From: the human T2T-CHM13v2.0 reference genome, Homo sapiens | Assembly: GCF_009914755.1 (NCBI RefSeq) | Contig: NC_060926.1 | Strand: one strand, 5' to 3' | Length of the DNA stretch: 64,000 bases | Shown here: positions 1 through 64,000 of the stretch, piece by piece | How the letters are laid out: each line of letters starts with the position of its first letter | Position numbering within the stretch: position 1 is the stretch's first letter | Translations under genes and position numbers: made by a program | The notes under the pieces: generated by a model | Told to the model about the DNA's origin: nothing | What the model saw: the letters and a program-made list of their open reading frames with translations, nothing else | The model's database searches: none

Positions 1-914
1 ATAAAGTGAATTAATTACTTAAATATTTAACACTATTGAATAGAAATAACTTCCCCAATATTGCTTCATGATTTAGACAGTCTATTAAATGTTTAAGCAA
101 GGCACTAGACTAAGTTTATTAAGACAAATTTTGGAATATGTGCAGAAATATGACCTGGCTAATAGTACAGAGTCAAAGCTGGTTGAATGGTGTTATATAG
201 TGGATTCAGATTGATGTGGCAGTGGTGGTTACACTAGGGGCACTAAGGTTATCCCTACTGGCACTCTGAGGACTCTATTCTCTACCACACTTTTTTCCAT
301 TAAAAATACCAAGTAGATTAATATCATATTTGTAGATAACACAGGGATAGAATTACATACGAGGAGAAAATATAGCTTACTTATATCCATGTACTAAAAT
401 GGAAATCAGAAGCATTTCTCTTCCTTTGACTCCTCATCTCTACTTTCTCTTCAGTAATCCATACTATAAATGACATCACCATTCACCTAGAGTCTTCTCA
501 TGAAAATCTGGGAAGCAGTCTTGACTCCAGTCGTGCCCACATCTTTGTAACTAATCAACCAACAAACCCATAGACCCTAACTCCTTAGCACATATCAAAT
601 CTATTACTTATTTTTCACCTCTGATGTTAGGAAAATAGTGTAAGCTTCTGGTATCTTTCTTGACTAAATAATTGTTGCTATGCTGTTTTCTTATCTTTGG
701 TTCTGCATTTTTTAAATCTGTTCTCTTGCCAGAATAATCTTTTGAAACAACCAATCTGATCCTGTTCCTTAAGTCTTTCCATCATCTTGACCTTTATCTG
801 TTTCTCCAGTTTCATCCTTTAGGTTCCCTTGTTGCATTAATACTCAATTGCTTGCAACCTGCATTTCTCTTACATACTTACATTATGCTTCTGCCTGAAA
901 TGTGTCTACCTATG

Positions 915-2075
915 CTAGACAAATATAATGGCACCACAATGATGTATAAATCTTAATCTCCAGAACCTGTGAATAGGTTGGATTACATGTGGATTACATG
1001 TGTTGCGGCTCAGAACATACCCCAAAGTATGGCACCCTGGCATGCTGAGTACTTGGAACTGAAGGAAATTGGAAAAGCCTCAGAAACAAGGTCTCTGACC
1101 TTTTCCTGCCCTCCTCTCTCACACCCCTCTTTCTCCCCAGAAGCAAGTCATAGCAACCAGAATTGCATTTCTCCAAGGTCTGTCTAGAAACTAAAAGTCT
1201 TCTCCCCTAAAGTAAGCCATAAAATGTAGAAAGGTCACTCTCTCCCTTTTCCCTTGAAGACTCTCATTGCCCTATACTCTGGAGGGAAAAATGCTACAAA
1301 GAGAAGAATCTGAAAAAAACCAAAAAACCAAAAAAAAAAACAAAAAAATAAACCAACCTTTCTGGATTTCCCCCCTCAGTCTATTACCATTAGATTATAC
1401 TCTTTTGTCCAATCACATTTCTACATGGCGGTTCATTCTTCACTGAAACTCAGTATAAAAAGTACACAGTTTTCCCTGGGTATTTGGGTCTTCAACTCTG
1501 AAAGTGCCTGTGTTACATGAAACTTTGATTAACTAAGTTTGTTATACTTTTCTCTTGTTAATCTGTCCTTCATTACAGCAGTGTTGGCTGTGACCTTTAC
1601 GAAGGGTGAGAAAAAGATGCCCTTATTCTTTTTGCCCTTAAAGATAGCAAAGGCAATTAAGGTTGAAGATGTTAATTACGTTTGCTAATCAGCTGACCTA
1701 ACTATAGGGTAAGAACCCTGGACCCAATGTTGTCACAAGCTCCTTACAAGTGGAAGAAAACAGCAGAAGAGGAGTCAGAGGAAAATGTGACTACAGAAGA
1801 ATGGTCTGAGAGATGCAAGGTTACTGGCTTTGAAGATGAAAGAAAGGAGTCACCAGCCAAGGAATATAGGCAGCCTCAAAAAAGATAGAAAAGGAAGAAA
1901 GCAGATTCTTTGCAAGTGCTTCTAACAGAAATGCACCATTGATGACAAATCAAATTTACCCCAGTGGGATCCATGCCAGACTTCTGACCTACAGAAGAGT
2001 GAGATAATACATTCACGTTGTTTAAGCTATTACATTTGTAGTAATTTGTTATGGCATCAATAGAAAACTAATACA
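915..2075 (+). mobile_element. MaLR LTR (MLT1D/E-like), split by the MER31-like LTR
   Basis: ctaatcagctgacct... and terminal atagaaaactaataca. Confidence 0.7.
1001..1642 (+). mobile_element. ERV1 solo LTR, MER31-like, inserted into an MLT1 LTR
   Basis: TGTTG..GCTCAGAA..TACCCCAAAGTATGG start typical of MER31. Confidence 0.75.
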
Positions 2076-2497
2076 CTACAATGTCACTCTAGCCAACACT
2101 CATCACTCAACAAGACTCAGCTAATGAAGAATGTTGGTTTCTGTAAATAACTTATATTACAGGGCTTTTAACTATTGATGAGACTTCCATGTAAAAATGT
2201 ATTCACCTACTGAGCTATAAATCCCTCTAGAACAAATACCAAGCCTTATTTATGTTTGTATTCACAGCATCTTGCATAGGACCCTTAGTAGATAATTTAC
2301 TACTTTTAATGATTGAAGGTAGAATTGAATAGTAATGTTTCATGTTTTAAAGTGGGCTGACAACATCAACTCTTGAGTAGAGTACAGAAAGGCTGACTTA
2401 TGAGCAGTTCATGTGGAAAAACTTAGAGATTTCAACTGACTAAAAGTTCAGTATGAATTGATAAAACAGTAACACTGACAAAAATACATACACACAT

Positions 2498-2528
<31 letters not shown>

Positions 2529-2810
2529 ACCACACCCCTACCTTTGATTTTAGATGGCATTAACAGAAGTATTATTTCCAAAACCACAGAATGCTTCCAT
2601 TTTACTATGCCTTGCTCAGATACCCAGGGATAGTATAATTAATTTTAGACTTGGCTTTAAGAGGTATCCTGACAATTAGAGCATGCCAAGATTAGGAGAA
2701 GGAGACAACCAGCAAAGAGATGGTAAGGTCTTCAGCACTGTGAAGGATGGTTTGAAAGAACCAAAAAATAAAATATGGAAGAGAAAAAATCTGAATTTGG
2801 GTATAGGAGT

Positions 2811-3170
2811 TGCTATGGTTTGAATGTGTTCCCCAAATTTTGTGTGTTGAAAACTTAATCCTCAAATTAATACGCTGACTGGAAGTGGGTCCTTTAGGAG
2901 GTAATTAGGATTAGATAAGGTCATCAGTATGGAGCCCCCTTCATGGGACAGGTGGCTTTAAGAAGAGGAAGAGAGACCTGAGCTGGCAGGGACTCTCTTA
3001 CCCTCTCACCATGTGATGCCCTCCACATGTTATGATGCAGCAAGAAGGCCCTCACTGGTTGCTAGTGCCATGCTCTTCGACTTCCCAGCCTGCAGAACTA
3101 TAAGAAATAAACTTATTTTCTTTATAACTTACACATTTATGGTATTTTCTTATAGCAACAAAAAATAAAG
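2811..3170 (+). mobile_element. MaLR LTR (MLT1A/MST-like)
   Basis: tgctatggtttgaatgtg start; gacttcccagcc..gaaataaa end. Confidence 0.8.
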
Positions 3171-5090
3171 ATGGGGTGGAGAAATATATTTATAGAAAGT
3201 ATTTTTTTAAGTAAATGAGAAATTAGACATAATGTTTTTAACTCTAGAGAAATTGAAAACAGAGCACAGCACATCGGATAAATTCAATAACTATCTTAAG
3301 AATCAGCAAAACAACATGCAGATGGCTGATTGGCAATAGTTTCAGTAGGCAGATTTTGATTAAAATAAAGAAAAACTTTTTAATAATTAAACCTCTCCTT
3401 AAAACATTATGACTTTATGAGGTAACAAGGTAACAAGTACAGCCTTCTGAAAGCATAAACAGCGTTTACATCATCACCCATTACTTAACTAGCAGAGGAG
3501 TTTGTTTGAATAGGCATTTGGACTAGGAGACTTCTAAAGATTTTGTCAAATTTGTGACTTCATTATTTGTTAATTAAGTCCCTCTCCATTCTAAAGCAAT
3601 TTCTGTGATTTTTCTGATTGTGGTAGACTTCACAATTATACTGATTTAAAACACATTACCATGTACTTTCTGGCTCCTAGTAAATTGCTATTCACTTAAG
3701 TGTTATCTCTGAGTCCTAAAGTGTTAACAGACCTACCAAATTATGTGAGGAATCTCGCCTTCCCCCACACCCCAACAAGCTTAATTTTCTCTTGAATATT
3801 TATCTCACTCTCTCATAACTTTCATATAATTTCAAACTCTCCAAAACACACCCAAAAAGGGAGCTGAAGGACAGGAAGGGATTATATATTTTTTCCATGG
3901 TATATTCTCTTCTAATGGAGAAAGGCAATTAGGCAAAACAAGTTAAAAGCAAGCTAAGCTTTTTCTTCTTGAGCAGTGTAGAACAAAAGGCTTTATCTGA
4001 TTTATGCTAAAACTAGTTCATTGCAAGCAGGATCTTAATACCCTAATCAAAGAAATTTAAAAATAAATTAAAGAAAACATCTCACCTTTGTTACTTAGAG
4101 GCAAAAATTACGACAAAATTATTTCCTGGTCAGCATTCTTAGACTAGCCTCAGCTATTTTTTTTTTCTTGAATTAAGAATAATGAAAATCACCATAAAAT
4201 GAAACAAAAAAAATGTATCACAAAAATATTTTGCAATTCTCTTTCTGCCCCCTTCCATTTTACTTCCTTTCTCAACATTTGGGATTTAATGAGCTTTAAA
4301 AATATGTATACAAAGGATAACTGTCTTTGACTTTTTTGATCTTTCCTCCATGTAGTTTGTGATTTAAAAAGTTAGTTGTTTCCTTTGAAAATTAATTTTA
4401 TTTGACTCATCATTAGACACCCAATACTCTGCCACATGTTCCACTATTGTGCATTCACTATTCACTAGAAATACATTACACACTTTACCGATATTCATAT
4501 ACTTCATCCCCATAGCTAAAAGAGATTTTTAGATTTTACTATCTGTGCTTTACAAATGAGACAAATGAGTTTCAAAGAGGCCAGATAACTTTCCCAAAGC
4601 CACACAGCAGATACATCATGAATCTAGGGTCTAAATGTGGGTCTACTTAACTCCAGTCTCCATGATCCTTGGCTATGCTTGTGCAACAAGATTTCCTCAG
4701 CATCTTTCATGTACCAAGCTCTACCCTTAATTCAAAACTGAAAATATCAAAGCCCCTGCCTTCAGGGGTATCACATTCTAACAACAGTGACTGACCAATA
4801 ATAAATGCAATCCAGCTAAAGAACTTTATAATAGAGGTAAATATTAGGTATAATGGTGTTCCTAAAAAAAGAATAATCCACCTTTCCTAGTTTGGGGTAG
4901 GAGTGCCAGTGTGCGCAATGACTGAATATATACTGCTAACAGCTAATCTTTGACCAAAAAAGTAAGATTCAGTCTATCATTGGATTCTGCTTCCTCTATA
5001 ACTCCAGGAATCAGCCATGCCAAATGTGCTAAGGGCTTCCAACTCTGCACAGATCTCACTGGGGCTAACTCAAGGGCTGGACAATGCCAT

Positions 5091-6722
5091 CTGACAAGTT
5101 CCACTGACATTAAAAAATACTTGTCTGGTGTCCCCTATCATCAAATCCCTCCTTAAGAACAGATACATCAGTTAAAATTATGTGGCACTTTCAAATACTA
5201 TCATCATGATTTATTGCAACAGATGGGACCACTGAGAGATTTATCTTTGGCAAGGGGATAATTTTTGGATCCCCCTCAAATCACATGCAATATGTAACCA
5301 TCTATGAATAGAGCTTCCCTAGACCCTAAAGTTGCCCTCTCAGGCTGCTGTCATTACTCTTTCACATCTATTTCTACTTGGAGAAATGAGTAACACCTTG
5401 CTCTTGCAGTGACAACATTACAATCTCGTGTTCTTGTCCCCATAGGAGCTTGACCTTATCACCCTCATCACTCTCTCCCTGCTTTTTCTTGTATTCACAC
5501 TAATCTTTCAACCACTTCCTTTATAGTTTTTTTTTTAAATCTTACCATACATTTCCATATAATTTCTATACCTGAGTCTGTCATTTCTGAATGTCTAATA
5601 AGAATACTGTCTATTATTTTTCAGTAGAATCCATGGACCAAATTTCTACCCCAATAAAGCCTGAATTTTGTACATACAACATATTCTTGTTTTATTTAAT
5701 GGTTCTTTCTCCACAATTTCCAGAAAAAAGGGTCATTATCATCATCCTTTTCCATTGCATCAAGATATATTTGTGCCAGATTTTAAACGTGAGCTCAGTA
5801 TTTGCTGTTTAGCTTTTCCTTGTCTGGATCCTTTTTCCATTGTACATTATTGAGAATGATCCTAAAACATATTACAAAGTGTCCATAGGTGGGCATTACA
5901 TACAAAGTTTAAAAGTTGCCACATATTCAATTTGATTTTTGTTTTGTCTTTTTGTAAAGCACATGGTCTGAACTCTACACAATGAAAATTTTAATGACCT
6001 TTACAACAAGATTTGAAAGAGCTCAGTGACATCTTTACTAATGTGAAAACTGACAATTTAGTTTCAGGGATGAAGGGTAGATCTAATAGAATAACTACAT
6101 TTTTTTTCAGTCCTTTCATAATGGAGCAACTTCTTTTAAAGCAAGTTAATAATTATTCTTTTTATTATCAAAAAAAGTCTTTCAATGCAGAAGCATTATG
6201 AGGTGAGTTATCAAGTTGTACATGTCACTGCAAGGAAAAAACAAAAATCCTCACCATGAAGATTAAGTCCTCAGCTTTTGGAGGTCAAAGGTCAAATCAA
6301 TGAGTTGATAGCACTAGTCACAAAGTGACTGGGCATTAGATCTTCTGGGGGAAGGAGTGATCTCTTTTAAAGTACAGGATGCCAATCTGCCATAACCTAG
6401 TGAATAAAATCCTCTGTTAAGTTCCTTGAAAAATCTCTATTTTAGAAAATGCATCCCAGGTGATTGTGGGAGTTCCTCAACTTCAGAATTTAGGGAAGCT
6501 CTATACATAGAGGGTTACATATTGCATGTGATTTAAGATGGTACCAAAAATTATCCCCTTGCCAAAGATAAATCTCTCAGTGGTCCTGTCCTGTTGCAAT
6601 AAATCAAGATGATAGTATTTGAAAGTGCCACATATTTTTAACTGATTTATCTGTTCTTACACAGGGAATTGATGACATGGGACACTAGACAAGTATGTTT
6701 TAATGTGAGTGAAACATGTGAG
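5091..6722. repeat. Long inverted repeat; arms 5091-5334 and 6478-6722, ~88% identical, ~1.14-kb spacer
   Basis: Manual reverse-complement alignment: ~28 substitutions and 1 indel over ~244 bp. Confidence 0.95.
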
Positions 6723-7892
6723 TAACTGCTCTGGGCTGTCCCTCTGAGAACTACTAGGTAGAACAATAGTAATGATCTCAAGGTTTGCACTGATGTTTGA
6801 GCAACTGTTCAGATGTTCTGACAGGGAAGTGAGCTACTTGAACATGTTTGATTAAAGAATGGTTCTCCTATGGGCTTTCTCTCTATTCAGGGAATAACAT
6901 GCTTAAAGTAGTTAAACAAAAAAAAAAAAGAAAAAAAAAAGAAATAAACTGGAACCTAGCCTAATAACTGGCATTCGTTCTATAAATAATGAGGACAAAT
7001 GCCAAACCAAAGAGTCCTCACATTCATCAGTCTAGGTGTTGGCTTTCTTTGGGATCAATCAGCTTCTCTCTTCTTCCACCTCATTGGTCAGTGCAAATCC
7101 AACTGCTCTTTAAGACTCTTAACTTCAGCCAGTCCTCTGGAAAAGAATGCCACTGGTCACTGAAAGTACCGATGGGTCAGTGTAAATCCAACCACACTGC
7201 TGAGAAAACAATTCAAAACGCATTTCTGCTGACTGCCAGACAAGGTATTGTTTTATTTAAACAATAAACACCTGAAAGACAGCTGTTAAAAGCCATCACA
7301 TCATTCTTTTAGGTCAGTATAGCATCAAACATTATCTGTTCACTGAGTTTAGAGGAAGATTTCTGGCAGATTTTGCTACTAGCAATCTATGAAATCCTAT
7401 GGCTAACTTGTGAACTAGGGTTTCCCTGTGAAATGGAATCACAATTGGACAATTTAGGGATTTCCATCCCTCTAGCAGCAGTTTAGCCCAATCTAAATTT
7501 GATTGTTTCCTTAAATGGAGTAATTTAATTTTCTCCAAATGTCTACAGACTTTATAATGCCAAGTCCAGAAAATGAAAGGGAAAACTGGGTCAGTTTCCC
7601 AGGTAACTCAAGCCAAAGAATAAAATATTGCTTTGAAATTCCTTATAAAGCATAAGTTGTTTTAATTTTCTGAATTATCTTATTCATTGTCTCAGTAGTG
7701 TAATTGTATAGTCTATACCTGGGTTATGCAATAAAATAGTATTTTAAACATGAAAGAAAATATTAGTCTCAGTTCATAGTTCTTTGAATATCCCTGCATT
7801 TTACCTGTTTGAAAGTTAACACGAATAATTAATAGAGAGTACTTCAGCTGCTCCTATTGTGAATGGACTATCATGGGGTCGTAGGTACATGG

Positions 7893-7946
7893 CAAACAAG
7901 CCAAACAGAAAGGGAGAACTGCAGTTTTGTGCAATAGGCATTTATA
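7893..7946 (-). terminator. Candidate poly(A) site: TATAAA variant plus U/GU-rich downstream element
   Basis: Minus-strand TATAAA at 7941-7946, followed ~25 nt later by ttctccctttctgtttggcttgtttg. Confidence 0.5.
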
Positions 7947-8362
7947 TAAGTAGGTATAATATGAATGCAAAAGAATACATCCTGAAAATGGTAGCTATTA
8001 TTATACATGTGGCTACATTTCTTAATATAAACCGTGAAAACAACCATTCTGAAAAGCTGTGCCTTTACACCACATGTAACAGTCCCACATAAAGCAGAAT
8101 CTCCTTGGTGATTACAGTAATAATGACTACGATTGAATGAAACCCTTTAGCTCTCACTCTCTTTTCGAAAGGACAAGTAATAGGACATACATTTTAAGCA
8201 AAATATGGCCTCAGGCACTGTAGTACTGTTGATGCTTTTTAATTCGAAGATTTCCTACCATTGTAGTTCTTCAGCACAGGTTCTATGGCTTAGGACAGCC
8301 GGCTGTGGACCTGGACGCACTGATAAGTCATCTACTTGGACATACAATAATGTATCTGTGTG
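7920..8362 (-). other. Terminal exon (short coding end plus 3'UTR)
   Basis: Acceptor ttttctttctcag|CACACAG at 8362, no strong donor noticed before the poly(A) signal; phase-1 reading AHRYIIVCPSR* (stop 8328-8330); phase 0 HTDTLL...ELQW*; phase 2 xTQIHYCMSK*. Confidence 0.65.
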
Positions 8363-11300
8363 CTGAGAAAGAAAAATCAAAGGCTTTTGGGTGTTTATGC
8401 CTACTTGATGATCTCGGAAGAATGAATCAATTTATATTTATTTTAGTGAAAGATAAGCTACATGACCATAAAATATAAGATCTACTTCATTTTTTGAAAC
8501 TTTCCATCACAAATTGCCAAAAGATCCTTCCTGAAAACGTCGCAATGAATCATGCTATTCAGAAGCCAAACTTCCAGGATCCTCTTCCTGTTACTTGTAT
8601 AGACACAGAGACATGCAAAGATTAATTACTGTCCCTTTCTTAAAGAAATATTCATTTAAGACTGAGATAATTAGAAAAATGTGAAAAGAAACCTTTGACC
8701 ATCAGTGGTTGTGAAAGTGGTTTTTAAATCTTTTCCAAAATTTCTAGAGGCTTCTTGCATTGGACAGGGAATGAGAAAGATAAAAAGTGTCAAATCTGAG
8801 GCCACTTGACCCACAATACGATACAAAAACTTTTTTGTTTTCGTTGACTTTGTTTATTCTTCATAGAAAGATTTACCTTGGAGCAAAAAGGAAAAAGAAA
8901 TTTAAAAATTAGTGTACTATGAGAAAGAAAAAATATCCAAAGTAAAACCCAAAGGAAACTTGACAAACTTGTTTAGCTAACCAACCAGTTGATCATTAAA
9001 CAAGAATTTATTGAGTATCTATTTGTGCCAGTCACTGCTCTAGGGACCCTTGAGACACATCAGGGCAGGGTAGAGATTTCTGCCTTCACCAGATTCCTTC
9101 CTCTGGTGAAAGGAAGACAAATAAACAAAATAAATGAGAATTTTTTTAAAGTATGTTAAAAGATAGTAATTTCTATGAAGAGAAACTAGATCATGGTATG
9201 GAAGTTCAGGAGACGGCCAAATTGCAGTATTAAGCAGGGTGGTCGGTTTTAGTCTCCTTAACATTTTTAGCAAAATCTTGAAGTATGTGAGAATACTAGC
9301 CAATTATTTAACTATTTCAAGATAATTATATGTTATTTTTCCAATATAGACACCTCAGAAATATATCTACTTAGCTTTTCCTTGAAAATGTGGTATTCAG
9401 ATAACTAGGTGTCAGCAGTCTCAACTATATATCATTCTGTGAAGTCATTAGTATGGCAAAACATTAATTTACAAAAAAAGTTTCATCTCATTGGTACCTC
9501 CAGTCCATGAAAAAATGTCTATCTCCCTGCCTCCTTCAACCAATAAATTTGCATCTGAAAACCAGCATTTTACCAATGATTTCCTAGGGTTGCTCAAAGT
9601 GGAGGCAAGCCTATTTCATCCTCATTATTGTATGTAAGATAAATGTTAAAGTGTAAAGAGTAACAGATATCTAAATAATTTTGATTGAGGATAATCAATC
9701 TTTAATACTTTTTTGTACAAATGTTCTCTGTAGTACGGATCATCAGGACATGGGTGTCTAGTTAGTTTCAACCAAAGACAATGCCAGAATCATAAATAAT
9801 AGGGTATTAATATGATGGAAAGAAGATATTAAGATAATGATACTGTTTTTGTTAAACCTTTGGCAGATTACAGATCAATCGTTTTAAAATCATTTAATCC
9901 AAATGCACACGGTATCTTTTCCTTATTGTCACCATTAATAAAAAGCCTCCTCTATGCACTTTTGCAATTTGTCATGTAACATTAGCCTCAGTAATTGAGT
10001 ATTTTTATTAATCCATATTACAGATCATAAGGTTTTGATATTTGAGGCTAAATTATTTACTCAAGGTCAGTAAGGAACAAATCTGGAATATGAACCCAGC
10101 TCTTATGACTTCAGGACTATTACCCATCAGTTACAAGGTGGAGTTTTACTCCCTCAAATGAAAATCTTGATAATGAGAGACACCGGCATTCTAGATAAAA
10201 ATCTGTGAATGGTTTCCTTTATACTACCACTAAATTTATTGACTAAGAATAAGAAGATGAAACTCTGTTTCATGATTATTAGTGTTTAACTGAAGAAAAA
10301 TCTTTGAAGTCTCCTTAAGGTTGGCTATTCTATATTATGATAGTTATTTTGGTTCAAAATTGTACAAAGTTTTGCCTATCATAATAAGCAGCGTCACCTT
10401 TCATGCCTTGTAACACAAAGAGGGACAATATTATATTATTATATTTTTAGAAGATCTCTAATATTCTTCTCTGCTCCAAAATGTTATGATTCTAATTAAA
10501 GATCCAAATTTATCTAGTTTAAGAGCTAAAGACTATAGAAAATTACATTGTTTTTTAACCTCTGACCAGCACAATTTAGGAAATAGCCTCCTATCAAGCC
10601 TAAAAGTGTTGATGGTTGTTAAAAATCTAGATTAAAAAAGTACATTTGCAAATGTATAAATAACATAAAGTCATTATTTTGGAGAAGAAATAATCAGTTT
10701 AACCTCCATTATGTCATAATTTGAAAGTTTTGCTATTTGCAACATATTTCAGTAAAACGCATCTAAGTTTCTATTCATACCACCTCATTTTTTAAACTAT
10801 TAAAGTACAGAGAGTCCTTTCTGTGCTCCTCTCTGAGGATAAGTTAGTCTACAACAAGTTTAGTAAAAGTCTTGTTTAGATGATCAGTTTTTCAATGTTA
10901 TCATTGTTTAAGGAATGTATAATGACACAGAAAACTTTGCTTCACAGAGCCAGGATTACAGAAATACATTCAAGCTGGGACTTTTATTAGTAATACATGT
11001 AACAAGATTGGTTAAATCACAGCAAGAGATAATACATAAGCATATACTCTTCAATTAGTTTTTCTTGGTTCTACTCAGAACTAATGAACATGTAAGCTAA
11101 AGATGAACTAGTAAACAAACATTGAATTCTAAATAGTCACATAGCCTTCTATGTGTACTGTATAGATAAAAGTAGATATTTAATGTCTGATATTATAAGG
11201 TGAAACTCCGGTCTTCCCACGGTCTGCGGCTGTGAGTTAAGGGGATCCAGTATTGCAAGAGTAGAGGTAACACAGTAGAAAATTTAAACAAATATTCTTA

Positions 11301-11629
11301 CTTCTTAGTTTGTATATGCACCAAACACAGGCATTTCAACAGTAAGGGTCTGTCAACATTCACAAACTTTTCTGAACAAACAGATGACTTATTATTATGA
11401 AACTAAATGAGGAAATACAATTTAAGAATTTATACAGAAGAAGATACATATCATATTTTAATAACCAAATTAGGTCTATATCAGAAATCACAGCAAAATA
11501 TATTTTAAAAAGCATAAAACAAATATGCATTAGGATTTTAGTAACTGGAAGTTGTGCACTTCACAGACAAATTCGCTATATAGCAACACAGGACTTGAAA
11601 ATGGTATAAAAATAAAAATCATGGAAACT

Positions 11630-11989
11630 GTGTGATCTGAATGTTGTATCTTTCCAAAATTGATAAACTGAAATCCGAACCCACAAAATGACGGATTAGG
11701 AGAGGGGGATTTTGGGATTTGATTAGGTCCTGAGGGCAGAGCCTTTATGAATGGGATTGCTGTCCTTATAAAAGACACTCCAGAGAGCTCTCTTTCTCCC
11801 TTTCAAGTGAGGACACAAAGAGAAGGTAGTGATCTATGAACCAGGAAGCAAAATCTCACTGGACACCGACTGTGTCAGCCCTTGGTCTTGGACTTCCCAG
11901 CCTCCAGACGTTTGAGAAATAAGTTTCTGTTACTTACAAGCTACCCAGTTTATGGTATTTTTATATAGAAGCCCAAATGGACTAAGACA
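11630..11989 (+). mobile_element. MaLR LTR (MLT1A-like)
   Basis: ttggacttcccagcctccaga...ggactaagaca terminus. Confidence 0.75.
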
Positions 11990-13448
11990 AAGACAAAAGA
12001 AAATGTATTAAAAAAACACCAAATGCTTTATTCTTTTCTAAGTATTAATAATATCAAATCTATTATAAGAGTAAGTTTAATGAAATATTATTGTGGTATG
12101 ACAGTATAGATAAAAATTTAAAGCACATGGTAATATTAGATATTACTCATCAATTAGTTCAGGTGGAAGAGTTGTATCCAGGTCTTAACAATTACAATTA
12201 GCTTTAACAATTAGTTTTGAGAAAAATCTATCTTTATTACTTTTATAAATTATACTAATTTAAGATCTACTCTTCACAAAGAGAATAAGGCTTATGCACT
12301 TTCAGAATGTGTAACTATATTCTTTTCAGTTCTACTTGTAATATTTTGCTCTTCTAGTAACATGAGAAGCCTGGATAATTAAACAGTAAATGTCCATTTG
12401 ACTCTTTAAAATGGACAGTTGAAACCACCGCCCCCAAACAAATACATTTAAGTCATGAAAATCGCAAATTCAAGATACAATAAGAAAAATGTTCTGGAAA
12501 TACAATGGTCAAAGAGAAAGACAAGCTTTCTGCCCTCATAGAGCTTACACTCTACTAGGAAAAGTTAGCATTAAGTATAATCACAAATACAAATATGTAA
12601 TTACAATTATGATGACTTATGAAGGAAAAGTACAAGCCTCCAATCAAAGTGCCAACATTCGCTGATAATTATTAACTTGTGCTCCTGAGCTATTAACCAG
12701 CTATTATGGCTTGATTTTCATGTATAACATATTTTGACTTTTTTGTAATTTAAATAGTCATTCATTTCTGATAAGCCATTAAAGTAAAATATAAATAAAC
12801 AATCAAAGCAATTATTGGAATGAAGTGACCAGTTACACATACATAGGAAAAGAAACAAGAACAAAAGAGAAAAGACATACTTCATTCAAGGCAAACAGAT
12901 AAACCTAAATTCTAAATAGAAAGGAGAATAAAATTAGCATTATCAATGATCCTAACAACAACATCATTGACAAATTTCAAGCCCCAAAAAAATGTGATCC
13001 AAATTTCATGAAGACTATTTGAATCCATCTACCCACAACCAGCAAAAGTAAGGTTGGCTTTGAATAACAGATCTTCAGCTGCCCCAAAGAAAACTATAAT
13101 TCATTCAAAGTTTATTCTTAACCATATCCAGTTAAAGGTGACATATCTTTGTTTAGGAATGTAAAAAACACAAGTAACAGACTGACTCTAAAGTTTGAAA
13201 CAGGATGACTAATTAAAAATAGGAGGCACTATGGCCTATGAGAAGAATGAGTAAACTCGTGTTTAATTCATTGTGATTCTGCCAGCCCACAGCAGTGGTC
13301 TCTAACATGTCTCCAGCTGACTTCGCCATTTTTGTCATGTACACATGATAAGGGATTTTGCAGTTTCCAAACCCTGAGTTGTTATGGAGCACAGAAGGAT
13401 CAACATCAACTCTGTAAGGACACATCACAAAGTGAGACCAGTGCTTAC

Positions 13449-13462
13449 CTCGAGAGAAAGGA
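13449..13462 (-). CDS. 14-nt frameshifting microexon TCCTTTCTCTCGAG
   Basis: cttcttcatcctcctctcaag|...|gtaagc. Confidence 0.55.
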
Positions 13463-15414
13463 CTTGAGAGGAGGATGAAGAAGGTTATCAAAAGGCATGT
13501 TCTTTTTACATGTGTTAATTATTTTTTAATGAAATATATTCATCTATCACTGGACATTTAAACAGTTAGAAAATATTTAAGAATTCATAAAGAAGAAATC
13601 AAAATAATGAAGATGTTCTTGAATTTATTTTTTTATAGTCTTTTTTTCATAAAGAAAGACATTAATCCACAAAACTTCATTCCAGATCCCCTGAATTCAC
13701 TACTCACACAAGAGAAAAGTGGGGAAATTGAGAAAATTGCTCCATGATTATATTGAGATATAAAAATTTAGGAAACATAAGTTTACACTGTAAATCAGTT
13801 ATATAAACTGTCCAGACTTAACCCCGATTTTATGCACAACTAGGATTTAACTCCACATAGGAAATTGCAATGTAAAGTTCCTAAATTATTTTTTCCAGAT
13901 TTTTTTTTAATTCCTCCAACAGATGGCACAAGGTGGGGATATTCACATAAGACAGACTTGGATTGATGTTATGCTTTCCTTTTTCTGAATTCCTACTTCA
14001 CTTTGTACCAGTCTCACAGCACTTCCATTCTGTCATTCATTCTAACTTGCCCAAATGTTTTCATTTCCTTGTTATATGAACACTCTGTGGATGCCATGTC
14101 ATAGTCATGATTGTATTTCTGCTCTAGAATATAGATTTGTTGAATTAATCTGCAATTAGAGAAGACTTACAATCACCTTTCTCATTTCTCTACATCTAAT
14201 TAAACAATATGAAATGGGTACCAATGTGATTTGCAAAATACTCAAGTCCATCTAAAAATCTTCTCTCTCCATTTAACAGCAAAAAGCTTACTCGTCCCAA
14301 TAATAGAAGAAGAATGCAATGAAAAAAACAAATTCCTGTCCTCTGTGTCTTTGTGCTGATTGAGGAACAAAATCTGATGAAAACTGGTGAAGTTAAAAAA
14401 TAATGTTTGACACACATGCCAACAGAAAACATTTAAGACTGACATAGAAAAACTAAATAAAGTTAAGTGACACTTGACATTAAGTACACCAAAACAAATA
14501 TCAGCTGAGTATAAACATGAACTATTCCATATGTAGAAAATGGTTGTATAATTAAAAAATTATTTTAAGAGTTACTTTTTCACAAAATAACAAATATACG
14601 AGTGTATATACTTAGAAATTGTGTATTTATACATGCATCCATACAAATACACATATGCATACATACAAACACATATACATATACTTTACTCAGCCAGTAA
14701 GATAAAGTATATTCTTCCCTCTATGCCATCCCTAAGTCCACAAACTAAAGAACATGATGAGAAATGCCCACTTAAGAGAACGCAGTGGATGAGATTTTGG
14801 CCTCAAGTAAAAATGTTTAGAAAGCACTCAAAATGGTACACAAAACCTCTAAAATAATTGATACATACTGTCATTTGCATAGTTGCTAGAGGCTTAATAT
14901 GAGATTAAATTATACTATTGAAAATAGCTGCCAAAACCAAAACTGTGATAACCTATGTTGTTGGATCAAAGTATTCAAACAGCATTTGTTTCTAAAGCTC
15001 TATTTTACACATTTAAAATTGATATCATTTCTTACATATTGCCTGGCTCATGTTCAGATGCTTTTTCAAGCAGAAAAGTTTTCCTGCTAGATGACACAAA
15101 CATAAAGGTGCAGAACTGTGAACTGTGGTCCCAATTCACCAGATTAACACTGAGAACACAGGAAAGAATAAAGATATTCCTGCATTTAAACTAATAATAA
15201 TAATTAAAAAACAGAAACTAAATAGAAACATTCACTAACACACAGTTAAAAATGGTTGATTTAAAGACTATTCTATATGTTTGCCACAGCTGCATACCAC
15301 TTACTTCCTTTTAATGACAACATTAAACACAATGAGGATGGTTTTAAATGGCAAATTACACATGCTTCTGGATTTCGTACCAACATCATCAAAGAGTACA
15401 CATGCCTGACTTAC

Positions 15415-15451
15415 CAAGCAATGCGGGAATGCATAGCTAGTTGATAATGCC
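15415..15451 (-). CDS. 37-nt cassette exon (phase 1 GHYQLAMHSRIA; phase 0 GIIN*)
   Basis: TACTAAC branch point, tttgttttaag acceptor, TTG|gtaagt donor, downstream GCATG. Confidence 0.7.
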
Positions 15452-16011
15452 CTTAAAACAAAGTTAGTATGCATAAAAAGAAATGTCTTGCTCCTCTGTT
15501 TGTCTCTTTCTTAATACTGCCTTTTTAGGTTACTACAGTGTTCATGTGCATAAATGACACCTAGCAGACAACAAGATGATGCACCCACAGCAGTACCATT
15601 TCAGTGGTGCACATGCTTAGACTTATGTCTCAATACAGAATGGCTAGGGCAGGTGTGCTCCAGAGCTGAATATTTGAAGATCACATATTTACAGTTCCTA
15701 CACTTATTTAAGTACCATTAAATGATACTGCAGAAACTGACACCGAAACTTGTAGCTAATTTCTAAATATATTAATTATGTGAGCACCTGACATGAAAAA
15801 GATCACTCTAAAGAGAAAAAAAAGGGTGGGGGCGAAAATGGAAACATATTGATGGATTTTTCTTATCTTAAATTTATAAAATATTTATTAACACATATAC
15901 CTACCTCCCAGTGCCCATTACCAATGCCAAAAGGTCTAAATACATTTATGTAACTCAGACACACTGTAATTCATACAGATGATATTAAGAAGAAATAAAA
16001 TAATGTAATAC

Positions 16012-16023
16012 CTTTACTTTTAC
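16012..16023 (-). CDS. 12-nt microexon GTAAAAGTAAAG (phase 1 GKSK)
   Basis: Long pyrimidine-rich upstream tract, ccatag|...AAG|gtatta. Confidence 0.55.
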
Positions 16024-16717
16024 CTATGGATTTGATGAAATGGGTCCATGAAGAAAGGGTTTCCAGACAAAGAGGATAAAGAGGAGAAAAACAACAATAA
16101 GTATTATGAACATATGTAAAGCCACTACTCTCTGAAAATTAAACAAGACATGAAAGTATAAACAAGGTTTTGAAGACAAATGGAGATGCAATCAGGACAT
16201 GTTGGGAATTCTGCCTTTTTTGAAGGCAAGTACATGCAAAAAACTGAAAGGCCCATGCTCAGTTTTAAAAGATCACACAAAAGAGAGACATACAATAAAT
16301 CTACGTAGAGAAAGTATTGATTCTGTGGAACACTATACTCAGCATTCTACAAGCCAGAAGCCAAAGATGTCTGCATGTTCCCAAACTGTCATGCATGGAT
16401 GAAAAATGGACTTATTTTTTGGATACAGTGGTTTAAACTGAGGATCTTCTTTCAGACAGCAACTTCTGATGGTTCTCGGTTTTTCTTTACCATAACCACC
16501 CTTTACTGCATATGCTGATAAGTATATAGAAACTTTCAATCACAATTTCTTATGTCTCATTTATTTGCAAATATTATAATGCAAGAAATGAAGGAAAATA
16601 AAAGCCACAGGAACAAACCAAAATCAAACGAACAAAGAAATGGAAGAAAAACACATGAAAAAATGTGAACAAAAGATATGTATTTAATTTGCAGCCATAT
16701 AATTTGCAAGCATTTGC

Positions 16718-16747
16718 CCATCCTTTGCAGTGATGGTTTGAAAGCAG
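16718..16747 (-). CDS. Possible 30-nt exon (phase 1 AAFKPSLQRM) with a GC donor
   Basis: Strong acceptor tgttttcttgttctgtag; donor TGG|gcaaat is weak and non-canonical. Confidence 0.3.
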
Positions 16748-16800
16748 CTACAGAACAAGAAAACACTGAAAGCAGAGTGGAAAAGGAACAGAGCCCATAC

Positions 16801-16830
16801 CTTGGTCGCCCATCATCAGGTGCGCCAGAC
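16801..16830 (-). CDS. 30-nt microexon (phase 1 GLAHLMMGDQ)
   Basis: tgctcttgtttcccttcaag|GTCTGGCGCACCTGATGATGGGCGACCAAG|gtatgg; retains 2 CpGs in an AT-rich context. Confidence 0.75.
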
Positions 16831-18529
16831 CTTGAAGGGAAACAAGAGCACAGTCAGCAATAAACAAGGGAGCATGGGAAGGCAGGGTTGTCACGGTGAC
16901 AAAAATGTTCAGTGACAGACATCTCTTTTCCTATGAGACATGTCTGTATCACAGAGGCAAATCAAAAAGCATTCTTTCAACCCCTGGTTGGAATGCTTTG
17001 GGGCAAAGTGTTCTAGAACTGCGTTTTAAACACTGGCATATGCTGCACTGTGTATTTCTTCCATGCATCAGTTGGAACAACCAAGAGCACAAGAGCATGA
17101 CTTAAAATCCAACCAAACCCCTCAATATTACATCTGCCCTCTGTGCCCTTTAATGAGACTGTTTTGCATATTGCCCCCACAGGGCTTGTAATTCTTCAGT
17201 GATGAAATTACATTTTTTTAAAACCCAATGGAATACATGAAACATGGGCTGGGTCTGATCTTTTTCCCCTCATCAAAAAATGAGCATTTTATAATTAAAT
17301 GAAGAAAAAAAAATTGTAGTCACATTGAAATGATAATGCAGAAATGTCTCCTTGTCTGACACATGTAGCGGCTGACTAGGCTTGTTCAAATACAAAATGA
17401 TCATTAGACATGCAGTTGTAAAGCTAGAATTTACTACAAAAAAGGGTTTTTAAGAAACAATGGGTCAGCTGCAAATACACTAAAGCAATTTTCCTCAGAG
17501 AACAAAATTATTTGAGATTTCACCTAAATATTTCTTAAATGCTGAACTCTAAGTTAGTGTAAAGATACATATTACAGATGTAATTTCATCAAGGAATTCT
17601 TTAAAGGACATTGAAATTCCTTTATTTAATTTATTTATTATTTCCTGCTTGACAATTCACTTCAAACTGAAGAGCACTTCTCTTCTAAATAATACTACTA
17701 ACATGCTTTCAAAAATTCTTTTGCTATTCAAGAAGTTACTTTTTACTGAAAGGCATAATTCCTAGCTTTTTATTTTAAATTCAGAAATAAAGCTATTTCT
17801 CTATCCATGTATATGTCTACAATACGGGAAAATGTTAGAGAAATACACATTTATCAGTTTTAATAAACTTGTATTTTCAATTTCCAGTGCTATTTCAGAT
17901 ATATTTGAAACTTTATTTGAGCTATATAACATTACACATTGGTTTCATCAGTATTTAAATTATCTGTGTTGTTTTCTTAAAATTTTAGGGGTATTCAAAC
18001 ATCTCTGTAGGCTAGATATAATTACAAATAATCATCTAATCACAATATAACATGAAAGTTATTAAACACAGTAGTGTGATGCCTCTGAACTGTAGCCTCT
18101 CTGTATTTTCTGAGTGATTTTAACAAAAAGTTCACACAGGCAGATTCAACAGCTTATGATCTATTGATAATTCATAGTGTTTTATATGCTGATAGTGGCT
18201 TATTTGTCCAGGTTACATATTTTTTCATTTAATTTCACTTTTAAAACTACTACAGATATTTCCAAGTAACATTTTATAAGTTTTATGGACTAAATGAGGA
18301 AATTGTCTTGAAGATCTACCTTTTAGAAAATATATTAGGTACTTCCAACGGTTTTGATGCTACATCAATAAGGATGGAAATTCACTAATCCCCAAAGAAT
18401 TCACATTCTTCCTGCTAGACTTTCTACCTATACTGTAAAGGTCATATTATAGATAGAAATATTAAAATTATGATTGAACAGACTTTATTACAATAGCTTA
18501 TGGGCCTATATTCTAAAAATAAATCTTAC

Positions 18530-18592
18530 CATGGGATGAGTGTGTGTGAAAAGAGAGAAGCATTCATGCTAATTAGGCTGATTTTAAAGCCT
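18530..18592 (-). CDS. Possible 63-nt exon (phase 1 EALKSA*)
   Basis: Pyrimidine tract ...cccaag acceptor and ATG|gtaaga donor. Confidence 0.3.
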
Positions 18593-19522
18593 CTTGGGAT
18601 GCAATAGGATTTTAAGAGAAAAGAAAAGCATTTCACAGGATGGATAAGGAAATGCAAAAGAAGTTGAAAAGATACCTCTAAAAAATAACTTTTAAACTCA
18701 GTTGACATGCACAATATAAATGAGACTGACTTCAAAAGATATTAGGCCTGCAGGGTAATATATCATTTTTATCAAGTATATACTCACATGCAATTAAAAT
18801 TATAGTATACAAAAACAGAAGCCATATATGGATACAACACTTAGAAAATAGTAATTTATGATTTCTTTTAAAGTTTTAATCTATTTTATTTAAATAACAA
18901 AACAGAAATGTTCAGCAGCTAAGCAATTATAATATTATCCATGTACGAATCACAAATATAATGTTTACCCCTGCTACTGGTCAACTCTGTATTATCATGA
19001 AGTGTTCTTTCTTAGATACATGAAGTCTTGGTAACCTTAATGGCTATTTATCTGTAACCTGGGATAGGGAGTCTTTTTCTAAGAAATCCTTCATTCTATG
19101 GAAATGTACATTTACAGAATGACTATATTTCAAAATATGGTAGTAAAATAAAATATACTAAATGCTGTCTTCCCATATACAAATATTAGTAAATTAGTAA
19201 ATCTTTATGTAGGAACTGTTAATGCTGTGAATATATAAGTTGATAGAACATATATAATTTGATAAAACCTTCCCTTTCACCATTCTTTTGTTATGCCTTG
19301 TTCTTTTTGCATGTTAACACTTTGAAGATTTGTTTGTAGCACACTGACTAATGCATTTAAGTTCTTAAAAAATGAGAATAAGGAAATATGTTTTAATTTG
19401 CTGGATTCTACAGGAAAATATATAAGCTATATAACTTCTTCAAAATTCCTTGACAGAGATAATTTTTTATAAAAGACTGAATAAAATATTTAGCAGGCAA
19501 AAAATATTACAAATATACTTAC

Positions 19523-19571
19523 CAGGAATCATATCGAAATGCTGTATGCTTTCATGTCCACTGGCCAATGG
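19523..19571 (-). CDS. Possible exon ending at a strong donor (phase 1 AIGQWT*); 5' boundary uncertain
   Basis: CTG|gtaagtat donor; only weak acceptors at 19571, 19584 or 19682. Confidence 0.3.
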
Positions 19572-19904
19572 CTTATTTTTTAATCTAAATTTATGTCTCT
19601 TACTTATACTCAGTACTTTATTGCATTCTTTTTATACATCCAATCATTTTAAACAAACCAATGGGCTTGAAATGAGATAATGCTAAATTTTGCCAGAATA
19701 GAATAAGTCATTTTGATAAAAAATGGAAAAAGGATCATGCACTGTCTTATGAAACTACAAAGAAATATTTTGTCTTTTAAAGTAAAAAAAGCAGAATTGT
19801 TATCATTTTTCTCATACAGAACACTGTAATAACTATTCTAAGCTTCATATGGGATGCTGAGGTCTAACAAGGGTTGGAGTTAAGCTTGAAAAAGTTTCAT
19901 ATAC

Positions 19905-19935
19905 TTGGGATGGCAGGGTTGAGAATGTATGTGTT
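19905..19935 (-). CDS. Possible 31-nt exon (phase 1 EHIHSQPCHP)
   Basis: tatcacttttcatacag acceptor; weak donor CAA|gtatat. Confidence 0.35.
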
Positions 19936-19997
19936 CTGTATGAAAAGTGATACACAATCCAGAAACCAACAAATGTTCAGAAAGAAGTTCAACTTAC

Positions 19998-20027
19998 CAT
20001 CTAACTTCAAGATGTACCCTATTAGTA
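19998..20027 (-). CDS. 30-nt (or 21-nt) microexon (phase 1 VLIGYILKLD / GYILKLD)
   Basis: tttgtcctttatttcttag|tactaatag|GGTAC...GATG|gtaagt; two in-frame acceptors 9 nt apart. Confidence 0.65.
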
Positions 20028-20080
20028 CTAAGAAATAAAGGACAAATGAGAGTTGGAAAAATAAGGTAGAAAGCACCCAC

Positions 20081-20098
20081 CTTCCACATTGTTGTCTT
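20081..20098 (-). CDS. 18-nt microexon (phase 1 EDNNVE)
   Basis: tttttccttttctctccctccttgtcatgtgctttcag|AAGACAACAATGTGGAAG|gtgggt. Confidence 0.7.
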
Positions 20099-20164
20099 CT
20101 GAAAGCACATGACAAGGAGGGAGAGAAAAGGAAAAACATTCATTAAGCAGCATGCAGACTGGAC

Positions 20165-20224
20165 CTTGCCTTTGCATGTCTTCCTCATGCAAGGCACCAA
20201 ACACATCATGCAAGTGCTCCATCA
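20165..20224 (-). CDS. 60-nt candidate exon (phase 1 VMEHLHDVFGALHEEDMQRQ)
   Basis: ttttgttttcccccttgaatgatag acceptor, CAAG|gtccag donor; same frame as EDNNVE in ORF 20028..20231. Confidence 0.45.
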
Positions 20225-22909
20225 CTATCATTCAAGGGGGAAAACAAAATCACAGGGAAGCAGGTTCCCTCCCATTGGCAGCATTGATAGGAAGTGAGAC
20301 AAACTTTCATAATACTGCCATGCCCTGTGCAAAGAGTTTTTAAAAAAATCTTTCAACTACCCAGTATAAAGCAAACATTATTGTTATTACATGTTGCTGG
20401 TGTGGTCTTTCTAGGCAATTATTTTTAAAAGCTTTTTTGTTTTCTTTTTAACAATTCTAAAAGGTTCTATTTCCACATACTGATTTGGCCTTAGATTTTA
20501 AGAAGTCTATTGGAAAGAGCTATGAAATTTCACTTAAAGATATTCCAGTTCTACCAAATATATTATCCATATGCCATTACTGCCTTTTAGTATTTCTAAT
20601 ACCTCAATTGCTTTCCTTAAAGAAAAACAACGTAACTATATGGAACTAAAATCTGCAATTTATTTGGTTAATTTATAGCATATTAATATTGTATTGCAAA
20701 TGAGAATAGTTTATTGGAATTTATAAAAATGCTAACTTTTAAAAATGTTAGGTAGGAAAGTGATCACTGGAAGAGAAGTCCACTGGGAACTGTCCATAAG
20801 GCAATTTGGTTTGTCGTGATTTAAAAACTTTGTACTTCTGTTGAGGATGTGAATATGAATTTGTTTGAGACAATGAAAATATTTAGCTCAATTTCTCTTA
20901 TATTTCTATATATCTATAAAATACCTACATGTTTTCATATATTTTGTTAGTCATATTTCCATGTGTGTACCTATGTATATATGTATAAACATATATATCC
21001 AAGCAGATTTGTATTTCCCAAGATAATCAATATAAATATATAAGGTTTAAAGTATTATTAGTACCTAGTGGAAAATTCAAGTTCTATTTGAGACTCGGGG
21101 CCTGCAATCCCGGCAAGAAATGGAAGGGAAAGCTGTCTTAGGGGACTAGGGCAAGAGCAAGGTTTCAGTAGTTATCAAAAATGTTCTAATAGTAAACTCT
21201 ACCCATGTTGACATTCTAGTCTCATCCTTATTTTTTGTTTAATTAATTGTACTTTATAAACTCATCATCTGATCAGAGGTGTTTATAAACATGGCAACAT
21301 GCAAGTATAGAAACTTGAAAGCAAAAACAACTAAGAATGTACCATTTGATTAGGTTCACCTAAAACCTTCTTAATTGGATAAAGTTACTAGTGAATTAAA
21401 AATCAACAATTTTGTTTAAAACATTTCAGCTGAAAATTGAAGTATCAACACAGGCACATCTACTGATGTGGTGTTAGCATGTAATAGAAAATGGCTGGTG
21501 GCTAAATGTGGGTAATAACATCTTTACACAATACTTGGTTTTCCAGAGTTTATTTTTAAAGAAACAACAAAAAAAACTTTCAAATATTTGGTCTGTGATA
21601 TTGACTTCTAGTTTGTTTTTGTTTGTTTTTTGGACTGCCAATTTATTAAACAAGGAATTAGGCTGAATTTGTTACTTTTCAGTGGTGACTTTGATGTTAC
21701 ACAAACACAAATATTAAAGTTTTGTTTTACTGCATTATATTGGACATAATACAAAGATATAAATTATTGTAATGTTTAAGATATACTTTTCCTGTATATT
21801 AACTTTGAAATTGTATCTTCTGTTTAAGATGCTTACTTAACAAGATTATTTAATATGTATTGTAAAATAATAAAATCAGGGAATTTAGAGGAGAGTCATG
21901 TGCCAAGACAGTATGTCAATTGCTACAGCATTATTTAATTTCTGTAAAGACGGGCAAATATGGTTGTGAGGAGCAGTGCTTCGGTAGAAATTTTGGTAAA
22001 GTGTGGCCTAAAACTACAATTAAAAAAAAAGGAAAGAAAAGCAAACCAACAAAATGAAACAGGCCCAGGCCTGACACCAACTTTAGGAATGCACTAAGTA
22101 GGGCATTATAAAAGGAGTTCAAGGTCACTGATTCAGTCCTGACGGCAAGTTCTCCTTTCATGACCATAGATACAAGCCTAGGTTTTGCCATGGATCCTAC
22201 TCTACCATCTAGCATTTTTTTCTGAATTCTTATTCATAATGAGAACAAGCTTAATAATGGGAATTCCTTTAAACGATCCAAGTCATGTTTAATGTGTAAA
22301 CAAATTCTGACTCGACTAAATCCAGAAAAGTGGTCTGTCTCAGAAAATTTAGATTTAGAAAAAAAAAATCAAAGTACTAGAATAAATGGGTGATATATTA
22401 ACCACTGTTTAAAAAAAAGATGGTGATGATGATGAAGACAACTGGCTTGGAGCAGACTTTCCTTGAGTTTCCATATACTTTCAGATTCAATCTCAGAATA
22501 AAAATCCTCTTTCCTCTTCCATTCTATTCTATTCTGGTATCCATTTGCTAACTTTACATAATTTAAAACTTGTTAACCTAAAGAAAATCCCTACATTATT
22601 TCAGAATTTGGACGTGATTATAACTGGTGGTAGCTCCAGCATTTACAACCATTCTCCAGGTATTTTTTTCCCTTCTCTTTCCTTTCCATTTTATTTCTGT
22701 ACTAAATAATAAATGTCGAGTCAAAAAAGAATAGTTTATCTCCTCATAACAATTTTTTCTTTATCTTTGTAAATTCTTATACACACAAATGCTACTTTGC
22801 TTTTGAGCAGCAACAAAGACAGGTGCTGAATTTTGGCATGCCACGGTGTACAGGTAAAGCAGCATATTTTGGTTTAGTGTAAGGTAGAAAGCAGTCCATC
22901 CGGCCTTAC

Positions 22910-23045
22910 CTGTGGACACTGTCAAGTTAGGGAAAATCTCTTGGTTTGCAGAAAACCCTGGCTTCTTAATTCTGCTGACCTAATCCTTGCTGAGTAAATG
23001 AAGTGCGTCTCTTAATCATTAACTTTACTACGATGACCACGCCAC
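22910..23045 (-). CDS. 136-nt stop-containing cassette exon (phase 2 RWRGHRSKVND*; phase 0 VAWSS*; phase 1 GGVVIV...GQQN*)
   Basis: gtgatctttatag|GTGGCG...CACAG|gtaagg; CpG retention. Confidence 0.7.
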
Positions 23046-26002
23046 CTATAAAGATCACACTCTTGCTTTCTTTTCATTGGAAAAATAATGAATATAGAGC
23101 TGTGAAAAAGATACTTTACATTTTATTTTTCTTTCAGATAGGATGGGCTTCTCTCACAAAGATGGGAATTAGGCACCAGAATATCAATCATGCTATGAAT
23201 AATGGCTGTGTGCTGACAAGAAGGCAAGCAACAGCCTGTTTTAAAATCACTGTAAAAGAGCATCTTCACAAAATTTTTATCTTCGGCCCCCAGCTTATAA
23301 GAATGCAAGGACAGTAACTTTAGTTTATCATTCCAGTGTTCTTTGCACATACTCTTAAGTATACGGTTCTAGGAAAACAAATGAATACAAAAACAAATGT
23401 GCTTGTTTCAATATAAAGAAAATCATGACCAGTAAAAAATTAAAATTTGGAATAAAATATCACAAAAATCTCCTTTCTGTATAATCAGTGCTAAAGTTTG
23501 GCAATATGTAAGTCTTTCTCTAAATGTACAGACAGTGGTCCATTTAGTGCTACAACTTACATTAAAAAATGACCAAAAGAAGCTTCCTGATATCACTTGG
23601 GCATTCCTTTACTTCTTTAATTTTTGGTTTCCTTCCTTCTCTGCTAGATGCCTGTGACTGGCTCCCCTCATTTTCCTTGATTCCCTCTCTCCTCCATCAA
23701 AACTGCCACTACTGCGAGTAGCTTCTGTCCCAGATACCAGCACTCCAAGGTATGGCATATTACAGCAAAACTGGTGGTGGTAACAGGCAGTGGAAAGACA
23801 GATGAAGAATAAGATTCTATTTCCTTCCTCCATACAGGGAGTGTGCTAACTTCTATCCACGTCTCTCTCGCCCATCACATTACTTCTCAAGCCTGTACTC
23901 CTCATTTTGGAGATCAAATGCCAGTACAGCAGAGCTTAGTTCCCATGGTGGCACAGGATGGAGCTTTGTTTTTTCTTTTGGTATTAGCAGTGAAAGCCTT
24001 TAAAAAACCTCAATAGTCTGGGAATGCTTCAAGCACTGGGAAATGGAGGAAATCATTGAGACTGTGGATTAAAGCAGCAGTCAGCTGAAGGAATAGAAAT
24101 GCGGCCCAGAACCAAGACGATGTTCAAAGAGAAAATGAAGCATAAAGGTCCATTATGGAGACTTAGGGAAGGAAAGAAATGGTCCTGGACAGGAATTGGG
24201 CTAATTTCAAACATGCTTTTTAACAGAGGACATCACCTCCTTTTTCAATCCCAGCTAAATAATATTGCAGGACACTCCCACCCAGCCTGCTTGGAGTACT
24301 CATCCTAGGAAATATATGGAGTCAACTACAACAACCAGTTTTTCTCCTTCTTCACTGCTCGGGAATAAAAAATGTATCTCTAAACCGGATGCAGCAACAC
24401 AGATGTTCCTGGCATCACACTAGAAACACTTAAAACAATTTCCCCCCAAAATATTTTGTTACAAAGACATTTGTGGTATTTAATTCAAAATGTTCTATCT
24501 TGTTAATGACAATTAAAAGAAAGAAGAGAAAAAGAGAAAGGGGGCAGGAGGAAGGAAAAGCAAGAAAGCCTAAAGTTATTGCGATTTATAGTGATTAAGC
24601 TATTTGATGAACCTGATGAAATTTAATAACTGTTAGTCAACATATTATAATATAAATCGAATGACTCACATAAGCTATAATGAATTCAATTTCAAATTTT
24701 CATGAGGAACTACTACAAGGATTTTCAAATTTGTTTTGCTTTGATAATCTCAGTTCTTCCCCAAGTCTAAATCTTGAGAGTTAACATTTCAACATTCATT
24801 TCAATAGTTGGACTTAGGAAGGAACACTGAATTTAACAGTGACTGTAAACATGGTGACAAGCACAGTCTACAGTATGTGTGCTCACACCACCTATTTTTA
24901 TTTTTTATTGCTGAGAAATGAATGCTTCCTGATACGGAATTGACAGACAACACTGAGCAGAGTGCTTATCACATACCCTCCCAACCAAGCTTAATCACTG
25001 TTAAACAACTCTCCTAAGAAAGGTGGCTCAGGTGAGCAGTGCTTTCCTTTCTAAGAGTTTGACGTCATCATATTTTAGGATACAGAGCAAGAAAGCTCTT
25101 GGACTGAGGTTAAGAGAGTGAACTTAAATACACCCTACCTACTTTCCCAACTTACCAACCCTTCTAGTGGTTATGTGGTTTTGACTTCTTTGTTAACAGA
25201 TGGACAGGAGACATCCTTTGGCCTGTGTATTACCATCAGAGAATATTCTGCAATGTGTTCTAGGTTTGCTATCATTAAGATGAAAAGTAGGTGAACTCCC
25301 ACTAATAAGACTAATGGTCTTCATTTGAAAGAGCTGTCAAATGTCTACTGGTATATAAATTTTTTTCACCATTTTTTTTCATCTTACTACAGATGTTTTT
25401 CAACTAAATATTAAAATACTCTTAACTTTATTATTCTATACCTGGGTTCTTAGACATGTCCAAAACAAATCTATTTAATTTATCTAAGAAAAGGCAAAAA
25501 TACTTTGTGATGAAATTAAAAATATGACTAAACCACATTGTAAAAAGGAGTCTTAAGTTTGATGCTTAAAAATTACATTTACATGCAGTGTACAGAAAAT
25601 AAAATTATTTATATGATATGACCGACCTGACAATTATACATTCTTTTTATATCAAAGAAAAAATGAAATTTTATATCAAATTAAAAATATTTTATATTGT
25701 TATCTTCACTTCAATAGGACCCTCACATATGTAACAAACAGCTTGGAAGGAAGCTATTCCTTGGAAGGAAAAATGCACAGCATATTAAAAGGATTTGATT
25801 TTTCATTTCTTCAGAGCTCTTAGTTTTTCATTTTATATGGTGTTAAAAATTCACTGTATTTACATGTGTCAGTTTATGACTAAATTAATTTCAAAGTTTT
25901 ATGAAAATCACTGAAAATTATTTTAAAAGGAATAGGCCATTCTTAGCTAAATAAATTAGATCATACATTGAAATTTTCCAGGAGGCTCTCGGGATTGATT
26001 AA

Positions 26003-26227
<225 letters not shown>

Positions 26228-26248
26228 AAAAAATATTACTTATAATCA

Positions 26249-26446
26249 GGCTGAGCACGGTGGTTCACACCTGTAATCCCAGTACTTTGGGAGGCTGAGG
26301 AAAGTGGATCACTTGGTGTCAGGAGTTCGAGACTAGCCTGGCTAACATGGTAAAACCCCATCTCTACTACAAAGACAAAAATTGGCTGGGCATGGTGGCA
26401 CATGCCTGTAATCCCAGCTACTCAGGAGGCTGAGGAAGGAGAATCA
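26249..26446 (+). mobile_element. 3'-truncated AluS
   Basis: Alu consensus up to ggagaatca, then abuts L1. Confidence 0.9.
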
Positions 26447-26889
26447 TCCTTCCTTCCTGCTCACTTTTGGTTTCCATTTACATGGAATATCTTTTTCCAC
26501 CTCTTTACATTAAGTTTATGTGAGTCCCTATGTATTAGGTCAATCTCTTGAAGACAGCAAATACTTGGTTGGTAGATTGTTACCCATTTTGCCATTCTGT
26601 ATCTTTTAAGTGGAGCATTTAGGCCATTGACATCAATGTTAATATCATATGTTCCCACTTACAAGTGGGAACTAAGCTATGAGGACACAAAGGCAAACAT
26701 AATAGACTCTGGGGACTCAAGGGAAAGGGCAGGAGAGGAGTAAGGGATACAAGATACACATTAGGTACAGTGTACACTGCTCGGGTGATGGGTGCACCAA
26801 CGTCTCAGAAATCGCCACTAAAGAACTTATCCATGCAACCAAACACAACCTGTTCCCAAAAATCTATTGAAATAATTTAAAAAAATAAT
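26447..26889. mobile_element. L1PB-like relic: inverted ORF2 endonuclease start (26447-26645, -) joined to 3'UTR/poly(A) (26646-26889, +)
   Basis: ORF 26461..26658 NVNGLNAPLKR...ICCLQE is the L1 ORF2 N-terminus; the 3' part matches the L1PB 3' end. Confidence 0.85.
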
Positions 26890-29592
26890 GTGCTAGAAAA
26901 ACACACACACAAAATATAACTACTGGTATCACTTTTTTTTCTTAACAGCAATAGAATAAATGAGTAAGAAGACTGTGAGAAGACTGAATGATTTCATAGA
27001 TCCTGCTGCAAGAAGGCAGAAAAACCTCAGAGAAAAATACTATTTTCTTAATTGCATTTATTTGTTGATTCTATAAAGTCTAAGAAACTTTAATACTGCT
27101 TAATTTCCTTTATTAAAGAAAAAAAAAGGCTCCCAGTCCTCTTCTCTAGATTGTTACAATAAATTGCTTCCTCAAGAAAAAACAAAACAAAACAAAACAA
27201 AAAAACACGCATTTAGAAAATATTTTGTCCTACTTTAAGAGCAAAATTAGGTCCAGGTTTATAAATGTGTTTACCCATGGGCATTCTAACCACTAGAAAT
27301 CAAAGAAAGAATTATTCCATAAATTTCTTGCTGTCTTTAAAATTTAAAGAAAAGCACTCGTTTCATACCCATCACATAAATTGTGCCTTCCTTTTAAAAC
27401 ATCTGAAACAAAATGACACTTTTGTTCAAAGCCAAATATTTTGGTAGGTGAGACAATATATTATGAATTTGCCACATAAAATATATTTGCTCTTTCATTT
27501 GAGTTATAAAATGCAAATTTGGTAAAAAATATTACTTTCATTCCCCTTACATACTCGCTGTGTAGTAAATCTCCTGGGAACTGAGCAGCAAATTATAATT
27601 CTTTTGCAGGAAGAAAAACTAAATACTATACAAACTGCAATTCTCTTTTGGAAAAAAAGTGTTTTGTGTTACAGAGTTATAGGAAAATAGTTTGTTCATA
27701 GGTACAACCAATTCTATACTTTTGAAGATATTATATATGTAGTTATTTGAGTTAATGTCTAGTGACTAAACTAAACCCATATGAATATTGGTCATGTGGA
27801 AGAGAGAGCCATGATCTTGATTAATCCATTTTATATCTGTTGATTTACTGATCCATAAAATCAAATCAACACAAATACAAATTTCTAGGTACCCTAATGA
27901 TTCCTTTTTAATGTTTTCCTGAAATGGGCATTCACTACTTAAGAAAACATGCTGAACAGAAAGAGAAATTTCCTTTTGTAACCCTAATATAGCTTCTTAA
28001 AATATTAATTCCATAATTCAGAGAAGTTCACTTTACTTTTTAAAAATGTATAATAAGAAGACGGTATACTTAATTACTTCTTCAAATTTGTTTAAACTGC
28101 TTTCTATGACTACCGGCAAGTCTGCATTTCTACCAAAACAATTTCAAGAAAATTTAATTTTAAAAATAATCTCATCAAGCCACACCTCATTATATGTTGC
28201 TTTAAAATGTGTGGCAATACAATGATACCATTACTTCAAAAGCTCCTCCCTAAACATCAGTACCAGCATGTGTGTATCTCTCTAACACATATGTGTATAC
28301 ATATACACACCCAATTGGTATTTCATTTCATAAACAAATCCAAACTGTGATATTTTTCTCAATAAAAATATTTTTTCTACAAAAGTTAACGTGAATAGAA
28401 GAAAAACATTTATAATAAATAATTTGATAAGATCATCAATAATAACACAACTACTACATGACCACTTTTCCTATAAACATTTTACCTTACTAATAATAGG
28501 CATTAAATAAATTATAAACTTCTCTTTTCCTCTTTGTATCTGTTATTTCAATTTTGTTTGTACGTATTAGAAAAACAGAGTGTTTTCTAACTGCATGATT
28601 GAATATGTAACCACAGAGACATATGGCATATTTCTAAGTAAAATTAAAATTTCAGTTCCTTAGCCATGTTCCACATGCTCAATAGCCACATGTAGCCACT
28701 GGCTACCAGGCTGGACAGCACAAATTGTGAAGCTTTCAGTCATTACAATAAGTTCTATTGAGCGGTATTAACTACAGCTTCTCTGACAATATCTTTTAAT
28801 ATCAAGCTATTCATATAATGTACATATTATTTGTTCTTTATTCAAAAAAGGAAATAATTAAAATGCATGATGGTTTTAAAAGCAAACATCTATTTAGAGC
28901 AGGGTTATTACATTTGTGCAATATGGAGAACTTTGTAATATTTCCACTTAACCTTAAAATAATAACAATTAGGAAATAAACCTGATAAAAATTTTATTGT
29001 ATTCATTTAAAAATGTGTTTGAATAATTCAAACTCTGGACAATTATTACTCTTTTCATCATAAGTCTTTTCCTTTAGACCTCATAGATGAGAAAACGCTG
29101 AACCTATTTTGATTTTTAAGTAAACTAAACTAGTAATCTAATATCGTCTTACTCTTAAGCCCCTCATTCTCGCAGTATGCCCAATTAGATCATTTATCAT
29201 TACTGTCTTTAAGTCTATGACCATTTTTCAATGTAAGAGTTTAATAAGCTTTTAACAGAGTAGTTTTAAAATTAATTTAAAAAGCGCCTTTCATCCTACT
29301 ATCTTATATAATGTATTCTCTTATAGGTCAAAGACTTTCCTTCCTATAACATGGGCCTCTTTTTGAATATTACACCATAGAAAAATAAACCAAATGAGCA
29401 AATAAAATAGTCAACATTTCTGTAAGACTTAAATACAGCAGAGATAAGGCAATTGGATAAATGGAGCAGTTCACACCTCTAGTTAATTCTAGAAAAGTCC
29501 AAGATCCTATTAAGGAACTACTACATAGAAATAAATGAACCAATGAGAAGGCAAATAAAAACTGAGTAGGGAGAATAGAAAAATAATCCTTA

Positions 29593-29879
<287 letters not shown>

Positions 29880-30333
29880 GTAACCCGAATATGGAATGGT
29901 AGAAAAGCAAAAGAAAAAAAAAAGTGGCAAAATTATCTATGGGATGAAATGATGAAATAAAAAGTTTCATGTCAAGAATGAGTAAGATGTATAATAAAAA
30001 TTTATAATAGACTTTGCCAAGTCTATTTTAGTATTTAAAGTATTTTCCAAGTCTATTTTCAGTGTTGAAAGAATGCTGGCCTGCTCCAAAGATTAAATAT
30101 CTTTAATGATTATAGAAAACTGACCTTTTTATGTTAGATTAGTGACATCAAATCTCTATTGATACATAGTGAATGAAATAAGGCAATGCATTTATACCTC
30201 AATTTCCTAATGAATAACATTTAATCTAACATTTAATCCATATGTCCCAAGCATATGAGCTGTTGTTTGGAAAATAAACTAAGTATTGAGAAGGAAAGAT
30301 GATTTCCAAAAGATACTGAGGTCATCTGATATT

Positions 30334-30372
30334 TTATCAGCACCATGCTCTAACCAACTGAGCTAACCGGCC
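30334..30372 (-). pseudogene. Tailless 5'-half tRNA-Ile retropseudogene
   Basis: GGCCGGTTAGCTCAGTTGGTTAGAGCATGGTGCTGATAA matches tRNA-Ile positions ~1-38; 17-bp TSDs ggtcatctgaYatttta at 30320-30336 and 30377-30393. Confidence 0.9.
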
Positions 30373-31953
30373 GACTGGTCATCTGACATTTTAGCCCAAC
30401 CCTGGTATTAGAACAACTTGAAAGAGATTACACAACATAATGAGATGCTTATTAATATTTATAATGAAGAAAATATGTGTTGGAAAGCCAGAATCAGCAT
30501 CCTGACTCAGTACTATCTTATATCTTGTACTACTAGAGAAAACACACTTTTACATAAAATAATAAATGACAGAAAACCTTAATACATTTCTGACAGTATT
30601 GCAATAACTAAGAAAAAAACTAGTTGTGCAACATGTACAGTAAGTATGTGAAATGGCTAATAGCTGCTAGTAAATGTAGCTTGTGGCAGTACCTAGTAGC
30701 TTAGACAATGTATATCTTGCAGCTATCTAAAGTAAACTATGCTCAAAATGTGTAATATTGAAAATAATACTTAACACATGGGGAAAGCACAGTGGAAAGA
30801 GAGTAGAAAAGTCACTGCTTTCTGAAATACTGAATAGAAAGTGTCATCGTTTTTTTAATTAATATGGCTCAGAGCAATATGAAAACTATTCTGGACTGAG
30901 ATTGAGAAAATAGACTTGATAACTTTAAATAGGCCTAATAATAGACTATGAGAATTAAATCAATCACTTGAAAGTTTGTAAACATGTATGAAAACGTGGG
31001 TAGTGTGATAATTTTTAAAAAATGAATAAATTGTCAGGAACAAAAAATACACTAAGAAACTACGAATCATTGGAGAATCTAGGCATTTCTTACCAATACT
31101 TCAATGTTTTATCTATTCATCTTGAAGAAGAAATTGGAGAGAGCAAGGTGCCTGTCGTTACGAGACTTCTAGGGTCTGTTATCACAAATAAGATAAATCT
31201 AATATACTTTTTCTAATATTTAAAAATGTTTCTCAATGCTAAATATTTAACTTGCTCCACAGAGCCTGGCACACAGCAAAAGAATGTAAGACCCCTTATT
31301 CAATAATGCCAGATTATAAAGCATCTTATTTATGGCTAATACGTATTTAATGATGTTAGCCATTATATTATTATAATTAATGCTTCCTTATACAAATCAC
31401 AGGCTGCTTAAGAGCAATGCCTTTTCCATTCCCCTTCTTTTGTTCAGCTTCTAGCACAGTATGTATATGTAGAATTTGCTTAATAAATATGTGTTATAAA
31501 GAATAATTAGTTTCCTACCTCAATTTCCTGCTTGGCTTCTATGAAACTATCAGTAGCATGGGAATGAGTATGTTTCTTTTAGTTGGCAGGATTTACTTGC
31601 CGCAGTGAGCTTTCTTAAGTTGTATTCTCACACCAGATGTAAGGAACTCAATCAACTGGACATGTCATTTGGGGCAAAATAAACTGAAGGAGTTTAGTAT
31701 TAGTTGCCATCCAAATTTCAGGCAGTCCCAGATTTATTAGTTAGGCATTTCCAAACTTTCTCCATCGATTGTTGTTTATGAAGTAGATGATGATGATGAT
31801 GAAGATGATGACAATGATGATGATGCAGAATACAACTGTCTCTTAAACTCAAAAATTATTTCCACTTGTGTAATCTCATTCAATTATTATAAAGACATGG
31901 CCATGATTAGTTGAGAGAAAATTAACTATTAAAGATCCAATTGGGTGCTAATA

Positions 31954-32529
31954 AAGTCATGCATGCCTCAGAAATGGGGATACGTTTCAAGAAATGCATT
32001 GTTAGGTGATTTCATCCTTGTGCAAGCATAATAGGGTGTACTTGAACAAACCTGGATGGTATGGCCTACTACACACCTAGGCTATCTGGTATAGCTTATT
32101 GCTTCTAGGCTATCAACCCATGTAGCATGTTACTGTACTAAATGCTGTAGACAACTGTCATACAAGGTAGGTATTTGTGCATTTAAACATAGGAAAGGTA
32201 AAGTAAAAATATGATTTTTTTTTTAATGGTACACCTGTGCAGGGCACTTACCATGAATGGAGCTTGCAGGACTGAAAGTTACTCTGGGCAAGTCAGACAG
32301 TAGATAGTGAGTAAATGTGAAAGCCTAGGACATTACTATACACTATTGTAAACTTTATAAACATGGTACATTTAAGCTACACTAAATTTATAAAAAATGA
32401 AAATTAAGGTATGTGTGCTCGATGGCTATTATGTCACTAGGCATTTTTCAGGTCCATTACAATCTTGTGGAACCATCATCATATATGGAGTACATTGTTG
32501 ACTAAAACGCTGTTATGCCACACCTGACT
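31954..32529. mobile_element. Tigger3-family DNA transposon relic
   Basis: TIR-like ends (a)agtcatgc...gttatgccacacctgact and typical internal sequence. Confidence 0.75.
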
Positions 32530-32842
32530 TCATTGTCAATATCACTATCAGTATTTTTGTCAGAACCATTCAACAAGACTCTAGGAAGTTCCAAACTTTC
32601 CCATATCTTCCTGTCTTCTTCTGAGCCCTCCAAACTATTCCGATTTCTGCCCGTTACCCAGTTCCAAAGTTTCTTCCACATTTTTGGGTATCTTTATAGC
32701 AGTACCCCACTCCTGATATCAATTTTCTGTATTAGTCTGTTTCACACTGCTATAAAGAACTACCTAAGACTGGGTAATTCATAAAGAGTTTAAATTGACT
32801 CACAGTTCTGCATGGCTGAGGATGTCTCAAGAAACTTAAAAT
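32523..32842 (-). mobile_element. Inverted local copy of the MaLR LTR/internal junction at 35313-35633
   Basis: ~94% identical to the reverse complement of 35313-35633 by manual alignment; parallel ORF translations 32515.. and 35371.. Confidence 0.9.
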
Positions 32843-33072
32843 TTCATTTTTAGCAAAATGCCTGACACATAGCAAAAAGTCAATAAACATGAGGAATTAA
32901 ATGAAGAATGAATGACCCAATGGTAAAATCAGGCCTGACTCCAAATTCTATGTTCATTCCTCTGTATTAGGGAGTTTTAGCAAACTTTTAATTAGTCACA
33001 GGTACCCTACAGGCTTAGCAGTATATTTATAGGAAGTAAATAATTGTAGATTTTTAAAAAATTAAATGTAGG

Positions 33073-33412
<340 letters not shown>

Positions 33413-34040
33413 TTACAAAGCTTCATTTAGAAATCATATTTTTTGGAAAACTAGCATTGTTTCCTGAATACAAACTATTGTTTCATGATATATTTAGTAA
33501 GTTAACAATGAAAACATTTTTAGTAAATTAAATAATTTTGTTTACAATCTAAAAATCAACTTTATTTTTCAGAATTTTAATAGATTTATGATTTATTATT
33601 TATAATAAAATATGTCAAACTTAAACCTATTTTTATTGGATAGGATGCAAATATTGAACACAATTAGATTACTGACATTTTAGGATGATCTCAAGCAACT
33701 TTTCTTTTCTCTAACAATTTGCCTTGATAAACTTCAAGAATAAGCAAGGTATTTAAGATGGCATTCTCAGGATTTTGGTCCAAATAATTAATTTTAGGTT
33801 TCACTTAAACTAGTCACCATGGTACCTAACACGTAAATACTAAACTAAAATAAAGCTCCCTCTAATTAAAACAATTCAAAATAACCACATCAATTATGCA
33901 CAACAGAAAAATACAATTTTAAATACTGTTTTCAGGGATACTAATCTGGTAAACATGACATACATGTTCTGATTCCAGTGCGGATGTACATTTAGAAAAT
34001 TCATCCATATAGTAGTTAACTGAGACATGCAGAAACAACA

Positions 34041-34138
34041 GAACCACCCACTGCATTTAGAATTATATAGCTGTCAATTAAATTTTTAAGAACCACCCAT
34101 TGCATTTAGAATTATAAAGCCATCAATTAAATTTTTAA
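34041..34138. repeat. 49-bp tandem duplication
   Basis: gaaccacccaYtgcatttagaattat.. repeated twice. Confidence 0.9.
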
Positions 34139-34233
34139 ATGACTTTCTTATGAAGGGATTATAATACTAGTCCTGACTTTAAATAGAACAGACCTACGAA
34201 ATAGAATTATTTCCTATTTATTATTTAATTCTA

Positions 34234-34796
<563 letters not shown>

Positions 34797-35068
34797 TTAA
34801 GGATAGTAAGTACAACTTGGCTAAAGTTTTTGTTTTTTGTTTTTCACATTAATTTTAGATGAGAAACTGGAATTCTAAGGTTTGGTTTTGTTTTGTTTTG
34901 CTAATAGACTCCTGTATTAAAATACAAGGGGAAAAATAATCAAAAGTAGCCAATTAACCAATAACCCCTGTCCCCAAAAGGGCATCTGAAACTATGTATA
35001 TCAGAATTTGCAAATTACAAAAAAGAAAATCAACAAACAAGTTTTGCCGGCCTGAGATAGAGATGTAT

Positions 35069-37423
35069 TGCTATGGTTTGGCTCTGTTTCTCCACCCAAA
35101 TCTCATCTAGAATTGTAATCCTAACGTGTTGGGAGATTGGCCTGATGGGAGGTGATTGAATCACAGGTGCAAACTTCCCCCTTGCTGTTCTCATGATAGA
35201 ATTCTTATGGGATCTGGTTGTTGGATAAGTGTATGGCTCTTCCCCTTCCTGCTCTCTCTCTCTTCTGCCATCATGCAAGATATGCCTTGCTTTCCCTTCA
35301 CTTTCCACTATGATTTTAAGTTTCTTGAGACCTCCTCAGCCATGTAGAACTCTGAGTCAATTTAAACTCTTTATGAATTACCGAGTCTCGGGTAGTTCTT
35401 TATAGCAGTGTGAAACAGACTAATACAGAAAATTGGTACCAGGAGTGGGGTACTGCTATAAAGGTACCCGAAAATGTAGAAGCAACTTTGGAACTGGGTA
35501 ACGGGCAGAAATTGGAATAGTTTGGAAGACTCAGAAGAAGACAGGAAGATATGGGAAAGTTTGGAACTTCCTAGAGTCTTGTTGAATGGTCCTGACCAAA
35601 ATACTGATAGTGATATTAACAATGAAGTCCAGGCTGAGGTGGTCTCAGATGAAGATGAAGAACCTCTTGGGAACTGGAGTAAAGGTCACTCTTGCTATGC
35701 TTTAGCAAAGGAGACTGGTGGCATTTTTCTCCTGCCCTAGAGATCTGTGGAACTTTGAATTTAAAAGAGATGACTTAACATGTCTGGCAGAAGAAATTTC
35801 TAAGCAACAAAGCATTCAATATGTGACCTGGCTTTTTCCGAAAGTGTACAGTCACATACGTTCACAAACAGATTACCTGATATTGGAACTTATGTTTAAA
35901 AGGGAAACAGAGCATAAAAGTTTTGAAAATTTGCAACTGGACCATGTGGTAGAAGACAAAAACTCATTTTCTGGGGAGAAATTAAAGCTAGCTGCAGAAA
36001 TTTGCATAACTAAAGAGAAGTCAAATGTTAATAGCCAAGACAATAAGGAAAATATCTCCAGGACATTTAGTATATCTTTGGGTAGCCCCTCCCATCAGAG
36101 GCCTTGAGGCCTGGGAGGGAAAAAATGGTTGCATGGGCTAGTCACATGGCCCAGCTGCTCTGTTATGCCTTGAGATATGGCACCCTGCATCCCAGTCACT
36201 CCAGTTCCAGTCATGGCTAAAAGGGGAGAAGGCACAGCACAGGCCATGGCTTCAAAGGATGCAAGCCCCAAGCCTTGGCAGCTTCCACATGGTGTTGGGC
36301 CTGCAGGTGCATAGAAGACAAGAGTTGAGCTTTGGAGCCACTGCCTAGAGATTTCAGAGGATGTATGGAAACACCTGGATGTCCAGGCAGAAATCTACTG
36401 TGGGAATGGAGCCCACATGGAGAACCTCTACTAGGGCAATGCAGAGAGGAAATATGGGGTTGGAGCCCCCACAAAGAGTTGCCACTGAGGCACTGCCTAG
36501 TGGAGTTGTGAGAAGGCAGCTACTCCAGACCCCAGAATGGTAGATCCACCGACAGCTTGCACCATGAACCTGGAAAGGCTGCAGGCACTTAACACCAGCC
36601 TGTGAAAGCAGCCACAGGATCCATACCCTACAGAGCCATGGAGGTAGAGCTGCCCAAGGCCTTGGGAGCCCCACTCTTGCATCTGCATGTCTTGGATATG
36701 AGACATGAAGCCAGGGGAGATTATTTTGGAGCTTTAAGATTTAATAACTGCCCTGTTTGGTTTTAGATTTTCATGGGGCCTGTAGCCCCTTTGTTTGGGC
36801 CAATTCCTCCCATTTGGAAAGGGAACATTTACCCAATGCCTAAACTTCCATTGTATCTTGAAAGTAACTAACATGTTTTTGATTTTACAGGCTCACAGGA
36901 GGAAGAACCTTGCCTTGTCTCAGATGAGACTTTGGACTTGGACTTTTGAGTTAATGCTGAAATGAGTTAAGGTCTTGGGGGACTGTTGGGAAGGCATGAT
37001 TGGTTTTGAAATGTGAAAGAGACATGAGATTTGGTAGGCGCCAGGGATGGAATAACATGGTTTGGCTCTGTGTCCCACCCAAACCTTATCACAAATTGTA
37101 ATCCCCATGTGTTGGAGTTAGGGGAGTGGCCTGTGGGTGGTGACTGAATCATGGAGCAGACATCCCCCTTGCTCTTCTGGTGATAGAATTCTTAGGAGAT
37201 CTGGTTGTTTGATAAGTATGTGGCTCTTCTCCTTTGTGCTCTCTCTCTCTCTCTTCTGCCATCATGTAAGGCATGCCCTACTTCCCCTGCACCTTCTGCC
37301 ATGATTGAAAGTCTCCTGAGGCCTCCCAGCCATGAGGAACTGTAAGTCAATTAAACCTCTTTTCTTTATAAATTACCAAGTCTCAAGCAGCTCCTTACAG
37401 CAGTGTAAAAATAAACTAATACG
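35069..37423 (+). mobile_element. Full-length MaLR provirus (MSTA/THE1D-like): LTR 35069-35427, internal region, LTR 37053-37423
   Basis: Two LTRs (..atggtttggctctg..actaatac) flanking ~1.6 kb of MST/THE1-int with decayed ORF fragments. Confidence 0.9.
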
Positions 37424-37436
37424 CGGACTTCACATG

Positions 37437-37516
37437 TTAGGCTAGTACAAAAGTAATGGTGGTTTTTGCAATTACTTTTACTGGCAAAAACTGCAATTAC
37501 TTTTGCACCAACCTAA
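37437..37516. mobile_element. MADE1 (Hsmar1 MITE), palindromic
   Basis: ttaggctagtacaaaagtaat...attacttttgcaccaacctaa, 80 bp. Confidence 0.9.
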
Positions 37517-39196
37517 TATAATCATATTTTCATTTTATAGATTAGAAAGCTATGGTCCAGAGTGGTTAAGCTGCTAATAAGTGTCACTGGCAACAAGACA
37601 TACTTTCTAAGAACATTTCTATTTCTCTTTTTAGACCAGTGCTATCTAATAGCACCTTCTATAATGATGGAAATGTTCTATGAAACTTAGGAATGAATTA
37701 TCACCCTAAGCAAGACTAATTCTCTATATGTAACTGTTCACATCTAGAACTGTGCCCTGGGAAATATCCCACAGGCCTTGTAGATCTTGATGAGAAGCAA
37801 TCATCCCAATAAGAATTCCTGTTTGTGAGGACTTCTGTGTAGCTCTGGTAAAAATAAAAGAAGGCTCATGATCACCTAGCCCAGATCAGTCTTCCACACA
37901 AAGGTAAAGAAAAATGTAATGTGAAATAACTTTTTTTCTGAAAATAATATATGTTGCAGAGACAGTCAGACATGTTAGAAAACAGTAGAGAGAGAAAATA
38001 ATTTACTATAATTGTATTTCCTCATCCTAAGCAACTCCTTACAACATTTACTTAAGAAGCAAATATTATTTTTGGAAGACCCTGGCATACGATTTCTGAC
38101 AAATGATGGAAGGAATTGGAATGGAGAAACGAAAAACCATCTTGCATCTCTGATAAAATCAAAATTGGCTTCAGCACTCAAAATATGCAGGGCTTGGTTG
38201 TTTTTGTTTAGACAGAATTAAAAAGGAACTTGTAGATCTTATTTTAGAATTGTTTTTTCACTTGGCTAAAACAGTAAGCAGTATAATCTGGTACTATAAA
38301 AGCAGGACTATGTATTTAGTTTGCCAATTGTTGTGCAAAAATAAAAGCAAATCTTGGAAAAAAAGTTGAGAAGGGCTGATCCATTTTAGGCACTGGTTAC
38401 ACAAATTATAAAGAATGGGTATAACTCTCCTGGTGAAGAAATTCACAGCTAAGCAGGAAACTCGGGGTCTCCAACACAAACTACTCTCTAATGTGACACT
38501 GGGAAGGTCTTTCCACATTGTGAGCCTCAGTCACCCTATCTTTAAAATGGAGATAATAGAATCTACTTCATAGGATTATTTTAAGGACAAATTAGTAAAA
38601 ATCACATATATTATGTAACACATAGCTAATGAATAATAGACACCCAAATACTTTCCTACTTCCGTTTATTCATTTTGTATAAGAAAACAGGATAAAAATA
38701 ACTTAAATGAAACCAAACTTTTAAATCTTAACATATTTACCAACAATTTTCTTATCCTATACTTCTATCTGGCAAAAGGAAATTGTATACTGAGTAACAG
38801 CAAGAATCTGAATGCCAATTGATTTCCAAAATGGTGCAGTATAATTAGGAAATTCATGAGTCAAATTCCTGTTTATGCCTGTACTGCAAAGGCTAATCAT
38901 TTGTTTGTTTTCTATAAGAAGGACTTGATTAAAGCCTCTAGCAGCAATAATTAACCCTGTGCTTGAAAGATGCAGACTCAACTAGCACTGTGTGTGCTAA
39001 AATCTGTAATTAATGCATAGGAATGCATGTAAATTAACAGATGAGTGTCATTTACACTGATGGTACAAATGCAGGTTTCTTTTTTTGGGAATTACTTCAG
39101 TGTTTTCTGCTAACCATTACATACTATAAACTCAGACTGATGTAAACAGCATTCTAACACCTACAAAGAGTCTCTACTTCAGACCATGATCTAGAT

Positions 39197-39787
39197 GAGG
39201 GGTTGGCAAACTTTTCTACAAAGGGCCAGATAGTAAATATTTTAGGATTTCCCGACCTTAAAGCCTCTATTGCAGCTACTCAACTCTGTTATTGCAATGG
39301 GAAAGCAGTTACAAATAATACATAAACAAACATATAGGCTGAGCTCATTGGCTCATGCCTGTAATTCCAGCAATTTGGGAGGCCAAGGCAGGAGGATCAC
39401 TTGAGCCCCAAGTTCTAGACCAGCCTGGGCAATATGGTAAAACCACATCTCTACAAAAATTAGCTGGTGTGCTGGTGCACATCTTTGATCTCAGCTACTG
39501 AAGAGGCTGAGGCAGGAGGATTGCTTGAGCCCAAGAGGTGGAGGATGCAATAAGCTGAGATCGTGCCAGTGATTTCCAGCCTGGGTGACAGAGTGAGACA
39601 CTGTCTCAAAAAATAATAACTAGATATATAAATATATAGCTCCCTCTCTCTCTCTCTCTTACTATATATATATATATATGGCTATGTTGCAATAAAACTT
39701 TATCAAAAAATAGGTAATGAGCCAGATTTGGCCTATACACCATAGTTTGTTTAACCCTGAGCCATAGTTTGCTCATCCCTGACCTAG
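39197..39787 (+). mobile_element. MER58-like hAT relic interrupted by an AluJ (39337-39619) and simple repeats
   Basis: ggggttggcaaacttttct..ggccagatagtaaatatttt; ccatagtttgc..ccctg end. Confidence 0.75.
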
Positions 39788-40019
39788 ATTCTAATTCTTA
39801 GGTAATACAGCATACTGTATAATCTTAGAAAATCAATATTTATAGATTAGATACGGGCACTGAAATATAAACCTGATGTGAAAACCTGACAAGTTTCTGA
39901 ACTTAAGTTAGTCTCCCTCCTCACATAAAATTTAGATAAAACATGACAGACTGAATTTACCACGACTTTATTGTAAGAAACAAGTGACTCCAAAATATGA
40001 AAGTACTTCAGAAAAACAG

Positions 40020-40064
<45 letters not shown>

Positions 40065-40104
40065 TCTTTACTTGTAAAGTATTATTATTATTATTATTAT
40101 TATT
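40020..40104. repeat. (TA)n(CA)n and (TTA)n microsatellites
   Basis: Seen directly in the sequence. Confidence 0.95.
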
Positions 40105-40153
40105 AATTGGTCATCTTTTCAGCTCTATGTTTTAAGGCACCTAGAGGACTCAC

Positions 40154-40183
40154 TTACTCTGGAATGACCATAGAGGATACAAA
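40154..40183 (-). CDS. Possible 26/30-nt exon (phase 1 VCILYGHSR) with tandem donors
   Basis: gtatgttttgtgtag acceptor; AGA|gtaagt and TAA|gtgagt donors 4 nt apart. Confidence 0.35.
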   Translation of the reverse strand, partial: FVSSMVIPE

Positions 40184-43100
40184 CTACACAAAACATACTC
40201 AGAGCTGATCCAGTAATGCTAGAATTTAAGAAACACCTGGCAGACTTAGGATCCCATGGGGCTGCCATGTTAAGGAAGCAATTTCTAAAGTCAGACCCAA
40301 GGTACACTAGTCATGAGAGATGTCCGTCAAGAAGTCCTTCACCAGTAAGTTTGGAAATGCTGCATACGACGCTATGAACATGAGCTTAATTACACTATGA
40401 GCATTAGTACTAAAGAGATATTTGTCAAAAAGTTCTTGACAAATAAGTGTGGAACACTTACACCTATTTCAGAGGCTCACAGTGAATTATTATAAACTTA
40501 AGATGCTAAGATGTCCTGCATAAACTGTGCACCTTTGTCCAATTTCCCAAATGTGTATCTATTGAGATTCTTTATCTTGTGGGTGAAGCCAATTAACAGA
40601 GCTCCCCAAAACTAACTTTGAGGAAAGCTTTCATATAGATTATTCTGAACAGTTACATTCTTTCACTCTGGGTGTGAGAAAACTGCCCTACTAAACTTAC
40701 ATTTTTAACCACATAAGAGCAAAAACACTCATTTAGGTATTTACTTACATTTAATTTGTCTGTCATTATAATGGAACTTTTACTTATAAACAATTTTATG
40801 GAACCCAACCAAATTTATAAAATTATTTAAAGCAGTATAAAAATTACACTCACCTCAATATACTTTAAAAAAACGCAAGACTTATTCCAAACATGAAATA
40901 TTTCTGATTTAAACTTTAAAAAATCACAGACAGGTATCTACTGGAGCACTATCAAGACACAGTGACTTAAATAACTTTGTGCTGAAGGCACTAAAAGCTA
41001 TTAAATCCAAACATTTGTTGCTTTTGCTGAATATTGCTTAAACTGTCCATCAGGAAAGAAGGTTGAAAAATAACTGCATAGTTCATGACTTTCCTATATA
41101 TGTGGCTTTCTGATTATTGGGTTTCTTCTGGTGGCTTTTTCACAAACTATTTAATCAAGAAAGGCAATCCTATTCTTACTGGGCAGGGAATAGCTAAGTA
41201 ATGATTTCTCTTAATTCCAAATGTTTCTTTCATTTGCAACCAGAAATTTCTTACATGACAAAGACAAACATTTTTGTCCAGTCATGTATTTTGATATAGA
41301 AGTTGAATCTCCCTTTGGAGCTAAACATAAAAATTAACCAAAATCAACTCATATCAAAATCAACATGATACCCTTTTTCTAGCATTTAGCAGTCTAGCAT
41401 AATCCCTGACATGTACTACGCATTCAATAAATGTTTGGTGAATGAATAAATGAAGAAATGAATCAGACATTTGTCAAATACTGTAGTTCAAATATACAAA
41501 TACTATTATTTTAAAATAATTTATATTGAATAATTTAAAAATATATTCTTAGTCCAAATATCCAATAATTCAAAAGATCTGAAACAGTGATAATATGTTA
41601 TTACAGTTATTCATTTCAATATCATAACCATTCTTTTCCCATGCACGGCAATGGAGAACTAAGAAATTTTATTCTAGACAAGATAATATACCCATTCATG
41701 ATACACAGACACTAGATACATAAAACTTAATTATAGAGCTTAGATTATATTCTAACCAGTGAATATGCTTCTTGTGATTTTTGGACCCTAGAATCCATCA
41801 ATTAAAATTCAATATCATAATATTCCCTTACAGAGGAATAGGGCACTCCTGCCTTGAATGCTTAGGCAAAGGTACGTATCCAAATAAAACCAATCATGTT
41901 AAAGCTACGAAGGGTTTCCCTCATTTCCAGTGAAATAGACATGTATAATATCTACTTAACAGTACACTTGCAAATTTTTTCACATTAGTGAAAAGGGAAA
42001 AACTTGTTTTCTCATCACGCTGAGTATCAATTTGATAAGTTTACATAAGCCACAAAATATTGGTTTCATTTATTCAGACAGATAATATGGTTCCTACCAT
42101 ATTCCATTGCCATTTATGAAACATTTGCTTATCTCAAAATACATTAAAAAATCCTTCCCACATAATCCTGGCAAGTTATTTATTTTATTTTAAAATATAT
42201 TAATATTTCAGAACACACTTCCCAGGACATCCTTACAACGCATATGGCACAGACACCACATTTCTTCAATAAAAAATAAAAGCCATTTGTCTCTAAATAC
42301 ACTTGAAAAGATTTCTTGAGGTAATTTTTGTTTTCTTTACTCTCAATGAACAGAATTATTAACATCTGAATATTGACAACTTTTTAATCATCAAACGTCC
42401 ATTATATATTATGGCAAAATTAATAAACTGTAACATGGCAATTTAGATAGATCCAAAATTTCACAAATGATATAAGATATTGTTCTAAGTATTTATACAC
42501 ATAAATCATTGCTAATCCCTGGATGCCTTTTATAAGTAAAATAGCCAGATAACAAAAGAAGCAATAAAAAACACACTTAAAATATACTGTGCAAGGAAAG
42601 TACAATTGAATGCTTTTAAAAATATCAGTACTCTGGGCAGGTTAATATTTGCCAAAATCGTTTGCTCCTTTGAGGTTTGCTGGTTGATCTGAATTTATTG
42701 GAGTTCATTTCATTGCTTTAGAACTCATTAGCATTAGAATTCTGATGATTGAGGGAGCAGCTAATACATACTGCCCCATTTAATCTTAGAGTAGGCTTCT
42801 AAAATAATAGTAAGAATTAACCACTTTGGAACCTCAGAGTAGCCATATCACAGGCAAATGTCTCTTTCAGGCAGTCACTAATTGAGCCCAGTTACTTTTT
42901 ATTTGTCCTTCAAGATACCACACTGCATAGAGCTTATTTGGAAGTCTAATTTTTTGTGAGAACTACTAGGTTATTTACAAGTAGGGACAATGAAACAGAC
43001 ACACTTTCCCTTGGAGACTTTCCAGAATACTGTGAGTTTCCTGAATAGGTATTTCCATGAATTCAATATGGCTTATCCACCAATTTTGGATCTGGTGGAA

Positions 43101-43483
43101 TACACCAAAATAAAAAGGCTTACTACAAAAGCTGACAACCAGGGAGCAGAAAACTGCTAGATCTGTTCTATAAACCCAAGGAAATATATATAATTAATTA
43201 GTCCAGCATTTGTTAATAAGAAGACTGTTCTTAGGACTGTCCTATTAAAAGTTGAGTGAGAGGAACCTGAAAATACCTTTGTCACTATTTTGTCCAATTC
43301 ACTTAAATTATATACATAAATTTTATTACATATTCTTATCTCCATAATAACATGTGGGGCTCAAAAGAAAGGGAAAACATTCACTATATTCAACCATATA
43401 ATACTGAGTTGAAATAGGGATTTAGTTAAACAAAAAGGATGAAAGTGTTGCTGGTTTTAAATGTGTCTAATTTAGTTACTTAC

Positions 43484-43567
43484 CTTTCATATCAATTCTG
43501 ATGTTTCCAAGAGTCAGATAATGGCATCAAGAAATAGACTTGGCTGAACAGTCTACACATACTCATA
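43484..43567 (-). CDS. 84-nt stop-containing cassette exon (phase 1 V*; phase 0 YEYV*)
   Basis: gtatgtttcag|TATGAG...GAAAG|gtaagt. Confidence 0.65.
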
Positions 43568-46080
43568 CTGAAACATACTCTTTAAAAATATTATTAATAA
43601 AGTTAATAAAATCAAAATGAGGAATACAAGGGACAGAGAAGGCCACAATTCTGATACAATAATTCTGCTTCATCTCTAGAATGAAAAAATCATTCTCACT
43701 CTCATTCTTCCTAGTGCAATCCAGACATCCTGCAAAGTTTTCCCATGGTACCACGTTTCTGAGCATAATACATGGTGTGGTTTCATTCCTACTCAGGCCT
43801 TCATTCTCCCAGGAGCTTCTTATTGTTTTTATAATAAAAGTATCTTCTGACTTCTTGGAAAAACTAGGAGGTCAAAATAAAAACTTTTCCCAGAAAGCTT
43901 TTACCGGCACAGCCAGAACTTGCTATAAACTAATATTTGCTACCTTTGTATTTCATGGGTTAGATATTCCCACAGATGAGTGGTTCCAGAGCCACACACA
44001 GCCTTTTCTTGGTATTATATGTCTCATCTATTTCTGTTGAAAGTGTGTATGTACAAGGAAGATTTGGGGAAAACTACAATTTGACTGGAGTTTGTACCAT
44101 CCCCTGGGTATCATGCTAACTTACATAACTGTGAAGGCAGGAGGAGATTAATTGAAGTAAGAATATGTGTGCAAGTGCTAGCTATTTGCTAAGCAGAATA
44201 ACAACACTGGAACTATCTCCTGGCCTGATGTTTAGAGCAACATATAAATGCTCTCAAAGCTTTTCCACTTGTTTCTTTTTTTCCATAGTAATCTGGGAAA
44301 GTGGTTGCATTATTTCCTTTTTTTCTGGATTCTACAAATCTTTTAAAACATGTGTCAAGGTATTAGCTTCATAAATACTTCAAGTAGGAAAACTATACAG
44401 AAGGGAAAATAGAAATGTGTGGACTTTGGAGATTGCAATAAAAAAGAAAAGATAAAAACATACATGTCAAATTATATATCTAGTTATTTTTTAAAATCAA
44501 TTTATCAGAATACCCATTTGACAATTTAGGCTGGCTTTCACTGGAGAAGCACATTAACTCAGTTAAGTGTCTGAATTTCTTCCGTTAAAGAGAAAAAGAA
44601 GGCAAAGTCAGAAAATCACATATTAACAATGAATTGAAGACTGTACTGGGGCGTGCATGTATCACGGTTTCTCACCTTTGTTGCTATTAACATTTTGTAT
44701 CGGATAAGTCTTTCTTGGAAGGGACTATTCTGTGCATTTTAGAATGTTAAGTAGAATCCCTGGCACTAAATGCTACTAGTGTGCCCCGCCCAAATTCACC
44801 CCCAATTCTAAGCTGAAAAGCAATAATTTTTGTAACATTATTTCGGTAACAACATTTAACAGCATTTTGGTAATAATAAGCAGTCACACAGAATGTGAGT
44901 GTAAGCGCTAGGGTCCATGCTAATAACTTTTTACAAAGATACCTTGTTTATTAACCACAGAAACAATAGCTTTAGTTCTAATTATCATCTCCATTTTACA
45001 GAAAAGAAAACAGAGTCTCAGAAATATTAAATAACCTGAGAGTTCTAGTCTGTAATCAGTGGTCAGTGAAATTATGTCATGGCTGTTTGGAAAGCTAATA
45101 TAACAAGACATTTCTTTCATGGAAAATGGCAGTGGACTGAAATTTAATCAGGGCCTCTGTTCTGACCTCAGCCAAAAAATGTGAGGTCCCTGTATGTCAG
45201 TAGTAATATACTGGGAATTAATGTATTAGATTGTATTCAATTGCTCAAGGACAGCTGTTTGAAACAATGTATTAGAAAGAATAGGTTACAGCTCAGGATA
45301 ATTCCTTGGAGATGTGCCTTGGGGGCAACCTGAGGGACAAAAGGGGATGAGATGAGAGGAGATGAGATGAGAGGAGTACTATATCTGAGGCACAAAGCCT
45401 GTAAATCTGTGAATGCATATGCATATATGGATTTCACAGGATCAGAGAATGTGCTGACCTTTAGTGGGTAGGGGTTGGGGTACTAAACGTCCCATAATGC
45501 AAAGGACAGTACAGTATGCTCATTGAGCTTTCAAATGTCCCGCCAGATACCCAACTGGATGAATAACTTGTGTATAATTATCTGAGCCTAGAACCTAGCT
45601 TTAAGTAAATTGAACACCAAGTATTTTTGGCACACCTTTATATAGTTCACTAATTTTTTTTCAGAATACAACAACTATGCAAACCTGGAGGAGTTTAAAA
45701 TATATTTGGTTTGGAAATTTACCAAGAATTCCTCACTATTTCAAAAAAAAATGTCACCAACTGTAACATCTCTCATAGTATGAGTCACCGATGTAACACA
45801 GCTCCATTAGTGTGCAAATGTAGCTTCATATTCATGCTTCTTTTAGGTAAAAGCAGCTGCCTACCTCACTATGTCTTCTATTACCCTCATGCCTGAACAT
45901 CTGCATATTGAGATACACAGAATTTTATAAAAATATTTTTCCTCATATTTTTCCTTCATATTACCATTATGGAATTATAGTGATTTTAAAAATAATATAT
46001 GTTATATAATCTATGTTATCTATCTCATATAACTGGATTATCTATGAATTTCATTTTTAGAGTAGCAAAACTGTACATGA

Positions 46081-46401
<321 letters not shown>

Positions 46402-47703
46402 GAATAAATATATTTTATAAAAAGAATATACTGAATATGAGACCCTGTCAAAAATTCTATCTTTTCTCACACATACAAATACAAGACAATTATAAACTTA
46501 ATAAACATTATTTATAGAATTGGACCAGATAATTTAAAGAAAAGAGAATTCTACAATGTAAAACCCTTTAATATAAGCTGTTTTAATAATTGGAAAACAG
46601 AATGAATAATGTTTTTGTTTGTCATGCCCAATTATTTCAACAAGTTTTTATTAATAACTTGCTACATGGTAGGCACAGCTGTAGGTGTTGGAGATATAGA
46701 GGTAAACAAGTCTGACATGATCTATGCTACCACGGAGTTCTTATTTTCAAAGTGGAAGGTAGAAAATAAATAAAAATGAACTAGAAGAGCAAAGTGCCTC
46801 TGATGAGCATGCAGAAGCATGTTTCAAAATGTCTGTGGTGGGATAAATAGATCAGCAACACACCAGGCCATGCAATTTGGCAGCAAATCACTTCTGCAGT
46901 CTAGCTGCTGTTTTTTCTACTCTGAATCATACTCCCCCTTTCGTCATCTATGCCAGATTCCACTGAGCTTCAACCCTACCCTCCCATTTTACATACGTTG
47001 CCATTTTAATTAATTAAGTGGAAAAGTTTTGACCCATCAACCAGAGCTCAAGCTGCTAGAAGAAGTGAATCGTTTCTTATGCTTCTTTGTGCTCCATTGT
47101 GTCCCCAGTAAAGTGGTGTACACAGGAGGTAATCCATAATGATCAATATATATGGAGGAGAAAATACTAAGAGAGAGGAACACTGTCACCCTGGCAAGAA
47201 AGGGCAGGTGAATGGGAGACTGAATGGGAGATTTAAGAAGTAGACTCTGACTCTCCCTTAATAACTTATTTCCACTTCCTGATGGAATTGCACAATAGGA
47301 TGAGTATAGACCCATTATGAATAGCACATCCATTGAACAAAGTTGAAATTCTGATTTAGCCATTTATTATTGTAACCTTAGGCAAATACCTCAATGTCTC
47401 TGAGTCACACTTTCCTAACAGAGAACAATGAAAACCTAATGAGGTTGTTACAACATAATGCTTCAGAAGCCCATAACAAATTGTCTGGAATATAGTAGTT
47501 AAGTCAATAAGTATAGTTCATTTTCAGTTCACTATTTTAAGAGTTGTGCTTTCATAACTGGCAACAAATGGTATAAGCATTTTACGTCATCAGGACATAT
47601 CAAACACATCATACATCATGTGAACTCCCTAAAAATTGAAATTGAAGAAAAAAGCTACAACAAGAAAAAGTAGTATTACAGTATTTCTATGTTCAAGTGA
47701 CAA

Positions 47704-48059
<356 letters not shown>

Positions 48060-50232
48060 TAGGTTAAAAGTAAAATCAAAGGGACAAAATATAGAGACCA
48101 ATTGAATAAAAAACTTTTCATAGCTGAATCAATACTTTCTAAGCATTCAAGGTAGGAACTCCTTAGCCCCCACCCTCCTAAATAAATGCACATAAAAGCA
48201 CACACCCTTTTTAATGGTACTAAAAGACCTAGAGTATACATTTTAATGAAGTTAATCACTACTTCCTCTCTCTGAGTAGAAATAATACATATCACATATA
48301 GGAATTATATATATCAAATCTCACTCCTTATTTTCATTATATCTTGTTTCTCTCAGGATGTTTTCTTTCTTCAAATGAAAGTCAAACAGTATGATATTAC
48401 ATTACTGCTCAACTTCAGCTTTAATACAATTATTTTAAAGCTATTCAACCAGTTCTTTTGAAGGGATGGCGTTATGTGGACCACCTTGTATAAACTTCAA
48501 TTCTCAAGCTCTCTACATATTGCTGTCAACATTCAGTTCATTGCAGAGCTTAAAGAGTATACTTCACTGATGTAAATGCTACTCACACAGAGTCCAACCC
48601 AGAGCGGGTTCAGCCATTTATGGGGCAGAACAGGGACATGCAGGAATTAGGGCATAGACAGACTCACTTGAAGGGAGTAAGCAATCAAGAAAGTTCCAGC
48701 AGAGCTGGGAAAGAAACCTGAATGGGTAGATAGGTAGTCCAGGCAGTATGCTGGTACGCAGTAGGCACAGTTCAAAGAAAGAAGAGAAGCAGGCAGGGAA
48801 GCTGGAGGAATAACCTTGGACAAAAGAGGTTTGGTCAGAGGGCCTGGCATGCAAAGCTTACTTCCAGTTCTTTATAAACTGTGAATCAAGGCAGAGTTGG
48901 AGTTTCTATGAATTAGGTACTCAACAGGAGCTTCTTCACAGACGTCCTTATTACTAAAACCAGAATTCACTGTCAGAACTGGAATGGCAACATGAGAGAC
49001 TTGATGGTATCACCAACTGGGTCAGGATGCAGGATGGTTCCAGGACCTGGAGAGATTGGTGTACAGCATTTTTGCTATAGGAGATAAACAGATTTAGCCA
49101 AGAAGACCAACTCAACTGGCACTTACACATGGGGTGCAGCAGGTGAGGAAGACAGCTGGGAAGATAAAAAAAGGGAAAGAAGCAGGTGCAGGGTGTATTT
49201 CCTTCATTTCTACTCATCTCTCTCTCTCTATCTCTCACACACACACGCACACACAAACTCTTACATAATTGTCTGGTTAGGGAAGTAACATTTTAATTCA
49301 CAGCTGACATGGGTCACTATTCATACAATAAAACATATAAAGTGGAGGCTGCAAATAATTATGTACCAGAGATTCTGTGAGCAGGATGAAAACCATAGTT
49401 CACAAAACTGTTAGTAAATAAAAAACAGGAGAGGGACGGCTGGCCCTGACTGTCACCAGCTGTGTATAGTCACAGCTCTTCAGTGGAGTTCAAAGAGTAA
49501 TTACAGAGGAGTGAGTTAAATTCTGTAACTGCTGGTTACACAGCATTTAATGCAATGATCCATTTAGCCATCATGCTCCTTCTTTAAGAGGAAAATTTTA
49601 AAGCAGGCTTTTTAAAAAGTGACATTGAAAATATGGCAGCTTAAAAGTAAATTTTATTAGTAAACCACATATGAAAGCTTTGAAATGTTCCCTTAAGCTA
49701 TGTCAAAGGATCATAAATAAGTATAACTGTCAACAGCAGAACAGTGCCATTTTTATATATGAGTAGAAAGCACAGAGAGGTTAGGCAACTCATTTATGCC
49801 AGACAGTTAGATAACAGCAAGTTGAGATTGAAAGCAATTCTCTTGGATGGATACAGTGAAGCTGCCTTTCTTTTTTACATTTCCCAAGAACATATTTAGA
49901 GAAAATGCAACACTTCATTCTCAATCATAACTTAGCACAGAAACTGCCAAATAGAAAGTGTTTGATAATTACTGAGGGGGGAATGATTGAATTTATAAAT
50001 GAATAAATTATACAGCCTCTCCAACAAGTTCTGTAGCTACAGACTGGGGAGGACAGTCCGTTTTCCCAGAGTCTGCCGGGCAGCAGCTGGGTTAGCAAAA
50101 CACATGAAACATGTTTGTGAGAAAACAGCATTGGAAAACTAGTGCCTGGCTCTACCCTAAAAACTCAGATCCTCTTGAGGTATGATTCTTTTTTAAATGT
50201 CCAGTTAGTTCTTCCAGGGAAGCAAGGCTAAT

Positions 50233-50545
50233 ACGGTTGTCTCCCTTATCCACATTTTCACTTTCCAAAGTGGCTGTTACCAGAGGTACACAACAGTAAC
50301 ATATTTTGAGAGAGAGAGATCACATTCACATAATTTTTATTAAAATATATTGTTATAATTGGTCTGTTTTATAAGTTATTGCTGTTAACCTCTTACTGTG
50401 CCTATTTTATAAATGAAATTTTGTTATAAATATGTATGGATAGGGAATAACATAGTACACAGGTTTTAGTACTATCTGCAATTTCAAGCATCCACTGGGG
50501 GGCCTTGGAACATATTCCCCTCATGTAAGGGGAGTAATCGCTATA
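50233..50545. mobile_element. Tigger2/MER2-family relic
   Basis: cccttatccac... and catccactggggg..ttggaacatattcccc TIR-like ends. Confidence 0.7.
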
Positions 50546-50612
50546 CATAATACTAGCTACTTACTCACTAACGTGATGGGCTTAAAACAAATACACTTTA
50601 AAAGTAAGATTT

Positions 50613-50910
50613 AGCTGGGTGTGGTGGCTCATGCCTGTAATCCCAACACTTTGGGAGGCCAAGGTGGGCAAACTGCTTGAGCCCCAGAGTTCAAAACCAG
50701 CCTGGCCAATGTGGCAAAACCCTGTCTATACTAAAAATACAAAAATTAGCTGGGTGTGGTAGTGCATGCCTATAGTGCCAGCGACTCAGGAGGCTGAGGC
50801 AGGAGAATCACTTGAACTCAGGAAGCGAAGGTTGCAGTGGGCGACAGAGTGAGACTATCTCAAAAAATATATAATAATAATAATAATAAATTTAATTTAA
50901 AAAATAAAAA
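50613..50910 (+). mobile_element. Alu with a deletion in the right monomer
   Basis: Alu consensus; TSD aaaagYaagattt. Confidence 0.9.
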
Positions 50911-51514
50911 GCAAGATTTAACATTTATAGAGCTTAATCATTATTTCGTTTACTGGCCTAAATGCCTTACAGATGACATTCATCCTAACAAACTCAATGA
51001 GGAGGTAATATGGTCAGCCCCAGTTTACATACACGGAAGCTCAAGGATGGGAAGATCAGGTCTTTTCCCCAGAATGAAGGAGCAGAGGGAGTTTGAAACC
51101 AGAGCTGACACTTTTACCACACACAATAGTATCCATTAATATGAAGCAATAAGGATGCCATGAAAGATGGAATTGGGAGTATGTGGGGTTAGAATAAGTT
51201 AGCTAAAATGTTCTCTATGCTTGGAATGTCACGGTAGTGACTACCAAGGCTTCTTTGTACAATACTCTTTTCTCAAGATTTGTGCCCTTGGGTAAATCCC
51301 TATTCCATGATTAAAAATAAAAATTCAGTAAAAGAACCTGTTGGTCAAGATGATGCAAGCAGACATCAAGATAAACCTGGTTTCAAATTTTGGCGCTGAC
51401 ACTTATTAGCTATGTGTCCTTGAGCAAGTTATTTAATCTCTCTCAGCTTCATTTTCAGGATATAAAAGGGGAATCATAATAACTTACATAAATTTTTTAT
51501 GAGGTTATAAAGTT

Positions 51515-51700
51515 CTGAACCAGGAGCCATTACGCCCCATAAGGCATTTTTGGTTATCATAACTGGGAGTGGATATTACCGGCATTTACTGAGTAGAGGC
51601 CAAGGATGCAGCTAAATATCCTGCAATGCACACAATAGCCCTACAACAAAAATTTACCCAGCACAGAATGCCAATAAAGCCAGTAAGCTGACAAATCCTT
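51515..51700 (+). mobile_element. MER20-like hAT relic
   Basis: ggcatttactgagtagaggccaaggatgcagctaaatatcctgcaatgcaca. Confidence 0.7.
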
Positions 51701-52599
51701 AAAGAAATACATTTGTGATATCCCTGGCATAATATTAGTAATCAATAAATGATTCTGCGGCTTTATCATATGTATGAAATTTGTGAAGTAATTTAGGCCA
51801 AAGTTTTAAATACTAAACACTAAAGGATTCTTATTCCTTCTTTAATCCAGAAGAGAAAAAGTGATTTATTCTTAATTACTTTTGTCATGTTTGATTTCTT
51901 GTAAAATATTGTTTTTTCTGATTCTTCCCCACATTAAATGAAATTATAATACATTTCAAATGACATTTAAAACAATTCATAAGTTAAGCTATCATTCTGG
52001 CCCAGAAGTCTTGGTGGCTTATAAATGATTTATAGTATCCACTGAGAACAGTGGAGAATATTTTAGAAATGAAAATAAAAAACAAGGGATCATTCAAGAG
52101 TTAGCTTTTTTTGTAGTGGAATCATTCCACCCCTCTCTATTGTCTAAGGAAGTAAGTTGCAGCACATCTTTAAGAAAATGCTACAGATCAGAATCCTCTG
52201 TTTATTTGTCTTGCGCAATTGTCTCAGTGCCTTTCTGGGCCAAAGTTTTGTTTCGCTTTGTTTCTGAAAGCATCAGTCCTGGAAATGGGACCATTTTCCT
52301 GGAATATTTGGAAAGATTTTAATCAGAAAGTGTGGTCAAGGGAACGAGAGATTCCTATGTTCAACAGAGAAGACAGCTGCAAAATAAAACTCCTTGCTTT
52401 GGAGCTCAACATTAATAAGCTTTCTGTGTACCCAGTAGAATTCTAGATACAAGTATAAGCACCAGAAACTCTCAAACGACACTGGCTTTTGTAAAATAGG
52501 ATCTCAAAGCCTTCATTTCAGCTCTCAAAAGTTAACATATATACTATTTACAAATTAGTAATTTGCATTCTTCTTTTACCTAGGAACATGTCTTTACAA

Positions 52600-53900
52600 A
52601 ACTACTATTGGTGAATGCTTTTGTAATAAGCTTGTTTTTTTTAATTCATTTATGGAGTATTTATTGATATTTTTATAGAAAGTCAACTGGTTTTTGTGAA
52701 TTGATCTTGTATTTTGCAACCATGCTGAACTAATCAGTTCCACTTTCCTTAGCCTTTTCTGTATGCAAGATAATGCCATTTGTAAGTAGAGGTAGTTGTA
52801 TTTCTTCCTTTCTAGTCTGGATACCTCTTAGTTTCTTTTCCTTACCTAAGTGCCCTGGCTAGAATCTCCAAGACAATTCTGAATGGAAGCAGCAAGAGTG
52901 AGCATTCTTGTCTTGTTTCTGATTTAACGGGAATGCAGTCAGCAATCATTCAGCAGCTGTGTGATCTCAGCAGCTGTGTGAATTTCATAAATTTTCTTTA
53001 TTAAGTTGAGGAACTGTCCTTCTATTTCTAGTTTGCCATTACAACGATTTGTTTCCAAACATTAAACTAACATTGCATTCTACATCCTACTTAATTATGA
53101 TGTGGTATCATTTTTAGATTTTGTCGTAGTGTCTTTGCTAAATTTTTCTTCAGAATTTTTGTGTCTACATTCATGAGATATGATCTATAGTTTTTTAAGT
53201 TATTTTGTCTAACTTTGATGTCAGTATAATTTTTAAAACAGACAATAACAAGTGTCGGTGAAAATGTGGAAAAATTGCTGATTTTTCTTATCATACACTG
53301 CTGATAAAAATGTAAATGATGCAACCCCTTTGGAAAGCAGTCTGGTAGGTTCTTAAAATGTTAAATATACAGTTACCACATGACCCAGTGATTCCACTGT
53401 CATATACATACTCAAGAGAACGGAAAATATATGTTCACATAAAAACTTGCTTATAAATGTTCAAAGTGTTATTCATAACAGGTAAAATATGGAAACAACC
53501 CAAATATCCATCAACTGATGAATGAATGAATAAAATATGCTATATTCACAAAGTCAAATATTATTCAGCCATAAAAAGAAATGAAGTACTAATACATATT
53601 ACAATATTAGGACATTATGCTAAGTAAAAGAAGAGAGTCCCAAAATGCCACATCTTATATGATTTCATTTGCATGAAATGTCCTGAACAGGTAGGTCTAT
53701 AGAGCTATAAGTAGATGAATAGATGCCAGGAACTGGGGACAGTGAAGAATGGGAAGGACTATAAATGGTTGTGGGTTTCTTTTTGGATAATGAAAATATT
53801 CTGGAATTAGCATGACAGCTGCACAATCTTCGGAATATGCTAAAATCCACTGAATTGTACACTTTAATTTTATGGCATGAGAATGATATATCAAGTTACA
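52600..53900. mobile_element. Old L1M relic: antisense ORF2 piece (~52600-53230) joined to a sense 3' end (~53232-53900)
   Basis: Antisense RT-region sequence followed by L1MB-like 3' sequence (ggaaacaacccaaatatccatcaactgatgaatg). Confidence 0.75.
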
Positions 53901-56276
53901 TGTTATGCACACATACACACATATGCACACACATCTATTGCTGATCTCAGTTTCAAGAAACATGGAAATTAAAACTAGAAATAACATTTCTTGATAGCTC
54001 ATGTAAACATGCTGTTTTAACAAATGAAAACTTGAGATACAGAGAAGTTAAATGACTTGTCCAAAATTGCAAAGTTATTTATATAAAATTTCAAAAAATT
54101 ACTTATAGTCCTGGACTGCTTCTATAACCATTTTCTTATACACAAAAATTCTCCGATGTTGAAATCATTAAAACAAAAACAAAGTACTACTTTGACTCTT
54201 CCACTGTTCTCAAAAGAATTTTTTTTTTCATGTCATGTTGCTTTCTCTTAAGTTGTATGAAATGTCCTGGGACTCCTCTTATCTAACAGATGAAAAAATA
54301 AACATTAAAGATCAGGTATTTATCTCCATAAAAAGGTTAGCGAGAAAGAGAACAACAGATCTGCCTCCATAAGGCATTAATTTTCCATATCAGATGGAGA
54401 CAGAAGCTCTTCAAAGGACTTAACAACTTTTTCCCAGCTTTCTTTCTCTCCTCATCCCTCCCTCCCTCCCTCCCTTCTTCCCTCCTTCCCTCCTTTCCTT
54501 CCTTTCCTACCTAGCAATGTAACTTTTCTTAAGTAGTCCTCTCTTCTTAGGGTAAATGTACTCCGCATTTTAAATGATTTGAAACCTACCAAGGTCTGTT
54601 TTGACCTAAATAATGGAGGCTTAAAAAAGAATTATTACAGAAAATAAGCACTGTGGTAAACCCCAAGCTGGTGAAGTTGGTGCACAACAAGAGAGACATA
54701 TTATCACCTACATGGAGGAAGTATATATGACACCCATGGAAGGACCACACAAATCTATGAATTTCTAGACCTTGCTTCCTCTCAGGATTTACCTTTAGCT
54801 TCTCAGGCGTGAACTTGCAGAAGCTCTCTGCCAGAAATGAGTGCTCAGAGTATTATTTACACTCTGCCTCTGGGCCTATATCAGGGGACTGCAAGGGCTC
54901 TTCTACCCTGTATGTTAGCAGACAAGATGTAAACGTTTAACCAAAGCAATAAAAACAAAAAAAAGCAAACATACATCAAAACCAAAATTGTGTATTTCCA
55001 AGAAAATTACTATTCTCTACTGAGTTCTCACAAATTAACTTGTAACTTCATAGTCAAAATATGATATAAAGCTAACATAATTTAAGCAACTGTCTCTGTT
55101 AATCCTTACATTGGTCTCATTACCACCATTTTCGGGTGAGTAGTATATAAGTTTTTGTAAAAATTAGGTAACATTTGGAACAAATGAACACGTGACTTTT
55201 TTGCCTACTCTCTATTTACAAATATGCTGATACAGAGATAAGACTTTAAAGATTATATGTCCATTGACAGAGAAATAATTATTTATTCCCATCCACTATG
55301 ATATTTGTTTCTCTCGATAATCCTGTGAATTGACTCAAGCATATATGATAGAGGCCCATTTACACATAAGTACATGATAACATGTATTCAAATTACTGGG
55401 AAATCTTGTTAAAATGTAGATTATTTTTCATTAGGTATGGACCTAAGATTCTGCATTTCTAGCAAGCTCTCAGGTGATGCTGATGCTTCTAATTCTCATA
55501 TCACACTGTAAGAAATAAACACACTCTAACCACTAGAAAAAAAAGGGTTATATATGAGATGGATCCATCATTTGCTTTAAATAATTGTACTATACTGACC
55601 AAGGCTATAGATGTTGATCTAATCATATGGTTTATTGTCTTCCACAACAACAACAACAAAAAACCCAACCAGATGCTAGGAAAAAAACACGGACTTTTAT
55701 AGACAGAGTAATGGGGAATACTTAAATCTAGGAAGTTAAATTGAAAAAGAAAGGCTATAATATGATTCATTTGAATTAAGCTAAGCTATTTGGAGAAAAA
55801 TCATTGTAATATCATCAATCAGATCAGATATTTTAACCAATGATTCTAGTCCCTCCAAGAGTACTCTCTGCTTCTGGCCCAAAATGACCCCAAATGGCAA
55901 TCCAGACACAGCATTTGTGATGTTGAATCAGGGTCAACAAGGAGGGATTTTGTTAATTCCTTTCCTCATAATATTATCATTTGTATATAGATACATACAA
56001 CCATATTCTCCACAAAATGGGTTAGTATACCATCTGTTATCTTAGAAAATCTAGACGCTTTTCTATTAGCTATTACAACTGAGAATAATTTCTGGACTAG
56101 GCCTGCTAGTTAAAAAAAAAAGAAGAAGAAAAATTTAAATAAAAAACTAAAGGCAATATAAGAAATCTCAAGCATTTGCAGAATAAAATTGCATTTTACC
56201 TTAAAATAACTTTTGCACCAATGAATGATTCTGAGACTGCTGCTGACTATTTTCCAAATTAACAGAATACTCTCAC

Positions 56277-56303
56277 CTTCATTTGTATTGAGAGTTTCCC
56301 ATA
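56277..56303 (-). CDS. 27-nt microexon (phase 1 VWETLNTNE; phase 0 YGKLSIQMK)
   Basis: tttgttatttatgcaag|...GAAG|gtgaga; UGC just upstream of the AG. Confidence 0.65.
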
Positions 56304-57347
56304 CTTGCATAAATAACAAATGGCATGCCAATGTATTCTACATCTGTCTGTTCCACAATTGAGATGTTCCTGCAGTTAATATTAACAAAAGGCGCCTCTC
56401 CCTTCGGTCTGTAATTCTGTCACTGTTCTTCCTATCTACTTTCCAGTTAAAATTCTGATTATCTTCCTGAGTATCCCTTGAGGCCTCTTGTTTCTTTTTT
56501 AGTAGTTGCTAGGCAAGTTCTATGAGAATGCTTTAAAACATCAGAACAATCCAATGATAGGTATCCTCTTATAGAATGCTTCATGGAAATTTAAACCTGG
56601 CCTCCACACATTACAGCTTCCACATTAATGGTATTCTCTATATATTCACAGAGCCAAGTGCTTGGTTTGTTTGTTTGTTTGTTTGTTTGTTTAATTTCCC
56701 AAAGTAACTATGTTCAAGGCCCTGAGACCCAGTCTACAAGCTTATGGGATCTCATTGTCTTATGTCAGCTTTCTTATGTTGATGGTGACTTAACTATTAG
56801 TTTTGCCTCTGAAGTTATGATTTTGCTATAAATTGCCTTTAGTTTTTTGAGTTTTCATGAATGTTGATTATAAAAACAAATTAAGCTTCACCAAGAAATC
56901 AAGTTGACCAGTTCTGTGTTCAATTAAATTTTCGCTCCCAAATGATCTCAATTTTCCAGACCACAGGTGAATGCTTCCTAAGATTTCATTCATTATCAGT
57001 CAACCAGCAAGTACTGAATATGTTCCACATGTTTAGCATTAAAGAAAGCATTCTGAAAAATACAGCCAAGATCATCAGAATTGTGCAAAAATGGCTTAGT
57101 CCTGTTGTCTAGGGATTAAGGAATGTCTCTCTGAAGTAGGTTATAGGAATAGTTACTTTACAACAGATTTTTCCCAAGGAAAAGAAACTCTATTTCCTTC
57201 ACATTAAAAGTACACAAGTGTTGTCTTAATTGTACACAAAGTTGAGAAAAGCATGTGTTGCAAGTGAATAATTTCCCTTTTTGTTCTTTAATCTGACTAG
57301 GAATTGCCTCATTAATCTGCCCATTTTTACTTCACCACAACACTTAC

Positions 57348-57375
57348 CAGGATGCTGCTGCCTATTAAGATTGTT
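57348..57375 (-). CDS. 28-nt exon (phase 0 NNLNRQQHP; phase 1 EQS*)
   Basis: ttgtttgttttttaacatcag|AACAATC...CCTG|gtaagt. Confidence 0.75.
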
Positions 57376-57772
57376 CTGATGTTAAAAAACAAACAACAAC
57401 AACAAAAGAAAAACACTGACTCAGACATGGCCTTTCTAAAGTGGGACAGCTGTCTACCTTCTCTCCTTCCCTTTTCCCTCCTTATTTCCTTCCTTCTTTC
57501 TCCCTTTCACTTTCCTCCTTTCATTCCCTGAAAACATTCTATACTGGTCAAATGGACAACGAGGAAAACTATATGTAGCAGTTTCTTTAATGTATCTTTG
57601 TATATGCCAAAGTACTTCCACCTTACTATCTTTCCTCCAAATGCTTTATTTTTAATTTTCCCCAATTGACAAATTTATTTTACAAGTATATAGGTTTGAA
57701 CTATGTGTTTACACACAAGTGACACAGAGAATTCTTCAGCAGTCATTATTCATGGAGATGTTGCCAGTTTAC

Positions 57773-57832
57773 CTGAATGAGGAAGACACCAGCATTGACA
57801 TACATGTTTAAGCAAGATACGGTGATTTTTCC
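57773..57832 (-). CDS. Possible 60-nt exon (phase 1 GKNHRILLKHVCQCWCLPHS)
   Basis: tgctattttatatattcaag acceptor, CAG|gtaaac donor; length is a multiple of 3. Confidence 0.4.
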
Positions 57833-58543
57833 CTTGAATATATAAAATAGCAGAGTGACTAACTGATAGTGGTGTTACCTTTAAGCAGATTCCTCTATTC
57901 TGTTCATGAAGAATGTATATCTTCCTAAGGAAAGTTGTGTTTGAATAAATGCCTTTCTTCTGTGTATTGAATAACTTAGAAAGTGCTTCTTTCAATTTAG
58001 CATACACAATGTTCTGAAAATAGCCAACTCAATAAATATTTGTTTAATGAATTATGGTATCCTTGCACTAGGCATCAGTCCAGTTTAATTTGAGCTCAAA
58101 TAATACAAACATATGTCATTGTCCTTCTCTTTATGAAAAATAGAGCAACATGCTAATCAGCATTTAATTTTTTGCCTACTATGCAGAAGAATATGAAATG
58201 AAGGTATTAAGATCCAGTTATGCTATTTAGTGTATGTTATTTCGACAACGATTACAAAATCTTTGTCATCTCAACTATTGATACATTTGAAATTGTCCAG
58301 TGAGTAGAAGGTTTAGACTATGCAAAGGAAAAACCTTTATGCTGTTAATCATCTCAAACTTTCTGCCATTCTAAGTCGCATGTTTAGAGTAAAAGTCAAG
58401 TAGTATTTTATTCTTGGCAATGGGAAAACTATGACCGTTTTCAAAATGAATTCCTATGTGTCAGGTGACCACTAAAGCAATAATTTAGTCCCCAGTGTTA
58501 GTTTTGTTCATATACTGTAGCATAGAAAATCTGCATTCTGTAC

Positions 58544-58552
58544 CTTCTATTC
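58544..58552 (-). CDS. Possible 9-nt microexon GAATAGAAG (phase 1 GIE)
   Basis: ttttcgtgttcaccatcttcaag|...AAG|gtacag. Confidence 0.45.
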
Positions 58553-61500
58553 CTTGAAGATGGTGAACACGAAAATTAAAAGATGTAACTATTTAAAGGA
58601 TGTAACTTTTTCATTTAAAAGATGTAAACATTGCCTTTCCCTCAAACGTGTCCTATTATGAAAATCTAACTTACAGATATTCAGATGTTTAAAATAATTG
58701 TGACCACTTTGTCTCCAAAAGGATTTTGCATTTTGTAAAAGAAAGCACTACAAATTTCTTTTGAGAAACACGCTTCAGTACAATTCATTACACATGAATT
58801 TGACAACTTTTCATTTAGACCCAATTTTCTATAGAGATTATCATGTGGCAGATATTCATAAATGCTTTATTTCAGGTGGAATTTTACCTTGAGATACAGC
58901 TCCACATAAAAACATTGTTAAATAACCAGGTATTAAATATAGTCCGATTCCAACTTCCATTAAGTCATTTAAGAAAACAATTCCCATTGATGCTTGTCTG
59001 AGTGCTCAATATTCTTTTTAAATCAGGGGAGTGAAATATGAAAGTAGGCAACATACTCTGGAATTTTTGTTGAGCCTAAGTAACTTCATTTAAAGATAAA
59101 ACTGAAATAATAAACATATAATTTCCAGTTTTAAATTTTAAGAGCCAAGAACACATTAGGTGCACTTCTCATTAAACAAATGAGATAAGGATCTATTTCA
59201 GTAGCAATTAGGAGAAAGAAGAAATATGAGTGTCACAACCATTCTATTCTTCCCTCAAATACTATGAAACTTATAACATCACAATTGATTATATATACAC
59301 ACATATGTATATAGATATATGATATATTGTGTCATATGTATTTACAGATGCAATACATAACTATTTGATTGCAGCTATTTTTATCTCAAGGAGATTTCAA
59401 GCTCTTGGACACTAACATTTTTATCTCATGGAGAGACATTACAATGCTCTATGAATGGGGAGTATTAGCTCATTAATATTTAGAAAAATAACAGATTGTC
59501 ATAAAGTAGATACTATCCTGTTGACCAAATATTTGTATCTCTCCTTTCAAGCATGGAGGAAAAAAAAATTAGGGGGAACATTTTGCAAAATAACCGTTTG
59601 ATTTTTAAAAAAAATAATAATTTTCAAACTGATGCTTTTAATTTAATAACAAAATAATGTTATTAAAACTTAAATACTTAACATGTAATTTAGAATAATT
59701 ATCTAATGGCCCAGCTTACATTTACTTTTACTTGAATGGTTTTTAAAAGTTTTGCTTTTTCTATAATTTCATGGAGCTAAAATATTTTATGGATATTTTG
59801 ATGCCATGCTTATATTTGGCTAGGTAAAACTCACGGTTTTAATGCTGACAAGAAATTAGCAGGTCCTAACAACTTTTATTCATAAATGAATGCATTAATA
59901 ATCAAAAGAAATAAAGAAAACATTATACTATTTTAAAGGAAACGCTTAAAATTTTAAGAATGTGATTTTCTAGTTAAAATTGACCCTAGTGTTCATTATT
60001 TTTTAGGCTTTTTACATAAACTTACAAGATTTTAGTTTTATGTATTTATATTAAACTTTTTACATGAGACCAGTAAATAGCTTACTACTACTTTTTCATG
60101 TTATGTTGCCTTCTCTCACCATAGATTTTTGTCTTCCAATTCCTTAAAGTTGCACCTTAGTAGTAAAAAGTGTGTACAGCATTATCAGCTTTTCATATTA
60201 TTTTACTAATTGCAATAAAAAATAAAGCTCACCTATTTTTAAAATGTTATTTAATTAACCTAGTTATTTTGAACACTTTGTATCCAATATTTTTTGAAAA
60301 GTAAGACGACTTTCCAAATTCATTTATCTCTAAAGTACTTAGTATCTTACATGGAAGATAATGACATGTCTGTATGATCTTCAGCTGTTATAAAATGTCA
60401 GGTGCTGGAAATTCTTAACAGAGCTGCCCATAAGTCAATTAAATCATGGCGCCACATCAGCTTTTCCCCCAATCCCAAAAGAGTTAAAAAAAAAAAAAAC
60501 TCTAATAACATCTACAATTAATAGCATTCCTGTAGCCTGTAGGTCTGGCCTGTTACTTTAGTCTTCCGCTGACAATAACGGAGGGCCTTATTATTTTTCC
60601 CCCTGAGCATTTATTAGGCATGATGAGGAAAAGGTTACATCTCTGGAAAAGAGCACAATCTTCAACTCTCTTCAGGTTAGATGCTTTAATGGGCATTACA
60701 TTAGAAAGGCATTCTACACTACCTATTATATTACTTCTCCCAATTAGAAATTCCATTTTAATGTGATTGCCAAAAATTTAGTGCCTGCCCATTTGATAAA
60801 ATTGAGAGTGGCATTTGCTAAACATCAATTAACAGAAAATGTGAGGCAAATGTTGTATGGGTAAATTGGCTGCCAGTGGGGAGAAATGAATGGGTAGTAA
60901 TGGAAATTAATGGATAAGGGAAATCTACTTTAATTTCCTTGAAAAATGTGCTATAACAGCTATCTGCATTAATAAATCAAACTTATTGTTTAAAAAGTAA
61001 ACAACAAGATATTTTGATTTAACAAGACAGCAATCCTTCCAAAATCATAGAACTCACTATCAGGTATCATTCTCTTGGATATATTCAAACTGCAGGCTTT
61101 GCTTTGGCAAATAATCTTTCACTATCCTTAGCTCTAAATAAGATCAAACTGTCAATAACCAGGAAATAAGTTGTTAAAATGTCATTCTCCAATTTATCAT
61201 TTTAAATAATAAAAGTTGTTTTAAGTAAACACGTTTCTTTCCATGTCTATTTTTTAAATTTCTCCTCCATAATATCTTCCATTTTAATCCCACAATAGGC
61301 TGCGGCCTTTTGTTAATGCTACTTCAGATACATAAATTTCTGATAACTGAATGGAGACATAAAAAGACATAAAACACTTACATTTGAACTTAAAAGACAA
61401 TATAGATTTATATGAATTCTTTTATCATTTTATAACTACATTTATCTAAGACTCATTTAAAGTGATTTCAATCTGTATTTGTTTCCTCTAACATTTTTCT

Positions 61501-62559
61501 TTATAACAAATTTAGTTAATTCCATCATCTCATCTGAATTCTATGATCACACAAAGCCACCTAAATTAAATCCATACCTGAACAGTCTGGGTAAATTCCC
61601 CATATAATATTTCTTATTTAAAACTTTAGTATTAACTAAGTCTTTTAAGGAAGTATGGGCACTGATTATGTTCTGGAAAACTGGAAGAATATCATTAATC
61701 ATTAAGAGCCCAAAATATGGAACAGGGCATGTACATTTATAGAGATGTAATGATTTTTAGCACAGAAATTATTTACCTTAAACTAAGTACTAAATGGGAA
61801 GAGAGGGCAAAAGGCTGTAAATGGAGAATTCTTCTTCCAGTTTTGCAATTAACAGTGTTAATGTCGAATAAGTAAGTAGCTTTTACCTCTGTGCATTTTG
61901 CACTTTTACCTCCTCTGGGCCAGAGGAGGCAACCTGCACCATTTCTAAGGTCTTTTCTAGAAGTTTGATGAGTCTGTGTTATTTCTGTTAGTTTTTCTGC
62001 TTATTTCACAGTAGGCTAAAATTATGAATGAAAATATGTAAAAATAAACTTAGCATGGCAATTTTGGCATAGCATAGAGCTCATGGATAATGATTACACT
62101 TCTCAATAAAACAGTTAAGAATCTCTCTCGGGGCTAACTTTTTATTTTAGGATATGGGATAATGCTAACGAAAGGACTAGATTAGAAATTTATGATTAAA
62201 ATAAAATAAGACTAATACTGTTAATAATAAATACTTCTGATAGGTAGACTGGTGATTCTGGAAAGAATGATGGCAAAACTTTTCAGAAAGTTTGGTCCTA
62301 CCCATTCTCTTTGACTGTCTCCTGCACAAAGGCTTCTGTGCCTCTTCTTTTCATTTTGGTACATGATCCAATCAAGAGAATATGATCCACATCTCAAAGT
62401 TTTATATAATGCTTGCAACAATTCTCTACTAATATGCCTATTGATGATACTGTATATTTGTATTCATCTTTTCCATCTTCTCAGATCTCCTACACCCTGT
62501 GTACTAACTTAATATCAGCCATTAATAACTGAGTAAATGGAAGTGACCAAAATGAACTC

Positions 62560-63520
62560 TATTTTCTGACCACCAATTCCACCAGTCCACCTCTATCTGT
62601 ACCCATGCTCTCTCCATATAATGTTCTTCTCCCATCAGATGTCAAGGTTAACTCTTCTGGTGGTAATCTGGATCCTGGATCCACTTCCTGTTTCTGACTC
62701 AATAATTTTGTTTCTGAAACTAAATCACTCTTACAAATCACAAATTATCTCGTTACTAGATCATTCACATCAGCATTCAGAAATGCTGTATTATATTTTC
62801 ACATTTAATAAAAGAAAAATAAATATCAAATTCCCCTAGTGTTGCCCCGTTTATTTGCTCCTCTTCAAACAAAATTTTCTCAATTTCCTCTTTCCCATTT
62901 TCCTCTCAACACATAATAGTTGAGTTTTGTCCCTATTATGTCACTAATCCTTCTGTTTAAAGACACCAGTAATCTCCATTTTGTCAATTCCACTGGTCAC
63001 TTCTTCGTTCCATGTCGACTCATATCACTCTTCTGCTTAGAGCTTGCCGATAAATTTCTATCTGGTTTAGAAAAATGTCTGAACACCTTAGTCTGGCCTA
63101 TTTGTCTACTTCTACTGAAACTTCATCTTCTTTTCCACCCTCACCTTCTGCGCCAGGTAAGTCCCAGTAACACTCCAAGCCTCTTCACAATTTAGTGCCC
63201 TTGTACTTAGCAAATTGGCCAGTGAAGTGTTCTCCCTGAACTCCACACAGCTATGCCCTTCCTGCCTTTCACTTCTCTTGTCCTCAGAGATACCTTGCCG
63301 GATGACGCAACTGAAAGTCAGACATGCTCTTTATACTGTTTTTATTTTCTGCGGAGCACTAATCATTAATTAATATATTAATTCACTGATTTTTTCCTCA
63401 ATAATATGAGACTTATAAGAAATCTTACTTTTCTTTTGCTTCTTCATTTCCAGTCTAGAACACTGCCTGGCACAAAGAAGGCACTCAAAAAATATTGCTT
63501 AATTTTCTCATCTTTGTATC
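62560..63520 (+). mobile_element. L2 relic
   Basis: Pyrimidine-rich L2-like sequence ending agaacactgcctggcaca..gcactcaaaaaatatt. Confidence 0.55.
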
Positions 63521-64000
63521 TCAAATGTCATTACACATAGTAAATGATTAATAAATGCTGGTTGGTATTAAATGATTATAAACTCTCTTGATGAATTTAC
63601 CTACACTATTATTTTATGATGGTAATTTATCAGTGGCTTTTAATAGGTATTAATATCTTTCAGGAAAGATTTGTACTGGAAATAGAAAGTATAAATCAGG
63701 AAGTAGGAACTATTTGATCTCTCAAAACTATTTACTATTTAAGCAGTTGTTTCATAAATGTTAGGAAATGTTTGGGAAATAAAAAGAGTTTTAAAATCAG
63801 TACATATATCTAAATTTAGGACAATTGAGGCAACTCTTTAATCTATTAATTCTATGACTATATCTAGATCAAAGCTTTGGTTTTAGGGCAAAGTACTGTA
63901 GAGGCCAAGGAGAACCTCAGAAGGTTTGCTGAAAAAAATCAAATTGCAAAGTTGATTAATTGGAGAAAAGACAAACACATTTATTTAATATGTATATATG

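What the first reader, a model, noticed from the sequence alone, without database searches (positions are those of the whole stretch)
5091..6722. ~244-bp inverted repeat of apparently unique sequence just downstream of the gene's 3' end
Seen: arms 5091-5334 and 6478-6722, ~88% identical with a 38-bp perfect core; I do not recognise them as Alu, L1 or LTR. Read-through or long-3'UTR transcripts would fold a long dsRNA stem (ADAR, Staufen or Dicer substrate). The arm contains AATAAA, so each strand meets a poly(A) signal in its second arm (minus 5210-5215; plus 6598-6603), inside the stem. Inference: a structured extended 3'UTR or bidirectional terminator, or else the long TIRs of an unrecognised DNA transposon.
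Basis: partly seen in the sequence, partly recalled or inferred. Interest (0 to 1): 0.7.

Follow-up and report, generated by a model that had tools for sequence, protein, structure and literature searches.

The report
Old inverted duplication in neurexin-1 intron
A 245-base stretch inside a neurexin-1 intron occurs twice, flipped and 1.1 kb apart; it is likely an old local DNA-copying error of a well-known kind, predicted to fold in the unspliced RNA, and we found no sign that it has a job.

Summary
The repeat is real: arms 5091-5334 and 6478-6722, 216 of 245 columns identical (88.2%), longest exact run 43. It is not a 3' UTR element. It lies inside an intron of full-length NRXN1, 4.2 kb past a short isoform's end, which has its own AATAAA; 51% of 244-base tiles here contain AATAAA. 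It is not a transposon end: genome searches return only the two arms, while a control old repeat gave 407 candidates; no target-site duplication, longest frame 73 codons. It fits the published 'inverted duplication' class (under 1 kb, copied within 5 kb; PMC4617611). The right arm likely is the copy, since it seems to split an old repeat relic (moderate evidence). A second such duplication lies 27 kb away and a third turned up on chr3. A stem is predicted in nascent RNA and is probably edited somewhat, like inverted Alus; no sign of selection was found. Ordinary; low interest.

The parts
5091..5334 (.). Left arm; likely the original (donor) sequence
   Evidence: direction inferred
6478..6722 (.). 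Right arm; inverted copy at 88.2%, likely the inserted one
   Evidence: direction inferred
5335..6477 (.). Spacer of 1,143 bases; no match elsewhere in the genome, no long reading frame
5226..5268 (.). 43-base exact core (partner 6544-6586); length not beyond chance
6429..6468 (+). Possible 5' piece of a decayed short repeat relic (MER5-like; family name recalled, from no call), ending about 10 bases before the right arm
   Evidence: upstream-only test found no match
6737..6757 (+). Possible 3' remainder of the same relic, starting 14 bases after the right arm
5210..5215 (-). AATAAA inside the left arm; one of 74 on this strand in the window
6598..6603 (+). AATAAA inside the right arm; one of 118 on this strand in the window
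10983..10988 (-). AATAAA 18 bases inside the annotated end (10965) of the short NRXN1 isoforms; likely their own poly(A) signal
   Evidence: and the hub's gene table

Best explanation
The two arms are a two-copy local inverted duplication inside an NRXN1 intron, likely made once by template switching during DNA replication or repair and likely neutral since. Shown: two copies only, inverted, 1,143 bases apart, 88% identical, no target-site duplication, no long frame. Inferred: synthesis at about 6477 switched to the opposite strand of the nearby left arm, copied 245 bases and returned, splitting an old repeat relic (about 65% sure of this direction). Inferred age: arm-to-arm distance 0.125, roughly 30-45 million years at recalled primate rates, older if gene conversion acted. 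Predicted side effects: a stem in nascent NRXN1 pre-mRNA that ADAR would edit at a modest level and that would leave with the intron; and perhaps a small share in local fork stalling, as claimed for inverted self-chains in this gene.
For: Only the two arms found genome-wide (2 of 2 candidates; 26-mer with up to 3 mismatches), while a control old repeat gave 407 candidates, 39 non-self hits scored at 73-88%. Size and spacing match the class in PMC4617611 (passages): 54% of sequenced inversion calls were inverted duplications, nearly all under 1 kb inserted within 5 kb, not typically tied to retrotransposition. Two motifs 280 bases apart across the right arm (35 without it) occur 20-45 bases apart 377 times genome-wide versus 4 for the control; each half ranks in the top 2-3 sites of both strands of the window. 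Same architecture at 32526-32842 / 35313-35629, where direction is clear, and on chr3 around a glycosyltransferase exon-like stretch.
Against: No orthologue or empty allele could be examined, so the one-copy state was not seen. The split-relic evidence is partly circular (family members were picked with motifs from this site): the joined relic scored 11.2 bits against a motif-fixed null with 99th percentile 11.5 and maximum 14.4, and sequence upstream of the motif gave no match on its own. No junction microhomology can be read at this age. Transitions to transversions are 12:16, low for plain neutral decay, and unexplained. The genome search warns that no match does not prove rarity.
Confidence: 0.76

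Rival explanations
1. The arms are the scar of a small inversion: staggered breaks duplicated the 245 bases and the 1.1-kb spacer was flipped.
For: Would give the same two-copy inverted layout (established mechanism, recalled). Consistent.
Against: Of four junction models scored against the relic profile, only 'right arm inserted, spacer unflipped' joins the two relic halves (11.2 bits; the two inversion models give single halves at 5.9 and 1.2 bits; the left-arm-inserted model gives no hit). That test is weak.
Confidence: 0.12
2. Whatever its origin, the stem has been kept by selection as an RNA element that would tune use of the short NRXN1 isoform's last exon, read-through termination or nearby micro-exon splicing.
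For: Strong predicted stem on the transcribed strand; G-U-compatible changes 8 on the sense strand versus 4 on the other; 4.2 kb from an alternative last exon and 9.3 kb from a 12-base exon. [quoted passage not shown]
Against: 8 versus 4 is not significant (p 0.39); 16 of 28 changes are transversions that break pairs; AATAAA occurs in 51% of tiles; no Rfam family reaches its cut-off (best E 0.36); the other pair in the window is predicted to be more stable (-531 kcal/mol); no splice site or exon is annotated in either arm or the spacer.
Confidence: 0.07
3. The arms are long terminal inverted repeats of an unrecognised, very low-copy DNA transposon (Mutator-like) whose interior is the spacer.
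For: Long inverted ends around an AT-rich interior resemble such elements (recalled).
Against: No third copy of arm or spacer although family members of this age should be easier to find than the control; no flanking direct repeat of 4 or more bases exact, or 8 or more with one mismatch, within 6 bases of the ends (a 2-3 base duplication was not testable); longest stop-to-stop frame 73 codons; the outermost fifth of the arms is the most diverged (8 of 28 changes).
Confidence: 0.04

Closest known systems
'Inverted Dup' structural variants (Sudmant et al. 2015, PMC4617611; passages read)
   Same: Duplicated stretch under 1 kb, inverted, within 5 kb of the other copy, no retrotransposition marks.
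   Different: Those are polymorphic in living people; this one has 12% arm divergence and is likely old and fixed. An empty allele was not seen.
Minus self-chains near NRXN1 deletion breakpoints (Chen et al. 2013, known only through the review PMC4330246, section 11)
   Same: Short (150 bp-1 kb) low-copy pair in inverted orientation, in the same gene.
   Different: Whether this pair is on their list or near a mapped breakpoint could not be checked; the primary paper was not read.
Inverted Alu pairs edited by ADAR in introns (PMC4066801 abstract; PMC7006430 passages)
   Same: About 250-300-base imperfect intronic stem; editing falls with distance on a scale of about 800 bases, and most ADAR activity is in intron-intron pairs that stay in the nucleus.
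   Different: Arms are two-copy sequence, AT-rich (38% GC, no CpG), not Alu; editing here is predicted, not observed.
Long-TIR DNA transposons (Mutator-like; recalled)
   Same: Long inverted ends around a spacer.
   Different: No family, no target-site duplication, no transposase remnant seen.

Membership tests
Local inverted duplication (Inverted Dup class) | Duplicated stretch under 1 kb | tested here: met
   244/245 bases
Local inverted duplication (Inverted Dup class) | Inverted and within 5 kb of the other copy | tested here: met
   1,143-base spacer
Local inverted duplication (Inverted Dup class) | Partner is the local copy, not a dispersed family | tested here: met
   positive control
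Local inverted duplication (Inverted Dup class) | No retrotransposition marks (target-site duplication, A tail) | tested here: met
   arm ends read
Local inverted duplication (Inverted Dup class) | One arm is an insertion into previously continuous sequence | tested here: inconclusive
   For. Marginal: (near the null's 99th percentile). Negative sub-test:
Local inverted duplication (Inverted Dup class) | An allele or orthologue with one copy | not testable with these tools
   No related genomes are held for this window
Minus self-chain | 150 bp-1 kb, few alignments, inverted pair | tested here: met
Minus self-chain | Listed in the self-chain track or near a mapped NRXN1 breakpoint | not testable with these tools
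   Primary papers not read; search for NRXN1 plus 'self chains' gave 0 papers
DNA transposon with long terminal repeats | Dispersed copies | tested here: not met
DNA transposon with long terminal repeats | Target-site duplication | tested here: not met
   (4 bases or longer)
DNA transposon with long terminal repeats | Transposase frame or shared interior | tested here: not met
Functional 3' UTR stem or bidirectional terminator | Lies in an annotated last exon or between convergent 3' ends | tested here: not met
   Gene table; 4,243 bases beyond 10965; no plus-strand gene listed in the window
Functional 3' UTR stem or bidirectional terminator | Poly(A) signal beyond background | tested here: not met
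   3,232 of 6,376 tiles carry AATAAA; downstream make-up like 4 or 5 of the other 10 nearby sites
Functional 3' UTR stem or bidirectional terminator | Pair-preserving substitution bias | tested here: inconclusive
   G-U 8 versus 4, p 0.39
Functional 3' UTR stem or bidirectional terminator | Covariation across species, editing sites, 3'-end or small-RNA reads | not testable with these tools
   No orthologues or RNA data available

The most novel reading that the evidence does not exclude
The 5' part of this NRXN1 intron is a long-lived hotspot of template-switch copying, and this fossil stem has been co-opted to control the short NRXN1 isoform's 3' end or micro-exon choice while also priming the deletions seen in patients.
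Probability: 0.06. Interest if true: 0.55.

Novelty: new member of a known kind. Interest (0 to 1): 0.14.

Why it matters
As it stands it matters little: a fixed example of a described mutation class, in a gene where short inverted repeats were already linked to deletion breakpoints. It could serve as a handy two-copy (uniquely mappable) test site for intronic dsRNA editing in neurons. Two such duplications in 64 kb hint at local enrichment, which would tie ancient and present-day instability of NRXN1 together, but no proper background rate was obtained.

Tried and rejected
Rfam scan of 4000-8000: 1 match, E 0.36, far under its cut-off. Fold covered only 35 bases of the left arm and says nothing on the stem; one search replaced it. 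A sequence-only model of the two arms found only the two arms in the window; a profile search of the whole genome was not available, so very old (under about 70% identical) relatives remain possible. First relic profile (10.2 bits) was rebuilt from 25 of the 30 loci with typical spacing, then from 49 hits; upstream-only test gave no score for the real sequence. Clustering of mismatches (p 0.19) and core length (p 0.07) not significant. No genome-wide background sample was obtained, so enrichment in NRXN1 is open: the 34 unrelated 3-kb loci (103,537 bases) had local inverted pairs in 4 loci, and the 5 arms tested from them were all Alu-like, but 3-kb loci are too short for a fair rate. Literature on this exact locus: searches listed no paper naming it in title or abstract start (listings only). 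Supplement look-ups for NRXN1 and for coordinates converted from recalled offsets found nothing relevant in PMC13629690 (3 files, one cut) or PMC4617611 (1 file; its tables may not have been among the text); the supplement of PMC5398296 could not be read and that study capped spacers at 1,000 bases. PMC5829575: outline and abstract only, not used. Chen 2013 and Zhou 2013 were not read and may list this pair.

Full report
Observation. The window holds the inverted repeat as described: 5091-5334 against 6478-6722, 216 of 245 columns identical, 28 substitutions and one gap, E 3e-85. The spacer is 1,143 bases. The exact core is 43 bases, not 38, and is within chance for this many differences (p 0.07). 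It is one of 6 inverted pairs in the window with arms of 100 or more bases and a span up to 6 kb; 4 of the 6 are Alu-like.

Setting. By the hub's gene table the repeat lies inside an intron of full-length NRXN1 (minus strand; intron 5 by my recall of exon numbering). The '3' end' nearby is that of short isoforms at 10965, 4,243 bases from the nearer arm. That end has its own AATAAA at 10983-10988, and six more minus-strand AATAAA lie between it and the first arm. The window has 118 plus-strand and 74 minus-strand AATAAA, and 3,232 of 6,376 tiles of 244 bases hold one on some strand. No plus-strand gene is listed in the window.

Copy number. Either arm as query returned 2 of 2 candidates, the two arms. 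A 26-base core pattern with up to 3 mismatches matched only the two arms (control 1). The whole 3.3 kb (4300-7600) gave only an A-rich tract and one 60-base hit outside the element. As a positive control, an old short repeat at 55370-55520 gave 407 candidates, with 39 non-self hits at 73-88% among the 40 scored. A transposon family young enough to leave ends 88% alike should be easier to find than that. There is no target-site duplication of 4 or more bases, and the longest of 10 stop-to-stop frames of 50 or more codons is 73. The transposon reading is therefore unlikely; very old relatives below about 70% identity are not excluded.

Which arm is the copy. I noticed from recall that the flanks of the right arm look like two halves of a MER5-type relic (name recalled). 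Two short motifs, one 13 bases before the arm and one 22 bases after it, occur 20-45 bases apart 377 times in the genome against 4 for the reversed control; in the 30 fetched loci the gap is 20-33, mostly 30, and here it is 35 once the arm is left out. With weight matrices from those loci the left half (6433) is matched or beaten by 1 other site on both strands of the window, the intact copy at 55447, and the remainder (6737) by 2 others. Against this: the loci were chosen with motifs from this site; the joined relic scored 11.2 bits where a motif-fixed shuffle reached 11.5 at the 99th percentile and 14.4 at most (500 shuffles); and the sequence upstream of the first motif gave no match alone. 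Among four junction models only 'right arm inserted, spacer unflipped' joins both halves. I put the direction at about 65%.

Comparators. A second pair, 32526-32842 / 35313-35629 (317 bases, 94%), shows the process clearly. The right copy sits in a continuous multi-copy element: 39 of 39 other hits span both its edges at 78-84%. The left copy is a cut-out piece: 94% to its neighbour but 84-87% to 39 other hits, none of which reaches beyond the piece by more than 4 bases. A third pair appeared by chance in the list, on chr3: 278-base arms, 95%, spacer 1,146, around an exon-like frame that matches Pfam glycosyltransferase family 2 (E 4e-6); the relic profile runs 11 bases past the arm edge in one copy and stops at the edge in the other. 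Such pairs enclose host sequence and are not transposon ends.

Mechanism. Shown: a two-copy, inverted, closely spaced duplication with no mobile-element marks. Inferred: one template switch during replication or repair copied the left arm in reverse into a site 1.1 kb away. Sudmant et al. (PMC4617611, passages) found that 54% of sequenced inversion calls were such inverted duplications, nearly all under 1 kb and within 5 kb, probably from replication errors. A review (PMC4330246, section 11) reports that short inverted self-chains are over-represented near NRXN1 deletion breakpoints; the primary paper was not read. The distance between arms (0.125) suggests some 30-45 million years at recalled rates.

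RNA. On the transcribed strand 228 bases of one arm are predicted to pair with the other (duplex -344 kcal/mol; the second pair gives -531). Editing of inverted Alus decays with distance on a scale of about 800 bases (PMC4066801 abstract), and intronic duplexes are far less purged than those in mature RNA (PMC7006430 passages). So some editing is likely and would not imply function. No sign of selection: G-U-compatible changes 8 versus 4 (p 0.39), 16 of 28 changes transversions, no Rfam family. Covariation, editing and 3'-end data could not be tested.

Unexplained. The 12:16 transition-to-transversion count is low (P 0.03 or 0.007 for recalled neutral fractions of 0.62 or 0.67; the second pair is 13:5). 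Error-prone copying at birth, multi-base changes or chance could each give this.

Verdict. A real feature, a new member of a known kind, likely neutral. Interest 0.14.

Noticed in passing
window 32526-32842 and 35313-35629: Second local inverted duplication: a 317-base piece of a multi-copy LTR-type element (MaLR-like, name recalled) copied 2.5 kb away in reverse; 94% to its neighbour, at most 87% to other copies.
   Followed up: yes
L042:913-1190 and 2337-2613 (G000:C3, about 16.198-16.200 Mb): Inverted duplication of 278 bases at 95% around a glycosyltransferase exon-like stretch; spacer 1,146, almost equal to the 1,143 here, probably coincidence. A stem enclosing an exon could affect its splicing; not tested.
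   Followed up: partly
window 10983-10988: AATAAA with an upstream UGUA and a G/U-rich downstream stretch, 18 bases inside the annotated end of the short NRXN1 isoforms.
   Followed up: partly
window 55379-55514: Fairly intact copy of the short repeat family whose relic seems split by the right arm; used as positive control.
   Followed up: yes
window 35073-35426 and 37057-37422: Direct pair at 78%, likely the two long terminal repeats of one decayed element; lower identity than the 94% inverted piece copied from it.
   Followed up: no
window 7088-7106 and 7176-7194 (approximate): Short direct repeat of about 19 bases, some 88 bases apart, read by eye.
   Followed up: no
window 4550-4660: MIR-like relic (name recalled); one 60-base hit at 80% elsewhere in the genome.
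   Followed up: no

What the first reader, a model, noticed from the sequence alone, without database searches (positions are those of the whole stretch)
8328..58552. Large microexon array forming a combinatorial C-terminal tail cassette
Seen: about 18 short segments with minus-strand splice signals (9, 60, 28, 27, 84, 26/30, 136, 60, 18, 30/21, 31, ~49, 63, 30, 30, 12, 37 and 14 nt) upstream of one terminal exon. Most 3n-length ones are stop-free in the same phase 1 (GIE, VWETLNTNE, VMEHLHDVFGALHEEDMQRQ, EDNNVE, VLIGYILKLD, GLAHLMMGDQ, GKSK). Others add stops (V*, EQS*) or shift frame. Inference: one protein can be given many different short tails, and many of these exons are probably missing from standard annotation because aligners miss exons under ~30 nt.
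Basis: partly seen in the sequence, partly recalled or inferred. Interest (0 to 1): 0.85.

Follow-up and report, generated by a model that had tools for sequence, protein, structure and literature searches.

The report
NRXN1 splice-site-1 microexons, already known
Three of the roughly eighteen short segments are the well-known, already annotated microexons that vary a flexible internal linker of the synaptic protein neurexin-1; the rest look like chance splice-site pairs, and none of them forms a C-terminal tail.

Summary
The window is the 5' part of NRXN1 (minus strand). Three listed segments are real and are in RefSeq: exon 3 (20098-20081, 18 nt, EDNNVE; second acceptor at 20095), exon 4 (16830-16801, 30 nt, GLAHLMMGDQ) and exon 5 (16023-16012, 12 nt, GKSK). 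All are 3n and phase 1. They lie between exon 2, which ends the EGF1 coding at window 121660, and exon 6, which starts LNS2 at window -282257. This is alpha-neurexin splice site 1 (SS1), an internal linker, not a C-terminal tail. The other ~15 segments are no more than chance gives: 22,340 bare AG..GT segments on the minus strand against 18,955 on the plus strand, and 6.9 of the 12 3n lengths expected open in phase 1 against 7 seen. The 60-nt candidate beside exon 3 lies in a conserved block holding three UGCAUG motifs. Its frame is broken in 2 of 5 non-human sequences, so it is more likely a splicing-control element. The 30-nt candidate (20027-19998) keeps splice-like flanks in two non-human sequences but has a variable interior; it stays an open minor possibility. 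Already known; low interest.

The parts
20081..20098 (-). NRXN1 exon 3, SS1 microexon of 18 nt (EDNNVE). It has a tandem CAG|AAG acceptor, which gives the 15-nt form 20095-20081.
   Evidence: Hub RefSeq table. Sequence ...gctttcag|AAGACAACAATGTGGAAG|gtgggt. Exon 3 is kept in all five non-human sequences (EDNNVE, EDNYVE, or read in another frame in P0005) and as the inferred EDNHVE in P0008.
16801..16830 (-). NRXN1 exon 4, SS1 microexon of 30 nt (GLAHLMMGDQ).
   Evidence: Hub table. Paralogous 30-nt exons with AG/GT flanks: NRXN3 GLSHLMMSEQ (score 40 against best antisense 23) and NRXN2 GPAHLTLNSE (score 22, tied for best on the sense strand, against best antisense 19).
16012..16023 (-). NRXN1 exon 5, SS1 microexon of 12 nt (GKSK).
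   Evidence: Hub table. NRXN3 has GTAGAAGTAAAG (GRSK) 2.8 kb after its exon 4 paralog, 11 of 12 bases identical. The Edman sequence DQGKS of the SS1 insert in PMC3084293 spans the exon 4/5 join.
20151..20224 (-). Conserved intronic block upstream of exon 3. Proposed RBFOX-type splicing-control element.
   Evidence: 3 motifs in 100 nt is reached in 5 of 200 shuffles; the candidate's frame is broken in P0004 and P0006 while the nucleotide-level similarity continues.
19998..20027 (-). Not annotated; status open.
   Evidence: P0005 reads VLIEYASNVD and P0007 reads ALTESISNVD, both with compatible AG and GTAAG flanks; P0008 has 8 unrelated residues there. No paralog was found.
16664..16830 (-). RefSeq alternative form of exon 4 that reads through the donor to a 3' end at 16664. 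In phase 1 the tail would be GMGSVPFPLCFQCFLVL*.
   Evidence: Hub table. An AAATTAAATA signal-like sequence lies upstream of the end.
10965..14149 (-). RefSeq alternative terminal exons (acceptors at 14149 and 13411, shared end at 10965). Phase-1 tails would be D* and ELMLILLCSITTQGLETAKSLIMCT*.
   Evidence: Hub table. AATAAA lies about 20 nt before 10965.
8328..8362 (-). It has a good acceptor-like site but no annotation.
   Evidence: absent from the hub table.

Best explanation
The window holds alternative splice site 1 (SS1) of alpha-neurexin-1.

Three cassette microexons lie on the minus strand: exon 3 (18 nt, or 15 nt through a tandem CAG/AAG acceptor), exon 4 (30 nt) and exon 5 (12 nt). 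They sit in the ~404-kb interval between exon 2 (LNS1 plus EGF1) and exon 6 (start of LNS2).

Every junction splits a codon after its first base, which is always G. Every cassette is a multiple of three. So any combination, from none to all (up to 3 x 2 x 2 = 12 forms), keeps the reading frame. The forms insert 0 to 20 residues (EDNNVE-GLAHLMMGDQ-GKSK) into the linker between EGF1 and LNS2. The number of forms is my inference from the exon geometry.

[quoted passage not shown] The cassette therefore tunes the length of an internal hinge, not a C-terminal tail.

The remaining ~15 listed segments are AG..GT pairs of the kind that chance supplies by the thousand in a 50-kb AT-rich intron.

The 60-nt candidate is best read as part of a conserved intronic control element. 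It carries three UGCAUG motifs 58-114 nt upstream of exon 3. This is the RBFOX-family binding motif as I recall it; binding here is inferred, not shown.
For: Annotation: the hub table places coding exons 16012-16023, 16801-16830 and 20081-20098 in the selected 23-exon transcript, and lists 20081-20095 in other transcripts.

Sequence, phase and peptides.

Position in the gene:
- Pfam Laminin_G_2 hits place LNS1 at C2:51023859-51024260 and the first half of LNS2 at C2:50619433-50619642.
- Exon 2's open frame ends ...CDCSRTGFRGKDCSQ|G gtaagg at C2:51023660.
- Exon 6 starts ctctag|GAAAAGAAGAATAT..., i.e. G|KEEYIATFKGSEYF, in phase 1 at C2:50619743.
- The published mouse SS1 junction-flanking primers (bioRxiv 10.1101/2020.08.21.262097, methods passage) match the end of human exon 2 exactly and exon 6 with 1 mismatch. 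They therefore bracket this window.

Protein-level evidence: PMC3084293 (passages) describes SS1+ as a 19-residue insertion between EGF1 and LNS2. [quoted passage not shown] The authors call the segment unstructured and protease-susceptible.

Human long-read work scores exons 3, 4 and 5 as the SS1 exons (10.1101/2025.11.11.687875, passages).

Paralogs: NRXN3 has GLSHLMMSEQ and GRSK; NRXN2 has EEHPME and GPAHLTLNSE. All have AG/GT flanks and phase 1.

Chance tests.

The 60-nt candidate: frame breaks in P0004 and P0006 (2 of 5 non-human sequences) while nucleotide-level similarity continues.
Against: I had no transcript or junction-read data and no genome alignment, so I cannot show that every one of the other ~15 segments is unused.

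About 8 of them could not even be placed.

The splice-site matrix rests on recalled frequencies, and it scores the real exon 5 poorly.

At strict cut-offs the minus strand has somewhat more 3n, phase-1-open pairs than the controls (5 against 0 and 0.8). At the looser cut-off of 2 for both sites, the 12 such pairs include annotated exons 3 and 4 and the 30-nt candidate.

The 30-nt candidate keeps its length, an open frame and compatible AG/GTAAG flanks in P0005 and P0007.

The key primary papers on neurexin exon structure were not held: Treutlein 2014 and Flaherty 2019. I did not try to fetch Schreiner 2014, Tabuchi & Sudhof 2002 or Ullrich 1995, which carry no PMC id in the reference list seen. 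Extra SS1 exons reported there cannot be excluded.

RBFOX binding is inferred from the motif alone.
Confidence: 0.93

Rival explanations
1. About 18 microexons form a cassette upstream of a terminal exon at 8362-8328. One protein then receives many different short C-terminal tails, and most of these exons are missing from annotation.
For: All the listed segments that could be placed have AG/GT flanks. The 8362 acceptor-like site scores well (5.2), and a stop follows after 11 codons. RefSeq does list transcripts that end inside the window (hub table).
Against: The three real exons are internal, 298 kb upstream of the next coding exon. No annotated exon exists at 8362 (hub table). The counts and the phase-1 openness equal chance expectation. 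The annotated 3' ends are elsewhere: 10965 and 16664.
Confidence: 0.02
2. One or two further, unannotated SS1 exons exist beside exon 3. One is the 30-nt segment 20027-19998 (VLIGYILKLD). It would be used instead of exon 3, because the 53-nt gap is too short for an intron (this limit is my recollection). The other is a 144-nt extended exon 3 that starts at the 20224 acceptor; 60+66+18 nt is open and 3n.
For: Strong sites at the 30-nt segment: acceptor 2.3 and donor GTAAGT 5.6, as good as exon 3. It is among the 12 3n, phase-1-open pairs in the window with both sites scoring at least 2. Its length, open frame and compatible AG/GTAAG flanks are kept in P0005 and P0007. The frame 20231-20031 is open for 67 codons through the 60-nt segment, the spacer and exon 3. 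An automated gene model of Nasalis larvatus (P0003) reads 20224-20081 as one exon.
Against: Neither is in any of RefSeq's 25 transcripts (hub table). The human long-read work I could read scores only exons 3-5 at SS1. Neither peptide was found in a full-text search of the paper library. The interior of the 30-nt segment is less conserved than its flanks: 5 of 10 residues in P0005, against 8 of 10 and 14 of 20 for the flanks. P0008 has 8 unrelated residues there. The frame of the 60-nt segment is broken in P0004 and P0006, and P0005 shifts frame in the spacer. No paralog was found in NRXN2, nor in the first 160 kb of the 401-kb NRXN3 interval. P0003 is a prediction, not a transcript. ORF-derived sequences are biased towards open frames.
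Confidence: 0.1

Closest known systems
Alpha-neurexin alternative splice site 1 (SS1) of NRXN1, exons 3-5
   Same: It is this. The position is the same (between EGF1 and LNS2). The exons are the same (18/15, 30 and 12 nt), and the insert peptide matches the published end ...DQGKS. See the hub table.
   Different: Nothing differs for the three exons.
SS1 of the paralogs NRXN3 and NRXN2
   Same: Short phase-1 exons with AG/GT flanks lie after the LNS1-EGF1 exon. NRXN3 has a 30-nt GLSHLMMSEQ and a 12-nt GRSK. NRXN2 has an 18-nt EEHPME and a 30-nt GPAHLTLNSE.
   Different: I had no annotation for those genes, so the paralog exons are inferred from sequence. I recognised no 18-nt partner in NRXN3 and no 12-nt partner in NRXN2.
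Neuronal microexon programmes in synaptic adhesion genes, e.g. the LAR-RPTP meA/meB microexons
   Same: Tiny in-frame cassettes used in combination, differing between neuron types. Nrxn1 and Nrxn3 microexons are named among them in PMC7821500 (passage). A LAR-RPTP microexon 'code' is the subject of PMC10883964 (search listing only).
   Different: LAR-RPTP microexons change ligand-binding surfaces. [quoted passage not shown]
Alternative last exons and intronic polyadenylation giving truncated isoforms
   Same: RefSeq lists 3' ends at 16664 and 10965 inside the window. In phase 1 these would add short unique tails after the SS1 exons.
   Different: These are three fixed ends, not a combinatorial set. 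Their coding status is not given in the table.

Membership tests
Neurexin SS1 cassette | Lies between the exon that ends the first EGF domain and the exon that starts LNS2 | tested here: met
   LNS1 and LNS2 are mapped by Pfam PF02210. Exon 2 ends ...GKDCSQ|G. Exon 6 starts G|KEEYIATFKG. The published SS1 primers match both.
Neurexin SS1 cassette | The cassettes are multiples of three and share one phase, so any combination keeps the frame | tested here: met
   18/15, 30 and 12 nt. All junctions follow codon position 1, which is G each time.
Neurexin SS1 cassette | The encoded peptide equals the published SS1 insert | tested here: met
   PMC3084293 reports a 19-residue insertion whose last residues are DQGKS by Edman sequencing. 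The window gives ...MMGDQ|GKSK. 19 residues would equal 5+10+4 if the 15-nt form of exon 3 is used; that link is my inference.
Neurexin SS1 cassette | Alternative inclusion shown by transcripts | not testable with these tools
   There are no RNA data here. I rely on the RefSeq table and on passages of 10.1101/2025.11.11.687875, which report variable inclusion of exons 3, 4 and 5 across cell types.
Neuronal microexons (30 nt or less) | Length of 30 nt or less, with strongly conserved flanking intron | tested here: met
   The lengths are 18, 30 and 12 nt. For exon 3, ORF-derived sequences of other species stay alignable from about 130 nt upstream to about 50-150 nt downstream, through frame shifts. 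For exon 4 the same search found nothing, so this was not shown there.
Neuronal microexons (30 nt or less) | Dependence on neuronal splicing factors (SRRM4, RBFOX) | not testable with these tools
   Motifs only. There are three UGCAUG 58-114 nt upstream of exon 3 and 10 sense-strand copies in 16000-20300, against a maximum of 8 in the best window of 200 shuffles. That UGCAUG is the RBFOX site is recalled. RBFOX1 is named as a regulator of Nrxn splicing in general in PMC13643856 (passage).
   The next coding exon lies 298 kb downstream and opens LNS2. The gene continues about 987 kb (hub table). No exon is annotated at 8362-8328.
Protein-coding exon (the 60-nt candidate 20224-20165) | Reading frame kept across species | tested here: not met
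   The frame is kept in P0001, P0002 and P0005 (20 of 20 residues) but shifted inside the segment in P0004 and P0006. P0003 is a primate gene model. The sequences are unnamed ORF predictions, and the indels are inferred from frame switches, not seen in DNA.
Protein-coding exon (the 30-nt candidate 20027-19998) | Frame, length and splice sites kept across species, with the peptide under constraint | tested here: inconclusive
   Length, open frame and compatible AG/GTAAG flanks are kept in P0005 and P0007, but the interiors differ (VLIEYASNVD, ALTESISNVD). P0008 has 8 unrelated residues there. Only ORF translations were available.

The most novel reading that the evidence does not exclude
The 30-nt segment 20027-19998 lies 53 nt after exon 3 and has a GTAAGT donor and a strong acceptor. 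It could be a mammal-restricted fourth SS1 exon, used only when exon 3 is skipped, which would put a hydrophobic decapeptide (VLIGYILKLD) into the EGF1-LNS2 hinge. Alternatively, its conserved splice-site-like flanks could act as a decoy that helps define the 18-nt exon 3. In either case the exon 3 neighbourhood, with three UGCAUG motifs upstream and a pseudo-exon downstream, would be a compact control module for SS1, the least studied neurexin splice site.
Probability: 0.1. Interest if true: 0.35.

Novelty: already known. Interest (0 to 1): 0.1.

Why it matters
NRXN1 is a major risk gene for autism and schizophrenia, and its splice code is much studied. But SS1 and its three microexons have been described since the 1990s and are in standard annotation, so the finding adds nothing new. 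Two things are useful here. First, the check shows that AG..GT pairs with an open frame are worthless as evidence inside a 100-kb AT-rich intron. Second, there is a small lead: a conserved block around exon 3 with three UGCAUG motifs and a splice-site-flanked 30-nt segment. A review notes that studies of the SS1 variant remain limited (PMC13212319), so this block could be examined in existing long-read and CLIP data.

Tried and rejected
Literature:
- Treutlein 2014 (PMC3977267 and its DOI), Flaherty 2019 (PMC7451045) and Wamsley 2018 (PMC6541232) are not held.
- A search for AK093260 with NRXN1 found nothing.
- A full-text search for six peptide strings found only GLAHLMMGDQGK, in one paper (PMC12707391). 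It found nothing for VLIGYILKLD, VMEHLHDVFGALHEEDMQRQ or VWETLNTNE.
- A search on exon numbers gave mostly unrelated papers.
- bioRxiv supplements are closed, so the isoform tables of the human long-read preprint were not seen.

Own-genome searches with the 351-nt exon 3 block (DNA) and the 20-residue peptide found only the locus itself.

Paralog scan. There is no match above the antisense control for the 60-nt or the 30-nt (VLIGYILKLD) candidate in NRXN2 or in the first 160 kb of the NRXN3 interval. For the 27-nt candidate the NRXN2 sense strand gave VWESLSTKM (score 29 against best antisense 21), but it has no AG/GT flanks; the NRXN3 sense best (26) was below the antisense best (31). EDNNVE is too short to score this way.

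Protein database:
- The 20-residue query was too short. The 67-codon open frame that contains it gave 6 hits.
- The frame of the 30-nt candidate gave 2 hits.
- The exon 4 frame gave none. This shows the method misses real conserved exons, so its blanks mean little.
- The frame of the 27-nt candidate (56303-56277) gave one 46-residue hit, P0009. It is 76% identical evenly across candidate and flanks (VWETLNIND, then GDNLLIWKI), so there is no exon-specific signal.

TGCATG is not enriched over the whole window: 42 copies against 38 +/- 6 expected. Only the sense-strand copies near the SS1 exons are enriched.

Splice-site strength as a discriminator was rejected, because the real exon 5 scores below hundreds of chance pairs.

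Full report
**Where the window lies.** The hub table places the window in NRXN1 on the minus strand, 62-126 kb downstream of the gene's 5' end and about 987 kb before its 3' end. The selected RefSeq transcript has three coding exons here: 20098-20081, 16830-16801 and 16023-16012.

**Checking the observation.**
GIE and GKSK were read directly. All seven have AG before and GT after.
Each real exon is entered after the first base of a codon, and that carried base is G every time.
- EDNNVE, GLAHLMMGDQ and GKSK are exactly the three annotated exons.
- Exon 3 has a tandem acceptor, ttcag|AAG|ACA. This explains the annotated 15-nt form 20095-20081.
- I could also place the 28-nt 'EQS*' segment (57375-57348) and the 30/21 pair (20027/20018-19998). 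A 14-nt segment (13462-13449) and a 37-nt segment (15451-15415) are probable matches.
- The other listed lengths are ambiguous. Each has 8 to 134 AG..GT segments of that length in its interval.

**Chance.**
- Between 8328 and 58552 there are 22,340 bare AG-N(9..140)-GT segments on the minus strand and 18,955 on the plus strand, where no gene is annotated.
- I scored sites with a simple weight matrix whose frequencies are recalled, so it is only a ranking device, applied equally to the controls. At cut-offs that admit the weakest placeable candidates there are 2179 segments on minus, 1714 on plus and 1912 +/- 85 in ten dinucleotide shuffles.
- At strict cut-offs the minus strand has 15 against 6 (plus) and 10 +/- 4 (shuffles). 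Five of those are 3n and open in phase 1, against 0 and 0.8. At the looser cut-off of 2 for both sites this subset includes annotated exons 3 and 4 and the 30-nt candidate VLIGYILKLD.
- The real exon 5 scores poorly, so site strength cannot separate true from false here.
- For the twelve listed 3n lengths, chance predicts 6.9 phase-1-open segments.
- The list as a whole therefore carries no signal beyond the three annotated exons.

**What the three exons are.**
- A Pfam Laminin_G_2 scan of the window's own genome puts NRXN1's first LNS domain at C2:51023859-51024260. The first half of the second is at C2:50619433-50619642.
- The open frame through LNS1 runs on through an EGF-like cysteine pattern. 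It ends ...CDCSRTGFRGKDCSQ|G followed by gtaagg at C2:51023660, window 121660.
- The LNS2 exon begins ctctag|GAAAAGAAGAATAT at C2:50619743, window -282257. In phase 1 it reads G|KEEYIATFKGSEYF.
- The three microexons are thus the only annotated coding sequence in a 404-kb interval between EGF1 and LNS2. Intron 2 is about 101.6 kb, intron 3 is 3.25 kb, intron 4 is 0.78 kb and intron 5 is about 298 kb.
- The mouse 'SS1' junction-flanking primers in bioRxiv 10.1101/2020.08.21.262097 (methods passage) match the last 18 bases before the final G of human exon 2 exactly. They match exon 6 with one mismatch.
- PMC3084293 (passages) describes the SS1+ form as a 19-residue insertion between EGF1 and LNS2. 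It gives DQGKS as the last five residues by Edman sequencing, and calls the segment unstructured, protease-susceptible and a source of mobility at this junction. DQ|GKS is the exon 4/5 join read here.
- The human long-read preprint 10.1101/2025.11.11.687875 (passages) scores exons 3, 4 and 5 as the SS1 exons and reports that their inclusion differs among cell types.
- Reviews I read in passages place SS1 among the alpha-specific sites (PMC7985251). [quoted passage not shown]

**How it works.** All junctions share phase 1 with a carried G, and all cassettes are 3n. Any subset therefore keeps the frame: up to 12 forms and 0-20 inserted residues. This count is inferred from geometry; I did not see the full list of observed forms. 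The insert lengthens a flexible hinge between the LNS1-EGF1 head and LNS2-6 (shown for one form). It is not a C-terminal tail.

**Paralogs.**
- I read the homologous interval of NRXN2 in full, and the first 160 kb of the 401-kb interval of NRXN3.
- NRXN3 has ctcag|...|gtaggt around GLSHLMMSEQ. Its score is 40 against a best antisense score of 23.
- 2.8 kb further on, NRXN3 has a 12-nt GRSK exon that is 11 of 12 bases identical to GKSK.
- NRXN2 has a 30-nt GPAHLTLNSE and, 4.9 kb upstream, an 18-nt EEHPME with a gtgagt donor.
- I had no annotation for these genes, so these exons are inferred from sequence. They fit an SS1 array that predates the split of the three genes.
- The 60-nt and 30-nt (VLIGYILKLD) candidates have no paralog above the antisense control. 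For the 27-nt candidate, the one NRXN2 sense hit above its control lacks AG/GT flanks.

**The two candidates next to exon 3.** The 60-nt segment (20224-20165) ends 66 nt before exon 3. The 30-nt segment (20027-19998) starts 53 nt after it. A database search with the 67-codon open frame that covers the 60-nt segment, the spacer and exon 3 returned six predicted proteins.
- One, P0003, is an automated gene model of Nasalis larvatus. It reads 20224-20081 as one exon and also uses odd exons elsewhere. It is a prediction, not a transcript.
- The other five are unnamed ORF calls on short contigs of other species.
- I mapped them back on the three human frames. P0001, P0002 and P0005 keep the 60-nt frame, with 20 of 20 residues identical. 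P0004 and P0006 switch frame inside it while remaining similar at the nucleotide level. P0005 switches frame in the spacer.
- The spacer is as well kept as the candidate itself.
- This is the pattern of a constrained non-coding element, not of a coding exon.

The block contains three sense-strand TGCATG motifs, 58, 93 and 114 nt before the exon 3 acceptor, and two of them lie inside the 60-nt candidate. Three in 100 nt anywhere in the window is reached in 5 of 200 shuffles. The stretch 16000-20300 has 10 sense-strand copies, against a maximum of 8 for the best 4.3-kb window in 200 shuffles. The antisense strand has 4 there. UGCAUG is the RBFOX-family site; that is recalled knowledge. RBFOX1 is named among regulators of Nrxn splicing in PMC13643856 (passage), but not specifically for SS1. 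I therefore read the 60-nt candidate as part of an intronic control element for exon 3, with about 0.6 confidence in that detail.

The 30-nt candidate is less clear.
- Its sites are as good as those of exon 3.
- In its own frame P0005 gives ...YFL|VLIEYASNVD|GKLNF and P0007 gives ...YFL|ALTESISNVD|GKWNI. Length, open frame and residues compatible with the AG and GTAAG flanks are kept, while the interior changes freely.
- P0008, which has an inferred EDNHVE for exon 3, has eight unrelated residues there.
- The segment is in none of RefSeq's 25 transcripts. Its peptide occurs in no paper of the library.
- A 53-nt gap is too short for an ordinary intron (recalled), so it could be used only when exon 3 is skipped.
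- I give it about 0.1 as a real, lineage-restricted exon. A decoy or exon-definition role for its splice-like flanks is an alternative.
- ORF-derived sequences favour open frames, so this evidence is biased.

**The distant candidates.** The frame around the 27-nt candidate (56303-56277) found one 46-residue relative, P0009. It is 76% identical evenly across candidate and flanks, so there is no exon-specific constraint. The same kind of search found nothing for the real exon 4, so blanks from this method mean little.

**Tails.** RefSeq's other transcripts end inside the window at 10965, with acceptors at 14149 and 13411 and AATAAA about 20 nt before the end. They also end at 16664, by read-through of the exon 4 donor. 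In phase 1 these would give D*, ELMLILLCSITTQGLETAKSLIMCT* and GMGSVPFPLCFQCFLVL*. Whether they are coding is not in the table. If translated they would make an LNS1-EGF1 fragment, which is the only sense in which 'alternative tails' exist here.

**Limits.** I had no RNA data and no vertebrate genome alignments. The primary papers that define neurexin exon structure were not held: Treutlein 2014 and Flaherty 2019. I did not try to fetch Schreiner 2014, Tabuchi & Sudhof 2002 or Ullrich 1995. bioRxiv supplements are closed. Extra SS1 exons reported there cannot be excluded.

**Verdict.** This is a rediscovery of NRXN1 splice site 1, mislabelled as a C-terminal cassette and inflated by chance AG..GT pairs. 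It is already known and of low interest. The small residual lead is the conserved exon 3 neighbourhood.

Noticed in passing
window 20151-20212, and 16000-20300 as a whole: Three sense-strand TGCATG motifs lie within 62 nt, just upstream of exon 3. There are 10 sense-strand copies in the 4.3 kb that holds the SS1 exons, against a maximum of 8 in the best window of 200 shuffles and 4 on the antisense strand. This suggests RBFOX-type control of SS1.
   Followed up: partly
window 20031-20231 (minus strand): A 67-codon open frame runs through the 60-nt candidate, the 66-nt spacer and exon 3, so a 144-nt extended exon 3 would be in frame. An automated Nasalis larvatus gene model (P0003) uses exactly that.
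   Followed up: partly
L019 and L020 (C14:72506894-72506923 and 72509723-72509734); L010 and L011 (C11:64685867-64685838 and 64690789-64690772): Apparent SS1 microexons of the paralogs, each with AG/GT flanks and phase 1. NRXN3 has GLSHLMMSEQ (30 nt) and GRSK (12 nt). NRXN2 has GPAHLTLNSE (30 nt) and EEHPME (18 nt). They were not checked against annotation.
   Followed up: partly
window 10965-14149 and 16664-16830: RefSeq transcripts end inside the window. In phase 1 they would add the tails D*, ELMLILLCSITTQGLETAKSLIMCT* or GMGSVPFPLCFQCFLVL* to an LNS1-EGF1 fragment. Their coding status is unknown.
   Followed up: partly
window 33326-33245, 29842-29745, 26366-26271: Some of the strongest splice-like AG..GT pairs on the minus strand lie inside repeat-masked stretches (33041-33392, 29698-29885, 25994-26306). 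They translate to similar peptides (…SAVV*S.LTA.SASQ…), so they are repeat-borne pseudo-exons.
   Followed up: no
window 20095-20098: Tandem CAG|AAG acceptor of exon 3. The distal site removes one codon (EDNNVE becomes DNNVE). That would give the 19-residue SS1 insert reported for the bovine construct in PMC3084293.
   Followed up: partly
window 68509-68580 (L003, outside the window): The Nasalis larvatus model P0003 also uses a 72-nt segment here (VTLAQIMTSFLHILLCKLEKAQSP in human), flanked by ag and gt. It is another ab initio exon without other support.
   Followed up: no
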